Source: Eledone cirrhosa (Eukaryota). Taken from it: 64,000 bases of DNA. The notes under the pieces were generated by a model, which saw nothing but the letters and a program-made list of their open reading frames with translations, did not search any database and had not been told where the DNA came from. Both the position numbers and the translations under genes were made by a program. The stretch covers positions 176,266,001 to 176,330,000 of the forward strand of contig OZ024740.1 in assembly GCA_964016885.1 (NCBI GenBank), in the 5' to 3' direction. Below, one piece after another: positions 1-64,000 of the stretch. How positions within the stretch are numbered: the stretch's first letter is position 1; every line of letters begins with the position of its first letter.

Positions 1-1884
1 AACGTAATCCATGATACATTAAAAAAATACGAAATTTCATTTACCACTCTTAGTACGGCTGTTACTTAAATATAAGTATGTACACGTACATACATATATG
101 TATACAGACGTACAGAAGTATGTATATATATATACATACATGCACACATATATATATATGTACGTATGGATTCACCGAACATTTATTATAATGCTCGGTG
201 TGTTTGTAAACAAACAACCCGTATTAAGCCGTAGTGTCCAGCAACCATCGTTGCTCGTTTGTTCAACACTGACAAAGGAACGCTGTACTAGTTTATGTAA
301 TATGCATTCATTATTTATTCAAAGTTAACCACCTTATTTTACTAACTGGATTAAAAGAAATAAACCATACGCAATCACGGATTCCTTACTTTATTATAGT
401 TTAGATACATACATGATGGCTGTCTCCTCGTTATCGAGCATGGCCATTGCACGATATATTAATAATTATTAATTAATTCTATCGTGCAATGCCTGTGCGT
501 GAAGGTTTTCTTTTAAGTGAGGAAAGACTGTGCACTGAGCCAATCCCACTCTCTGAGCGACAGTAGGTATAACCCGGAAAGAAAAGATAAACATCATCGG
601 TAACTACTCAGCCGCAGGTTTTATGTCGGAGTTATCCCGGTGTCCAGAGTTGCCTTCTTCTAGAAGAATGCTCTGACAAAGGCTAGTGGTCCTTCACTCT
701 CACTGGTTTAATCACGCGATCAGATATCCAGCCCGACTATTTCTATGTCCCTGCGCATATACATACACATTCATACATGCATATAGATATATACATATAC
801 GTACATGTGTATATACATATTTACACATTTTTGAATAGCCGTTGAATCATATGAGTTCTTCCTACCTTTGTCAGGTTTTGTTTTTATGTGTCCTGCACGG
901 TGTCCAAAATCACCTTCCTCACCAAATAAACTTACATACATATATGTTCATGTTTTTATATTTTCAGCATTTGTTCATTTGATAAACAATCTCTGCAATA
1001 GATTTGGTAAGGAAATAAATCATTTAAAAACTATGATGTATGTATGTTTTTATTCCGAACCGAAAAGGAGAGAATGAATAGGTGTTATTTTCTTAACCTC
1101 AGCAAAACATAATTACACAATGCATCAACTTCACCAATCACATAATTTTTCTAGAACAGTATAAGATACCATTAAGTTTTATTACGTAAAAAATCTATAT
1201 ACGCATATTCTAATTGTTAATCACACACTTCATCAAGCAAGAGCACAACATATTGTTTGTGGCATAAGTTCAATACCACATGTTGATAAACCCACGTGTA
1301 TACATGAATACACTCTTTTAATTACAATGTAAACAGCCATGATGCTAGAGGTTTTTGACTTCCTGTCGGTGTAATGTGTGTTCAGTGGTCAAGACACTTA
1401 AATATGAATATATGAGCCCAGAATACCCTATATAATTAACTTGGATGGTATAATAATGTGGAATCGTCGAGTAAATTTGCTGTTATATAAATATAGATTT
1501 TACGAGTGGTCCACTCTTTGCTGGGACTAGATTTATCCCATAGAAAAGAAGAAAAATAACTGTGGTTCATGTTTATGTAAAACGAAGTAACTATGTCAAC
1601 TTTAGACTTTACTATATGAGTGACATTCCTGATGCTGATGTCCACTCCAAGTATATGTAGATCGATGCCTATTGGAAACTACCTATCAATGAGGAGTTTG
1701 TCTTTGATTTGCTTAAGCAGTCCTGTATGTTTCAAAGATGTTTCTTTAATCAGTAAATATATAAACGTGGACACATTCTCTTAAAACGTTTAGCTTTATA
1801 TTTAGTAATGTTTAAAATTTAACACGGAACAATGAATGGAATATATTAATATTATCATAATACAATTTCTTAAAAACTTTTCAG

Positions 1885-1929
1885 GTCGCCGCATTAACTG
1901 TCATCCATGGACATTACGGCGTTATAATA
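1885..1929 (+). CDS. Candidate unique 45-nt exon upstream of the array
   Basis: ACTTTTCAG|GTCGCCGCATTAACTGTCATCCATGGACATTACGGCGTTATAATA|GTATGT; relatively GC-rich, multiple of 3, open in phase 1 (xRRINCHPWTLRRYN) and phase 0 (VAALTVIHGHYGVII). Confidence 0.35.
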
Positions 1930-2467
1930 GTATGTATTTTAATATTTTACATTCTCTATTAATTATAAAGATTGAGATACGAATTAATTAGTTTTCTTCA
2001 TTTTACCATCATTAATAATGTTAAGTTCAGCTATTACTGATTGGATAATTACGCTTCCCAGAACACACACTACAAACGAAACAAACACCTTGGCAACCGA
2101 TCGTAATAACCAATTTGTAACTGTAAAGGTCCTGCAATCAGACCACATTGATAGTTAAAATATTTATAACATCCTCGCATGCGATAGTTTACATTGAATA
2201 GCCGATATCAACACCACCTAGAATCGCAGAAATATTAGTTAAGATATAACTGAGTAGTAAGTGTTTGTTTATATATACCTCATAAAATGAAACCAGTGTT
2301 AAAAATACAACCGCATATCTTTGACAAATACAAATGTATCTAGGTCACATTTGATAGAGCGTATGAAGCTTGGGGAATATTAGTTCTGATAGGAGCTGCT
2401 GGAAGGCAAGGTTGAGGACTTTGCCTCTACACCTCTCCCAGTAATAAGCGGGTAAAGAAGACTAAGA

Positions 2468-2498
<31 letters not shown>

Positions 2499-2567
2499 TG
2501 TATGTATGTATGTATGTATGTATGTATGTATGTATGTATGTATGTATGTATGTGTGTGTGTATGTAT
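2468..2567. repeat. (TATG)n microsatellite
   Basis: Directly visible. Confidence 0.95.
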
Positions 2568-3887
2568 GTCAGGCCACCAGTTGGTTCTATTGGTAACATG
2601 TATCCCAGTACAACCTGTCTCATGGTCGAATCGTTGGCGACTAAACTGGCAACCCCACCAAGGATTCTTGGTGAGGAGGGTGACTTTGGACATCCTGCAG
2701 GACTAAAAACAAAACCTGTCAAAGGGCAAAGGAGCTCTTAAGAGTCAATGGCCATCCAAAATCACCGGGAGAGTTGACCCCTTAGCCTTTGTCAAGGCAG
2801 AATTCTAGGAGAAGGAAAACTCTGATATAACACCTGCAACCATGATGGTATCCAATGATGTTGACTTGTGCTTCGTTTTGGTAAATATCATCTTGGTTAA
2901 GAGAGTGGGACTGGCTTTGTGCAGTGCCTTTGCTCACAATCAAAGCTTCACGGCACAGGCATTGCTTTATATCTGGAGATCTCTCTGCACTTGTCGTCAC
3001 ATGGTACCATGGGCCCAGCACTATGTGTCAATAATTGTCACAAATGTTGTGTTTGAACCAGAGTTTTCAAGTCGCTGGCTGGACTAAAAAGTCACACTCG
3101 TTCAGAGCATCGGTAGTGGTTCTCCTACATGGATATAAAGTAGTGGCCGTACTCGAAAACGAGTTGGCAGCCACCATGTATGTATGTATGTATGTATGTA
3201 TGTATGTATGTATGTATGCATGTATGTATGCATGTATATATGCATGTGTCAGGTCACCAGTTGGTGCTACTGGTAACATGTATCCCAGTACAACCTGTCT
3301 CATGGTCGAGTCGTTGGCGACTAAACTGGCAACCCCACCAAGATTTCTTGGTGAGGAGGGTGACTTTGGACATCCTGCAGGACTAAAAACAAAACCTGTC
3401 AAAGGGCAAAGGAGCTCTTAAGAGTCAATGGCCATCCAAAATCACCGGGAGAGATGACCCCTTAGCCTTTGTCAAGGCAGAATTCTAGGAGAAGGAAAAC
3501 TCTGATATAACACCTGCAACCCTGATGGTATCCAATGATGTTGAAGTGTTCTTCTTTTTGGTAAATATCATCTTGGTTAAGAGAGTGGGACTGGCTTTGT
3601 GCAGTGCCTTTGCTCACTATAAAAGCTTCACGGCACAGGCATTGCTTTATATCTGGAGATCTCTCTGCACTTGTCGTCACATGGTACCATGGGCCCAGCA
3701 CTATGTGTCAATAATTGTCACAAGTGTAGTGTTTGTACCAGAATTTTCAAGTCGCTGGCTGGACTAAAAAGTCACACTCGTTCAGCGCATCGGTAGGGGT
3801 TCTCCTACATGGATATAAAGTAGTGGCCGTACTCGAAAACGAGTTGGCAGCCACCATATATGCATGTATATATGTATGTATGTATGC
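2568..3887 (+). mobile_element. Two tandem ~680-bp non-autonomous RTE-derived elements, each ending in a (GTAT)n tail
   Basis: Near-identical copies with period 680 (paired ORF ends 2741/3421, 2782/3462). Both end GGCCGTACTCGAAAACGAGTTGGCAGCCACCAT plus a TATG-type repeat, similar to tails at 413-452 (-) and 7256-7312 (+). A 5' fragment recurs inverted at ~865-925. RTE origin is inferred. Confidence 0.6.
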
Positions 3888-6649
3888 AAGACCACATGGA
3901 TGCATCCTGCATCTAAGGAATGGCATCTTTTGGACTACGTCCTAGTCAGAATGCGTGACAGACAGGATGTGCAATGTGTTCGTGCTCTTCGTGGAGCTGA
4001 ATGCTGGACGGACCACCGCCTGGTACGCGCAAAAGTGAAACTAATCACTAAACGTAAAATCTGGGCTCCTGGTGTTGCGCTGCCCAAAAGATTGAATGCT
4101 GCTCGTCTTAAGGATAAAAATGTGAAGAGGACATTGGAAGAAGAGATGCAGGCTGCAGATGAGGATTGACCGACCCTTAAAAAGTCGGTTTATGATGTAG
4201 GCAGGCGTGTTCTAGGATTGGTGCAGAGAAAACATCAGGACTGGTTTAATGAGAATGATGTACATATAGAAGACTTGTTGGCTGATAAGAGGCGTGCTCT
4301 GTCACGCTACTTGACGGCAAAACCACAGGAGAGGAATACGTTGCATGTGGAACTCAAGGATGTAAAATCACGTGTTAGGCGGAGTCTTTCTCAGATGAAG
4401 GATCAGTGGTGGAGTGAGAAGGCTGGTGAGATACAAACTGCGCCAGGTTCCAATAACACAAAGCTGTTGTACAGTCTCGCGTGTGAGGTTTATGGACCGT
4501 CTTCTTCTCTGGTGATAACGCTTCGTAGCAAGGATGGCAAAGAAGTTCTTCGTGACTTACAAGGAATTCTACGAAGGTGGCGAGAGCACTTTGATGATAT
4601 TTTGAATCAGCCGTCTGTCGTCAGTGAAGATTTCCTCAATCTTATTCCAGAAAGTCCCGTGAAAGTAGCTCTCGCAGAACCTCCGATGCTTGTGGAGGTT
4701 GCAGTGGCTATCTCGAAGCTGAACAGTAGAACGTCTCCAGGTATGGATGGCATACATGCTGAGCTCCTACAATATGGTGGTGAGAGACTCCTGCAACATC
4801 TTCACTCTTTGTTTGGCAGGATATGGTCTAATGAATCCGTACCTGAGGACTGGAGAGATGCAGTAATGGTGGTCTTGTACAAAGGAAAGGGTAACAGGAA
4901 TGATTGTGGGAACTACAGAGGTATATCATTGCTTTCTGTCGTAGGGAAAGTTTTATGTAGGGTACTTCTGGACCGTCTGCTGACACACATTGCAGATTGT
5001 GTTCTTCCTGAAAGTCAATCTGGTTTTCGTGCTGGACGCGGCACTACTGATATGATCTTCTCAGCTAGACAGCTCCAGGAGAATTGCATGGAACAAGGTT
5101 TGGATCTATATCAGGTTTTTGTCGATCTGACAAAAGCTTTCGATACTGTTAACAGAGATGCATCATGGAAGGTTCTCCAGAAACTTGGTTGCCCTGATAA
5201 GTTCCTTGCTTTAGTTAGGTCTTTCCATGACGACATGAAGGCTTGGGTTAATGTCGGAGGTAACATGTCGGAGCCTATCTCAGTAAAAAATGGAGTGAAA
5301 CAGGGGGATATTCCAGTACCAACCCTGTTTGCCATATACTTTGCAATGGTTTTCTGTATTGCATTCAGGAATTGCGAGCATTGTGTTTACATCCGATATC
5401 GAACCTCAGGCAGCATATTTAACATCAGGCGCTTTACTGCAAAGACAAAAGTATTTACATCAATCATAAGAGACCTCTTGTATGCAGATGATTGCGATCT
5501 TGTAGCGCACACAGAGAGTGATATGCAGCACATTTTGAAAGCATTTTCTGACGCTTGCACTTCCCTAGGATTGACTGTCAATCTCAAGAAAACCGTCGTC
5601 ATGTACCAACCTGCCCCTGGTAACCAAATATCTATGTGTATGGTAAACGACTTGGAGTGGTTGATCAGTTTGTCTACCTGGGAAGCACTGTCAATCGATA
5701 CAGCAACCTTGATAGTGAAATCTCACTTAGGATTAGGAAAGCATGTGATGCTTTCGGAAAGCTAGAAAGGCGACTCTGGGGTCGGCGAGATATATGCAAG
5801 AGGACAAAGGTAAAGATGTACAAGGCATGTGTGCTCTCTTGTCTTCTTTATGCCTGCGAGACCTGGGTCACATATCGACACCACCTTGAGCAATTGGAGC
5901 GTTTCCATCAGATGTGTCTCAGACGGATCCATGGCGTTCACTGGAGGGACCACATCAGTGATGTCGAGATTTTGGAAAGCTCTATGTTTGTCAGTCTAGA
6001 AGCTCTTTGCTTAAGCAACGACTCCGTTGGACGGGTCTCTTTGCCAGGATGAAGGATTCTAGAATACCAAAACAACTCTTTTATGGAGAGTTAGTTAAAG
6101 GAAAACGACCTCCACATAAACTAAAAAAGAGGTATAAGGATTCCTCGAAAGCCTCTTTGAAAGACGCTAACATCCCTGCTGATACATGGGAAAATATTGC
6201 TGCTGATCGTAATAAATGGAGAAAGACTGTATATGAGGGAAAATTTGCCTTTGAGGCATCTCGAATCGCATACGAGAAAGTAAAGCGGGATGTGAGGAAG
6301 GGCATTGCTGTTGCACTTCCAGACAGCAAAGGGTCCTACTATGGTGCTGACATGCAGCGTCTGTGCGAGACTCTGCCTAAGCAAAGCTGGACTTGAAAGT
6401 CATCTTCGCAGTCATAAAGTAAGACCAGTGGTTGACTACCAGGGTGCTGTTGGAGATGCTACTCATTATGCTTGCCAAGCATGTGGTAGAGAATGTAAAT
6501 CAGCAGGAGGGCTCAAGCGACATGCAAAAGTACATGAACTCCAACCACAGCCGGCTATTCCCAGTGAATGTTTTGGTTGCCGACTCTGTGCAATACATTT
6601 TAGATCATTGGCTGGGCTAAAAAGCCACATTCGATCGCAGCGCTGTTAG
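3888..6649 (+). mobile_element. 5'-truncated, frameshifted RTE-clade LINE: end of APE endonuclease, RT, C-terminal C2H2 zinc fingers
   Basis: APE motifs TWMHP..WHLLDYVLVR..TDHRLV; RT motifs GNYRGISLLS, QSGFRAGRGTTDMIF, FVDLTKAFDTV, GVKQG, LLYADD; downstream LLYACETW and RIPKQLFYGEL; stop at 4169 and frameshifts near 5630, 6010 and 6340. Confidence 0.93.
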
Positions 6650-6656
6650 TTGCTAT

Positions 6657-6765
6657 CGTGTGTGTGTGTGTGTGTGTATATAGATATGTTTATGTGTGTG
6701 CGTGTGTGTGTATATATATATGTATATGTATATTATTGTTGTTGTTGTCGTTATTATTATTATTG

Positions 6766-6800
<35 letters not shown>

Positions 6801-6910
6801 GTTATTATTATATGTGTATGTATATGTATATGTATGTATGTATGTATATGTATGTATGTGTTTGTATATATATATATGTATGTATGTGTTTGTATATATA
6901 TATATGTATG

Positions 6911-6964
<54 letters not shown>
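6657..6964. repeat. Compound (TG)n/(TAT)n/(TATG)n/(TA)n microsatellite
   Basis: Directly visible; produces several spurious ORFs. Confidence 0.95.
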
Positions 6965-6965
<1 letters not shown>

Positions 6966-7146
6966 GATATTAACAAATGGAAACTATATTTATAGAACCA
7001 TATTTATTTCATTATACATATTTAAAGGACACCAAGTTAAATTATGGTGTGCTTTCATCAGATAAAATTTAACTTGGTGGCCTTGAAATATGTATAATGA
7101 AATAAATATGGTTTTATAAATATAGTTTCCATTTGTTAATATCGTA
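6963..7146. repeat. Inverted repeat with ~80-bp arms and ~22-nt loop
   Basis: TACGATATTAACAAATGGAAACTATATTTATA...CACCAAGTTAAATT pairs with AATTTAACTTGGTG...TATAAATATAGTTTCCATTTGTTAATATCGTA, with about 3 mismatches. Confidence 0.9.
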
Positions 7147-7778
7147 TTTTTAATCCAATAATTTGTTGAGTGCTTTATATCAGTTATAAGAATATTTGCT
7201 TGTTGTATCCCAACAATTTAAATAGAACTTCTACATATACATATATATATTTTTCTCGTGCAATGGCCATACTAGATAACGAGGGGACAGCCATCATCAT
7301 GTATGTATGTATACAAAGCGCGAGCCAGTCTTGTTTGTATTGAATACATACAAAAGCTGATATTATTAGAGTCTCTGAAATCAAACGGCAGAATTAACTT
7401 CATTTTGCAAATTCATTTAATCAAGGAAAGTAAGGACAGCCAATCAGAATGGACACAAATAACATAGTCAACATAATCTCAACTGTGGCTAGGAGATGGG
7501 TTCTCAGCAATCACTATGATATATTCAAGAAATATACTTATTTCATACATACCGCATATTAGGAAACCACTGTTAGAAATCAGATTTCATATACATAAAA
7601 TATACAGGAACATTTACGTTACATTAGATACTGAAGGTGAGACGTTATGTTTAACTCCCAGTAAGGTTTAAATAATTTTGGATCGTATTACTGATTTTTT
7701 AAAGATGTTGCGAATAATAGTTTCCAAACGTGATATATTTTCTAGAATATATATTTCATTATTCTTTTCTCTTAACAG

Positions 7779-7813
7779 TACATTACAATGCGCGAAAGTA
7801 TTACTATAAACAA
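7779..7813 (+). pseudogene. Degenerate 35-nt copy of the B-type micro-exon at the array edge
   Basis: CTCTTAACAG|TACATTACAATGCGCGAAAGTATTACTATAAACAA|GTGATA; homologous, but not a multiple of 3, and the exonic -1 G is lost. Confidence 0.5.
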
Positions 7814-8706
7814 GTGATATGATGAAGCATATTTTATTATATATAATTCTTTAAATACATAAATCTTTTACATGATATATAGGGAAAAATATGAATTTGG
7901 GCCAGAAAGTAGGGTTCAATATCTATATGAGTATATATGTTATATACAAACAAGAATGTATTTGGGTGAGTGTGTCTTTTGTATCAATGTAACACCCACG
8001 TTTTAGGAATTTACATTATTTTAACGCTCAATTTTGAAAGTTCTTTTTGAACGTAAATTAGTCTTTTTTAAAATATAATGTTAAACCTTTTACAAATGTA
8101 ATGCACAACATTGTGTGCAGAAATATACGAAGAAGCACAGAAACACACAAATACCCACAACACAGAAATGCATACATACATGGATACAACCACCAAACTA
8201 CCTAATTTGTAGTATTTTATTTAAATCATGATGATGTGTAGAGCACCTCGAAGACTATAGTTTGGTATTCTATACATAGCATCGCTCAAATCAAACGGCA
8301 GAATTAACTTCATATTCCAAATTCAATTCAAGTAAGTTCAGCCGTTCAGAACGGACACAAATACCATAGTCAACATGAACTGAAGTGTGGCTAGGAGATG
8401 GGTTTTCAGCAATCACTATTATATATTCAAGAAATATTATTTAAAATATACTTGTGCACAATCAGTTATTTCATACATACCCCATAGTAGGAAACCACTG
8501 TTTGAAATCAGATTTCATAAACATGAAATATACAGAACCATTTACGTTACATTAGATACTGAAGGTGAGACGTTATGTTCAACTTCCTGTAAGGTTTAAA
8601 TATGTTTGGAACGTATTAATGATTTTTGTAAAATGTTACGTATAATAGATTCCAAACGCAATATATTTGCTAGAATATATATTTCTTTATTCTTATCTAT
8701 TTACAG

Positions 8707-8745
8707 TAGATGACAATGAAGCACGAAACTATTACCATACAACAG
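8707..8745 (+). CDS. Divergent B-type 39-nt micro-exon ([13 protein letters not shown] in phase 1)
   Basis: TTCTTATCTATTTACAG|TAGATGACAATGAAGCACGAAACTATTACCATACAACAG|GTGATA; length and splice sites are kept despite many substitutions. Confidence 0.62.
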
Positions 8746-9790
8746 GTGATATGATGGGACATGTTTTATTATATTACTAGCTGGCCCGTCCGGCTGGCGC
8801 CCGGCTACCATTGGCGTGTTCTACGGCATCCATATATATATATATAGCTGACGTACCTAGCTTCGCTTGGATAAACAGACGATAAGCCATCTGTGTATTA
8901 TAGTATTCCTGTTGAAAATATATAGCATAGTATAGTATTACTGTTGAAAATATATAGTATAGTATTACTGCTGAAAATATATAGTATAGTATTACTGTTG
9001 AAAATATATAGTATAGTATGGTATTACTGTTGAAAATATATAGTACAGCATAGTATTACTGTTGCAAATATATAGTACAGTATTACTGTTGAAAATATAT
9101 AGTATAGTATAGTATTACTGTTGAAAATATATAGTATAGTACAATATTACTGTTGAATATATATAGTATAATATTACAGTTGAAAATATATAGTACAGTA
9201 TTACTGTTAAAAATATATAGTATAGTATTACTTTTGAAAATATATAGTATATTATAATATTACTGTTGAAAATATATAGTATAGTATTACTGTTGAAAAT
9301 ATATAGTATAGTATAGTATTAATGTTGAAAATATATAGTATTACTTTTGAAAATATATAGTGTAGTTCAGTATTACTGTTGAAAATATACTGTACAGCAT
9401 TACTGTTGAAAATATGTAGTATAGTATAGTATTAATGTTGAAAATATATAGTACAGTATTACTGTTGAAAATATATAGTATAGTATTACCGTTGAAAATA
9501 TAATGTATAGTATAGTATTACTGTTGAAAGTATAGTATTACTGTTGAAAATATATAGTACAGCATTACTGTTGAAAATATGTAGTATAGTATAGTATTAA
9601 TGTTGAAAATAGTACAGTATTACTGTTGAAAATATATAGTATAGTATTACCGTTGAAAATATAATGTATAGTATAGTATTACTGTTGAAAATATATAGTA
9701 CAGTACAGTATTACTGTTGAAAATATATAGTATAGTATTACTGTTGAAAATATATAGTATAGTATGACTGTTGAATACATATAGTATAGT

Positions 9791-9840
<50 letters not shown>

Positions 9841-12800
9841 TTAAAAGTTGGTTAGAAGCAAAGTCAATACAGACATGCACACATACAGACAGATATTATA
9901 AGGGCGCCACCTTATAGCTATGTATCTATCTAAAAAGACAGAGTAAGAAAGAGAGATGAATGTCGTATTATATATATTACATATAATAAAGTACCAGTAA
10001 TGTACTGGAATAATTGCTGGCCTTGTGCCAAAAGTAGAAACAATTATACTTCTTTTTTATATAACTGTAAATAGCATGTTGATGTATGTATATATACGTA
10101 TAAAGGAATGCTGTAATAAAATGTACAAATTAAATTGTCTCTTATTTATGATACTAACACTATATATATATATATATATATAAATAACGAAGGAAGTGTG
10201 GTAAGGAACCAGATGGAGCATAACGCACCAGAGTACTCAATACTTAGGGTAGTAGAGTCGGTAATAGGAAAATGTTTAACCCCTACGGCAGAGCTCAAGC
10301 CGATTCGACGGCTGTTTCCGTCCAGAAATAGCCGTCGAAACGGCTTGACCTCTGCCGTCGGGCTTAAACATTTTCCTATATATATATACATACACTATAT
10401 ATATACATATATACACACACGCACAGATTGCGAAGTCAATGTTTTCATAATGCAGACAGCCAGACATACAGAGGTATATTATAAGGGCGCGACGTTATAG
10501 CTATGTGTCTATCTAAAAAAGCAGACTAAGAAAGAGAGAGGAATGTCGTATAACCGGAAGTGTTGACATTTGAACATTTTAAAGAAGTGAATATTTAAAT
10601 AATATCTTTAATGTTTTAACGAAATTTAGAAGACAAAAAATACGCTCACTTGGAAAAAGTAACATCTATGGTGCAAATTTGGTGCTGTTTGGTTCAGCCG
10701 TTTGGCGAAAAGTTTGTTACATACATACGGCCGTCAGCTTTATTAGTATAGATATATACTTCTTTCAATACATAACTCTTTTACATAATATATATGGAAC
10801 AATTCGAATCAGGCTACAGAAAGTAGGGTTCAATATCTACATGAGTATATATGTAATATATAAACATGAATGTATATATACAAACATGAGTGTATTTGGG
10901 AGACGTGTGTTTCCTCTACAAATATAGCATCCTCATTTTATGAATTTACATTATTTTAACGCTCAATTTTGTATTTAGAAGGGTTGAAATTAGAAGGATA
11001 GATATATTCTCTGACCTTTGGTTAGTATCTCCCAAGGAGTTGGTTTTCTAGGCGTAAACAACTCAGAAAGATGGATATATCCTCTGACCTATTTTCTGTT
11101 AGGCGTAAACACCTTTGACCTGTGTCGAGCGAAAACAACTTACCACGGCTTGTCCCAGAGGCGGGAAAGCTCACATTCAGTTTCAAATCTTCGCCGCCGT
11201 TATAGTACCCCCCCTTCCAGTGAGAAAGCTAAGATTGAACGATCTAGGTGCATGTGAAATGAAGATAGGTAGGACTAGGGGTGTTGTTGAAGAAAATCAG
11301 TAAAAAAAAATACATGAAAATCATTTACAAACAGGCGAAATGAAAGAAAACATGCAAAGCAAAATAAATTTACATGCAGGAAAATGCACTGTGATGTTAC
11401 ATAAAATTGAAAATGTTCGTACGAAAAGTTTGTTGATTAAAAGTTCGTTCATTTCATAGAAACGGAAAAATGTTCTTTTGTCCGTTCTTTTGATGTGTAT
11501 CATGCACAGAGTCAATTGATTTGAGTGTAGCAATAGTTCATGACCACAGAAATTGGCCGATTCGTTGACATGTACAAATTAGCAGAAATGTCGACCAGAT
11601 GCATAATTTGTACTTACCCGATAAATGTGTACGTATCGCGTGGGCCATCGGACTGTTCTTCCAGATTTGGTGTGTCGAGGTTGTACAGAATTTGTCGTGT
11701 TTGTGTCGGGCAAAGTTGTTGGTGAGTCTGCTGGAGAAGCGGTGGTTACTGGTGGTAATTCCTGTTCTATGAACGTTTTTTTTAAACGATGAATGGAGAC
11801 GATATTTCGTTTCCCGTTCAAGTCGAGGACGAAATATTTAGGGCGTTTCTGTATCACCTTATAGGGCCCGGAATACGGCGGACGAAGTTGCGATGGAATA
11901 CCGTCATTTCTAACAAAAACATGCGTCCATGTATCGATGTATTTTGGTATGTGTGAAGTAACGTGCTATTGTTTAGGGGCTGAAGGAGACATATGTGACA
12001 TCGATGACCGTAAACGGTGCACATATTTTGTAGGGTCTGGAAGTTCTTGTGGCGAAACAGGAGCGATCATTTTCCTGGGTAGAGCGAGTACGGTGCCGTA
12101 AACCATTTCAGCCGGAGAATGTCCGACTCCCCCCTTAACAGTGGAACGAATACCAAGAAGAATGAGTGGGAGGTATTCGAACCAGTTAGTGGAGTCTGCG
12201 TAAGCCTTGATGGCCGCTTTTAGCTGACGGTGGAAACGTTCCACCATGCCGTTAGCGGCAGGGTCATACGCCGTTGTACAGATGTATTTGCACCCGAGGA
12301 GACGAGTCAGCTCGGTAAAGAGGTGCGAATCGAACTGACGTCCTCTATCCGTAGTGATGGTCGCGGGTGTGCCGAAACGCGAAACTCAGTGAAACACTGG
12401 CGTTCTAGCGGCAGTTTCCGCAGTAATATCCGTTAGGGGAAAAGCTTCTGGCCAGCGAGAAAATCGGTCGACACAGGTGAGAAGATGAGTGTAGTTGTGA
12501 GAAGGAGGCAAAGGTCCAACGATGTCTATATGCACATGTTGGAACCGAGTATCAGGTGTTGCGAAAGAACCGATCGGGGCTTTGATGTGCCGGTGAATGT
12601 TCGCCTTCTGGCACGCGATACAGTTCCTAGCCCATTCGCGGGTGTCCTTGTTGATGTTGGGCCACACAAAGCGGGCAACCATCAGTTTCTGCGTGGCACG
12701 AACGCCAGGGTGTGCCAGAGAATGCAGTGCCGAGAAAACGTCACGTTGATGTTTCCGGGGCACGTATGGGCGCTCGTGGCCTGTGGAGATATCGCACCAA

Positions 12801-15800
12801 ATATAACCCGAAGAAGAGGCCAGCGGGCATTCCTGCAATTTCAAGGATGATTTCCGGAGCTGCAGCAGTTCCTCGTCATTCTGTTGATCCGCTGCAATCT
12901 TCTGGAGATCGATAGTGGCAGTGGTGTGGATTGCGTTAAGCTTCATGCGCGATAGGGCATCAGCTGCTGAGTTGGTGGCACCCTTAATGTACCGAATATC
13001 AGTAGTGTACTGAGAAATGAAGTCCAGATGTCAGACCTCCCTGGGTGAGTGTCGGTCAGACTTGGCGTTGAACGCGTACACTAGTGGTTTGTGGTCGGTG
13101 TATATCGAGAACACACGACCTTCTAGCATGTGTCGAAAATGCTTAACAGCAAGGTATGCTGCCAATAATTCACGACGGAATGTGCTGTACTTAGTTTCGG
13201 CGGGTTTTAATCACTTAGAGAAAAAAGATAAGGTCGCCAAATATCGCCAGAGAATTGTTGAAGCACACCTCCAACTCCGAAATCGGATACATCAGTCAAT
13301 AAACACATTGGGGCGTCCGGTTTGGGGTAACTCAGCATTGTAGCCTCCGACAACATTTTCCTCAACTCAGCGAAAGCGGTACATTCTTTTTCGCTGAGAT
13401 TGATGTTTGCGTTTTTGGTTGTACGCCTCCGCAGCAAATATGTGAGTGGTTGGGCTGTCTCTGCACAGTGGGGTATAAATCTTCTATAGAAGTTTACCAG
13501 GTCAAGAAATTCTCGCAGTTTGCGGAGAGATGTAGTTTGTGGAAAATCAATGATGGATTTGACTTTCTCCTTAAGTGGGCGAATACCATCTTTGTCAATG
13601 ATGTGTCCCAGAAAATAAAGGGACGCAACTCCAAACTCACATTTGCTGGGGTTGATCACAATTCCGTATTCACGCAAATGTGTGAATAGAAGATTCATGT
13701 TCTTCATCGGAGCTGCTGGCCACCAGTAAGTCGTCAATGTATGCGTATACAAAAGGTAGATCTGGTGACGAAAGGCATACGCAGAAATTCGAACATTCCA
13801 AAGGGTGTTGTGACGGCGGTCTTAGGAATATCAGCGGGCTCTACATTTATCTGATTGTAAGCTCGCGCAAGATCGATCTTCGAACATATGCGAGCTCCGT
13901 GCAGCAAACTAGAGAAGTCCTGTAGATGAGGCACTGGATAAGAGTCAGGAACGGTGCAGTTGTCCAGTGCATGGTAGTCGCCACAGATTTGCCAGTCGTT
14001 CGACGACTTCTTGGGTACACAGTGTATGGGTGAGGACCAGTTGCTGCTGGACGGACGTATGATGCCGAGATCCAGCATGTGCTGAAATTCTTGTTTGATG
14101 GACTTCAGCCGGTCTGGTGGTAGCCTTCTAGGTCGTGCAGCGACAGGTGGGTCGTGTGTTTTTATGTGGTGTGTGACGTCCTGTTTTACAGGGCAAGCGT
14201 TGAATAGTGGTCGAGCTACGTCTGGGTATTTGTTGATTATGTTGTTGCTGATCGTGAAATGACTGGACTGACTGTGGCTGTCTTAGCGGCTATGCCGCGC
14301 ACAGCAAGACCAGTGGAGTTGTCAACGAGTCGTTGGTTTTTCAGGTCCACTAGCAGCGAGAAGTGCTGAAGAAAATCAGCTCCTAAGATAGGGGTCTGCA
14401 GCTTAGCCACAACGAATACCCACTGGAAAGTGCGGCGTAGTCCCAAATTTAGTGTCAGGGACTGTTCTCTGTAGGTCGGAATATGTGAGTGATTCACCAC
14501 ATGGAGCCATGCTGGTGTCTCTTTTCTTTTTCCAGGAACGCAGGAAACCGGGTTGATACTGACTTCAGAACCGGTGTCGACCAGGATACGCGTGCCTGTG
14601 ACGCGATCCTGAATGAAAAATAGGCGACTTTGGTTATGAGGGCCAGAAACGTCCGTCGCATTCAGTTTCTGGCTGTGTCATTTCCCTGATTCGACAAATG
14701 AACAGGGATGGCTGCACTTCTGCGCTCGTCCCCCGAATTTTTGGTGGTACCAACACATTTCTGGTGAATTCCGGTATGCGCTCGGACTTCTTGAGCGACC
14801 AGAAAATCGGCGAGTTCGACTGTTGGACCGACGCGTGGCAGGGTTGGCCAGTGACAAGGCCTGAATTTGTTGTGTCAAGGCCTGTATCTATGTTGTTTGC
14901 TGTGCCAGTAACTGGTGTAGATCGGGCATCTCTGTGGCACTGGAGGGCTGAAGGAAAGGATTGGTGGAAGGCACGGCTGGCGTCACATTCGCTATTTTTG
15001 AGTGCGGATGTGGTACCTCCATGATCTTATCTGCCAGCTCGGCGAGTTCTTCTATGGTGGTGGACTCCCTGGTGGACGCTAAGACAAATTGTCTGGCAGA
15101 GGGCAAACACTGGAGGAAGAGTTGATTCAAAATTTCATCCGGGAGTTTATGTTCTCCCAGGAGCCGCTTCATTCGCTGTAGGAGTTGCGTCGGCTTTTTA
15201 TCTCCTAATTCCTCCGATATGAGGAGCTGGTGCAAGTGCTTTTGCTGCGACTCCGACGACCTCTTTATTAATGTTGTTTTAAATGTGTCATATGACACAG
15301 AGCCGGGTGGTGCTAAAATGAGGTCTCGAACCTCATTCATAATCTCCGGAGACATCGAACCGATGATATGTGTTAGACGAGATGCCTCGGTAACAATCCG
15401 GTTCGATGAGAACTACGCTTCGATGTGCGCGAACCACAGTGTTGGATCGTGCACCCAGAATTGTGGTATCCTTAATGTAAATGCCGCCCGGACTGCCATT
15501 TCTGCTGTAGATGAATCGTCGTGTGCCAGAGACATCGTTTGTAGTGAGTAATCAGAAGATTGTGTGTCTGTTTTAGGGGGTCACCAGTTGTAACGGAATA
15601 TTAGTGGTTGTAACGGATAGTGGATAGATGGAACTGTTGGTATGATGGTTTCAATGCAAAGAATAATACCAGGATTGTGTTGTTACAATGTTTATTTTAT
15701 TATAACAATATTCAATTTGAATATTGAATGATAAAATCAATAACACGAAATATTCGTACAATAATTTGGTGGCTCTTCGAGCCACGTAAATGCAAGTATC

Positions 15801-18800
15801 ACAGAATACGATTATAATATAATTTGTACTATATCCGAAAGATACAACGTGAATGAACAGAAATGCTGCGTGTAAAATGCAAACAAAGTATCACAGAATA
15901 CGATTATAATATAATTTGTACTATATCCGAAAGATACAACGTGAATGAACAGAAATGGTGCGTGTAAAATGCAAACAGTGTGAACTTACTATGAACGCGT
16001 GTGTGCGTATCAGTATATTTGCTTGTTTTAGTAGTAGTAGTAGTAAGCGATCAGCCAGGCGGGTGAGAAATTAGTGACAGACTGGTTTTTCTTGACGAGA
16101 GCTTGTAAATGCGACTTGTCTTGTCTGTATATCACTTCTTTTCTGTCGGGGCGTAAACAACCCCTGTATTTGTAAGGGTTGAAATTAGAAGGATAGATAT
16201 ATCAGCTTTTGTATGTATTCAATACAAACTTTTGATCTCAGAGGTGTTCTACATATAATGTTTTTAATAAAAACATTCAAAATGATCAGTTTGGTGCGTT
16301 TATTCATGAGTGTTTGTATTTGTGTCTGTGGGTAGCGAATGTGTGACGCAGGGTGTTTCTGTGTTTCTGTGCAATTTGCTGCACGCACGTTTTTGCATTG
16401 TATTTGTTGAAGGTTAAATAATGTTGGAACGTCAAGTTTACATTCAAAAAGTCGTTTCAAAATTGACCTTTGAAATAATGTAAATTTATAAAATGTGTTT
16501 AGTATCTCCCAAGGGGTTGGTTTTCTATGCGTAAACAACTCAGAAAGATGGATATATCCTCTGTCAGATGGATATATCCTCTGTCAGGCGTAAACACCTT
16601 TGACCTGTGTTTAGCATCTCCCAAGGGGTTGGTTTGTCGAGCGAAAACAACTTACCACGGCTTGTCCCAGAGGCGGGAAAGCTCAGATTCGGTTTCGAAT
16701 CTTCGCCGCCGTTATACCTTCTACAAATGTAATGCACAAACATGTGTGCAGAAATATACGAAGACAAACAGAAACATACAAATAGCCACAACACAGAAAT
16801 GGATACACACATGCATAAACCCACCAAACTATCGAATTTGTATCATTATATTTCAGTCATGATGATATGTAGAGCACCTCTAAGACTATAGTTTGGTATT
16901 GAATACATACAAAAGCTGATATTATTAGCATCGCTTAAATTAAAGGGTAGAATTAACATCATTTCCCAAATTCAATTAATCAATTAAAGTAAGGACAGCC
17001 GATCAGAACGGGCACAAGTAACAGAAACAATATAATCTCAAGTGTGACTAGATGGGTTCTCAGCAATTATTATCATATAATCAAGAAATATTATTTAAAA
17101 TATACTTGTGTACAATCACTTATTTCATTCATACACCATATTAGGAAACTTCTGTTAGAAATCAGATTTCCTATACTTTAAGTATACAGAAACATTTACG
17201 TTACATTAGATGCTGAAGGTGAAACATTATGTTTAACTCCAAGCAGGTTTGTAATAAGTTGCCAACATATTACTGGTTTTCTTGATATTATCTAAGAAAC
17301 CACACATAGTATATTTTCTAATATATATATTCCTTGGTTCCTTTTTCGTTTACAGAACCACCTACCAACGAACCACGAAACGATTCCCATACAACAGGTA
17401 TATGACGAAACATCTTTCATTATATACCCTGTCATAACTGCTGGCCTTGTGCCAAAAGTAGAAACAATTATATTATATATACCTCTTTAAATACATAATT
17501 CTTTTACATAATATATATGGAAAATTCAAATTTGGGGGCAGAAGGTAGGGTTCAATATCTATATTAGTATATATGTTATATAAAAACAAGAACGTATTTG
17601 GGAGAAGTGTGTTATCTGTATCAATGTAACAACTACATTTTATAAATTTACATTATTTCAAAGGTCAATTTTGAAACAACTTTTTGAATGTAAATTTGAC
17701 GTTTCTATATTGTTTAACTTTCAACAAATGTAATGCAAAATGATGCGTGTAGGAAGTTACACAGAAACACACAAACACCCCGCCTTACATATATGCTACA
17801 CACAGTCACAAATTTCAAACACACATGAATAAACACACCAAACTGCCCATCTTGTATGTTTAATTAAAAACATTATGATATATAGAAGACTTTTGTGACT
17901 AACAATTAGTATTGAATACATACAAAAGCTGATATCTTTAGCGTCTCTGAAATATAACGGCAGAATTAACTTAATTTTCCGAATTCAATTAATCAAGGAA
18001 AGTAAGGTGAGCCGATCAGAACGGACACAAATACCATAGTCAACATAAACTGAAGTGTGGCTAGGAGATGGGTTTTCAGCAACCACTATCATATATACAA
18101 GAAATATTATTTAAAATATACTTGTGCACAATCAGTTATTTCATACATACCCCATAGTAGGAAACCACTGTTTGAAATCAGATTTCATAAACATGAAGTA
18201 TACAGAACGATTTACGTCACATTAGATACTGAAGGTGAGAGGTTATGTTTAACTCTCAGAAAGGTTTATCTAATTTTGGAACGTATTTCTGTTCTTTTTT
18301 AAATGTTACGTATAATTGATTCCAAACGCAATATATTTTCTAAAATATATATTTCTTTATTCTTTTCTATTAACAGTATATGACAACGCACGACGAAACT
18401 ATTATTTTACAACAGGTGATATGATGGAACATGTTATATTTTATTATATACTAGCAGTTTAGCCCGGCGTTGCTCGGGTTTGTTCATTTGCTATGAAAAG
18501 TTACATGCAGGTAAACGTAGCTTGAAAGCGAATAAGCTTATCAATTAAGTGCATAAAGCAGTTGAACCGGTTATTAAAAGTTATGAACCAATTAGCATTT
18601 TGGACAATCAATGATGGGTTAATAATCTTCCAATAGCGAATTTAGCAGACCAAAGTTGCAAGATGGTGGCCCTGATGCCGCTGGGTGTCACATCTGTCCG
18701 CCATTGGTAACCCTACCAGGAAATAGTTTTCCAGACGGCATAGCTCCAACACATCCAACACATGCACCAACATCTATAGCACCTCTTTGTAGATGATATT

Positions 18801-21800
18801 GCGTGTCATCCCTTGAGGAGTGTAAGCAAAAAGTCCATTCCTGCTCCCTACGTGGGAACAGACAACATGTGTGTGTGTGGATGCTACATTATTCGAGGTT
18901 GGCGTCTACAACGCTCGCCCGATCTCGCTCAAATTTGCATACAGCACTCCTCATGACCCTTTACATTGCTTAGGCTACTTTGTTTTTATAGGTCCCCCCA
19001 GGGGCCCGCAATCCACCTTTTTGTCTATTTTGGGTGAAATCGGGAGATGAGGTTGCATTTTATGCACGCGTTAACATTTTTCCTTTTGAGTTTTTTGACC
19101 CGGTTTTTTGCTAATATGGGTAGAAATGAGTCTAAATTTTGTTGATGTGCTCGAATATTTCGAAATTCGGTCGAGAGTGAAGCTCGAGGTCGAATCTCCA
19201 CTTCGTATATAGAGAGACAGGAAAAACAGGTCTTATAGTAACATAAACAAAATAATTGTTGTGAGCAAAATAAATTTCCAATTCATGAAGGAGGGGAGGG
19301 AGGCTAGGTAAGTGTTGTGTGTGTGTTCACCTTTAACCAAAGGAAGAAAATGTTGTTAGGAAAAATAAGTAATGTTAAACAGGGCTTGTTAAGAAGAGCG
19401 ATAACGTACCTCTCTGCCCATTGTAGCGCTTATAACACTGTTTTAGCAGATGCTGGTCGATATGAATTTACCATTGCTGTAGCCATCAAACAATTTTACG
19501 TAGGGCCTCTTAAATAGTGTTGTGTGTGCGTTCACTGACAGCACTAAAAATGAGGGCTCACCATCATAATTTCGGCCCTAAAAAGGGCCGTTTGATCGTT
19601 CACTTGCAGCACTTGAAAGGACTTTGACTGCGTTCTCCAACGGCCGCAAAAAGTACTTCAGTTGCGTTTATTGGCAGCCATTAGAATGACTCTGTATGCG
19701 TTCACGATTTGTTCAGCCGCCTTAGATTGCTGCGCCGATTATCAAGCTGGGTTCCTCTCTGAAGGCGATCGCCTTTAACCGAGGTAAACATACGTTTTAG
19801 TTGAGAGACTGTTTAAAAGCTCATCAGGCTGGCTGAAGAAATGGTGATTACGGACCTATCTCCTCGCTGTTGCATTCACAACACCTCGTTGTAAACGATG
19901 TTTCTTGTTTTTCCTCAGCGTGCAAATGCAGAAAGACTTTCCCTGTTGCCCACTCTAGAGCACCCAATGTACAATTGTCCGTGTGAGAAACACGGTTCTT
20001 CCAGAAGAAGTCCGACCACAGAAAGAGTTTGTTCCTGGGACTTGTTGATGGACATAGCAAATCTGACCCGAAGTGGAAATTGGAGTCTTTGGAAGGTGAA
20101 CGGAATTTCTGCTCCCGAGGGAATGAGAGGAATTCTCGGAATGAAGACATCATCACCTTTTCCGCATCCAGAAAGGATTGTTGCTTCGATGACATGTGCC
20201 ATCAATATTTTTACAGCCAGCCGTGTCCCGTTGCACATTCTTGGTGGTTCCAAATTCCGCAGCAGCATTACAGGGGTGCCAACTTTAAGGAGAAGCATGT
20301 GAAGCGGTAGTCCTGGGGGTCACCTCTTCATTGGGATCTGGCATCGTGTCAACAGATTTGTAAGTGTGAAAAACACCAGGAAGGGAGTGCAGTAGTTGGT
20401 CGTTGGTTTTGTTAACAGCAACGTTTTTTGGAGCTAGCACTGCTCTTTCACACAACCATGCGTCGTTCTGGTAATTGTCTCTCAAATCTGGAAACACTTT
20501 GTCTTTCAGTTCCCCCGCAGAATTAACTGAGGTCGAAAAGGGCCACACTTCCAACTCTCCTGCAGCGTCTAGAGGTATTCTGCCGTCGCCAAGTTTCAAA
20601 ATGTTCTGTGCAAATTCTGCGGACGTTTGGTCGCCGTGTAATTGAACTCTCATGTTGGTTGTAAGAATCAGTGTCCTGACATGGCGCCACAGAAGAGAGG
20701 ACTTTAGGCATGCTTGGACCTCATCTGCTCTTGTGCCTTTGGAATGACGGGAAGAGTCTGCCCGAAGCCACCCGAAAGCAGAAGCGTAACACCTCCTATG
20801 GGAGCCTGGCAGCCTCTGATGTCCTTTAGAGCTCTGTTTAATGCGTTCAGAGCTCGCTTATAGACCATGGTGCACTCATCCCACACAATGAGCTGACATC
20901 GTTTTAGGACTTGGCCCTGGTCGGAGGTCTTGCTGATGCTGCAAGTAGGCGTTTCTGACTTTGTTAAATTGAGAGGCAATTTAAAACTGGAGTGTACGGT
21001 GCTGCCACCGGGCAACAAAGTGGCAGCAATTCCAGAAGAGGCAACAGCAACCGCAATGTCCTTGTGCATCCTGACTTTGCAAGGAGGAGTCTCGTTAAAA
21101 ATGTTTTGCCCGTCCATGCAGGAGCATCCAGAAAGAACATACCTCCTTTTCTGTGGCGCACATGGTCGGCAACAATGGTGTAAGCATGACGTTGGTCCGG
21201 AAGAAGTTGTGGTTCAGTTTCAAGGAGGTACTTAGTAAGAGCATCGACGTCGTAGGACGTTTCTCGGAGAAGAGCTGTAGGAAGTACGTTTGGCTCTGTA
21301 CGGATTGTTTGGGGCAGACCATATGAGAGCAAATAATTTCCGCCGAGTGATGCAACTCTATCCTCTATATCAAACAACGCTAGATTGAAGACCTCGTCGC
21401 TGTTACCTTCCATCTCAGGGTATTGCACTTGCGCCTGACGTTTGAAGTCCTCGGATAAGTCATCTTTATATTTGATCCATAAAGAGATAGGATTACTCAG
21501 TTCGCAAGTTTGCAGCAGTACTGCAAATAGAGATCGTAGGCGCATAGGCGATTGATATGCAATAGCTTCGAATAAAGTGGCATCCCACTGCGCACCGTTT
21601 TCTAGCAGGCCGCGCTTGAAGCAAGCTTCCCTGTAAGTGCTGCACACAGAACCGTCGGCAGTTCTAAGGTCATGAAAGGACTGGGGTCCTCTAACCTCAT
21701 GTAGCAGAAGACGGGGGTAGAAGCACTCATGCTGTTTCGGGTGCACTGTCAAACTTTATGCCAGGATGTCCATCAACAGGCTGACCTACCTTTCTGCGAA

Positions 21801-24783
21801 CCCATTGCTTTTTATTCCACGTGTAATAGAACGACACCTGAGGATACAGCAGGGTTTGAGCAAATGAATCGGCCTGACAAAGTTTGAAGAATGCAGTAGG
21901 GGTGGTTTCCCGTGGTTTCTCCACCATTTGAACAGCATTAACGACAGTGAAGTACACAATCTTTGACCGTTCTCCAGGTGGACTGCGAGTTGTTCAATTG
22001 CAGGGTGCCTTTGGTGTATAGGGAAGCCGAAAGTACGCCAGAAACCCTCGTTGCTGCTGATGTAACGGCCAACTTGGTATTGCGTGACCTCATCACGGCT
22101 GTTGTCCTATTGAAGACCGAACATAGCAGCGTCTGAACCCTTATTCACATATTTACATATGTACTTGATTGACTTGACGGAATTACAGAATTTGACATTG
22201 ATGTGAGCACCGAAGGTCTTGGAAAGAAATGGGCATTATGGCACTATCCATCTGTTGTCGACCTCGTGCTGTCCAACCGTTGCTGTAAAACTACCGTCTC
22301 CGGGTTGACGTCGCCTGTACAGTGGGTATCCGTCAACGCCAGTCTGGGTTTCTTGGAGGAACTTTCGGGGAAATCTTTTGCTGCAGACATTGTCGTTCAA
22401 GCAAGGTGAGTTTAAATTGAAGCCCCGCCCACATGGACCATGGACAATGTTTATCTTCACTATGTAATAGAGGTCTTTGTCTATAAACGGATCGGGAAAC
22501 TCTGCGGAGATGATGATGTCAATGTCATTTGAAGATATTTTTGTTGACAGCCAAATGCGGATGTGGGCGTGCGGTAGGCCCCTCTTCTGCCACTCTACGG
22601 TGTACATGTTGCACTTTACTGGGCCAAAGACTTGGCCTCTCTTGATGAGCTCCATGAGATTGATAAGCTTAAGCCGAAAGACTCGGGCCAGGATGTCATG
22701 CCTGTCTTTGGCCTGTTGCTCTTGGAACAGTTCTGCCCCGATCTCCTTCCACTTTCGGTTGAAAGTGAATGTGATGAACAGATCAGGCCTGCTGTAATGC
22801 CGTACGTAGGTCATAGCATCCTGCGTTCTCTTATGCATGTAACGCGGACTTCCGGTGAAGGTGGAGAGGAGAATGCAGACTTTTCCTACGCTGCTGGGAG
22901 CTGCGTCATTGTTGATGGCATCTCGGAGATGGATGTAGCTCTCGGACCGCAGTTGCCTTTGGTGTGACCGTATGAAACAGTCTCTCCGATTCCATTTTTT
23001 AACACACATCAACGGCAAATTTCTGAAGCAGGTCTCTTGACTGGTGCAGGTGATTGAAGGAATAGAGGACAACCATGAAGCGGTAGGAGTAGAAATCCAT
23101 GCATGAAACTGGTTTTTTGACGGAGTGTTGAGTGATTACTCGATTATGCTGGTGAATTCCGTACTGATAGCCGTCCTCACCATTTACAAAGAGAAGTGGA
23201 TACTGGAGCGCATCGTAAGACCTATGTGTTTCGCTGATTCGCTGAAGAGTGCTATCTCGACGCTTGAGGACAATGTCTCGTGGATTATGCTCACCCCATG
23301 CATAAGTACAGCGATTTCATTGCATGCAGGATAATTATACCGACCCGGATGCTCCCCAGATGGCATTTTCGAGGCATCAATTACCACATTAAAATTGGCT
23401 GTGGTATCTGCTTCCAAGGCATACTTGAAGCTAATTACATAATTGATTTTTGTGTGAAGAATGTCTTGCAATTTCCTAATAAGCTCGACGTTGGGACCAG
23501 GTGAAATGGCGTTCCTCATGGCTGCCTGCTCGTTGACATTCCCAACAAAGTACAGCTGAAGAAATTGAGGTTCTTGATTGGCGGCAGGTTGGAGGGATCG
23601 ATTCTATGGTACACCTGACCTTGAACCTTAAATGTGGGCATAAATCCGCCTTCCTTGACAATGTTCGCCCCGAAAGATGTCATTTGGAAAGCACAGTTAT
23701 ACCTCCGGATGTAAGTCAGGAAATGTCGTGACTCCGCAGTACTGCCAGAATATAGGAGCTTCAAAGTTTGTGGTGATCCTCCAGGGGATGTCATTTTACT
23801 TTTCCATTTGCGCAACACAATCCAGGTGTTTCTCCGGGCCACTTTTTTGCATTGCAGAAAGAGCACGTCTTTAACACTCCCAATTCGCATGTCTGGATGA
23901 CCACTGTAATCAAAGTCAGGGTTGTACTCGAATGCTTTCAAGGACGATCGTGAGCTACACGGCCTTGAAATACCCTGTCCAAAGGCCCTTCGTTGAGCAT
24001 TACATTGTAGTCGAATGTCTCGTTCTTGCGAGGTCTGTGTAGCTCGCACAGCAGCAGTATTCGCAGAATCCGTACTCCGACGTCTTTTACGCTGGTCGTA
24101 CGTCTCGGCAGCTCGCGCAGCAGCAGTATTCGCAGTATCCGTACTCCGACGTCTTTTACGCTGGTCGTCCGTCTCGGCTGCTTGTGCAACAGAAGTTGAT
24201 GCGGCATTAGCGGTTCGGCGAATGGTTCGTTGATTGTCTGTTTCAAGTGCTCTTCTGGTGGCAGCACGTTTAGCATCTTGCGACCGTCGAATAGCAGATT
24301 CCACTGACGATTCGTTTGCCCGCCCTGTTCGTGTTGTCGCTGCTTTCGCAGTTTTTCGGCCAATGGAGTATCTCTTCCTTCGAGGCATGACCTAAAAGCA
24401 GTACGAAGTACACTGAAACTCACTGGTAGAGTAAGGAGTAAACTCGTCAGTGAATTAAAAACCGATGCATGTGATTTCCGAACGGGGTATGGAGAGGGGT
24501 AACAGTAAGAGCAGCGGTTGGAATGAGTGTAAGTTAGTGAATATGTTGTCAGTGACAAAAATGGCGTAAATGAAACGCCACACGCAAGTACACACACACA
24601 CAGAAGCATGCAAACGCAGAAACGCACGCAAACTCACACACACACATGTTAATAGATTTAACTCATAATGGAACCCTGCGCGAACACACACACACAGGCG
24701 CGCACGCACACACACACACACGCGCACGCACACACACACGCACACGTGTTAATTACTCATAGCTTTCCTTCCCCTCTTCCAGC

Positions 24784-24830
<47 letters not shown>

Positions 24831-27800
24831 GCTATCCCCCTCTTTTAGTCTGTCTGTTTCTTTCACTCTCACTCTTTCTCTTTATAACTCACTTACATTA
24901 ATACTAAAGGGTTAAGGTATTGTTCTCAAAATAAATAATATTAAATCTGAGATTTTTATGTTATGTGAGATAAAGCCTTTACCATGAAAATAATATAGTA
25001 TATATAGAGTAATGTAAATGCTAAAGGGTTAATTCCATCAGACCATGTGAGAAAGTTTATAATCACTCACGCACACATACACACTCACGCATGCAAACGC
25101 ACAAAATCTCACACACAGACACGCGCACGTACACACACACACACGCAATAGTTATTCCACTGTCATGTAACTTTGACGCATACAACTCTCAAAAGACGGC
25201 GTCTGTCATCATATCTCTCCCGCCCTATCCCCCTGTTTTAGTCTGTCTGTTTCTTTCACTCTCACTCTTTCTCTCTGTAACTCGTTCACATTTCTCCCCT
25301 CTATCGAAAAACGCTGTTACGAATGGGGAGAAGGAGGAGCCACTTCTTTACTTCGCCTCTCCATTTCTTTCTCTCGCCTCTCACCCCCTCATTATGTACA
25401 GACATTGGTCACTTCACTAATTCGATCCCTAGCTCAGAATAATTTGAATTTTTTTGCTCAAAACACTTCCGGGGCCATACGGGCTACATGTGTAAAGTTT
25501 GCAAAAAAATAACGGTTGGGTACTTCTCGAGTTTTAGGGAAACAGACACACAGACAGACATCCTCTGTTTTATATAGCATAGGCACCCGGCGTTGCCCGG
25601 GAATGACATTTTATTTTAAAGCCCATCTTTGAATGTTGTTTTTGAACGTGAATTAGACGTTTAAAAAATATATATTAAACCGTCTACAAATGTAATGCAC
25701 AAACATGTGTGCAGAAATAGACGAAGATGCACAGAAACACACAAATAGCCGCAACGGAGATATTTATACACATATGCATAAACCAGCCAAACTACCTAAT
25801 TTGTAGCATTCTATTTCAATCATGATGATATATAGAGCATCTCTATGACTATAGTTTGTTATTGAATACATACAAAAGCTGATGATAAAATATGATGATA
25901 TGTAGCGCACCAAAATCATGATGACATGTAGTGCACCTCTAGGAGATGTGTTTTCAGCAATCACTATGATATACTTAAGAAATATTATTCAAAATCTACA
26001 ATCAGTTATTTCCTTCATGCATAATATTACGACACCACTATTAGAAATCAGATTTCATATACATGAAATACACATAACCATTTACGTTACATAAGATACT
26101 GAAGGTGAGACGTTATGTTTTGGATGGCAGTATCGGAAGAGGGTCGGACGCCATGCTTTGTAGCATAGTTACGTCCCTTTACAGTCTGAGATCAAACCCG
26201 CCGAGGTTAACTTTGCCTTTCATCCATACGGGATCGATAAAATAAAGTACCAGTAATGTACTGGATAATTGCTGGCCTTGTGCCTAAAGTAGAAATATTT
26301 ATGTTTAACTCCCAGTTAGGCTTAACTAAGTCTGGCACGTATTACTGGTTTTCTTGATATTATCTATGAAAGTTTACAAGCGCATTATATGTTCTAATAT
26401 ATATAATCCTTTTTTCTTTTTTGTTTACAGAACCTAACGAGGTACCACGAAAAGATTCCCATACAACAGGTGATATGATGAAACATCTTTTATTGTATTA
26501 TATATACATCTTTATATACATAACTCTTTTACATGATATATATGGAAGATGGGAATTAGGTGGCAGAAGGTAGCGTTCAATTTCTAGATCAGTATATATA
26601 TATATGTTATGTAACAACAAGAACGTATTTGGAAGAAGTGTGTTTTCTGTATCAATGTAACAACTATGTTTGATGAATTTATATTATTTCAAAGATCAAT
26701 TTTGAAATCTCTTTTTGAACGTAAACTTGACGTTTCTATATTATTTAACTTTCAACAAGTGTAATGCAAAAATATGTGTGTTAGAAGTTACACAGAAACA
26801 CACAAACACCCGCCTCACATATATGTTACACACAGTCACAAATTTCAAGCACACACGAATAAACACACCAAACTGCCCATTTTGTATGTTTTATTAAAAA
26901 CGTTATGATATATAGAAGAATTTTGTGACTAACAGTTGGTAGAGAATACATACAAAAGCTGATATCTTTAGCGTCTCTGAAATCAAACGGCAGAATTAAA
27001 TTAATTTTCCGAATTCAATTAATCAAGGAAAGTAAGTTCAGCCGATCAGAACGGACACAAATACCCTAGTCAACATAAACTGAAGTGTGGCTAAAAGATG
27101 GGTTTTCAGCAATCACTATCATATATAAAATAAATATTATTTAAAATATACTTGCGCTCAATCAGTTATTTCATACATACCCCATAGTAGGAAACCACTG
27201 TTTGAAATCAGATTTCATAAACATGAAATATACAGAACCATTTACGTCACATTAGATACTGAAGGTGAGAGGTTATGTTTAACTCTCAGAGAGGTTTAAC
27301 TAATTTTGGAACGTATTTCTGTTCTTTTTTAAATGTTACGTATAATCGATTCCAAACGCAATATATTTTCTATAATATATATTTCTTTATTCTTTTCTAT
27401 TAACAGTATATGACAACACACCACGAAGCTATTATTATACCACAGGTGATATGATGGAAAATGTTATATTTTATTATATATACTTCTTTAAATACATAAC
27501 TCTTTACATAATATATATGGAACAATTCGAATACAAAATAGAAAGTAGGGTTCAATAACTCCATGAGTATATATGTTTTATACAAACAAGAATGTATTTG
27601 GGAGTCGTGTGTTTCCTCTACGATTATAGCATCCTCATTTTATAAATTTATTTTATTTTAACGCCCACTTTTGAATCTTGATTTTGAACGTGAATTAGAC
27701 GTTTAAAAGGAATATTAAACCGTCTACAAATTTAATGAGTGCAGAAATATACGAAGATGCACAGAAACTCACAATTGGCCGCAACGGAGATATTTATACA

Positions 27801-30800
27801 AATATGCATAAACCAGCCAAACTACATTATTTGTAGCAATGTATTTCAATCATGATGATATATAGAGCAGCTCTAAGACTATAGTTTGTTATTGAATACA
27901 TACAAAAGCTGATGATAAAATATAATGATATGTAGCGCACCCCAATCATGAATACATGTAGTGCACCTCTAGGAGATGTGTTTTCAGCAATCACTATGAT
28001 ATACTTAAGAAATATTATTCAAAATCTACAACCAGTTATTTTATTCATACACCATATTAGGAAACCACTGTTAGAAATCATATTTCATATACATGAAATA
28101 CACATAACCATTTACGTTACATAAGATACTGAAGGTGAGACGTTATGTTTAACTCCCAGTTAGGCTTAAATAAGTCTGGCACCTATTACTGATTTTCTTG
28201 ATATTATCTATGAAAGTTTACAAGCGCATTATATGTTCTAATATATATATTTCTTTGTTCTTTTTTGTTTACAGAACCTAGCGAAGTACCAGGAAAAGAT
28301 TCCCATACAACAGGTGATATTATGAAACATCTTTTACTGTATTATATATACTTCTTTATATACATAACTCTTTTACATGATATATATGGAAAATGGGAAT
28401 TAGGGAGCAGAAGGTAGCGTTCAATTTCTAGATGAGTATATATATATATGTTATGTAACAACAAGAACGTATTGGGAAGAAGTGTGTTTTCTGTATCAAT
28501 GTAAGAACCATGCTTGATGAATTTATATTATTTTAAAGATCAATTTTGAAACCTCTATTTGATCGTAAAATTGACGTTTCTATATTATTTAACTTTAAAC
28601 AAATGTAATGCAAAAATATGTGTGTTAGAAGTTACACAGAAACACACAAACACCCGCCTCACATATACGCTACACACAGTCACAAATTTCAAGCTAAAGT
28701 GTGGCTAAAAGATGGGTTTTTAGTATATCATGTATATGAAATCAGATTTCATATACATGAAATACACATAACCATTTACGTTACATAAGATACTGAAGGT
28801 GAGACGCTATGTTTAACTCCCAGTTAGGCTTAAATATGTCTGGCACCTATTACTGATTTTCTTGATATTATCTATGAAAGTTTACAAGCGCATTATATGT
28901 TCTAATATATATATTTCTTTGTTCTTTTTTGTTTACAGAACCTAGCGAAGTACCAGGAAAAGATTCCCATACAACAGGTGATATGATGAAACATCTTTTA
29001 CTGTATTATATATACTTCTTTATATACATAACTCTTTTACATGATATATATGGAAAATGGGAATTAGGGAGCAGAAGGTAGCGTTCAATTTCTAGATGAG
29101 TATATATATATATATATATATATGCTATGTAACAACAAGAACGTATTTGGGAGAAGTGTGTTTTCTGTATCAATGTAAGAACCATGCTTGATGAATTTAT
29201 ATTATTTTAAAGATCAATTTTGAAACCTCTATTTGATCGTAAAATTGACGTTTCTATATTATTTAACTTTAAACAAATGTAATGCAAAAATATGTGTGTT
29301 AGAAGTTACACAGAAACACACAAACACCCGCCTCACATATATGCTACACACAGTCACAAATTTCAAGCTAAAGTGTGGCTAAAAGATGGGTTTTTAGTAT
29401 ATCATGTATATGAAATCAGATTTCATATACATGAAATACACATAACCATTTACGATACATAAGATACTGAAGGTGAGACGCTATGTTTAACTCCCAGTTA
29501 GGCTTAAATATGTCTGGCACCTATTACTGATTTTCTTGATATTATCTATGAAAGTTTACAAGCGCATTATATGTTCTAATATATATATTTCTTTGTTCTT
29601 TTTTGTTTACAGAACCTAACGAGGTACCACGAAAAGATTCCCATACAACAGGTGATATGATGAAACATGTTTTATTGTATTATATATACTTCTTTATATA
29701 CATAACTCTTTTACATGATATATATGGAAGATGGGAATTAGGTGGTAGAAGGTAGCGTTCAATTTCTAGATGAGTATATGTATATATATGTTATGTAACA
29801 ACAAGAACGTATTTGGAAGAAGTGTGTTTTCTGTATCAATGTAACAACCATGCTTGATGAATTTATATTATTTTAAAGATGAATTTTGAAACCTCTTTTT
29901 GAACGTAAATTTGACGTTTCTATATTATTTAACTTTAAACAAATGTAATGCAAAAACATGCGTGTAGGAAGTTACACAGAAACACACAAACACCCGCCTC
30001 ACATATATGTTACACACAGTCACACATTTCAAGCACACACGAATAAACACACCAAACTGCCCATTTTGTATGTTTTATTAAAAACATTATGATATATAGA
30101 AGAATTTTGTGACTAACAGTTGGTAGAGAATACATACAAAAGCTGATATCTTTAGCGTCTCTGAAATCAAACGGCAGAGTTAAATTAATTTTCCGAATTC
30201 AATTAATCAAGGAAAGTAAGTTCAGCCGATCAGAACGGACACAAATACCCTAGTCAACATAAACTGAAGTGTGGCTAAAAGATGGGTTTTCAGCAATCAC
30301 TATCATATATAAAATAAATATTATTTAAAATATACTTGCGCTCAATCAGTTATTTCATACATACCCCATAGTAGGAAACCACTGTTTGAAATCAGATTTC
30401 ATAAACATGAAATATACAGAACCATTTACGTCACATTAGATACTGAAGGTGAGAGGTTATGTTTAACTCTCAGAGAGGTTTAACTAATTTTGGAACGTAT
30501 TTCTGTTCTTTTTTAAATGTTACGTATAATCGATTCCAAACGCAATATATTTTCTATAATATATATTTCTTTATTCTTTTCTATTAACAGTATATGACAA
30601 CACACCAGGAAGCTATTATTATACCACAGGTGATATGATGGAAAATGTTATATTTTATTATATATACTTCTTTAAATACATAACTCTTTACATAATATAT
30701 ATGGAACAATTCGAATACAAAATAGAAAGTAGGGTTCAATAACTCCATGAGTATATATGTTTTATACAAACAAGAATGTATTTGGGAGTCGTGTGTTTCC

Positions 30801-33800
30801 TCTACGATTATAGCATCCTCATTTTATAAATTTATTTTATTTTAACGCCTACTTTTGAATGTTGTTTTTGAACGTGAATTAGACGTTTAAAAGGAATATT
30901 AAACCGTCTACAAATTTAATGAGTGCAGAAATATACGAAGATGCACAGAAACTCACAATTGGCCGCAACGGAGATATTTATACAAATATGCATAAACCAG
31001 CCAAACTACATTATTTGTAGCAATGTATTTCAATCATGATGATATATAGAGCAGCTCTAAGACTATAGTTTGTTATTGAATACATACAAAAGCTGATGAT
31101 AAAATATGATGATATGTAGCGCACCCCAATCATGAATACATGTAGTGCACCTCTAGGAGATGTGTTTTCAGCAATCACTATGATATACTTAAGAAATATT
31201 ATTCAAAATCTACAACCAGTTATTTTATTCATACACCATATTAGGAAACCACTGTTAGAAATCATATTTCATATACATGAAATACACATAACAATTTACG
31301 TTACATAAGATACTGAAGGTGAGACGTTATGTTTAACTCCCAGTTAGGCTTAAATAAGTCTGGCACGTATTACTGATTTTCTTGATATTATCTATGAAAG
31401 TTTACAAGCGCATTATATGTTCTAATATATATATTTCTTTGTTCTTTTTTGTTTACAGAACCTAGCGAAGTACCAGGAAAAGATTCCCATACAACAGGTG
31501 ATATGATGAAACATCTTTTATTGTATTATATATACTTCTTTATATACATAACTCTTTTACATGATATATATGGAAAATGGGAATTAGGGAGCAGAAGGTA
31601 GCGTTCAATTTCTAGATGAGTATATATATATATGTTATGTAACAACAAGAACGTATTTGGAAGAAGTGTGTTTTCTGTATCAATGTAAGAACCATGCTTG
31701 ATGAATTTATATTATTTTAAAGATCAATTTTGAAACCTCTATTTGATCGTAAAATTGACGTTTCTATATTATTTAACTTTAAACAAATGTAATGCAAAAA
31801 TATGTGTGTTAGAAGTTACACAGAAACACACAAACACCCGCCTCACATATACGCTACACACAGTCACACATTTCAAGCTAAAGTGTGGCTAAAAGATGGG
31901 TTTTTAGTATATCATGTATATGAAATCAGATTTCATATACATGAAATACACATAACCATTTACGTTACATAAGATACTGAAGGTGAGACGCTATGTTTAA
32001 CTCCCAGTTAGGCTTAAATATGTCTGGCACCTATTACTGATTTTCTTGATATTATCTATGAAAGTTTACAAGCGCATTATATGTTCTAATATATATATTT
32101 CTTTGTTCTTTTTTGTTTACAGAACCTAGCGAAGTACCAGGAAAAGATTCCCATACAACAGGTGATATGATGAAACATCTTTTACTGTATTATATATACT
32201 TCTTTATATACATAACTCTTTTACATGATATATATGGAAAATGGGAATTAGGGAGCAGAAGGTAGCGTTCAATTTCTAGATGAGTATATATATATATATA
32301 TATGCTATGTAACAACAAGAACGTATTTGGGAGAAGTGTGTTTTCTGTATCAATGTAAGAACCATGCTTGATGAATTTATATTATTTTAAAGATCAATTT
32401 TGAAACCTCTATTTGATCGTAAAATTGACGTTTCTATATTATTTAACTTTAAACAAATGTAATGCAAAAATATGTGTGTTAGAAGTTACACAGAAACACA
32501 CAAACACCCGCCTCACATATATGCTACACACAGTCACAAATTTCAAGCTAAAGTGTGGCTAAAAGATGGGTTTTTAGTATATCATGTATATGAAATCAGA
32601 TTTCATATACATGAAATACACATAACCATTTACGATACATAAGATACTGAAGGTGAGACGCTATGTTTAACTCCCAGTTAGGCTTAAATATGTCTGGCAC
32701 CTATTACTGATTTTCTTGATATTATCTATGAAAGTTTACAAGCGCATTATATGTTCTAATATATATATTTCTTTGTTCTTTTTTGTTTACAGAACCTAAC
32801 GAGGTACCACGAAAAGATTCCCATACAACAGGTGATATGATGAAACATGTTTTATTGTATTATATATACTTCTTTATATACATAACTCTTTTACATGATA
32901 TATATGGAAGATGGGAATTAGGTGGTAGAAGGTAGCGTTCAATTTCTAGATGAGTATATGTATATATATGTTATGTAACAACAAGAACGTATTTGGAAGA
33001 AGTGTGTTTTCTGTATCAATGTAACAACCATGCTTGATGAATTTATATTATTTTAAAGATGAATTTTGAAACCTCTTTTTGAACGTAAATTTGACGTTTC
33101 TATATTATTTAACTTTAAACAAATGTAATGCAAAAACATGCGTGTAGGAAGTTACACAGAAACACACAAACACCCGCCTCACATATATGTTACACACAGT
33201 CACACATTTCAAGCACACACGAATAAACACACCAAACTGCCCATTTTGTATGTTTTATTAAAAACATTATGATATATAGAAGAATTTTGTGACTAACAGT
33301 TGGTAGAGAATACATACAAAAGCTGATATCTTTAGCGTCTCTGAAATCAAACGGCAGAGTTAAATTAATTTTCCGAATTCAATTAATCAAGGAAAGTAAG
33401 TTCAGCCGATCAGAACGGACACAAATACCCTAGTCAACATAAACTGAAGTGTGGCTAAAAGATGGGTTTTCAGCAATCACTATCATATATAAAATAAATA
33501 TTATTTAAAATATACTTGCGCTCAATCAGTTATTTCATACATACCCCATAGTAGGAAACCACTGTTTGAAATCAGATTTCATAAACATGAAATATACAGA
33601 ACCATTTACGTCACATTAGATACTGAAGGTGAGAGGTTATGTTTAACTCTCAGAGAGGTTTAACTAATTTTGGAACGTATTTCTGTTCTTTTTTAAATGT
33701 TACGTATAATCGATTCCAAACGCAATATATTTTCTATAATATATATTTCTTTATTCTTTTCTATTAACAGTATATGACAACACACCAGGAAGCTATTATT

Positions 33801-36800
33801 ATACCACAGGTGATATGATGGAAAATGTTATATTTTATTATATATACTTCTTTAAATACATAACTCTTTACATAATATATATGGAACAATTCGAATACAA
33901 AATAGAAAGTAGGGTTCAATAACTCCATGAGTATATATGTTTTATACAAACAAGAATGTATTTGGGAGTCGTGTGTTTCCTCTACGATTATAGCATCCTC
34001 ATTTTATAAATTTATTTTATTTTAACGCCTACTTTTGAATGTTGTTTTTGAACGTGAATTAGACGTTTAAAAGGAATATTAAACCGTCTACAAATTTAAT
34101 GAGTGCAGAAATATACGAAGATGCACAGAAACTCACAATTGGCCGCAACGGAGATATTTATACAAATATGCATAAACCAGCCAAACTACATTATTTGTAG
34201 CAATGTATTTCAATCATGATGATATATAGAGCAGCTCTAAGACTATAGTTTGTTATTGAATACATACAAAAGCTGATGATAAAATATGATGATATGTAGC
34301 GCACCCCAATCATGAATACATGTAGTGCACCTCTAGGAGATGTGTTTTCAGCAATCACTATGATATACTTAAGAAATATTATTCAAAATCTACAACCAGT
34401 TATTTTATTCATACACCATATTAGGAAACCACTGTTAGAAATCATATTTCATATACATGAAATACACATAACAATTTACGTTACATAAGATACTGAAGGT
34501 GAGACGTTATGTTTAACTCCCAGTTAGGCTTAAATAAGTCTGGCACGTATTACTGATTTTCTTGATATTATCTATGAAAGTTTACAAGCGCATTATATGT
34601 TCTAATATATATATTTCTTTGTTCTTTTTTGTTTACAGAACCTAGCGAAGTACCAGGAAAAGATTCCCATACAACAGGTGATATGATGAAACATCTTTTA
34701 TTGTATTATATATACTTCTTTATATACATAACTCTTTTACATGATATATATGGAAAATGGGAATTAGGGAGCAGAAGGTAGCGTTCAATTTCTAGATGAG
34801 TATATATATGTTATGTAACAACAAGAACGTATTTGGAAGAAGTGTGTTTTCTGTATCAATGTAAGAACCATGCTTGATGAATTTATATTATTTTAAAGAT
34901 CAATTTTGAAACCTCTATTTGATCGTAAAATTGACGTTTCTATATTATTTAACTTTAAACAAATGTAATGCAAAAATATGTGTGTTAGAAGTTACACAGA
35001 AACACACAAACACCCGCCTCACATATACGCTACACACAGTCACACATTTCAAGCTAAAGTGTGGCTAAAAGATGGGTTTTTAGTATATCATGTATATGAA
35101 ATCAGATTTCATATACATGAAATACACATAACCATTTACGTTACATAAGATACTGAAGGTGAGACGCTATGTTTAACTCCCAGTTAGGCTTAAATATGTC
35201 TGGCACCTATTACTGATTTTCTTGATATTATCTATGAAAGTTTACAAGCGCATTATATGTTCTAATATATATATTTCTTTGTTCTTTTTTGTTTACAGAA
35301 CCTAACGAGGTACCACGAAAAGATTCCCATACAACAGGTGATATGATGAAACATGTTTTATTGTATTATATATACTTTTTATATACATAACTCTTTTACA
35401 TGATATATATGGAAGATGGGAATTAGGTGGTAGAAGGTAGCGTTCAATTTCTAGATCAGTATATATATATATATGTTATGTAACAACAAGAACGTATTTG
35501 GAAGAAGTGTGTTTTCTGTATCAATGTAACAACCATGCTTGATGAATTTATATTATTTTAAAGATCAATTTTGAAACCTCTTTTTGAACGTAAATTTGAC
35601 GTTTCTATATTATTTAACTTTAAACAAATGTAATGCAAAAGCATGCGTATAGGAAGTTACACAGAAACACACAAACACCAGCCTCACATATATGTTACAC
35701 ACAGTCACACATTTCAAGCACACACGAATAAACACACCAAACTGCCCATTTTGTATGTTTTATTAAAAACATTATGATATATAGAAGAATTTTGTGACTA
35801 ACAGTTGGTAGAGAATACATACAAAAGCTGATATCTTTAGCGTCTCTGAAATCAAACGGCAGAATTAAATTAATTTTCCGAATTCAATTAATCAAGGAAA
35901 GTAAGTTCAGCCGATCAGAACGGACACAAATACCCTAGTCAACATAAACTGAAGTGTGGCTAAAAGATGGGTTTTCAGCAATCACTATCATATATAAAAT
36001 AAATATTATTTAAAATATACTTGCGCTCAATCAGTTATTTCATACATACCCCATAGTAGGAAACCACTGTTTGAAATCAGATTTCATAAACATGAAATAT
36101 ACAGAACCATTTACGTCACATTAGATACTGAAGGTGAGAGGTTATGTTTAACTCTCAGAGAGGTTTAACTAATTTTGGAACGTATTTCTGTTCTTTTTTA
36201 AATGTTACGTATAATCGATTCCAAACGCAATATATTTTCTATAATATATATTTCTTTATTCTTTTCTATTAACAGTATATGACAACACACCAGGAAGCTA
36301 TTATTATACCACAGGTGATATGATGGAAAATGTTATATTTTATTATATATACTTCTTTAAATACATAACTCTTTACATAATATATATGGAACAATTCGAA
36401 TACAAAATAGAAAGTAGGGTTCAATAACTCCATGAGTATATATGTTTTATACAAACAAGAATGTATTTGGGAGTCGTGTGTTTCCTCTACGATTATAGCA
36501 TCCTCATTTTATAAATTTATTTTATTTTAACGCCCACTTTTGAATCTTGATTTTGCACGTGAATTATACGTTTAAAAGGAATATTAAACCGTCAATAAAA
36601 TTAATGAGTGCAGAAATATACGAAGATGCACAGAAACTCACAATTGGCCGCAACGGAGATATTTATACACATATGCATAAACCAGCCAAACTACCTAATT
36701 TGTAGCAATGTATTTCAATCATGATGATATATAGAGCAGCTCTAAGACTATAGTTTGTTATTGAATACATACAAAAGCTGATGATAAAATATGATGATAT

Positions 36801-39800
36801 GTAGCGCACCACAATCATGATGACATGTAGTGCACCTCTAGGAGATGTGTTTTCAGCAATCACTATGATATACTTAAGAAATATTATTCAAAATCTACAA
36901 CCAGTTATTTTATTCATACACCATATTAGGAAACCACTGTTAGAAATCGCTATTTCATATACATGAAATACACATAACTATTTACGTTACATAAGATACT
37001 GAAGGTGAGACGTTATGTTTAACTCCCAGTTAGGCTTAAATAAGTCTGGCACGTATTACTGATTTTCTTGATATTATCTATGAAAGTTTACAAGCGCATT
37101 ATATGTTCTAATATATATATTTCTTTGTTCTTTTTTGTTTACAGAACCTAGCGAAGTACCAGGAAAAGATTCCCATACAACAGGTGATATGATGAAACAT
37201 CTTTTATTGTATTATATATACTTCTTTATATACATAACTCTTTTACATGATATATATGGAAAATGGGAATTAGGGAGCAGAAGGTAGCGTTCAATTTCTA
37301 GATGAGTATATATATATATGTTATGTAACAACAAGAACGTATTTGGAAGAAGTGTGTTTTCTGTATCAATGTAAGAACCATGCTTGATGAATTTATATTA
37401 TTTTAAAGATCAATTTTGAAACCTCTATTTGATCGTAAAATTGACGTTTCTATATTATTTAACTTTAAACAAATGTAATGCAAAAATATGTGTGTTAGAA
37501 GTTACACAGAAACACACAAACACCCGCCTCACATATATGCTACACACAGTCACAAATTTCAAGCTAAAGTGTGGCTAAAAGATGGGTTTTTAGTATATCA
37601 TGTATATGAAATCAGATTTCATATACATGAAATACACATAACCATTTACGTTACATAAGATACTGAAGGTGAGACGCTATGTTTAACTCCCAGTTAGGCT
37701 TAAATATGTCTGGCACCTATTACTGATTTTCTTGATATTATCTATGAAAGTTTACAAGCGCATTATATGTTCTAATATATATATTTCTTTGTTCTTTTTT
37801 GTTTACAGAACCTAACGAGGTACCACGAAAAGATTCCCATACAACAGGTGATATGATGAAACATCTTTTATTTTATTATATATACTTCTTTATATACATA
37901 ACTCTTTTACATGATATATATGGAAGGTGGGAATTAGGTGGTAGAAGGTAGCGTTCAATTTCTAGATCAGTATATATATATATATATGTTATGTAACAGC
38001 AAGAACGTATTTGGAAGAAGTGTGTTTTCTGTATCAATGTAAGAACCATGCTTGATGAATTTATATTATTTTAAAGATCAATTTTGAAACCTCTTTTTGA
38101 ACGTAAATTTGACGTTTCTATATTATTTAACTTTAAACAAATGTAATGCAAAAGCATGCGTGTAGGAAGTTACACAGAAACACACAAACACCCGCCTCAC
38201 ATATATGTTACACACAGTCACACATTTCAAGCACACACGAATAAACACACCAAACTGCCCATTTTGTATGTTTTATTAAAAACATTATGATATATAGAAG
38301 AATTTTGTGACTAACAGTTGGTAGAGAATACATACAAAAGCTGATATCTTTAGCGTCTCTGAAATCAAACGGCAGAGTTAATTTAATTTTCCGAATTCAA
38401 TTAATCAAGGAAAGTAAGTTCAGCCGATCAGAACGGACACAAATACCCTAGTCAACATAAACTGAAGTGTGGCTAAAAGATGGGTTTTCAGCAATCACTA
38501 TCATATATAAAATAAATATTATTTAAAATATACTTGCGCTCAATCAGTTATTTCATACATACCCCATAGTAGGAAACCACTGTTTGAAATCAGATTTCAT
38601 AAACATGAAATATACAGAACCATTTACGTCACATTAGATACTGAAGGTGAGAGGTTATGTTTAACTCTCAGAGAGGTTTAACTAATTTTGGAACGTATTT
38701 CTGTTCTTTTTTAAATGTTACGTATAATCGATTCCAAACGCAATATATTTTCTATAATATATATTTCTTTATTCTTTTCTATTAACAGTATATGACAACA
38801 CACCAGGAAGCTATTATTATACCACAGGTGATATGATGGAAAATGTTATATTTTATTATATATACTTCTTTAAATACATAACTCTTTACATAATATATAT
38901 GGAACAATTCGAATACAAAATAGAAAGTAGGGTTCAATAACTCCATGAGTATATATGTTTTATACAAACAAGAATGTATTTGGGAGTCGTGTGTTTCCTC
39001 TACGATTATAGCATCCTCATTTTATAAATTTATTTTATTTTAACGCCTACTTTTGAATGTTGTTTTTGAACGTGAATTAGACGTTTAAAAGGAATATTAA
39101 ACCGTCTACAAATTTAATGAGTGCAGAAATATACGAAGATGCACAGAAACTCACAATTGGCCGCAACGGAGATATTTATACAAATATGCATAAACCAGCC
39201 AAACTACATTATTTGTAGCAATGTATTTCAATCATGATGATATATAGAGCAGCTCTAAGACTATAGTTTGTTATTGAATACATACAAAAGCTGATGATAA
39301 AATATGATGATATGTAGCGCACCCCAATCATGAATACATGTAGTGCACCTCTAGGAGATGTGTTTTCAGCAATCACTATGATATACTTAAGAAATATTAT
39401 TCAAAATCTACAACCAGTTATTTTATTCATACACCATATTAGGAAACCACTGTTAGAAATCATATTTCATATACATGAAATACACATAACCATTTACGTT
39501 ACATAAGATACTGAAGGTGAGACGTTATGTTTAACTCCCAGTTAGGCTTAAATAAGTCTGGCACGTATTACTGATTTTCTTGATATTATCTATGAAAGTT
39601 TACAAGCGCATTATATGTTCTAATATATATATTTCTTTGTTCTTTTTTGTTTACAGAACCTAGCGAAGTACCAGGAAAAGATTCCCATACAACAGGTGAT
39701 ATTATGAAACATCTTTTACTGTATTATATATACTTCTTTATATACATAACTCTTTTACATGATATATATGGAAAATGGGAATTAGGGAGCAGAAGGTAGC

Positions 39801-42800
39801 GTTCAATTTCTAGATGAGTATATATATATATGTTATGTAACAACAAGAACGTATTGGGAAGAAGTGTGTTTTCTGTATCAATGTAAGAACCATGCTTGAT
39901 GAATTTATATTATTTTAAAGATCAATTTTGAAACCTCTATTTGATCGTAAAATTGACGTTTCTATATTATTTAACTTTAAACAAATGTAATGCAAAAATA
40001 TGTGTGTTAGAAGTTACACAGAAACACACAAACACCCGCCTCACATATATGCTACACACAGTCACAAATTTCAAGCTAAAGTGTGGCTAAAAGATGGGTT
40101 TTTAGTATATCATGTATATGAAATCAGATTTCATATACATGAAATACACATAACCATTTACGTTACATAAGATACTGAAGGTGAGACGCTATGTTTAACT
40201 CCCAGTTAGGCTTAAATATGTCTGGCACCTATTACTGATTTTCTTGATATTATCTATGAAAGTTTACAAGCGCATTATATGTTCTAATATATATATTTCT
40301 TTGTTCTTTTTTGTTTACAGAACCTAGCGAAGTACCAGGAAAAGATTCCCATACAACAGGTGATATGATGAAACATCTTTTACTGTATTATATATACTTC
40401 TTTATATACATAACTCTTTTACATGATATATATGGAAAATGGGAATTAGGGAGCAGAAGGTAGCGTTCAATTTCTAGATGAGTATATATATATATATATA
40501 TGCTATGTAACAACAAGAACGTATTTGGGAGAAGTGTGTTTTCTGTATCAATGTAACAACCATGCTTGATGAATTTATATTATTTTAAAGATCAATTTTG
40601 AAACCTCTTTTTGAACGTAAATTTGACGTTTCTATATTATTTAAATTTAAACAAATGTAATGCAAAAGCATGCGTATAGGAAGTTACACAGAAACACACA
40701 AACACCAGCCTCACATATATGTTACACACAGTCACACATTTCAAGCACACACGAATAAACACACCAAACTGCCCATTTTGTATGTTTTATTAAAAACATT
40801 ATGATATATAGAAGAATTTTGTGACTAACAGTTGGTAGAGAATACATACAAAAGCTGATATCTTTAGCGTCTCTGAAATCAAACGGCAGAATTAAATTAA
40901 TTTTCCGAATTCAATTAATCAAGGAAAGTAAGTTCAGCCGATCAGAACGGACACAAATACCCTAGTCAACATAAACTGAAGTGTGGCTAAAAGATGGGTT
41001 TTCAGCAATCACTATCATATATAAAATAAATATTATTTAAAATATACTTGCGCTCAATCAGTTATTTCATACATACCCCATAGTAGGAAACCACTGTTTG
41101 AAATCAGATTTCATAAACATGAAATATACAGAACCATTTACGTCACATTAGATACTGAAGGTGAGAGGTTATGTTTAACTCTCAGAGAGGTTTAACTAAT
41201 TTTGGAACGTATTTCTGTTCTTTTTTAAATGTTACGTATAATCGATTCCAAACGCAATATATTTTCTATAATATATATTTCTTTATTCTTTTCTATTAAC
41301 AGTATATGACAACACACCAGGAAGCTATTATTATACCACAGGTGATATGATGGAAAATGTTATATTTTATTATATATACTTCTTTAAATACATAACTCTT
41401 TACATAATATATATGGAACAATTCGAATACAAAATAGAAAGTAGGGTTCAATAACTCCATGAGTATATATGTTTTATACAAACAAGAATGTATTTGGGAG
41501 TCGTGTGTTTCCTCTACGATTATAGCATCCTCATTTTATAAATTTATTTTATTTTAACGCCTACTTTTGAATGTTGTTTTTGAACGTGAATTAGACGTTT
41601 AAAAGGAATATTAAACCGTCTACAAATTTAATGAGTGCAGAAATATACGAAGATGCACAGAAACTCACAATTGGCCGCAACGGAGATATTTATACAAATA
41701 TGCATAAACCAGCCAAACTACATTATTTGTAGCAATGTATTTCAATCATGATGATATATAGAGCAGCTCTAAGACTATAGTTTGTTATTGAATACATACA
41801 AAAGCTGATGATAAAATATGATGATATGTAGCGCACCCCAATCATGAATACATGTAGTGCACCTCTAGGAGATGTGTTTTCAGCAATCACTATGATATAC
41901 TTAAGAAATATTATTCAAAATCTACAACCAGTTATTTTATTCATACACCATATTAGGAAACCACTGTTAGAAATCATATTTCATATACATGAAATACACA
42001 TAACCATTTACGTTACATAAGATACTGAAGGTGAGACGTTATGTTTAACTGCCAGTTAGGCTTAAATAAGTCTGGCACGTATTACTGATTTTCTTGATAT
42101 TATCTATGAAAGTTTACAAGCGCATTATATGTTCTAATATATATATTTCTTTGTTCTTTTTTGTTTACAGAACCTAGCGAAGTACCAGGAAAAGATTCCC
42201 ATACAACAGGTGATATGATGAAACATCTTTTACTGTATTATATATACTTCTTTATATACATAACTCTTTTACATGATATATATGGAAATGGGAATTAGGG
42301 AGCAGAAGTTAGCGTTCAATTTCTAGATGAGTATATATATATATATATGTTATGTAACAACAAGAACGTATTTGGAAGAAGTGTGTTTTCTGTATCAATG
42401 TAAGAACCATGCTTGATGAATTTATATTATTTTAAAGATCAATTTTGAAACCTCTATTTGATCGTAAAATTGACGTTTCTATATTATTTAACTTTAAACA
42501 AATGTAATGCAAAAATATGTGTGTTAGAAGTTACACAGAAACACACAAACACCCGCCTCACATATATGCTACACACAGTCACAAATTTCAAGCTAAAGTG
42601 TGGCTAAAAGATGGGTTTTTAGTATATCATGTATATGAAATCAGATTTCATATACATGAAATACACATAACCATTTACGATACATAAGATACTGAAGGTG
42701 AGACGCTATGTTTAACTCCCAGTTAGGCTTAAATATGTCTGGCACCTATTACTGATTTTCTTGATATTATCTATGAAAGTTTACAAGCGCATTATATGTT

Positions 42801-45800
42801 CTAATATATATATTTCTTTGTTCTTTTTTGTTTACAGAACCTAACGAGGTACCACGAAAAGATTCCCATACAACAGGTGATATGATGAAACATGTTTTAT
42901 TGTATTATATATACTTCTTTATATACATAACTCTTTTACATGATATATATGGAAGATGGGAATTAGGTGGTAGAAGGTAGCGTTCAATTTCTAGATGAGT
43001 ATATATATATATATATGTTATGTAACAACAAGAACGTATTTGGAAGAAGTGTGTTTTCTGTATCAATGTAACAACCATGCTTGATGAATTTATATTATTT
43101 TAAAGATGAATTTTGAAACCTCTTTTTGAACGTAAATTTGACGTTTCTATATTATTTAACTTTAAACAAATGTAATGCAAAAGCATGCGTGTAGGAAGTT
43201 ACACAGAAACACACAAACACCCGCCTCACATATATGTTACACACAGTCACACATTTCAAGCACACACGAATAAACACACCAAACTGCCCATTTTGTATGT
43301 TTTATTAAAAACATTATGATATATAGAAGAATTTTGTGACTAACAGTTGGTAGAGAATACATACAAAAGCTGATATCTTTAGCGTCTCTGAAATCAAACG
43401 GCAGAGTTAAATTAATTTTCCGAATTCAATTAATCAAGGAAAGTAAGTTCAGCCGATCAGAACGGACACAAATACCCTAGTCAACATAAACTGAAGTGTG
43501 GCTAAAAGATGGGTTTTCAGCAATCACTATCATGTATAAAATAAATATTATTTAAAATATACTTGCGCTCAATCAGTTATTTCATACATACCCCATAGTA
43601 GGAAACCACTGTTTGAAATCAGATTTCATAAACATGAAATATACAGAACCATTTACGTCACATTAGATACTGAAGGTGAGAGGTTATGTTTAACTCTCAG
43701 AGAGGTTTAACTAATTTTGGAACGTATTTCTGTTCTTTTTTAAACGTTACGTATAATCGATTCCAAACGCAATATATTTTCTATAATATATATTTCTTTA
43801 TTCTTTTCTATTAACAGTATATGACAACACACCACGAAACTATTATTATACCACAGGTGATATGATGGAAAATGTTATATTTTATTATATATACTTCTTT
43901 AAATACATAACTCTTTACATAATATATATGGAACAATTCGAATACAAAATAGAAAGTAGGGTTCAATAACTCCATGAGTATATATGTTTTATACAAACAA
44001 GAATGTATTTGGGAGTCGTGTGTTTCCTCTACGATTATAGCATCCTCATTTTATAAATTTATTTTATTTTAACGCCCACTTTTGAATGTTGCTTTTGAAC
44101 GTGAATTAGACGTTTAAAAGGAATATTAAACCGTCTACAAATTTAATGAGTGCAGAAATATACGAAGATGCACAGAAACTCACAATTGGCCGCAACGGAG
44201 ATATTTATACACATATGCATAAACCAGCCAAACTACATTATTTGTAGCAATGTATTTCAATCATGATGATATATAGAGCAGCTCTAAGACTATAGATTGT
44301 TATTGAATACATACAAAAGCTGATGATAAAATATGATGATATGTAGCGCACCAAAATCATGATTACATGTAGTGTACCTCTAGGAGATGTGTTTTCAGCA
44401 ATCACTATGATATACTTAAGAAATATTATTCAAAATCTACAACCAGTTATTTTATTCATACACCATATTAGGAAACCACTGTTAGAAATCATATTTCATA
44501 TACATGAAATACACATAACCATTTACGTTACATAAGATACTGAAGGTGAGACGTTATGTTTAACTCCCAGTTAGGCTTAAATAAGTCTGGCACGTATTAC
44601 TGATTTTCTTGATATTATCTATGAAAGTTTACAAGCGCATTATATGTTCTAATATATATATTTCTTTGTTCTTTTTTGTTTACAGAACCTAGCGAAGTAC
44701 CAGGAAAAGATTTCCATACAACAGGTGATATTATGAAACTTCTTTTACTGTATTGTATATACTTCTTTATATACATAACTCTTTTACATGATATATATGG
44801 AAAATGGGAATTAGGGAGCAGAAGGTAGCGTTCAATTTCTAGATGAGTATATATATATATATATATGTTATGTAACAACAAGAACGTATTTGGAAGAAGT
44901 GTGTTTTCTGTATCAATGTAAGAACTATGCTTGATGAATTTATATTATTTTAAAGATCAATTTTGAAACCTCTATTTGATCGTAAAATTGACGTTTCTAT
45001 ATTATTTAACTTTAAACAAATGTAATGCAAAAGCATGCGTATAGGAAGTTACACAGAAACACACAAACACCAGCCTCACATATATGTTACACACAGTCAC
45101 ACATTTCAAGCACACACGAATAAACACACCAAACTGCCCATTTTGTATGTTTTATTAAAAACATTATGATATATAGAAGAATTTTGTGACTAACAGTTGG
45201 TAGAGAATACATACAAAAGCTGATATCTTTAGCGTCTCTGAAATCAAACGGCAGAATTAAATTAATTTTCCGAATTCAATTAATCAAGGAAAGTAAGTTC
45301 AGCCGATCAGAACGGACACAAATACCCTAGTCAACATAAACTGAAGTGTGGCTAAAAGATGGGTTTTCAGCAATCACTATCATATATAAAATAAATATTA
45401 TTTAAAATATACTTGCGCTCAATCAGTTATTTCATACATACCCCATAGTAGGAAACCACTGTTTGAAATCAGATTTCATAAACATGAAATATACAGAACC
45501 ATTTACGTCACATTAGATACTGAAGGTGAGAGGTTATGTTTAACTCTCAGAGAGGTTTAACTAATTTTGGAACGTATTTCTGTTCTTTTTTAAATGTTAC
45601 GTATAATCGATTCCAAACGCAATATATTTTCTATAATATATATTTCTTTATTCTTTTCTATTAACAGTATATGACAACACACCAGGAAGCTATTATTATA
45701 CCACAGGTGATATGATGGAAAATGTTATATTTTATTATATATACTTCTTTAAATACATAACTCTTTACATAATATATATGGAACAATTCGAATACAAAAT

Positions 45801-48800
45801 AGAAAGTAGGGTTCAATAACTCCATGAGTATATATGTTTTATACAAACAAGAATGTATTTGGGAGTCGTGTGTTTCCTCTACGATTATAGCATCCTCATT
45901 TTATAAATTTATTTTATTTTAACGCCTACTTTTGAATGTTGTTTTTGAACGTGAATTAGACGTTTAAAAGGAATATTAAACCGTCTACAAATTTAATGAG
46001 TGCAGAAATATACGAAGATGCACAGAAACTCACAATTGGCCGCAACGGAGATATTTATACAAATATGCATAAACCAGCCAAACTACATTATTTGTAGCAA
46101 TGTATTTCAATCATGATGATATATAGAGCAGCTCTAAGACTATAGTTTGTTATTGAATACATACAAAAGCTGATGATAAAATATAATGATATGTAGCGCA
46201 CCCCAATCATGAATACATGTAGTGCACCTCTAGGAGATGTGTTTTCAGCAATCACTATGATATACTTAAGAAATATTATTCAAAATCTACAACCAGTTAT
46301 TTTATTCATACACCATATTAGGAAACCACTGTTAGAAATCATATTTCATATACATGAAATACACATAACCATTTACGTTACATAAGATACTGAAGGTGAG
46401 ACGTTATGTTTAACTCCCAGTTAGGCTTAAATAAGTCTGGCACGTATTACTGATTTTCTTGATATTATCTATGAAAGTTTACAAGCGCATTATATGTTCT
46501 AATATATATATTTCTTTGTTCTTTTTTGTTTACAGAACCTAGCGAAGTACCAGGAAAAGATTTCCATACAACAGGTGATATTATGAAACATCTTTTACTG
46601 TATTGTATATACTTCTTTATATACATAACTCTTTTACATGATATATATGGAAAATGGGAATTAGGGAGCAGAAGGTAGCGTTCAATTTCTAGATGAGTAT
46701 ATATATATATATATATGTTATGTAACAACAAGAACGTATTTGGAAGAAGTGTGTTTTCTGTATCAATGTAAGAACTATGCTTGATGAATTTATATTATTT
46801 TAAAGATCAATTTTGAAACCTCTATTTGATCGTAAAATTGACGTTTCTATATTATTTAACTTTAAACAAATGTAATGCAAAAATATGTGTGTTAGAAGTT
46901 ACACAGAAACACACAAACACCCGCCTCACATATATGCTACACACAGTCACAAATTTCAAGCTAAAGTGTGGCTAAAAGATGGGTTTTTAGTATATCATGT
47001 ATATGAAATCATATTTCATATACATGAAATACACATAACCATTTACGTTACATAAGATACTGAAGGTGAGACGCTATGTTTAACTCCCAGTTAGGCTTAA
47101 ATATGTCTGGCACCTATTACTGATTTTCTTGATATTATCTATGAAAGTTTACAAGCGCATTATATGTTCTAATATATATATTTCTTTGTTCTTTTTTGTT
47201 TACAGAACCTAACGAGGTACCACGAAAAGATTCCCATACAACAGGTGATATGATGAAACATCTTTTATTGTATTATATATACTTCTTTATATACATAACT
47301 CTTTTACATGATATATATGGAAGATGGGAATTAGGTGGTAGAAGGTAGCGTTCAATCTCTAGATGAGTATATATATATATATATGTTATGTAACAACAAG
47401 AACGTATTTGGAAGAAATGTGTTTTTTGTATCAATGTAAGAACCATGCTTGATGAATTTATATTATTTTAAAGATCAATTTTGAAACCTCTTTTTGAACG
47501 TAAATTTGACGTTTCTATATTATTTAACTTTAAACAAATGTAATGCAAAAGCATATTATCTATGAATGTTTTCAAGCGCATTATATGTTCTAATATATAT
47601 TTATTCCTCTGTTCTTTTTTGTTTACAGAACCTAACGAAGTACCAGGAAAAGATTCCCATACAACAGGTGATATGATGGACGATCTTTTATTGTATTATA
47701 CATACTTCTTTCTAGACATAACTCTTTTACATGATATATATGGAAAATGGGAATTAGGGAGCAGAAGGTAGCGTTCAATTTCTAGATGAGTATATATATA
47801 TATGTTATGTAACAACAAGAACGTATTGGGAAGAAGTGTGTTTTCTGTATCAATGTAAGAACCATGCTTGATGAATTTATATTATTTTAAAGATCAATTT
47901 TGAAACCTCTATTTGATCGTAAAATTGACGTTTCTATATTATTTAACTTTAAACAAATGTAATGCAAAAATATGTGTGTTAGAAGTTACACAGAAACACA
48001 CAAACACCCGCCTCACATATATGCTACACACAGTCACAAATTTCAAGCTAAAGTGTGGCTAAAAGATGGGTTTTTAGTATATCATGTATATGAAATCAGA
48101 TTTCATATACATGAAATACACATAACCATTTACGTTACATAAGATACTGAAGGTGAGACGCTATGTTTAACTCCCAGTTAGGCTTAAATATGTCTGGCAC
48201 CTATTACTGATTTTCTTGATATTATCTATGAAAGTTTACAAGCGCATTATATGTTCTAATATATATATTTCTTTGTTCTTTTTTGTTTACAGAACCTAGC
48301 GAAGTACCAGGAAAAGATTCCCATACAACAGGTGATATGATGAAACATCTTTTACTGTATTATATATACTTCTTTATATACATAACTCTTTTACATGATA
48401 TATATGGAAAATGGGAATTAGGGAGCAGAAGGTAGCGTTCAATTTCTAGATGAGTATATATATATATATATATGCTATGTAACAACAAGAACGTATTTGG
48501 GAGAAGTGTGTTTTCTGTATCAATGTAACAACCATGCTTGATGAATTTATATTATTTTAAAGATCAATTTTGAAACCTCTTTTTGAACGTAAATTTGACG
48601 TTTCTATATTATTTAAATTTAAACAAATGTAATGCAAAAGCATGCGTATAGGAAGTTACACAGAAACACACAAACACCAGCCTCACATATATGTTACACA
48701 CAGTCACACATTTCAAGTACACACGAATAAACACACCAAACTGCCCATTTTGTATGTTTTATTAAAAACATTATGATATATAGAAGAATTTTGTGACTAA

Positions 48801-51800
48801 CAGTTGGTAGAGAATACATACAAAAGCTGATATCTTTAGCGTCTCTGAAATCAAACGGCAGAATTAAATTAATTTTCCGAATTCAATTAATCAAGGAAAG
48901 TAAGTTCAGCCGATCAGAACGGACACAAATACCCTAGTCAACATAAACTGAAGTGTGGCTAAAAGATGGGTTTTCAGCAATCACTATCATATATAAAATA
49001 AATATTATTTAAAATATACTTGCGCTCAATCAGTTATTTCATACATACCCCATAGTAGGAAACCACTGTTTGAAATCAGATTTCATAAACATGAAATATA
49101 CAGAACCATTTACGTCACATTAGATACTGAAGGTGAGAGGTTATGTTTAACTCTCAGAGAGGTTTAACTAATTTTGGAACGTATTACTGTTCTTTTTTAA
49201 ATGTTACGTATAATCGATTCCAAACGCAATATATTTTCTATAATATATATTTCTTTATTCTTTTCTATTAACAGTATATGACAACACACCAGGAAGCTAT
49301 TATTATACCACAGGTGATATGATGGAAAATGTTATATTTTATTATATATACTTCTTTAAATACATAACTCTTTACATAATATATATGGAACAATTCGAAT
49401 ACAAAATAGAAAGTAGGGTTCAATAACTCCATGAGTATATATGTTTTATACAAACAAGAATGTATTTGGGAGTCGTGTGTTTCCTCTACGATTATAGCAT
49501 CCTCATTTTATAAATTTATTTTATTTTAACGCCTACTTTTGAATGTTGTTTTTGAACGTGAATTAGACGTTTAAAAGGAATATTAAACCGTCTACAAATT
49601 TAATGAGTGCAGAAATATACGAAGATGCACAGAAACTCACAATTGGCCGCAACGGAGATATTTATACAAATATGCATAAACCAGCCAAACTACATTATTT
49701 GTAGCAATGTATTTCAATCATGATGATATATAGAGCAGCTCTAAGACTATAGTTTGTTATTGAATACATACAAAAGCTGATGATAAAATATGATGATATG
49801 TAGCGCACCCCAATCATGAATACATGTAGTGCACCTCTAGGAGATGTGTTTTCAGCAATCACTATGATATACTTAAGAAATATTATTCAAAATCTACAAC
49901 CAGTTATTTTATTCATACACCATATTAGGAAACCACTGTTAGAAATCATATTTCATATACATGAAATACACATAACCATTTACGTTACATAAGATACTGA
50001 AGGTGAGACGTTATGTTTAACTCCCAGTTAGGCTTAAATAAGTCTGGCACGTATTACTGATTTTCTTGATATTATCTATGAAAGTTTACAAGCGCATTAT
50101 ATGTTCTAATATATATATTTCTTTGTTCTTTTTTGTTTACAGAACCTAGCGAAGTACCAGGAAAAGATTTCCATACAACAGGTGATATTATGAAACATCT
50201 TTTACTGTATTGTATATACTTCTTTATATACATAACTCTTTTACATGATATATATGGAAAATGGGAATTAGGGAGCAGAAGGTAGCGTTCAATTTCTAGA
50301 TGAGTATATATATATATATATATGTTATGTAACAACAAGAACGTATTTGGAAGAAGTGTGTTTTCTGTATCAATGTAAGAACTATGCTTGATGAATTTAT
50401 ATTATTTTAAAGATCAATTTTGAAACCTCTATTTGATCGTAAAATTGACGTTTCTATATTATTTAACTTTAAACAAATGTAATGCAAAAATATGTGTGTT
50501 AGAAGTTACACAGAAACACACAAACACCCGCCTCACATATATGCTACACACAGTCACAAATTTCAAGCTAAAGTGTGGCTAAAAGATGGGTTTTTAGTAT
50601 ATCATGTATATGAAATCATATTTCATATACATGAAATACACATAACCATTTACGTTACATAAGATACTGAAGGTGAGACGCTATGTTTAACTCCCAGTTA
50701 GGCTTAAATATGTCTGGCACCTATTACTGATTTTCTTGATATTATCTATGAAAGTTTACAAGCGCATTATATGTTCTAATATATATATTTCTTTGTTCTT
50801 TTTTGTTTACAGAACCTAACGAGGTACCACGAAAAGATTCCCATACAACAGGTGATATGATGAAACATCTTTTATTGTATTATATATACTTCTTTATATA
50901 CATAACTCTTTTACATGATATATATGGAAGATGGGAATTAGGTGGTAGAAGGTAGCGTTCAATCTCTAGATGAGTATATATATATATATATGTTATGTAA
51001 CAACAAGAACGTATTTGGAAGAAATGTGTTTTTTGTATCAATGTAAGAACCATGCTTGATGAATTTATATTATTTTAAAGATCAATTTTGAAACCTCTTT
51101 TTGAACGTAAATTTGACGTTTCTATATTATTTAACTTTAAACAAATGTAATGCAAAAGCATATTATCTATGAATGTTTTCAAGCGCATTATATGTTCTAA
51201 TATATATTTATTCCTCTGTTCTTTTTTGTTTACAGAACCTAACGAAGTACCAGGAAAAGATTCCCATACAACAGGTGATATGATGGACGATCTTTTATTG
51301 TATTATACATACTTCTTTCTAGACATAACTCTTTTACATGATATATATGGAAAATTGGAATTAGGTGGCAGAAGGTAGCGTCCAATTTCTAGATGAGTAT
51401 ATATATATATATGTTATTTAACAACAAGAACTTATTTGGAAGAAGTATGTTTTCTGTATCAATGTAACAACCATGCTTGATGAATTTATATTATTTCAAA
51501 GATCAATTTTGAATCCTCTTTTTGAACGTAAACTTGACGTTTCAATATTATTTAACTTTAAACAAATGTAATGCAAAAGCATGCGTGTAGGAACTTACAC
51601 AGAAACACACAAACTCCCGCCTCACATATATGCTACACCCAGTCACAAATTTCAAGTACACACGAATAAACACACCAAACTGCCCATTTTGTATGTCTTA
51701 TTAAAAACATTATGATATATAGAAGAATTTTGTGACTAACAGTTGGTAGAGAATACATACAAAAGCTGATATCTTTAGCGTCTCTGAAATCAAACGGCAG

Positions 51801-54800
51801 AATTAAATTAATTTTCCGAAGTCAATTAATCAAGGAAAGTAAGTTCAGCAGATCAGAACGGACACAAATACCCTAGTCAACATTAACTGAAGTGTGGCTA
51901 AAAGATGGGTTTTCAGCAATCACTATCATATATAAAATAAATATTATTAAAATATACTTGTGCTCAATGAGTTATTTCATACATACCCCATAGTAGGAAA
52001 CCACTGTTTGAAATCAGATTTCATAAACATGAAATATACAGAACCTTTTACGTCACATTAGATACTGAAGGTGAAAGGTTATGTTTAACTCTCAGAGAGG
52101 TTTAACTAATTTTGGAACGTATTTCTGTTCTTTTTTAAATGTTACGTATAATCGATTCCAAACGCAATATATTTTCTATAATATATATTTCTTTATTCTT
52201 TTCTATTAACAGTATATGACAACGCACCACGAAGCTATTATTATACAACAGGTGATATGATGGAACATGTTATATTTTATTATATATACTACTTTAAATA
52301 CATAACTCTTTACATAATATATATGGAACAATTCGAATAAATAATAGAAAGTAGGGTTCAATAACTCCATGAGTATATATGTTATATACAAACAAGAACG
52401 TATTTGGGAGTCGTGTGTTTCCTCAACGATTATAGCATCCTCATTTTATAAATTTATTTTATTTTAACGCCCATTTTTGAATGTTGTTTTTGAACGTGAA
52501 TTAGACGTTTAAAAGAAATATTAAACCGTCTACAAATTTAATGCACAAACATGTGTGCAGAAATAGACGAAGATGCACAGAGACTCACAAATGGCCGCAA
52601 CGGAGATATTTATACAAATATGCATAAACTAGCCAAACTACCTAAATTGTAGCAATTTATTTCAATCATGATGATATATAGAGCAGCTCTAAGACTATAG
52701 TTTGTTATTGAATACATACAAAAGCTGATGATAAAATATGATGATATGTAGCGCACCAAAATCATGATGACATGTAGTGCACCTCTAGGAGATGTGTTTT
52801 CAGCAATCACTATGATATACTTAAGAAATATTATTCAAAATCTACAACCTGTTATTTTATTCATACACCATATTAGGAAACCACTGTTAGAAATCAGATT
52901 TCATATACATGAAATACACATAACCATTTACGTTACATAAGATACTGAAGGTGAGACGTTATGTTTAACTCCCAGTTAGGCTTAAATAAGTCTGGAACGT
53001 ATTACTGGTTTTCTTCATATTATCTATGAAAGTTTACAAGCGCATTATATGTTCTAATATATATATTTCTTTGTTCTTTTTTGTTTACAGAACCTAACGA
53101 AGTACCAGGAAAAGATTCCCATACAACAGGTGATATGATGGACGATCTTTTATTGTATTATATATACTTCTTTATATACATAACTCTTTTATATGATATA
53201 TATGGAAAATAGGAATTAGGTGGCAGAAGGTAGCGTTCAATTTCTAGATGAGTATATATATATATATATGTTATGTAACAACAAGAACGTATTTGGAAGA
53301 AGTGTGTTTTCTGTATCAATGTAAAACGAATGCTTGATGAATTTATATTATTTTAAAGATCAATTTTGAAACCTCTTTTTGAACGTAAATTTGCCGTTTC
53401 TATATTATTTAACTTTAAACAAATGTAATGCAAAAGCATGCGTGTAGGAAGTTACACAGAAACACACAAACACCCGCCTCACATATATGCTACACACAGT
53501 CATAAATTTCAAGCACACACGAATAAACACACCAAACTGCCCATTTTGTATGTTTTATTAAAAACATTATGATATATAGAAGAATTTTGTGACTAACAGT
53601 TGGTAGAGAATACATACAAAAGCTGATATCTTTAGCGTCTCTGAAATCAAACGTCAGAATTAAATTAATTTTCCGAATTCAATTAATCAAGGAAAGTAAG
53701 TTCAGCCGATCACAACGGACACAAATACCCTAGTCAACATAAACTGAAGTGTGGCTAGAAGATGGGTTTTCAGCAATCACTATCATATATAAAATAAATA
53801 TTATTTAAAATATACTTGCGCTCAATCAGTTATTTCATACATACCCCATAGTAGGAAACCACTGTTTGAAATCAGATTTCATAAACATGAAATATACAGA
53901 ACCATTTACGTCACATTATATACTGAAGGTGAGAGGTTATGTTTAACTCTCAGAGAGGTTTAACTAATTTTGGAACGTATTTCTGTTCTTTTTTAAATGT
54001 TACGTATAATCGATTCCAAACGCAATATATTTTCTATAATATATATTTCTTTATTCTTTTCTATTAACAGTATATGACAACGCACCACAAAGCTATTATT
54101 ATACCACAGGTGATATGATGGAACATGTTATATTTTATTATATATACTTCTTTAAATACATAACTCTTTACATATTATATATGGAACAATTCGAATAAAA
54201 AATAGAAAGTAGGGTTCAATAACTCCATGAGTATATATGTTTTATACAAACAAAAATGTATTTGAGAGACGTGTGTTTCCTCTACGATTATAGCATCCTC
54301 ATTTTATAAATTTATTTTATTTTAACGTCCATTTTTGAATGTTTTTGAACGTGAATTAGACGTTTAAAAGAAATATTAAACCGTCTCCAAATTTAATGCA
54401 CAAACATGTGTGCAGAAATAGACGAAGATGCACAGAAACTCACAAATGGCAGCAACGGAGATATTTATACACATATGCATAAACCAGCCAAACTACCTAA
54501 TTGGTAGCAATTTATTTCAATTATGATGATATATAGTGCAGCTCTAAGACTATAGTTTGTTATTGAATATATACAAAAGCTGATGATAAAATATGATGAT
54601 ATGTAGCGCACCAAAATCATGATGACATGTAGTGCACCTCTAGGAGATGTGTTTTCAGCAATCACTATGATATACTTAAGAAATATTATTCAAAATCCAA
54701 CAACCTGTTATTTTATTCATACACCATATTAGGAAACAACTGTTAGAAATCAGATTTCATATACATGAAATACACATAACCATTTACGTTACATAAGATA

Positions 54801-57800
54801 CTGAAGGTGAGACGTTATGTTTAACTCCCAGTTAGGCTTAAATAAGTCTGGCACGTATTAATGGTTTTCTTGATATTATCTATGAAAGTTTACAAGCGCA
54901 TTATATGTTCTAATATATATTTATTCCTCTGTTCTTTTTTGTTTACAGAACCTAGCAAGGTACCGGGAAAAGATTCCCATACAACAGGTGATATGATGGA
55001 CGATCTTTTATTGTATTATATATACTTCTGTCTATACATAACTCTTTTACATGATGTATATGGAAAATGTGAATTAGGTGGCAGAAGGTAGCGTTCAATT
55101 TCTAGATGAGTATATATATACATATGTTATGTAACAACAAGAACTTATTTGGAAGAAGTGTGTTTTCTGTATCAATGTAACAACCATGCTTGATGAATTT
55201 ATATTATTTCAAAGATCAATTTTGAAACCTCTTTTTGAACATAAACTTGACGTTTCTATATTATTTAACTTTCAACAAGTGTAATGCAAAAATATGTGTG
55301 TTAGAAGTTACACAGAAACACACAAACACCCGCCTCACATATATGCTACACACAGTCACAAATTTCAAGCACACACGAATAAACACACCAAACAGCCCAT
55401 TTTGTATGTTTTTATTAAAAACATTATGATATATATAAGAACTTTGTGACTAACAGTTAGTATAGAATACATACAAAAGCTGATAGCTTTAGCGTCTCTG
55501 AAATCAAAAGGCAGAATTAACTTAATATTCCGAATTCAATTAATCAAGGAAAGTAAGTTCAGCCGATCAGAACGGACACAAATACCCTAGTCAACATAAA
55601 CTGAAGTGTGGCTAAAAGATGGGTTTTCAGCAATCACTATCATATATAAAATAAATATTATTTAAAATATACTTGTGCTCAATCAGTTATTTCATACATA
55701 CCCCATAGTAGGAAACCACTGTTTGAAATCAGATTTCATAAACATGAAATATACAGAACCATTTACGTCACATTAGATACTGAAGGTGAAAGGTTATGTT
55801 TAACTCTCAGAGAGGTTTAACTAATTTTGGAACGTATTTCTGTTCTTTTTTAAATGTTACGTATAATCGATTCCAAACGCAATATATTTTCTATAATATA
55901 TATTTCTTTATTCTTTTCTATTAACAGTATATGACAACGCACCACGAAGCTATTATTATACAACAGGTGATATGATGGAACATGTTATATTTTATTATAT
56001 ATACTACTTTAAATACATAACTCTTTACATAATATATATGGAACAATTCGAATAAATAATAGAAAGTAGGGTTCAATAACTCCATGAGTATATATGTTAT
56101 ATACAAACAAGAACGTATTTGGGAGTCGTGTGTTTCCTCAACGATTATAGCATCCTCATTTTATAAATTTATTTTATTTTAACGCCCATTTTTGAATGTT
56201 GTTTTTGAACGTGAATTAGACGTTTAAAAGAAATATTAAACCGTCTACAAATTTAATGCACAAACATGTGTGCAGAAATAAACGAAGATGCACAGAAACT
56301 CACAAATGGCCGCAACGGAGATATTTATACAAATATGCATAAACTAGCCAAACTACCTAATTTGTAGCAATTTATTTCAATCATGATGATATATAGAGCA
56401 GCTCTAAGACTATAGTTTGTTATTGAATACATACAAAAGCTGATGATAAAATATGATGATATGTAGCGCACCAAAATCATGATGACATGTAGTGCACCTC
56501 TAGGAGATGTGTTTTCAGCAATCACTATGATATACTTAAGAAATATTATTCAAAATCTACAACCTGTTATTTTATTCATACACCATATTAGGAAACCACT
56601 GTTAGAAATCAGATTTCATATACATGAAATACACATAACCATTTACGTTACATAAGATACTGAAGGTGAGACGTTATGTTTATCTCCCAGTTAGGCTTAA
56701 ATAAGTCTGGAACGTATTACTGGTTTTCTTCATATTATCTATGAAAGTTTACAAGCGCATTATATGTCCTAATATATATATTTCTTTGTTCTTTTTTGTT
56801 TACAGAACCTAACGAAGTACCAGGAAAAGATTCCCATACAACAGGTGATATGATGGACGATCTTTTATTGTATTATATATACTTCTTTATATACATAACT
56901 CTTTTACATGATATATATGGAAAATAGGAATTAGGTGGCAGAAGGTAGCGTTCAATTTCTAGATGAGTATATATATATATATATGTTATGTAACAACAAG
57001 AACGTATTTGGAAGAAGTGTGTTTTCTGTATCAATGTAAAACGAATGCTTGATGAATTTATATTATTTTAAAGATCAATTTTGAAACCTCTTTTTGAACG
57101 TAAATTTGCCGTTTCTATATTATTTAACTTTAAACAAATGTAATGCAAAAGCATGCGTGTAGGAAGTTACACAGAAACACACAAACACCCGCCTCACATA
57201 TATGCTACACACAGTCATAAATTTCAAGCACACACGAATAAACACACCAAACTGCCCATTTTGTATGTTTTATTAAAAACATTATGATATATAGAAGAAT
57301 TTTGTGACTAACAGTTGGTAGAGAATACATACAAAAGCTGATATCTTTAGCGTCTCTGAAATCAAACGTCAGAATTAAATTAATTTTCCGAATTCAATTA
57401 ATCAAGGAAAGTAAGTTCAGCCGATCACAACGGACACAAATAACCTAGTCAACATAAACTGAAGTGTGGCTAGAAGATGGGTTTTCAGCAATCACTATCA
57501 TATATAAAATAAATATTATTTAAAATATACTTGCGCTCAATCAGTTATTTCATACATACCCCATAGTAGGAAACCACTGTTTGAAATCAGATTTCATAAA
57601 CATGAAATATACAGAACCATTTACGTCACATTAGATACTGAAGGTGAGAGGTTATGTTTAACTCTCAGAGAGGTTTAACTAATTTTGGAACGTATTTCTG
57701 TTCTTTTTTAAATGTTACGTATAATCGATTCCAAACGCAATATATTTTCTATAATATATATTTCTTTATTCTTTTCTATTAACAGTATATGACAACGCAC

Positions 57801-60800
57801 CACAAAGCTATTATTATACCACAGGTGATATGATGGAACATGTTATATTTTATTATATATACTTCTTTAAATACATAACTCTTTACATATTATATATGGA
57901 ACAATTCGAATAAAAAATAGAAAGTAGGGTTCAATAACTCTATGAGTATATATGTTTTATACAAACAAAAATGTATTTGGGAGACGTGTGTTTCCTCTAC
58001 GATTATAGCATCCTCATTTTATAAATTTATTTTATTTTAACGCCCATTTTTGAATGTTTTTGAACGTGAATTAGACGTTTAAAAGAAATATTAAACCGTC
58101 TCCAAATTTAATGCACAAACATGTGTGCAGAAATAGACGAAGATGCACAGAAACTCACAAATGGCAGCAACGGAGATATTTATACAAATATGCATAAACC
58201 AGCCAAACTACCTAATTGGTAGCAATTTATTTCAATCATGATGATATATAGTGCAGCTCTAAGACTATAGTTTGTTATTGAATATATACAAAAGCTGATG
58301 ATAAAATATGATGATATGTAGCGCACCAAAATCATGATGACATGTAGTGCACCTCTAGGAGATGTGTTTTCAGCAATCACTATGATATACTTAAGAAATA
58401 TTATTCAAAATCCAACAACCTGTTATTTTATTCATACACCATATTAGGAAACAACTGTTAGAAATCAGATTTCATATACATGAAATACACATAACTATTT
58501 ACGTTACATAAGATACTGAAGGTGAGACGTTATGTTTAACTCCCAGTTAGGCTTAAATAAGTCTGGCACGTATTACTGGTTTTCTTCATATTATCTATGA
58601 AAGTTTACAAGCGCATTATATGTTCTAATATATATTTATTCCTCTGTTCTTTTTTGTTTACAGAACCTAGCAAGGTACCGGGAAAAGATTCCCATACAAC
58701 AGGTGATATGATGGACGATCTTTTATTGTATTATATATACTTCTGTCTATACATAACTCTTTTACATGATGTATATGGAAAATGTGAATTAGGTGGCAGA
58801 AGGTAGCGTTCAATTTCTAGATGAGTATATATATACATATGTTATGTAACAACAAGAACTTATTTGGAAGAAGTGTGTTTTCTGTATCAATGTAACAACC
58901 ATGCTTGATGAATTTATATTATTTCAAAGATCAATTTTGAAACCTCTTTTTGAACATAAACTTGACGTTTCTATATTATTTAACTTTCAACAAGTGTAAT
59001 GGAAAAATGTGTGTTAGAAGTTACACAGAAACACACAAAACACCCGCCTCACATATATGCTACACACAGTCACAAATTTCAAGCACACACGAATAAACAC
59101 ACCAAACAGCCCATTTTGTATGTTTTTATTAAAAACATTATGATATATATAAGAACTTTGTGACTAACAGTTAGTATAGAATACATATAAAAGCTGATAG
59201 CTTTAGCGTCTCTGAAATCAAACGGCAGAATTAACTTAATATTCCGAATTCAATTAATCAAGGAAAGTAAGTTCAGCCGATCAGAACGGACACAAATACC
59301 CTAGTCAACATAAACTGAAGTGTGGCTAAAAGATGGGTTTTTAGAAATCACTATCATATATAAAATAAATATTATTTAAAATATAGTTGTGCACAATCAG
59401 TTATTTCATACATACCCCATAGTAGGAAACCACTGTTTGAAATCAGATTTCATAAACATGAAATATACAGAACCATTTACGTCACATTAGATACTGAAGG
59501 TGAGAGGTTATGTTTAACTCTCAGAGAGGTTTAACTAATTTTGGAACGTATTTCTGTTCTTTTTTAAATGTTACGTATAATCGATTCCAAACGCAATATA
59601 TTTTCTATAATATATATTTCTTTATTCTTTTCTATTAACAGTATATGACAACGCACCACAAAGCTATTATTATACCACAGGTGATATGATGGAACATGTT
59701 ATATTTTATTATATATACTTCTTTAAATACATAACTCTTTACATATTATATATGGAACAATTCGAATAAAAAATAGAATGTAGGGTTCAATAACTCCATG
59801 AGTATATATGTTTTATACAAACAAGAATGTATTTGGGAGACGTGTGTTTCCTCTACGATTATAGCATCCTCATTTTATAAATTTATTTTACGTTAACGCC
59901 CATTTTTGAATGTTGTTTTTGAACGTGAATTAGACGTTTAAAAGAAATATTAAACCGTCTCCAAATTTAATGCACAAACATGTGTGCAGAAATAGACGAA
60001 GATGCACAGAAACTCACAAATGGCAGCAACGGAGATATTTATACAAATATGCATAAACCAGCCAAACTACCTAATTGGTAGCAATTTATTTCAATCATGA
60101 TGATATATAGTGCAGCTCTAAGACTATAGTTTGTTATTGAATATATACAAAAGCTGATGATAAAATATGATGATATGTAGCGCACCAAAATCATGATGAC
60201 ATGTAGTGCACCTCTAGGAGATGTGTTTTCAGCAATCACTATGATATACTTAAGAAATATTATTCAAAATCCAACAACCTGTTATTTTATTCATACACCA
60301 TATTAGGAAACCACTGTTAGAAATCAGATTTCATATACATGAAATACATATAACCATTTACGTTACATAAGATACTGAAGGTGAGACGTTATGTTTAACT
60401 CCCAGTTAGGCTTAAATAAGTCTGGCACGTATTACTGGTTTTCTTGATATTATCTATGAAAGTTTACAAGCGCATTATATGTTCTAATATATATTTATTC
60501 CTCTGTTCTTTTTTGTTTACAGAACCTAGCAAGGTACCGGGAAAAGATTCCCATACAACAGGTGATATGATGGACGATCTTTTATTGTATTATATATACT
60601 TCTTTCTATACATAACTCTTTTACATGATGTATATGGAAAATGTGAATTAGGTGGCAGAAGGTAGCGTTCAATTTCTAGATGAGTATATATATACATATG
60701 TTATGTAACAACAAGAACTTATTTGGAAGAAGTGTGTTTTCTGTATCAATGTAACAACCATGCTTGATGAATTTATATTATTTCAAAGATCAATTTTGAA

Positions 60801-63398
60801 ACCTCTTTTTGAACATAAACTTGACGTTTCTATATTATTTAACTTTCAACAAGTGTAATGCAAAAATATGTGTGTTAGAAGTTACACAGAAACACACAAA
60901 CACCCGCCTCACATATATGCTACACACAGTCACAAATTTCAAGCACACACGAATAAACACACCAAACAGCCCATTTTGTATGTTTTTATTAAAAACATTA
61001 TGATATATATAAGAACTTTGTGACTAACAGTTAGTATAGAATACATATAAAAGCTGATAGCTTTAGCGTCTCTGAAATCAAACGGCAGAATTAACTTAAT
61101 ATTCCGAATTCAATTAATCAAGGAAAGTAAGTTCAGCCGATCAGAACGGACACAAATACCCTAGTCAACATAAACTGAAGTGTGGCTAAAAGATGGGTTT
61201 TTAGAAATCACTATCATATATAAAATAAATATTATTTAAAATATAGTTGTGCACAATCAGTTATTTCATACATACCCCATAGTAGGAAACCACTGTTTGA
61301 AATCAGATTTCATAAACATGAAATATACAGAACCATTTACGTCACATTAGATACTGAAGGTGAAAGGTTATGTTTAACTCTCAGAGAGGTTTGACTAATT
61401 TTGGAACGTATTTCTGTTCTTTTTTAAATGTTACGTATAATCGATTCCAAACGCAATATATTTTCTATAATATATATTTCTTTATTCTTTTCTATTAACA
61501 GTATATGACAACGCACCACGAAGCTATTATTATACAACAGGTGATATGATGGAACATGTTATATTTTATTATATATACTACTTTAAATACATAACTCTTT
61601 ACATAATATATATGGAACAATTCGAATAAATAATAGAAAGTAGGGTTCAATAACTCCATGAGTATATATGTTATATACAAACAAGAACGTATTTGGGAGT
61701 CGTGTGTTTCCTCAACGATTATAGCATCCTCATTTTATAAATTTATTTTATTTTAACGCCCATTTTTGAATGTTGTTTTTGAACGTGAATTAGACGTTTA
61801 AAAGAAATATTAAACCGTCTACAAATTTAATGCACAAACATGTGTGCAGAAATATACGAAGATGCACAGAAACTCACAAATGGCTGCAACGGAGATATTT
61901 ATACAAATATGCATAAACCAGCCAAACTACCTAATTTGTAGCATTTTATTTCAATCATGATGATATATAGAGCAGCTCTAAGACTATAGTTTGTTATTGA
62001 ATACATACAAAAGCTGATGATAAAATATGATGATATGTAGCGCACCAAAATCATGATGACATGTAGTGCACCTCTAGGAGATGTGTTTTCAGCAATCACT
62101 ATGATATACTTAAGAAATATTATTCAAAATCTACAACCTGTTATTTTATTCATACACCATATTAGGAAACCACTGTTAGAAATCATATTTCATATACATG
62201 AAATACACATAAACATTTAGGTTACATAAGTTACTGAAGGTGAGACGCTATGTTTAACTCCCAGTTAGGCTTAAATAAGTCTGGCACGTATTACTGGTTT
62301 TCTTGATATTATCTATGAAAGTTTACAAGCGCATTATATGTTCTAATATATATATTTCTTTGTTCTTTTTTGTTTACAGAACCTAGCGAGGTACCACGAA
62401 AAGATTCCCATACAACAGGTGATATGATGAAACATCTTTTATTGTATTATATATACTTCTTTATATACATAACTCTTTTACATGATATATATTGAAAATT
62501 GGAATTAGGTGGCAGAAGGTAGCGTTCAATTTCTAGATGATTATATATATATATATGTTATGTAACAACAATTACTTATTTGGAAGAAGTGTGTTTTCTG
62601 TATCAATGTAACAACCATGCTTGATGAATTTATATTATTTCAAAGATCAATTTTGAAACCTCTTTTTGAACGTAAACTTGACGTTTCTATATTATTTAAC
62701 TTTCAACAAATGTAATGCAAAAACATGCGTGTAGGAAGTTACACAGAAACACACTAACACCCCGCCTCACATATATGCTACACACAGTCACAAATTTCAA
62801 ACACACACGAATAAACACACCAAACTGCCCATTTATTATGTTTTTATTAAAAACATTATGATATATAAAAGACCTTTGTGACTAACAGTTAGTATTGAAT
62901 ACATACAAAAGCTGATATCTTTAGCGTCTCTGAAATCAAACGACAGAATTAACTTAATATTTCGAATTCAATTAATCAAGGCAAGTAAGGTCAGCCGATC
63001 AGAACGGACACAAATACCCTAGTCAACGTAAACTGAAGTGTGGCTAGGAGATGGGTTTTCAGCAATCACTATCATATATAAAATAAATATTATTTAAAAT
63101 ATACTTGTGCACAATCAGTTATTTCATACATACCACATAGTAGGAAACCACCGTTTGAAATCAGAGTTCATAAACATGAAATATACATAACCATTTACGT
63201 CACATTAGATACTGAAGGTGAGAGGTTATGTTTAACTCTCAGAAAGGTTTAACTAATTTTGGAACGTATTTCTGTTCTTTTTTAAATGTTACGTATAATC
63301 GATTCCAAACGCAATATATTTTCTAAAATATATATTTCTTTATTCTTTTCTATTAACAGTATATGACAACGCACCACGAAGCTATTATTATACAACAG
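8707..63398 (+). CDS. Putative multi-micro-exon gene (partial): 48 symmetric exons (47 of 39 nt, one of 42 nt) encoding a Thr/Pro/Tyr-rich 13-aa repeat region
   Basis: Each unit has a pyrimidine tract + ACAG acceptor, a 39-nt exon ending (C/A)ACAG and a GT donor (GTGATA, once GTATAT). All lengths are multiples of 3 and all copies are stop-free in phase 1. A-type units show a CTAAT branch-point-like motif ~33 nt upstream. No start or stop exon was identified in the window. Confidence 0.72.
8897..9795. repeat. Minisatellite TATTACTGTTGAAAATATA with variable (TAGTA)n, ~27-32 bp unit, inside the Helitron
   Basis: About 30 directly visible copies. Confidence 0.95.
10264..10379. repeat. Inverted repeat with ~55-bp arms
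   Basis: ATAGGAAAATGTTTAACCCCTACGGCAGAGCTCAAGCCGATTCGACGGCTGTTTC pairs with GAAATAGCCGTCGAAACGGCTTGACCTCTGCCGTCGGGCTTAAACATTTTCCTAT. Confidence 0.88.
10970..11204 (-). repeat. Truncated 3' LTR of the Gypsy element
   Basis: Starts TATAACGGCGGCGAAG just after the polypurine tract; lacks the part matching 15589-16165. Confidence 0.8.
15589..16716 (-). repeat. 5' LTR of the Gypsy element (TATAACGG...CCGTTACA)
   Basis: Abuts the primer-binding site; 16501-16716 matches 11024-11204; has an internal ~92-bp duplication (15794/15886). Confidence 0.85.
17356..17397 (+). CDS. Divergent A-type 42-nt micro-exon ([14 protein letters not shown] in phase 1)
   Basis: CTTTTTCGTTTACAG|AACCACCTACCAACGAACCACGAAACGATTCCCATACAACAG|GTATAT; exactly one codon longer than the 39-nt consensus. 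Confidence 0.62.
18377..18415 (+). CDS. B-type 39-nt micro-exon ([13 protein letters not shown] in phase 1)
   Basis: TTCTATTAACAG|TATATGACAACGCACGACGAAACTATTATTTTACAACAG|GTGATA. Confidence 0.65.
19870..24388 (-). pseudogene. Helitron Rep/Helicase pseudogene
   Basis: [42 protein letters not shown] motif [26 protein letters not shown], degenerate Walker [53 protein letters not shown]. Broken into about 10 pieces. N-terminal 69-bp (23-aa) Arg/Ala-rich repeats at 24051/24120. Confidence 0.95.
24590..24828. repeat. (CA)n and (CT)n microsatellites in the Helitron 5' region
   Basis: Directly visible. Confidence 0.9.
26121..26298 (+). mobile_element. SINE (resembles abundant octopus SINEs) with an 8-bp target-site duplication
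   Basis: Absent from sister monomers; flanked by TTATGTTT at 26113-26120 and 26299-26306. Its tail GCTGGCCTTGTGCC(T/A)AAAGTAGAAA also occurs at ~9985-10045 and ~17427-17472. Confidence 0.85.
26431..62418 (+). CDS. A-type 39-nt micro-exons (29 copies), phase-1 peptide EP(S/N)(E/K)VP(G/R)KD(S/F)HTT
   Basis: Context TTTTTTGTTTACAG|AACCTAGCGAAGTACCAGGAAAAGATTCCCATACAACAG|GTGATA. Exon starts: 26431, 28275, 28939, 29613, 31459, 32123, 32793, 34639, 35299, 37145, 37809, 39657, 40321, 42171, 42838, 44686, 46536, 47206, 47629, 48293, 50143, 50813, 51236, 53091, 54949, 56806, 58664, 60523, 62380. Confidence 0.72.
27407..63398 (+). CDS. B-type 39-nt micro-exons (16 copies), phase-1 peptide VYDN(T/A)P(R/G/Q)(S/N)YYYTT
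   Basis: Context TTCTTTATTCTTTTCTATTAACAG|TATATGACAACACACCAGGAAGCTATTATTATACCACAG|GTGATA. Exon starts: 27407, 30591, 33771, 36276, 38789, 41303, 43818, 45668, 49275, 52213, 54071, 55928, 57786, 59642, 61502, 63360. Confidence 0.7.
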
Positions 63399-64000
63399 GT
63401 GATATGATGGAACATGTTATATTTTATTATATATACTACTATAAATACATAACTCTTTACATAATATATATGGAACAATTCGAATAAAAAATAGAAAGTA
63501 GGGTTCAATAACTTCCTGAGTATATATGTTATATACAAACAAGAATGTATTTGGGAGTCGTGTGTTTCCTCAACGATTATAGCATCCTCAATTTATGAAT
63601 TTATTTTATTTTAACGCCCATTTTTGAATGTTGTTTTTGAACGCGAATTAGACGTTTAAAAGAAATATTAAACCGTCTAAAAAGTTAATGCACAAACATG
63701 TGTGCAGAAATATACGAAGATGCACAGAAACTCACAATTGGCCGCAACGGAGATATTTATACACATATGCATAAACCAGCCAAACTACCTAATTTGTAGC
63801 AATTTATTTCGATCATGATGATATATAGAGCATCTCTATGACTATAGTTTGTTATTGAATACATACAAAAGTTGATGATAAAATATGATGATATGTAGCG
63901 CACCAAAATCATGATGACATGTAGTGCACCTCTAGGAGATGTGTTTTCAGCAATCATTATGATATACTTAAGAAATATTATTCAACATCTACAACCAGTT

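Follow-up and report, generated by a model that had tools for sequence, protein, structure and literature searches.

The question raised by this locus is whether a satellite-like array of tandem repeats is non-coding DNA or part of a protein-coding gene whose exons lie one per repeat unit, as a preliminary description had proposed. The window analysed here is the whole 64-kb stretch G000:C1:176266001-176330000 of a 3.0-Gb cephalopod (probably octopod) genome, and positions, including those beyond its limits, are given throughout as contig position minus 176266000. A real gene very probably exists at the locus, and its middle is likely to be the array itself, with most array exons used. For splicing, regulated skipping and function, the account given here is a prediction from sequence.

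Repeat units in the window

The proposed anatomy of the units is borne out by 47 window segments that fit an ACAG acceptor, 36 nt and CAG before a GT donor, i.e. 39 nt ending in CAG, whereas 100 block shuffles gave a mean of 0.08 such segments and a maximum of 1. Together with one 42-nt unit (17356-17397), these make up the 48 units first described, all of which are stop-free in phase 1 and end in G (48/48 in each case) and which sum to 1,875 nt, or the 625 codons claimed. The proposed divergence of two monomer types, A and B, also holds, their exons being 62% identical and their flanks 76-100%. The coding fraction, put at about 5%, is lower over 8707-63398 as a whole (3.4%) and close to that value in the dense part at 26.4-63.4 kb (about 4.7%). 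A fuzzy donor search of the window found 49 units (the 47, the 42-nt unit and a frameshifted 35-nt unit), all on the plus strand and none on the minus strand. The 49th unit and two further exon classes, at 968-1006 and 1885-1929, had been absent from the earlier list. The features of the window are as follows.

1..64000, + strand: whole window, within the predicted gene
968..1006, + strand: module exon F, 39 nt, one Cys, phase 1-1, one of six copies in the gene
1885..1929, + strand: module exon R, 45 nt, Cys-x2-Trp, phase 1-1, one of six copies, all at the locus
7779..7813, + strand: repeat unit of 35 nt, dead, with a frameshift and without the -1 G of the donor
8707..8745, + strand: repeat exon, 39 nt, B-like, at the array edge
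17356..17397, + strand: repeat exon, 42 nt, A-like, +3 nt
18377..18415, + strand: repeat exon, 39 nt, B-like
26431..63398, + strand: satellite-like array of 45 exons of 39 nt, A and B types, one per 0.4-1.0-kb unit

The array shows higher-order periods of about 1.85, 2.5, 3.2 and 3.6 kb, runs on to 89674 and, with its related units, extends well past both window limits.

A predicted gene from signal exon to stop

Reading of the sequence 250 kb upstream and 100 kb downstream of the window yielded a predicted gene from -76188 to 115091 (G000:C1:176189812-176381091), 191 kb in length and about 2% coding, whose full signal-to-stop model supports the earlier claim that the gene is large, consists mostly of introns and is made up of symmetric phase-1 mini-exons. 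Its single-copy 5' and 3' exons were chosen by motif scans. Outside the window, the model comprises the following elements.

-76188..-76103, + strand: first coding exon, ATG at -76163, 20-residue signal-like leader, phase-1 donor
-73369..-73328, + strand: W42 exon, 42 nt
-68516..-68457, + strand: N60 exon, 60 nt
-49595 to -1544, + strand: 17 diverged repeat units (four splice-damaged) and module exons
64238 to 89674, + strand: 23 further array units, three with the acceptor lost
about 75-80 kb: LINE within the downstream array
90697 to 108264, + strand: one G-F-R module; two repeat units, of which one is intact and the other dead; another F-R pair; one 39-nt exon
114922..114947, + strand: 26-nt exon, phase 1-to-0
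115050..115091, + strand: terminal exon, last codon TAA; polyA-like hexamers follow from 115444

Related repeat units number 91, from -49.6 to +96.7 kb, with one deletion-fused fragment at 89591. The upstream copies are strongly diverged and rich in His, Tyr and Arg, and nearly all are still 39 nt long (one is 66 nt). Interspersed among the repeat units are six copies each of three other phase 1-1 exons that form a module, namely G (36 nt), F (39 nt) and R (45 nt), of which F and R carry one Cys apiece. Phase 1 is the sole frame open across all exon classes. Introns within the array measure 350-1,200 nt, apart from one longer intron that holds the LINE, and remnants of LINEs, LTR retrotransposons and Helitrons are located in introns. 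A signal-like segment at -85249 was considered as the first exon and rejected, since it is part of a dispersed repeat (1,150 candidates) and would create a stop at its junction with N60. Genome searches place the R exon (6 matches from 6 candidates) and all 40 scored matches of the repeat exon (of 82 candidates) at this locus, which is therefore taken to be single; no retrocopy was seen in the searches with R, N60 and W42, which gave the locus only (6, 1 and 1 matches). Rfam returned 0 matches.

The reading frame was assembled from all stop-free exons of 3n length having AG and GT. With every such exon included, it ends at 184 aa, because two joins between neighbours, after -31535 and after -4311, create TGA. 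Dropping -31535 lengthens the frame to 352 aa, and dropping -4311 as well gives 1,393 aa, such that the signal exon, 103 internal exons and the terminal exon form one open reading frame to the terminal stop (105 exons, 87 of them 39 nt). The repeat donor is GTGATA, in which the +5 G is missing, and the -4311 exon, alone among 83 such repeat exons, lacks the -1 G where the +5 G is also missing; it is therefore probably skipped. The -31535 exon has a weak acceptor, no F/R partners and a normal donor. These two joins are a real blemish of the model, and they imply either that some exons are skipped or that the locus yields short forms. The earlier proposal that any exon can join any other in frame is true of the G-ending repeat exons and fails for T-ending exons: of 5,356 ordered exon pairs that are possible, 290 create a stop at the junction, and in two of these the exons are neighbours. 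Exons of up to 45 nt hold 95% of the coding nucleotides, and exons of up to 36 nt hold 5%. A search for RNA runs containing the locus, weak because its query was mostly intron, found none. The three sequencing runs that it did find, from one sample and one study, cover introns and behave as DNA, which makes them uninformative on expression and copy number; among 15 of their 20 joints, none was a GT..AG joint.

The predicted product, of up to about 1,390 aa and 162 kDa with 15 Cys, consists almost entirely of repeats. A 20-residue hydrophobic leader, kept in a paralogue, is a putative signal peptide. It is followed by a cationic N-terminal third (pI 10.5) that contains His/Tyr/Arg repeats as well as modules of the amphipathic-helix/Cys-loop kind, a middle of about 880 aa with acidic Thr/Pro/Tyr repeats (pI 5.0) and a short, basic C-terminus. 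The four N-terminal modules have a net charge of +6 to +7 and a hydrophobic moment of 0.63-0.74, against a protein-wide median of 0.28. The array part contains 17% T, 12% P and 9% S, and a mucin-type glycoprotein with O-glycosylated Ser/Thr/Pro-rich repeats is a possibility.

Two further copies of the signal exon lie on C1. One, at 153.18 Mb, is dead, having lost ATG, frame and donor, and no downstream exon similarity was found across about 93 kb. The other, at 153.24 Mb and thus 23 Mb away, keeps ATG, signal peptide and donor and then carries phase-1 mini-exon arrays of its own, as listed here.

Paralogue at 153.24 Mb: three exons of 57 nt; 15 exons of 45 nt (15/15 intact) in 2-2.4-kb units; about ten exons of 42 nt
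Same paralogue: further exons of 30-69 nt; Cys-bearing exons near 153.43 Mb

No match between the paralogue exons and the internal exons of the studied gene was obtained with nhmmer; by eye, the 45-nt exon resembles the single-copy W42. The stop test on the paralogue alone was not significant (0 vs 1.5 expected). As different exons are arrayed in each gene, the two paralogues appear to have expanded different mini-exons independently. This paralogue of like design, together with the mollusc character of the genome, further supports the large-gene claim.

Constraint on frame and splicing, and the rival readings

The same claim is backed by selection against stops and for splice signals. When units were sorted by splice signals alone, all 82 with intact AG and a G before GT were in frame and stop-free, whereas three of the nine splice-damaged units were broken in frame or by a stop; in terms of distinct sequences, the counts are 34/0 against 5/3 (Fisher P=0.005, the copies being related). 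Changes were also counted along trees built for six exon sets, which together comprised 82 distinct units and their flanks; -43967 (donor lost), the fused unit 89636 and repeat units not of 39 nt were excluded. The coding frame gained 0 stops, the two other sense frames gained 8 and 10, and the antisense frames gained 4, 7 and 2. For the coding frame, 12.7 were expected in raw terms and about 8 after intron-control scaling (P about 3e-4), the latter being the fairer expectation because, for introns, the stop model predicts too many (144 expected vs 93 seen). One antisense frame is likewise stop-depleted (2 vs 10.7 expected).

In six of six exon sets, splice-adjacent sites evolve more slowly than the deeper intron, by a factor of 1.5 to about 9, and exon bodies are not slower, their substitution rate lying near the intron rate. 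By parsimony counts, in which copies are not independent and gene conversion is ignored, synonymous changes number 24 against 38 expected and non-synonymous changes 144 against 125 expected, i.e. without depletion, and the synonymous share is 0.14 against 0.23 expected (P=0.0025). What selection preserves is therefore splicing and the open frame and not the residues, on which diversifying selection may also have acted.

The most likely role, with about an even chance if the locus is a gene, is that of a material protein that is secreted, disordered and O-glycosylated (mucus, adhesive, or egg or spermatophore coat), a role read from composition only. In such a protein, length, charge and composition would weigh more than exact sequence. 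The main functional rival is a processed defence or reproductive polyprotein, in which cleavage at basic pairs would free two kinds of peptide, the cationic His/Tyr/Arg ones and the amphipathic Cys-loop ones, while skipping together with diversifying selection would generate a variable pool like that of schistosome micro-exon genes (MEGs). This alternative, which we regard as a minor though serious possibility, draws on the RR, RK and KK pairs of the upstream exons, on the strong charge and amphipathicity of the N-terminal modules and on the lowered synonymous share, and high dN/dS has been reported for MEGs (PMC4350168). However, acidic Thr/Pro repeats, in which basic pairs are almost absent, make up two thirds of the protein, the synonymous deficit could stem from exonic splicing signals or model bias, and single-exon searches gave no family match.

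It is also conceivable, though unlikely, that the gene is real and most of its young A/B array is a passenger, an intronic exon-bearing unit having been amplified in the manner of a satellite, with copies mostly skipped or of no effect when included. Confined to the array, the stop test does not reach significance and has little power (0 vs 2.1 expected), three B units near the 3' end have lost the acceptor in a form that was itself duplicated, and the exon rate is close to the intron rate. Against this, the flanks are conserved within the array, with 1 change in 33 sites for B versus 0.28 per site deeper in the intron and 0.36 versus 0.80 for A, and 65 of 68 array units are intact. A recently dead gene, whose splice signals and open frames would be relics of past selection, is improbable: although 9 of the 91 repeat units are splice-damaged, two joins form stops and transposon insertions are many, the damage is limited to interchangeable units and, unlike the copy at C1:153.18 Mb, the locus has intact signal, W42, N60, 26-nt and terminal exons, as well as 12 F/R exons that are all undamaged. 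Finally, a non-coding satellite whose monomer carries AG and GT by chance would account for higher-order periods and homogenised monomers, yet it is scarcely credible given the frame-specific lack of stops, unrelated exon classes in the same phase and in signal-to-stop order, the single locus and a paralogue with other repeats and the same design.

Known systems and proposed growth of the array

The genome encodes mollusc haemocyanin (39 matches from 43 candidates), with gene copies on C1 of seven units each, which we take to be the octopod type. For one functional unit, the scores are 659 bits with 4yd9_C and 650 bits with 1js8_A, presumably squid and octopus chains, and 460 bits with 8tnv_A, presumably a gastropod chain.

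The preliminary description likened the array to schistosome micro-exon genes. The likeness holds for layout, but 39 nt exceeds the typical schistosome micro-exon, and the polymorphic mucins of Schistosoma mansoni (SmPoMuc) are closer. SmPoMuc genes, which have 15 exons, carry a 27 bp exon in each tandem repeat of about 1 kb, contain no more than about 20 such genomic repeats and undergo concerted evolution with homogenised introns, differing exons, two intermingling repeat types and a hard assembly (PMC2576457). The present gene shares with them one small exon per exon-plus-intron unit of about 1 kb, concerted evolution and A/B exons that are less alike than their flanks; it differs in its 91 units, 39-nt exons, Cys modules nested as a higher-order repeat and free-living cephalopod host. 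Exon size and layout differ, and the comparison, made by description and not by alignment, does not indicate homology. MEGs are described as genes of 10-20 exons, mostly of 15 bp, and are said to be restricted to flatworms, with alternative splicing demonstrated (PMC10526429, PMC4350168). The predicted gene resembles these in its mostly tiny symmetric exons, fast amino-acid change and transposon-rich introns, and perhaps in its putative signal peptide, and departs from them in its about 105 exons, mostly of 39 nt and tandem copies of one another, in splicing that is predicted and in a host that is not a platyhelminth, its haemocyanin being closest to cephalopod chains. In layout the gene resembles both SmPoMuc and MEGs, and it is a member of neither family. 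An exon of 39 nt qualifies as a micro-exon under the 51-nt limit given in one source (PMC4317164) and exceeds the 30-nt limit given in another (PMC7821500).

Protein repeats in tandem exon-plus-intron units with turnover by unequal crossing-over are also recorded, in the discussion section of the SmPoMuc article, for Coccidioides SOWgp and modular spider silk genes (PMC2576457), which belong to other kingdoms or phyla, are unrelated and are likened here by description only. Among cephalopod proteins, histidine-rich beak proteins and suckerins form multi-gene clusters reported missing from O. bimaculoides (PMC9068888), and SepECP egg-case proteins have 50-55 Cys and no repeats (PMC4500399). The predicted product is similarly lineage-specific, secreted by prediction and His/Tyr-rich or cationic; unlike the SepECPs, it has 15 Cys in about 1,390 aa and is made almost wholly of repeats. 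No such cephalopod gene was found in a literature search that left supplements and subscription journals aside, nor did four peptide motifs of the gene occur in the literature searched. Protein searches used single exons padded with intron and are therefore weak when blank: neither the read-through of the 66-nt exon (4 candidates) nor an alignment of the signal exon (327 candidates) found a relative, the ESM Atlas gave no usable match, and three of three unspliced read-through queries matched 0 Pfam families. The one match of a 45-nt exon profile, nine residues of an unrelated repeat protein (E 8.8e-4), was rejected.

The array would have grown as unequal crossing-over duplicated units of about 1 kb, each an exon plus its intron, and thereby both added and removed frame-neutral exons, and the sub-arrays with distinct periods and diverged edges fit such a process. 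Because the repeat exons are all phase 1-1 and end in G, their gain, loss or skipping keeps the frame. Units losing a splice signal would fall out of use and then decay, transposons would insert into introns, and splicing would yield a product of up to about 1,390 aa.

Altogether, the locus holds a probable 160-kDa secreted protein without a database relative, hidden in DNA that can be masked as satellite, and it brings a mini-exon design familiar from parasitic flatworms into a protein family that single-exon searches did not recognise. A simple screen for unannotated genes follows from it, namely a search for tandem repeats with AG-3n-GT segments in which stops are lost frame-specifically. 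The apparently independent expansion of different mini-exons in two paralogues points to a general cephalopod route to new secreted proteins. More speculatively, and with a smaller claim to belief, octopods may own a MEG-like system of giant secreted-protein genes with a common signal exon, in which any internal phase-1 exon may balloon into an array and skipping among about 100 interchangeable exons, with stop junctions as length switches, would give a large, fast-evolving variant pool for microbial defence or reproduction. Should skipping prove to be regulated, a free-living mollusc would share a design so far believed to be confined to parasitic flatworms.

A paralogue and a dead signal exon on the same contig

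Two further copies of the signal exon, the first coding exon of the predicted main gene, lie on OZ024740.1, one dead and one within a paralogue, head to head and about 57 kb apart.

153182791-153182947 (stretch L045), - strand: dead signal-exon copy; start codon, frame and donor lost
153240500-153430300 (stretches L046-L065): intact-looking paralogue of the main gene

The paralogue has the signal exon in common with the main gene and carries several independent mini-exon arrays. The last exons located hold six Cys, the final three spaced as C-x3-C-x2-C, a pattern that may correspond to that of ShKT domains; no stop exon was found for the paralogue.

Mobile elements and a minisatellite in the window

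Window 3884-6905: LINE-type element with RT domain
Window 8899-9796: minisatellite, 27-bp unit, about 31 copies
Window roughly 11000-16700, - strand: LTR retrotransposon, degenerate, with gag-like DUF7041, RT and integrase
Window roughly 18450-25550, - strand: Helitron remnants with Helitron_like_N and PIF1

The LTR retrotransposon sits in the intron from 8745 to 17356 and the Helitron remains in that downstream of 18415, with a related element near -28 to -24 kb (negative values lie upstream of the window); the LINE-type element has a second copy (94%) at -95 kb.

Haemocyanin genes and upstream coding candidates

OZ024740.1, 173.75-173.91 Mb, and contig C26, 21.93-22.02 Mb: several haemocyanin gene copies
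-151135..-150134 (L026:8865-9866), - strand: long, single-frame GPCR ORF
-193807..-186636 (L030-L029): Thr/Pro-rich tandem repeat, then a His/Pro-rich repeat

Three haemocyanin copies on OZ024740.1 are about 2.3 Mb from the main gene locus. The GPCR ORF matches Pfam 7TM_GPCR_Srw and has one relative (67% identity). The Thr/Pro-rich repeat runs for 5 kb without stops (1,741 codons on the + strand), other frames being open too, and may represent either a mucin exon or a minisatellite; the His/Pro-rich repeat comes after it.

Follow-up and report, generated by a model that had tools for sequence, protein, structure and literature searches.

Micro-exon cassettes of a candidate orphan gene for a secreted precursor in the octopod Eledone cirrhosa

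What might a tandem array of 39-nt open units, each bounded by splice signals, encode in an octopod genome? Such an array lies on contig OZ024740.1 of Eledone cirrhosa, in a stretch of 64,000 nt (the window, whose base 1 is contig position 176266001) that we analyzed together with 200 kb on either side (464 kb). The explanation that we regard as best, and hold tentatively, is one orphan octopod gene of ~195 kb for a secreted precursor of ~1,370 residues, in which a cationic front would give rise to host-defence-type peptides and the array would encode an O-glycosylated, acidic, mucin-like spacer. That the locus is an expressed coding gene is quite probable; given such a gene, a role in defence is an evenly balanced question.

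The array and how its order arose

Within the window, 45 units of 39 nt each have an AG acceptor with a T-rich tract on the 5' side and a GT donor on the 3' side (Table 1). A preliminary description had claimed two alternating types, A (EP-x-x-VP-x-KDSHTT) and B (VYDN-x-P-x-SYYYTT), and both their numbers (29 A, 16 B) and their order, ABAAABAAABAABAABAABAABABAAAABAAABABABABABABAB, were reproduced, together with the proline at position 6, the closing TT, and the four Tyr residues of B. The DSHTT consensus of A holds in most copies, but three of the 29 (44686, 46536, and 50143) read DFHTT. The statement that B never follows B is correct within the window (0 BB) but not beyond it, where one BB junction occurs (74760 then 80261) and the acceptor of the second B is dead. 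With its continuation, the array extends from 26431 to window-relative 89674 and comprises 68 units (42 A, 26 B); frame and both splice sites are kept in 65 of these 68 and in 45/45 of those in the window, and further A/B-like copies precede the array. A B exon at window-relative 89590-89635 is cut mid-exon, a deletion having joined it to the last A copy's acceptor. DNA reads of one sample, possibly from the source individual, matched several unique window pieces with 0-4 differences; read depth, about 80-245 for the main array contigs versus about 5-17 for the unique pieces, is compatible with a real multi-copy array and gives no copy number.

Table 1. Features of the locus, in window-relative coordinates
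Feature	Position	Strand	Remarks
Predicted signal-peptide exon	-76188 to -76103	+	ATG at contig position 176189837; splice-site scan
Acidic 60-nt exon	-68516	+	Splice-site scan
Upstream cluster	-49595 to -3164		17 R, three XYZ modules, one orphan X
X partner of Y at 968	-1579 to -1544		Just upstream of window
Y micro-exon	968..1006	+	39 nt, phase 1-1, FVHLINNLCNRF, one of 6 copies
Z micro-exon	1885..1929	+	45 nt, phase 1-1, RRINCHPWTLRRYN, one of 6 copies
Damaged R copy	7779..7813	+	35 nt; donor region altered, probably skipped
R copy, B-like	8707..8745	+	Stop in phase 0
R copy, A-like	17356..17397	+	42 nt (3-nt in-frame gain)
R copy, B-like	18377..18415	+	Older AB pair with 17356
A/B array in window	26431..63398	+	45 phase 1-1 micro-exons of 39 nt (29 A, 16 B); introns 384-943 nt
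Array continuation	64238-89674	+	23 further units, three B with dead acceptor
Exons downstream of array	X 90697, Y 92671, Z 93497, R 94863, dead R 96651, Y 105867, Z 106777	+	
Candidate last exons	108226, 114922, 118558	+	Stop in 118558

The derivation of A and B from one ancestral exon, proposed earlier, is borne out by their flanking introns: AB introns (~940 nt) and BA introns (~830 nt) are homologous, with a mutual alignment of 72-80%, which argues for a shared ancestor. The AA introns are of three types (625, 384, and 1176 nt), all of them chimeras with AB-intron sequence on the 5' side and BA-intron sequence on the 3' side. What was amplified is therefore the AB dimer of 1.86 kb; the extra A copies are AB dimers minus B, and the longer blocks (AAAB, AAB) were duplicated later. 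Some AB introns are identical, all such pairs in the array differ by <7%, and the intron of the older AB pair (17356 + 18377) is 7-9% diverged from the AB introns of the array. One junction, from 74760 to 80261, lost A rather than B. The earlier idea of a two-letter code is superfluous, since the order of A and B follows from AB-dimer amplification with B-deleting rearrangements. For 0 BB under random order among the 45 window units, P=2.2e-4, a value that carries no meaning, since copying took place in blocks of units. With three B-deleting intron types versus one A-deleting junction, a case for selection against BB is not made.

Exon families, reading phase, and gene model

The A and B units belong to a 39-nt exon family, R, whose 91 full copies extend from -49595 to 96651 (146 kb), 21 before the array, 68 in it, and 2 after it. 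Because 9 of the 91 are damaged, the locus must be regarded as partly decaying. Older R copies are rich in His, Tyr, and Arg (e.g., HGYAPRNYYHRG), and the 14 intact copies that do not close with TT have C-terminal ends in RK/RR (seven), RG (five), RQ (one), or VI (one). Flank trees group A and B with different Arg-ending R copies, with support for the deep splits below 85, and the flanking introns of R copies are mosaic. The TT-ending A/B exons were probably derived from Arg-ending R exons, peptide cassettes having been turned into uncut spacer.

Three more micro-exon types, with canonical splice sites and six copies each, lie between the R clusters: X (36 nt), Y (39 nt, one Cys), and Z (45 nt, one Cys). 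The gene order is R7, XYZ, X, R3, XYZ, R3, XYZ, R4, XYZ, R4, array, XYZ, R2, YZ. A complete XYZ module encodes 39 aa, of which residues 21 and 30 are Cys in 5/5 modules; X and Y together give a predicted helix, an amphipathic 18-mer with a moment of 0.47-0.68 (shuffle P<=0.002 in four of the five modules, 0.035 in one), and the net charge of the module is +6 to +8 in four and 0 in the last. All of the genome matches listed for B and for Z fall within this locus.

Other sequence is present in the locus as well. Helitron-type elements with PIF1 helicase pieces lie inside introns (window ~18450-25600, minus strand; also L003:2334-5954), as do a decayed LINE-type element with a YADD motif read from the sequence (window 3900-6650, plus strand) and what is probably an LTR-type element, which has a protease-like motif and two short frames that have no Pfam match (window ~11000-16250, minus strand). 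An AT-rich minisatellite of 27/59-nt period occupies window positions 8899-9796. Past each of two R exons (window ~8775 and 18452), different insertions start after 30-37 nt in similar AT-rich sequence, which suggests a preferred insertion site.

The preliminary description read the units in phase 1 and set phase 0 against it. Among 33 copies of the four exon families (6 X, 6 Y, 6 Z, and 15 R), stops occur in none in phase 1, in 15 in phase 0, and in 23 in phase 2, and the frame given earlier holds because phase 1 alone is stop-free in 33/33; A and B themselves are also open in phase 0. For the R family, a rough mutation model predicts 5.6 stops where none is observed (P about 0.003), and for X, Y, and Z taken singly, stop avoidance is not significant (P about 0.2 each). 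In phase 0, 11 of the 12 X and Y copies are closed, and so are two R copies with intact splice sites. Copies with an in-frame length change (42 or 60 nt) have intact splice sites; those of the frameshifted copies (-43967, 7779, and 96651) are damaged.

Older R copies show an excess of amino acid change. For 30 R copies on an intron tree, omega was 2.56 (2dlnL of 11.4 versus omega 1) and, in phase 0, a nonsignificant 0.87. With a free topology the values were 1.81 in phase 1 (2dlnL 4.1) and 0.66 in phase 0 (2dlnL 6.7), and by the latter value the R exons, taken without the other families, would favor phase 0 and so cannot decide against it. Parsimony steps per site, at 4.25, 4.75, and 3.17 for phase-1 codon positions 1, 2, and 3 and 2.82 for introns, fit phase-1 excess replacement better than phase-0 constraint. 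Mosaic introns may inflate omega. In X, Y, and Z, pN/pS was 1.1-1.6. The array variants, with synonymous-to-other ratios of 3:11 in A (one of the 11 being a double change to Ser) and 3:7 in B, match the site counts, so that the array by itself reveals neither constraint nor reading phase.

Secretion, which had been thought probable, gains support from the predicted signal-peptide exon 76 kb upstream, comprising an ATG, 20 codons mostly for hydrophobic residues (MYLLILYQILLNAGVILCSS), and a donor in phase 1, and kept in an intact paralog. The call was made by an ad hoc scan and paralog comparison, and at thresholds set after the exon had been seen, it is the only signal-like exon on the plus strand of the 464 kb. 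Two hydrophobic, signal-like first-exon candidates were rejected, one at -106963, which is in phase 0 and makes no in-frame join to the model, and one at -85249, where a stop arises on joining to -68516; a candidate exon at -50806 was set aside. By a strict splice scan, phase 1-1 is open in two of three candidates inside the gene ends versus 0 of 14 elsewhere. The 3' end is the weakest part of the gene model; a possible 3' untranslated exon with AATAAA lies at 118900.

Two paralogs of the signal exon lie at a distance of 23 Mb. The intact one keeps the ATG and the phase-1 donor, so that both intact signal exons end in phase 1, and is followed by phase 1-1 arrays of its own; no similarity was detected between its array exons and the exons of the A/B gene. 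The intact signal exons share 50/61 positions (82%), with the first 33 nt identical, versus 91/112 (81%) for the upstream intron, and by this alignment the exon appears no better conserved between the paralogs than that intron. The dead copy (contig 153182791-153183423, minus strand), with a TTG start, a lost donor, and an internal stop, is closer to the A/B gene than the live paralog is. At contig positions 153240539-153297830 (plus strand), the intact paralog comprises three acidic exons of 57 nt (SSAYMNYEQDDDGxLFxD) and a 45-nt exon (YKPKGKSMWND-type) present in 16 copies, one of them disrupted, in arrays with units of 2-3 kb. Lys-rich candidate exons lie downstream of these arrays (153312083 and 153320131), and contig positions 153333692-153422640 (plus strand) hold a set of recurring phase 1-1 candidates (VIRAAPTINRVPE-type), 42, 60, or 30 nt long, which belongs to the paralog gene or to a neighbor.

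Joining 104 exons produces a model with a single open reading frame of 1,374 residues, in which 101 of the exons are of 36-60 nt and phase 1-1. The model omits the damaged copies, a candidate at -66924 with a weak acceptor, and two weak-site exons, X -31535 and R -4311, that have AG/GT intact and end in T before a GA start, giving a junction stop; inclusion of X -31535 places a stop at residue 171. A and B would thus be phase-1 symmetric micro-exon cassettes in the middle of a gene in which ~100 mini-exons are spliced together in a single transcript, the gene having been enlarged and reduced by unequal recombination between repeats carried in its introns. Because every cassette is 3n in length and phase 1-1, its gain, loss, or skipping preserves the frame.

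Predicted product and competing explanations

The block copolymer of the preliminary description would make up only part of the protein, for which amphipathic modules with Cys and repeats rich in Arg and His are predicted besides. In the model, an N block of 336 aa (net charge, +63; Arg 15%, Tyr 13%, Gly 11%, His 10%) precedes an A/B tract of 885 aa (net charge, -67; Thr 16%, Pro 12%, Tyr 11%, Ser 9%, and no Cys) and a C part of 113 aa (+9); the whole has a net charge of +1 and 15 Cys in 1,374 aa. Pro, Thr, and Ser make up 37% of the A/B tract, moderate for a mucin, and RK occurs internally 20 times. No vWD, CysD, SEA, or transmembrane Pfam domain was found in 44 of 135 candidate exon frames and five model frames, scanned singly as short pieces. 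No conserved host domain was found within 200 kb, PIF1 helicase being the only Pfam match above the cut-off among the 44 of 135 candidates, a scan that excluded the A and B peptides as too short.

Cationic amphipathic helices combined with a short disulfide loop are typical of membrane-active defence peptides, which acidic pro-regions often neutralize. A defence-peptide precursor is suggested by the resemblance of the XYZ helix and Cys loop to such peptides with acidic pro-regions. On this model, each XYZ module would close one disulfide, the RK/RR ends of older R cassettes would be cleaved to release peptides, and the TT of A and B would be O-glycosylated, the tract staying uncut as a spacer. 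A more specific version, which we think improbable, is a self-neutralizing precursor: acidic TT cassettes would have been amplified until the tract (-67) offset the cationic modules (+63, +9, and -4; whole, +1), with the copy number and the skipping of exons tuning the stored charge balance, in a cephalopod family that keeps its signal exon and swaps its arrays.

Extending the preliminary description, the product might instead be an uncut structural or adhesive block polyampholyte, its cationic and acidic blocks condensing and cross-linking via Tyr/His and Cys. Tyr at 10-13% in both blocks, the His content and GHG starts of the N block, and block charges that nearly cancel all suit this reading, and the His-rich proteins of squid beak are described as coacervating by His and Tyr (PMC9999432). 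An omega above 1 and fast cassette turnover, however, are less expected in a structural protein, half of the older R copies have dibasic ends, and no chitin-binding or other host Pfam domain was found in the scanned frames; we consider such a polymer conceivable but doubtful.

Decay of the locus raises the prospect that a once-functional gene has fallen silent or been truncated and that its A/B array is a neutral, satellite-like expansion of former exons and introns. The damaged R copies, the two junction stops that appear when weak copies are included, the absence of constraint within the array, the many transposon insertions, and the dead paralog would all be accounted for. Against this, almost every array unit retains its frame and splice sites (45/45 in the window, 65/68 overall), and the ATG, the donors, and the Cys residues are intact in all complete modules, and we judge a silent locus unlikely.

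Rather less likely still is a polyprotein of the salivary (venom) or reproductive glands, with peptides acting on prey or mates and not on microbes. In its favor are the predicted signal peptide and acidic pro-piece, the dibasic ends, the signs of positive selection, and a lineage-restricted family; however, no amidated neuropeptide-like repeat was seen, and the six exon motifs are absent from a salivary-gland peptide supplement for O. vulgaris, a weak point since the species probably differs. Finally, a phase-0 reading of the units, or no coding role for them at all, is highly improbable, for all that A and B are open there and free-topology omega is below 1, given the closed X and Y copies, the stops in two intact-site R copies, and the phase-1 end of the signal exon in both intact paralogs.

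Comparison with known systems

Searches for relatives returned nothing that we could accept. A protein word-index search of single exons and translated intron flanks against longer targets gave no match at E<=10, an Atlas search gave no relative, and the one HMMER match, the singleton protein P0002, has a different 14-residue repeat and was judged to be due to chance; these negatives are weak because no spliced query could be used. The six exon motifs had 0 matches in the literature and in one supplement file each of PMC7693380 and PMC10138644. A topical literature search found no report of the A/B gene among the entries listed, a weak negative whose scope excluded subscription papers and most supplements.

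The closest likeness in genomic build is to SmPoMuc of Schistosoma mansoni, which is described as having ~1-kb repeats with one 27-bp exon each, in two intermingling types that are >93% alike, homogenized by recombination, S/T/P-rich, and predicted to be O-glycosylated (PMC2576457). The A/B gene likewise has a ~1-kb repeat per tiny exon (39 bp here), two types, and Pro/Thr/Ser-rich tandem repeats, moderately so; in contrast to what is described there, its array is set among cationic Cys-bearing modules and its amplified unit is an AB dimer. The likeness concerns genomic build only, and a sequence relation is not expected. Schistosome MEGs have coding regions almost entirely of symmetric micro-exons, a signal peptide, and a raised dN/dS in the mature part; they comprise 10-20 exons, mostly of 15 bp, and are described as flatworm restricted (PMC4350168; bioRxiv 10.1101/2023.06.21.545858). 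The A/B gene shows small symmetric exons (101/104, in a model and not a transcript) and a signal peptide predicted by ad hoc scan and paralog, but differs from that description in that its exons number ~100, measure 36-60 bp, and are for the most part tandem copies. Nor is there a sign of flatworm origin or homology, the genome being of octopod type, judging by a SINE, and the protein searches having yielded no relative.

Bee apidaecin and ant hymenoptaecin are reported as multipeptide precursors with RR/RK sites, apidaecin having one peptide per exon (PMC3415428). The A/B gene resembles apidaecin in its predicted signal, pro-piece, and repeated cationic peptides, RK/RR closing seven of the 14 older R copies, and departs from it in having no EAEP-type spacer per repeat and no Pro-rich sequence and in that most cassettes end in TT. 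A general case of exon duplication in peptide precursors is treated in PMC2853521. Two cephalopod systems differ: SepECPs are cationic secreted proteins with a common signal peptide, 50-55 Cys, three Cys-rich domains, and no repeats (PMC4500399), whereas the A/B product has 15 Cys in 1,374 aa and is highly repetitive; squid beak HBPs are His/Tyr-rich, with Gly/His pentapeptide repeats in which His is the sole charged residue (PMC9999432), whereas the repeats here are 13-mers rich in Arg, Lys, Asp, and Glu.

The A/B gene is a predicted orphan secreted-protein gene of a kind that ordinary annotation would overlook or, taking it for satellite DNA, mask. It offers two sorts of predicted candidate defence peptides, a 39-residue helix with a disulfide loop and 13-residue His/Tyr/Arg peptides. 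The precursor design is already known from schistosomes and bees; if the gene is expressed, cephalopods would have an apidaecin- or MEG-like route to fast-evolving peptide precursors.
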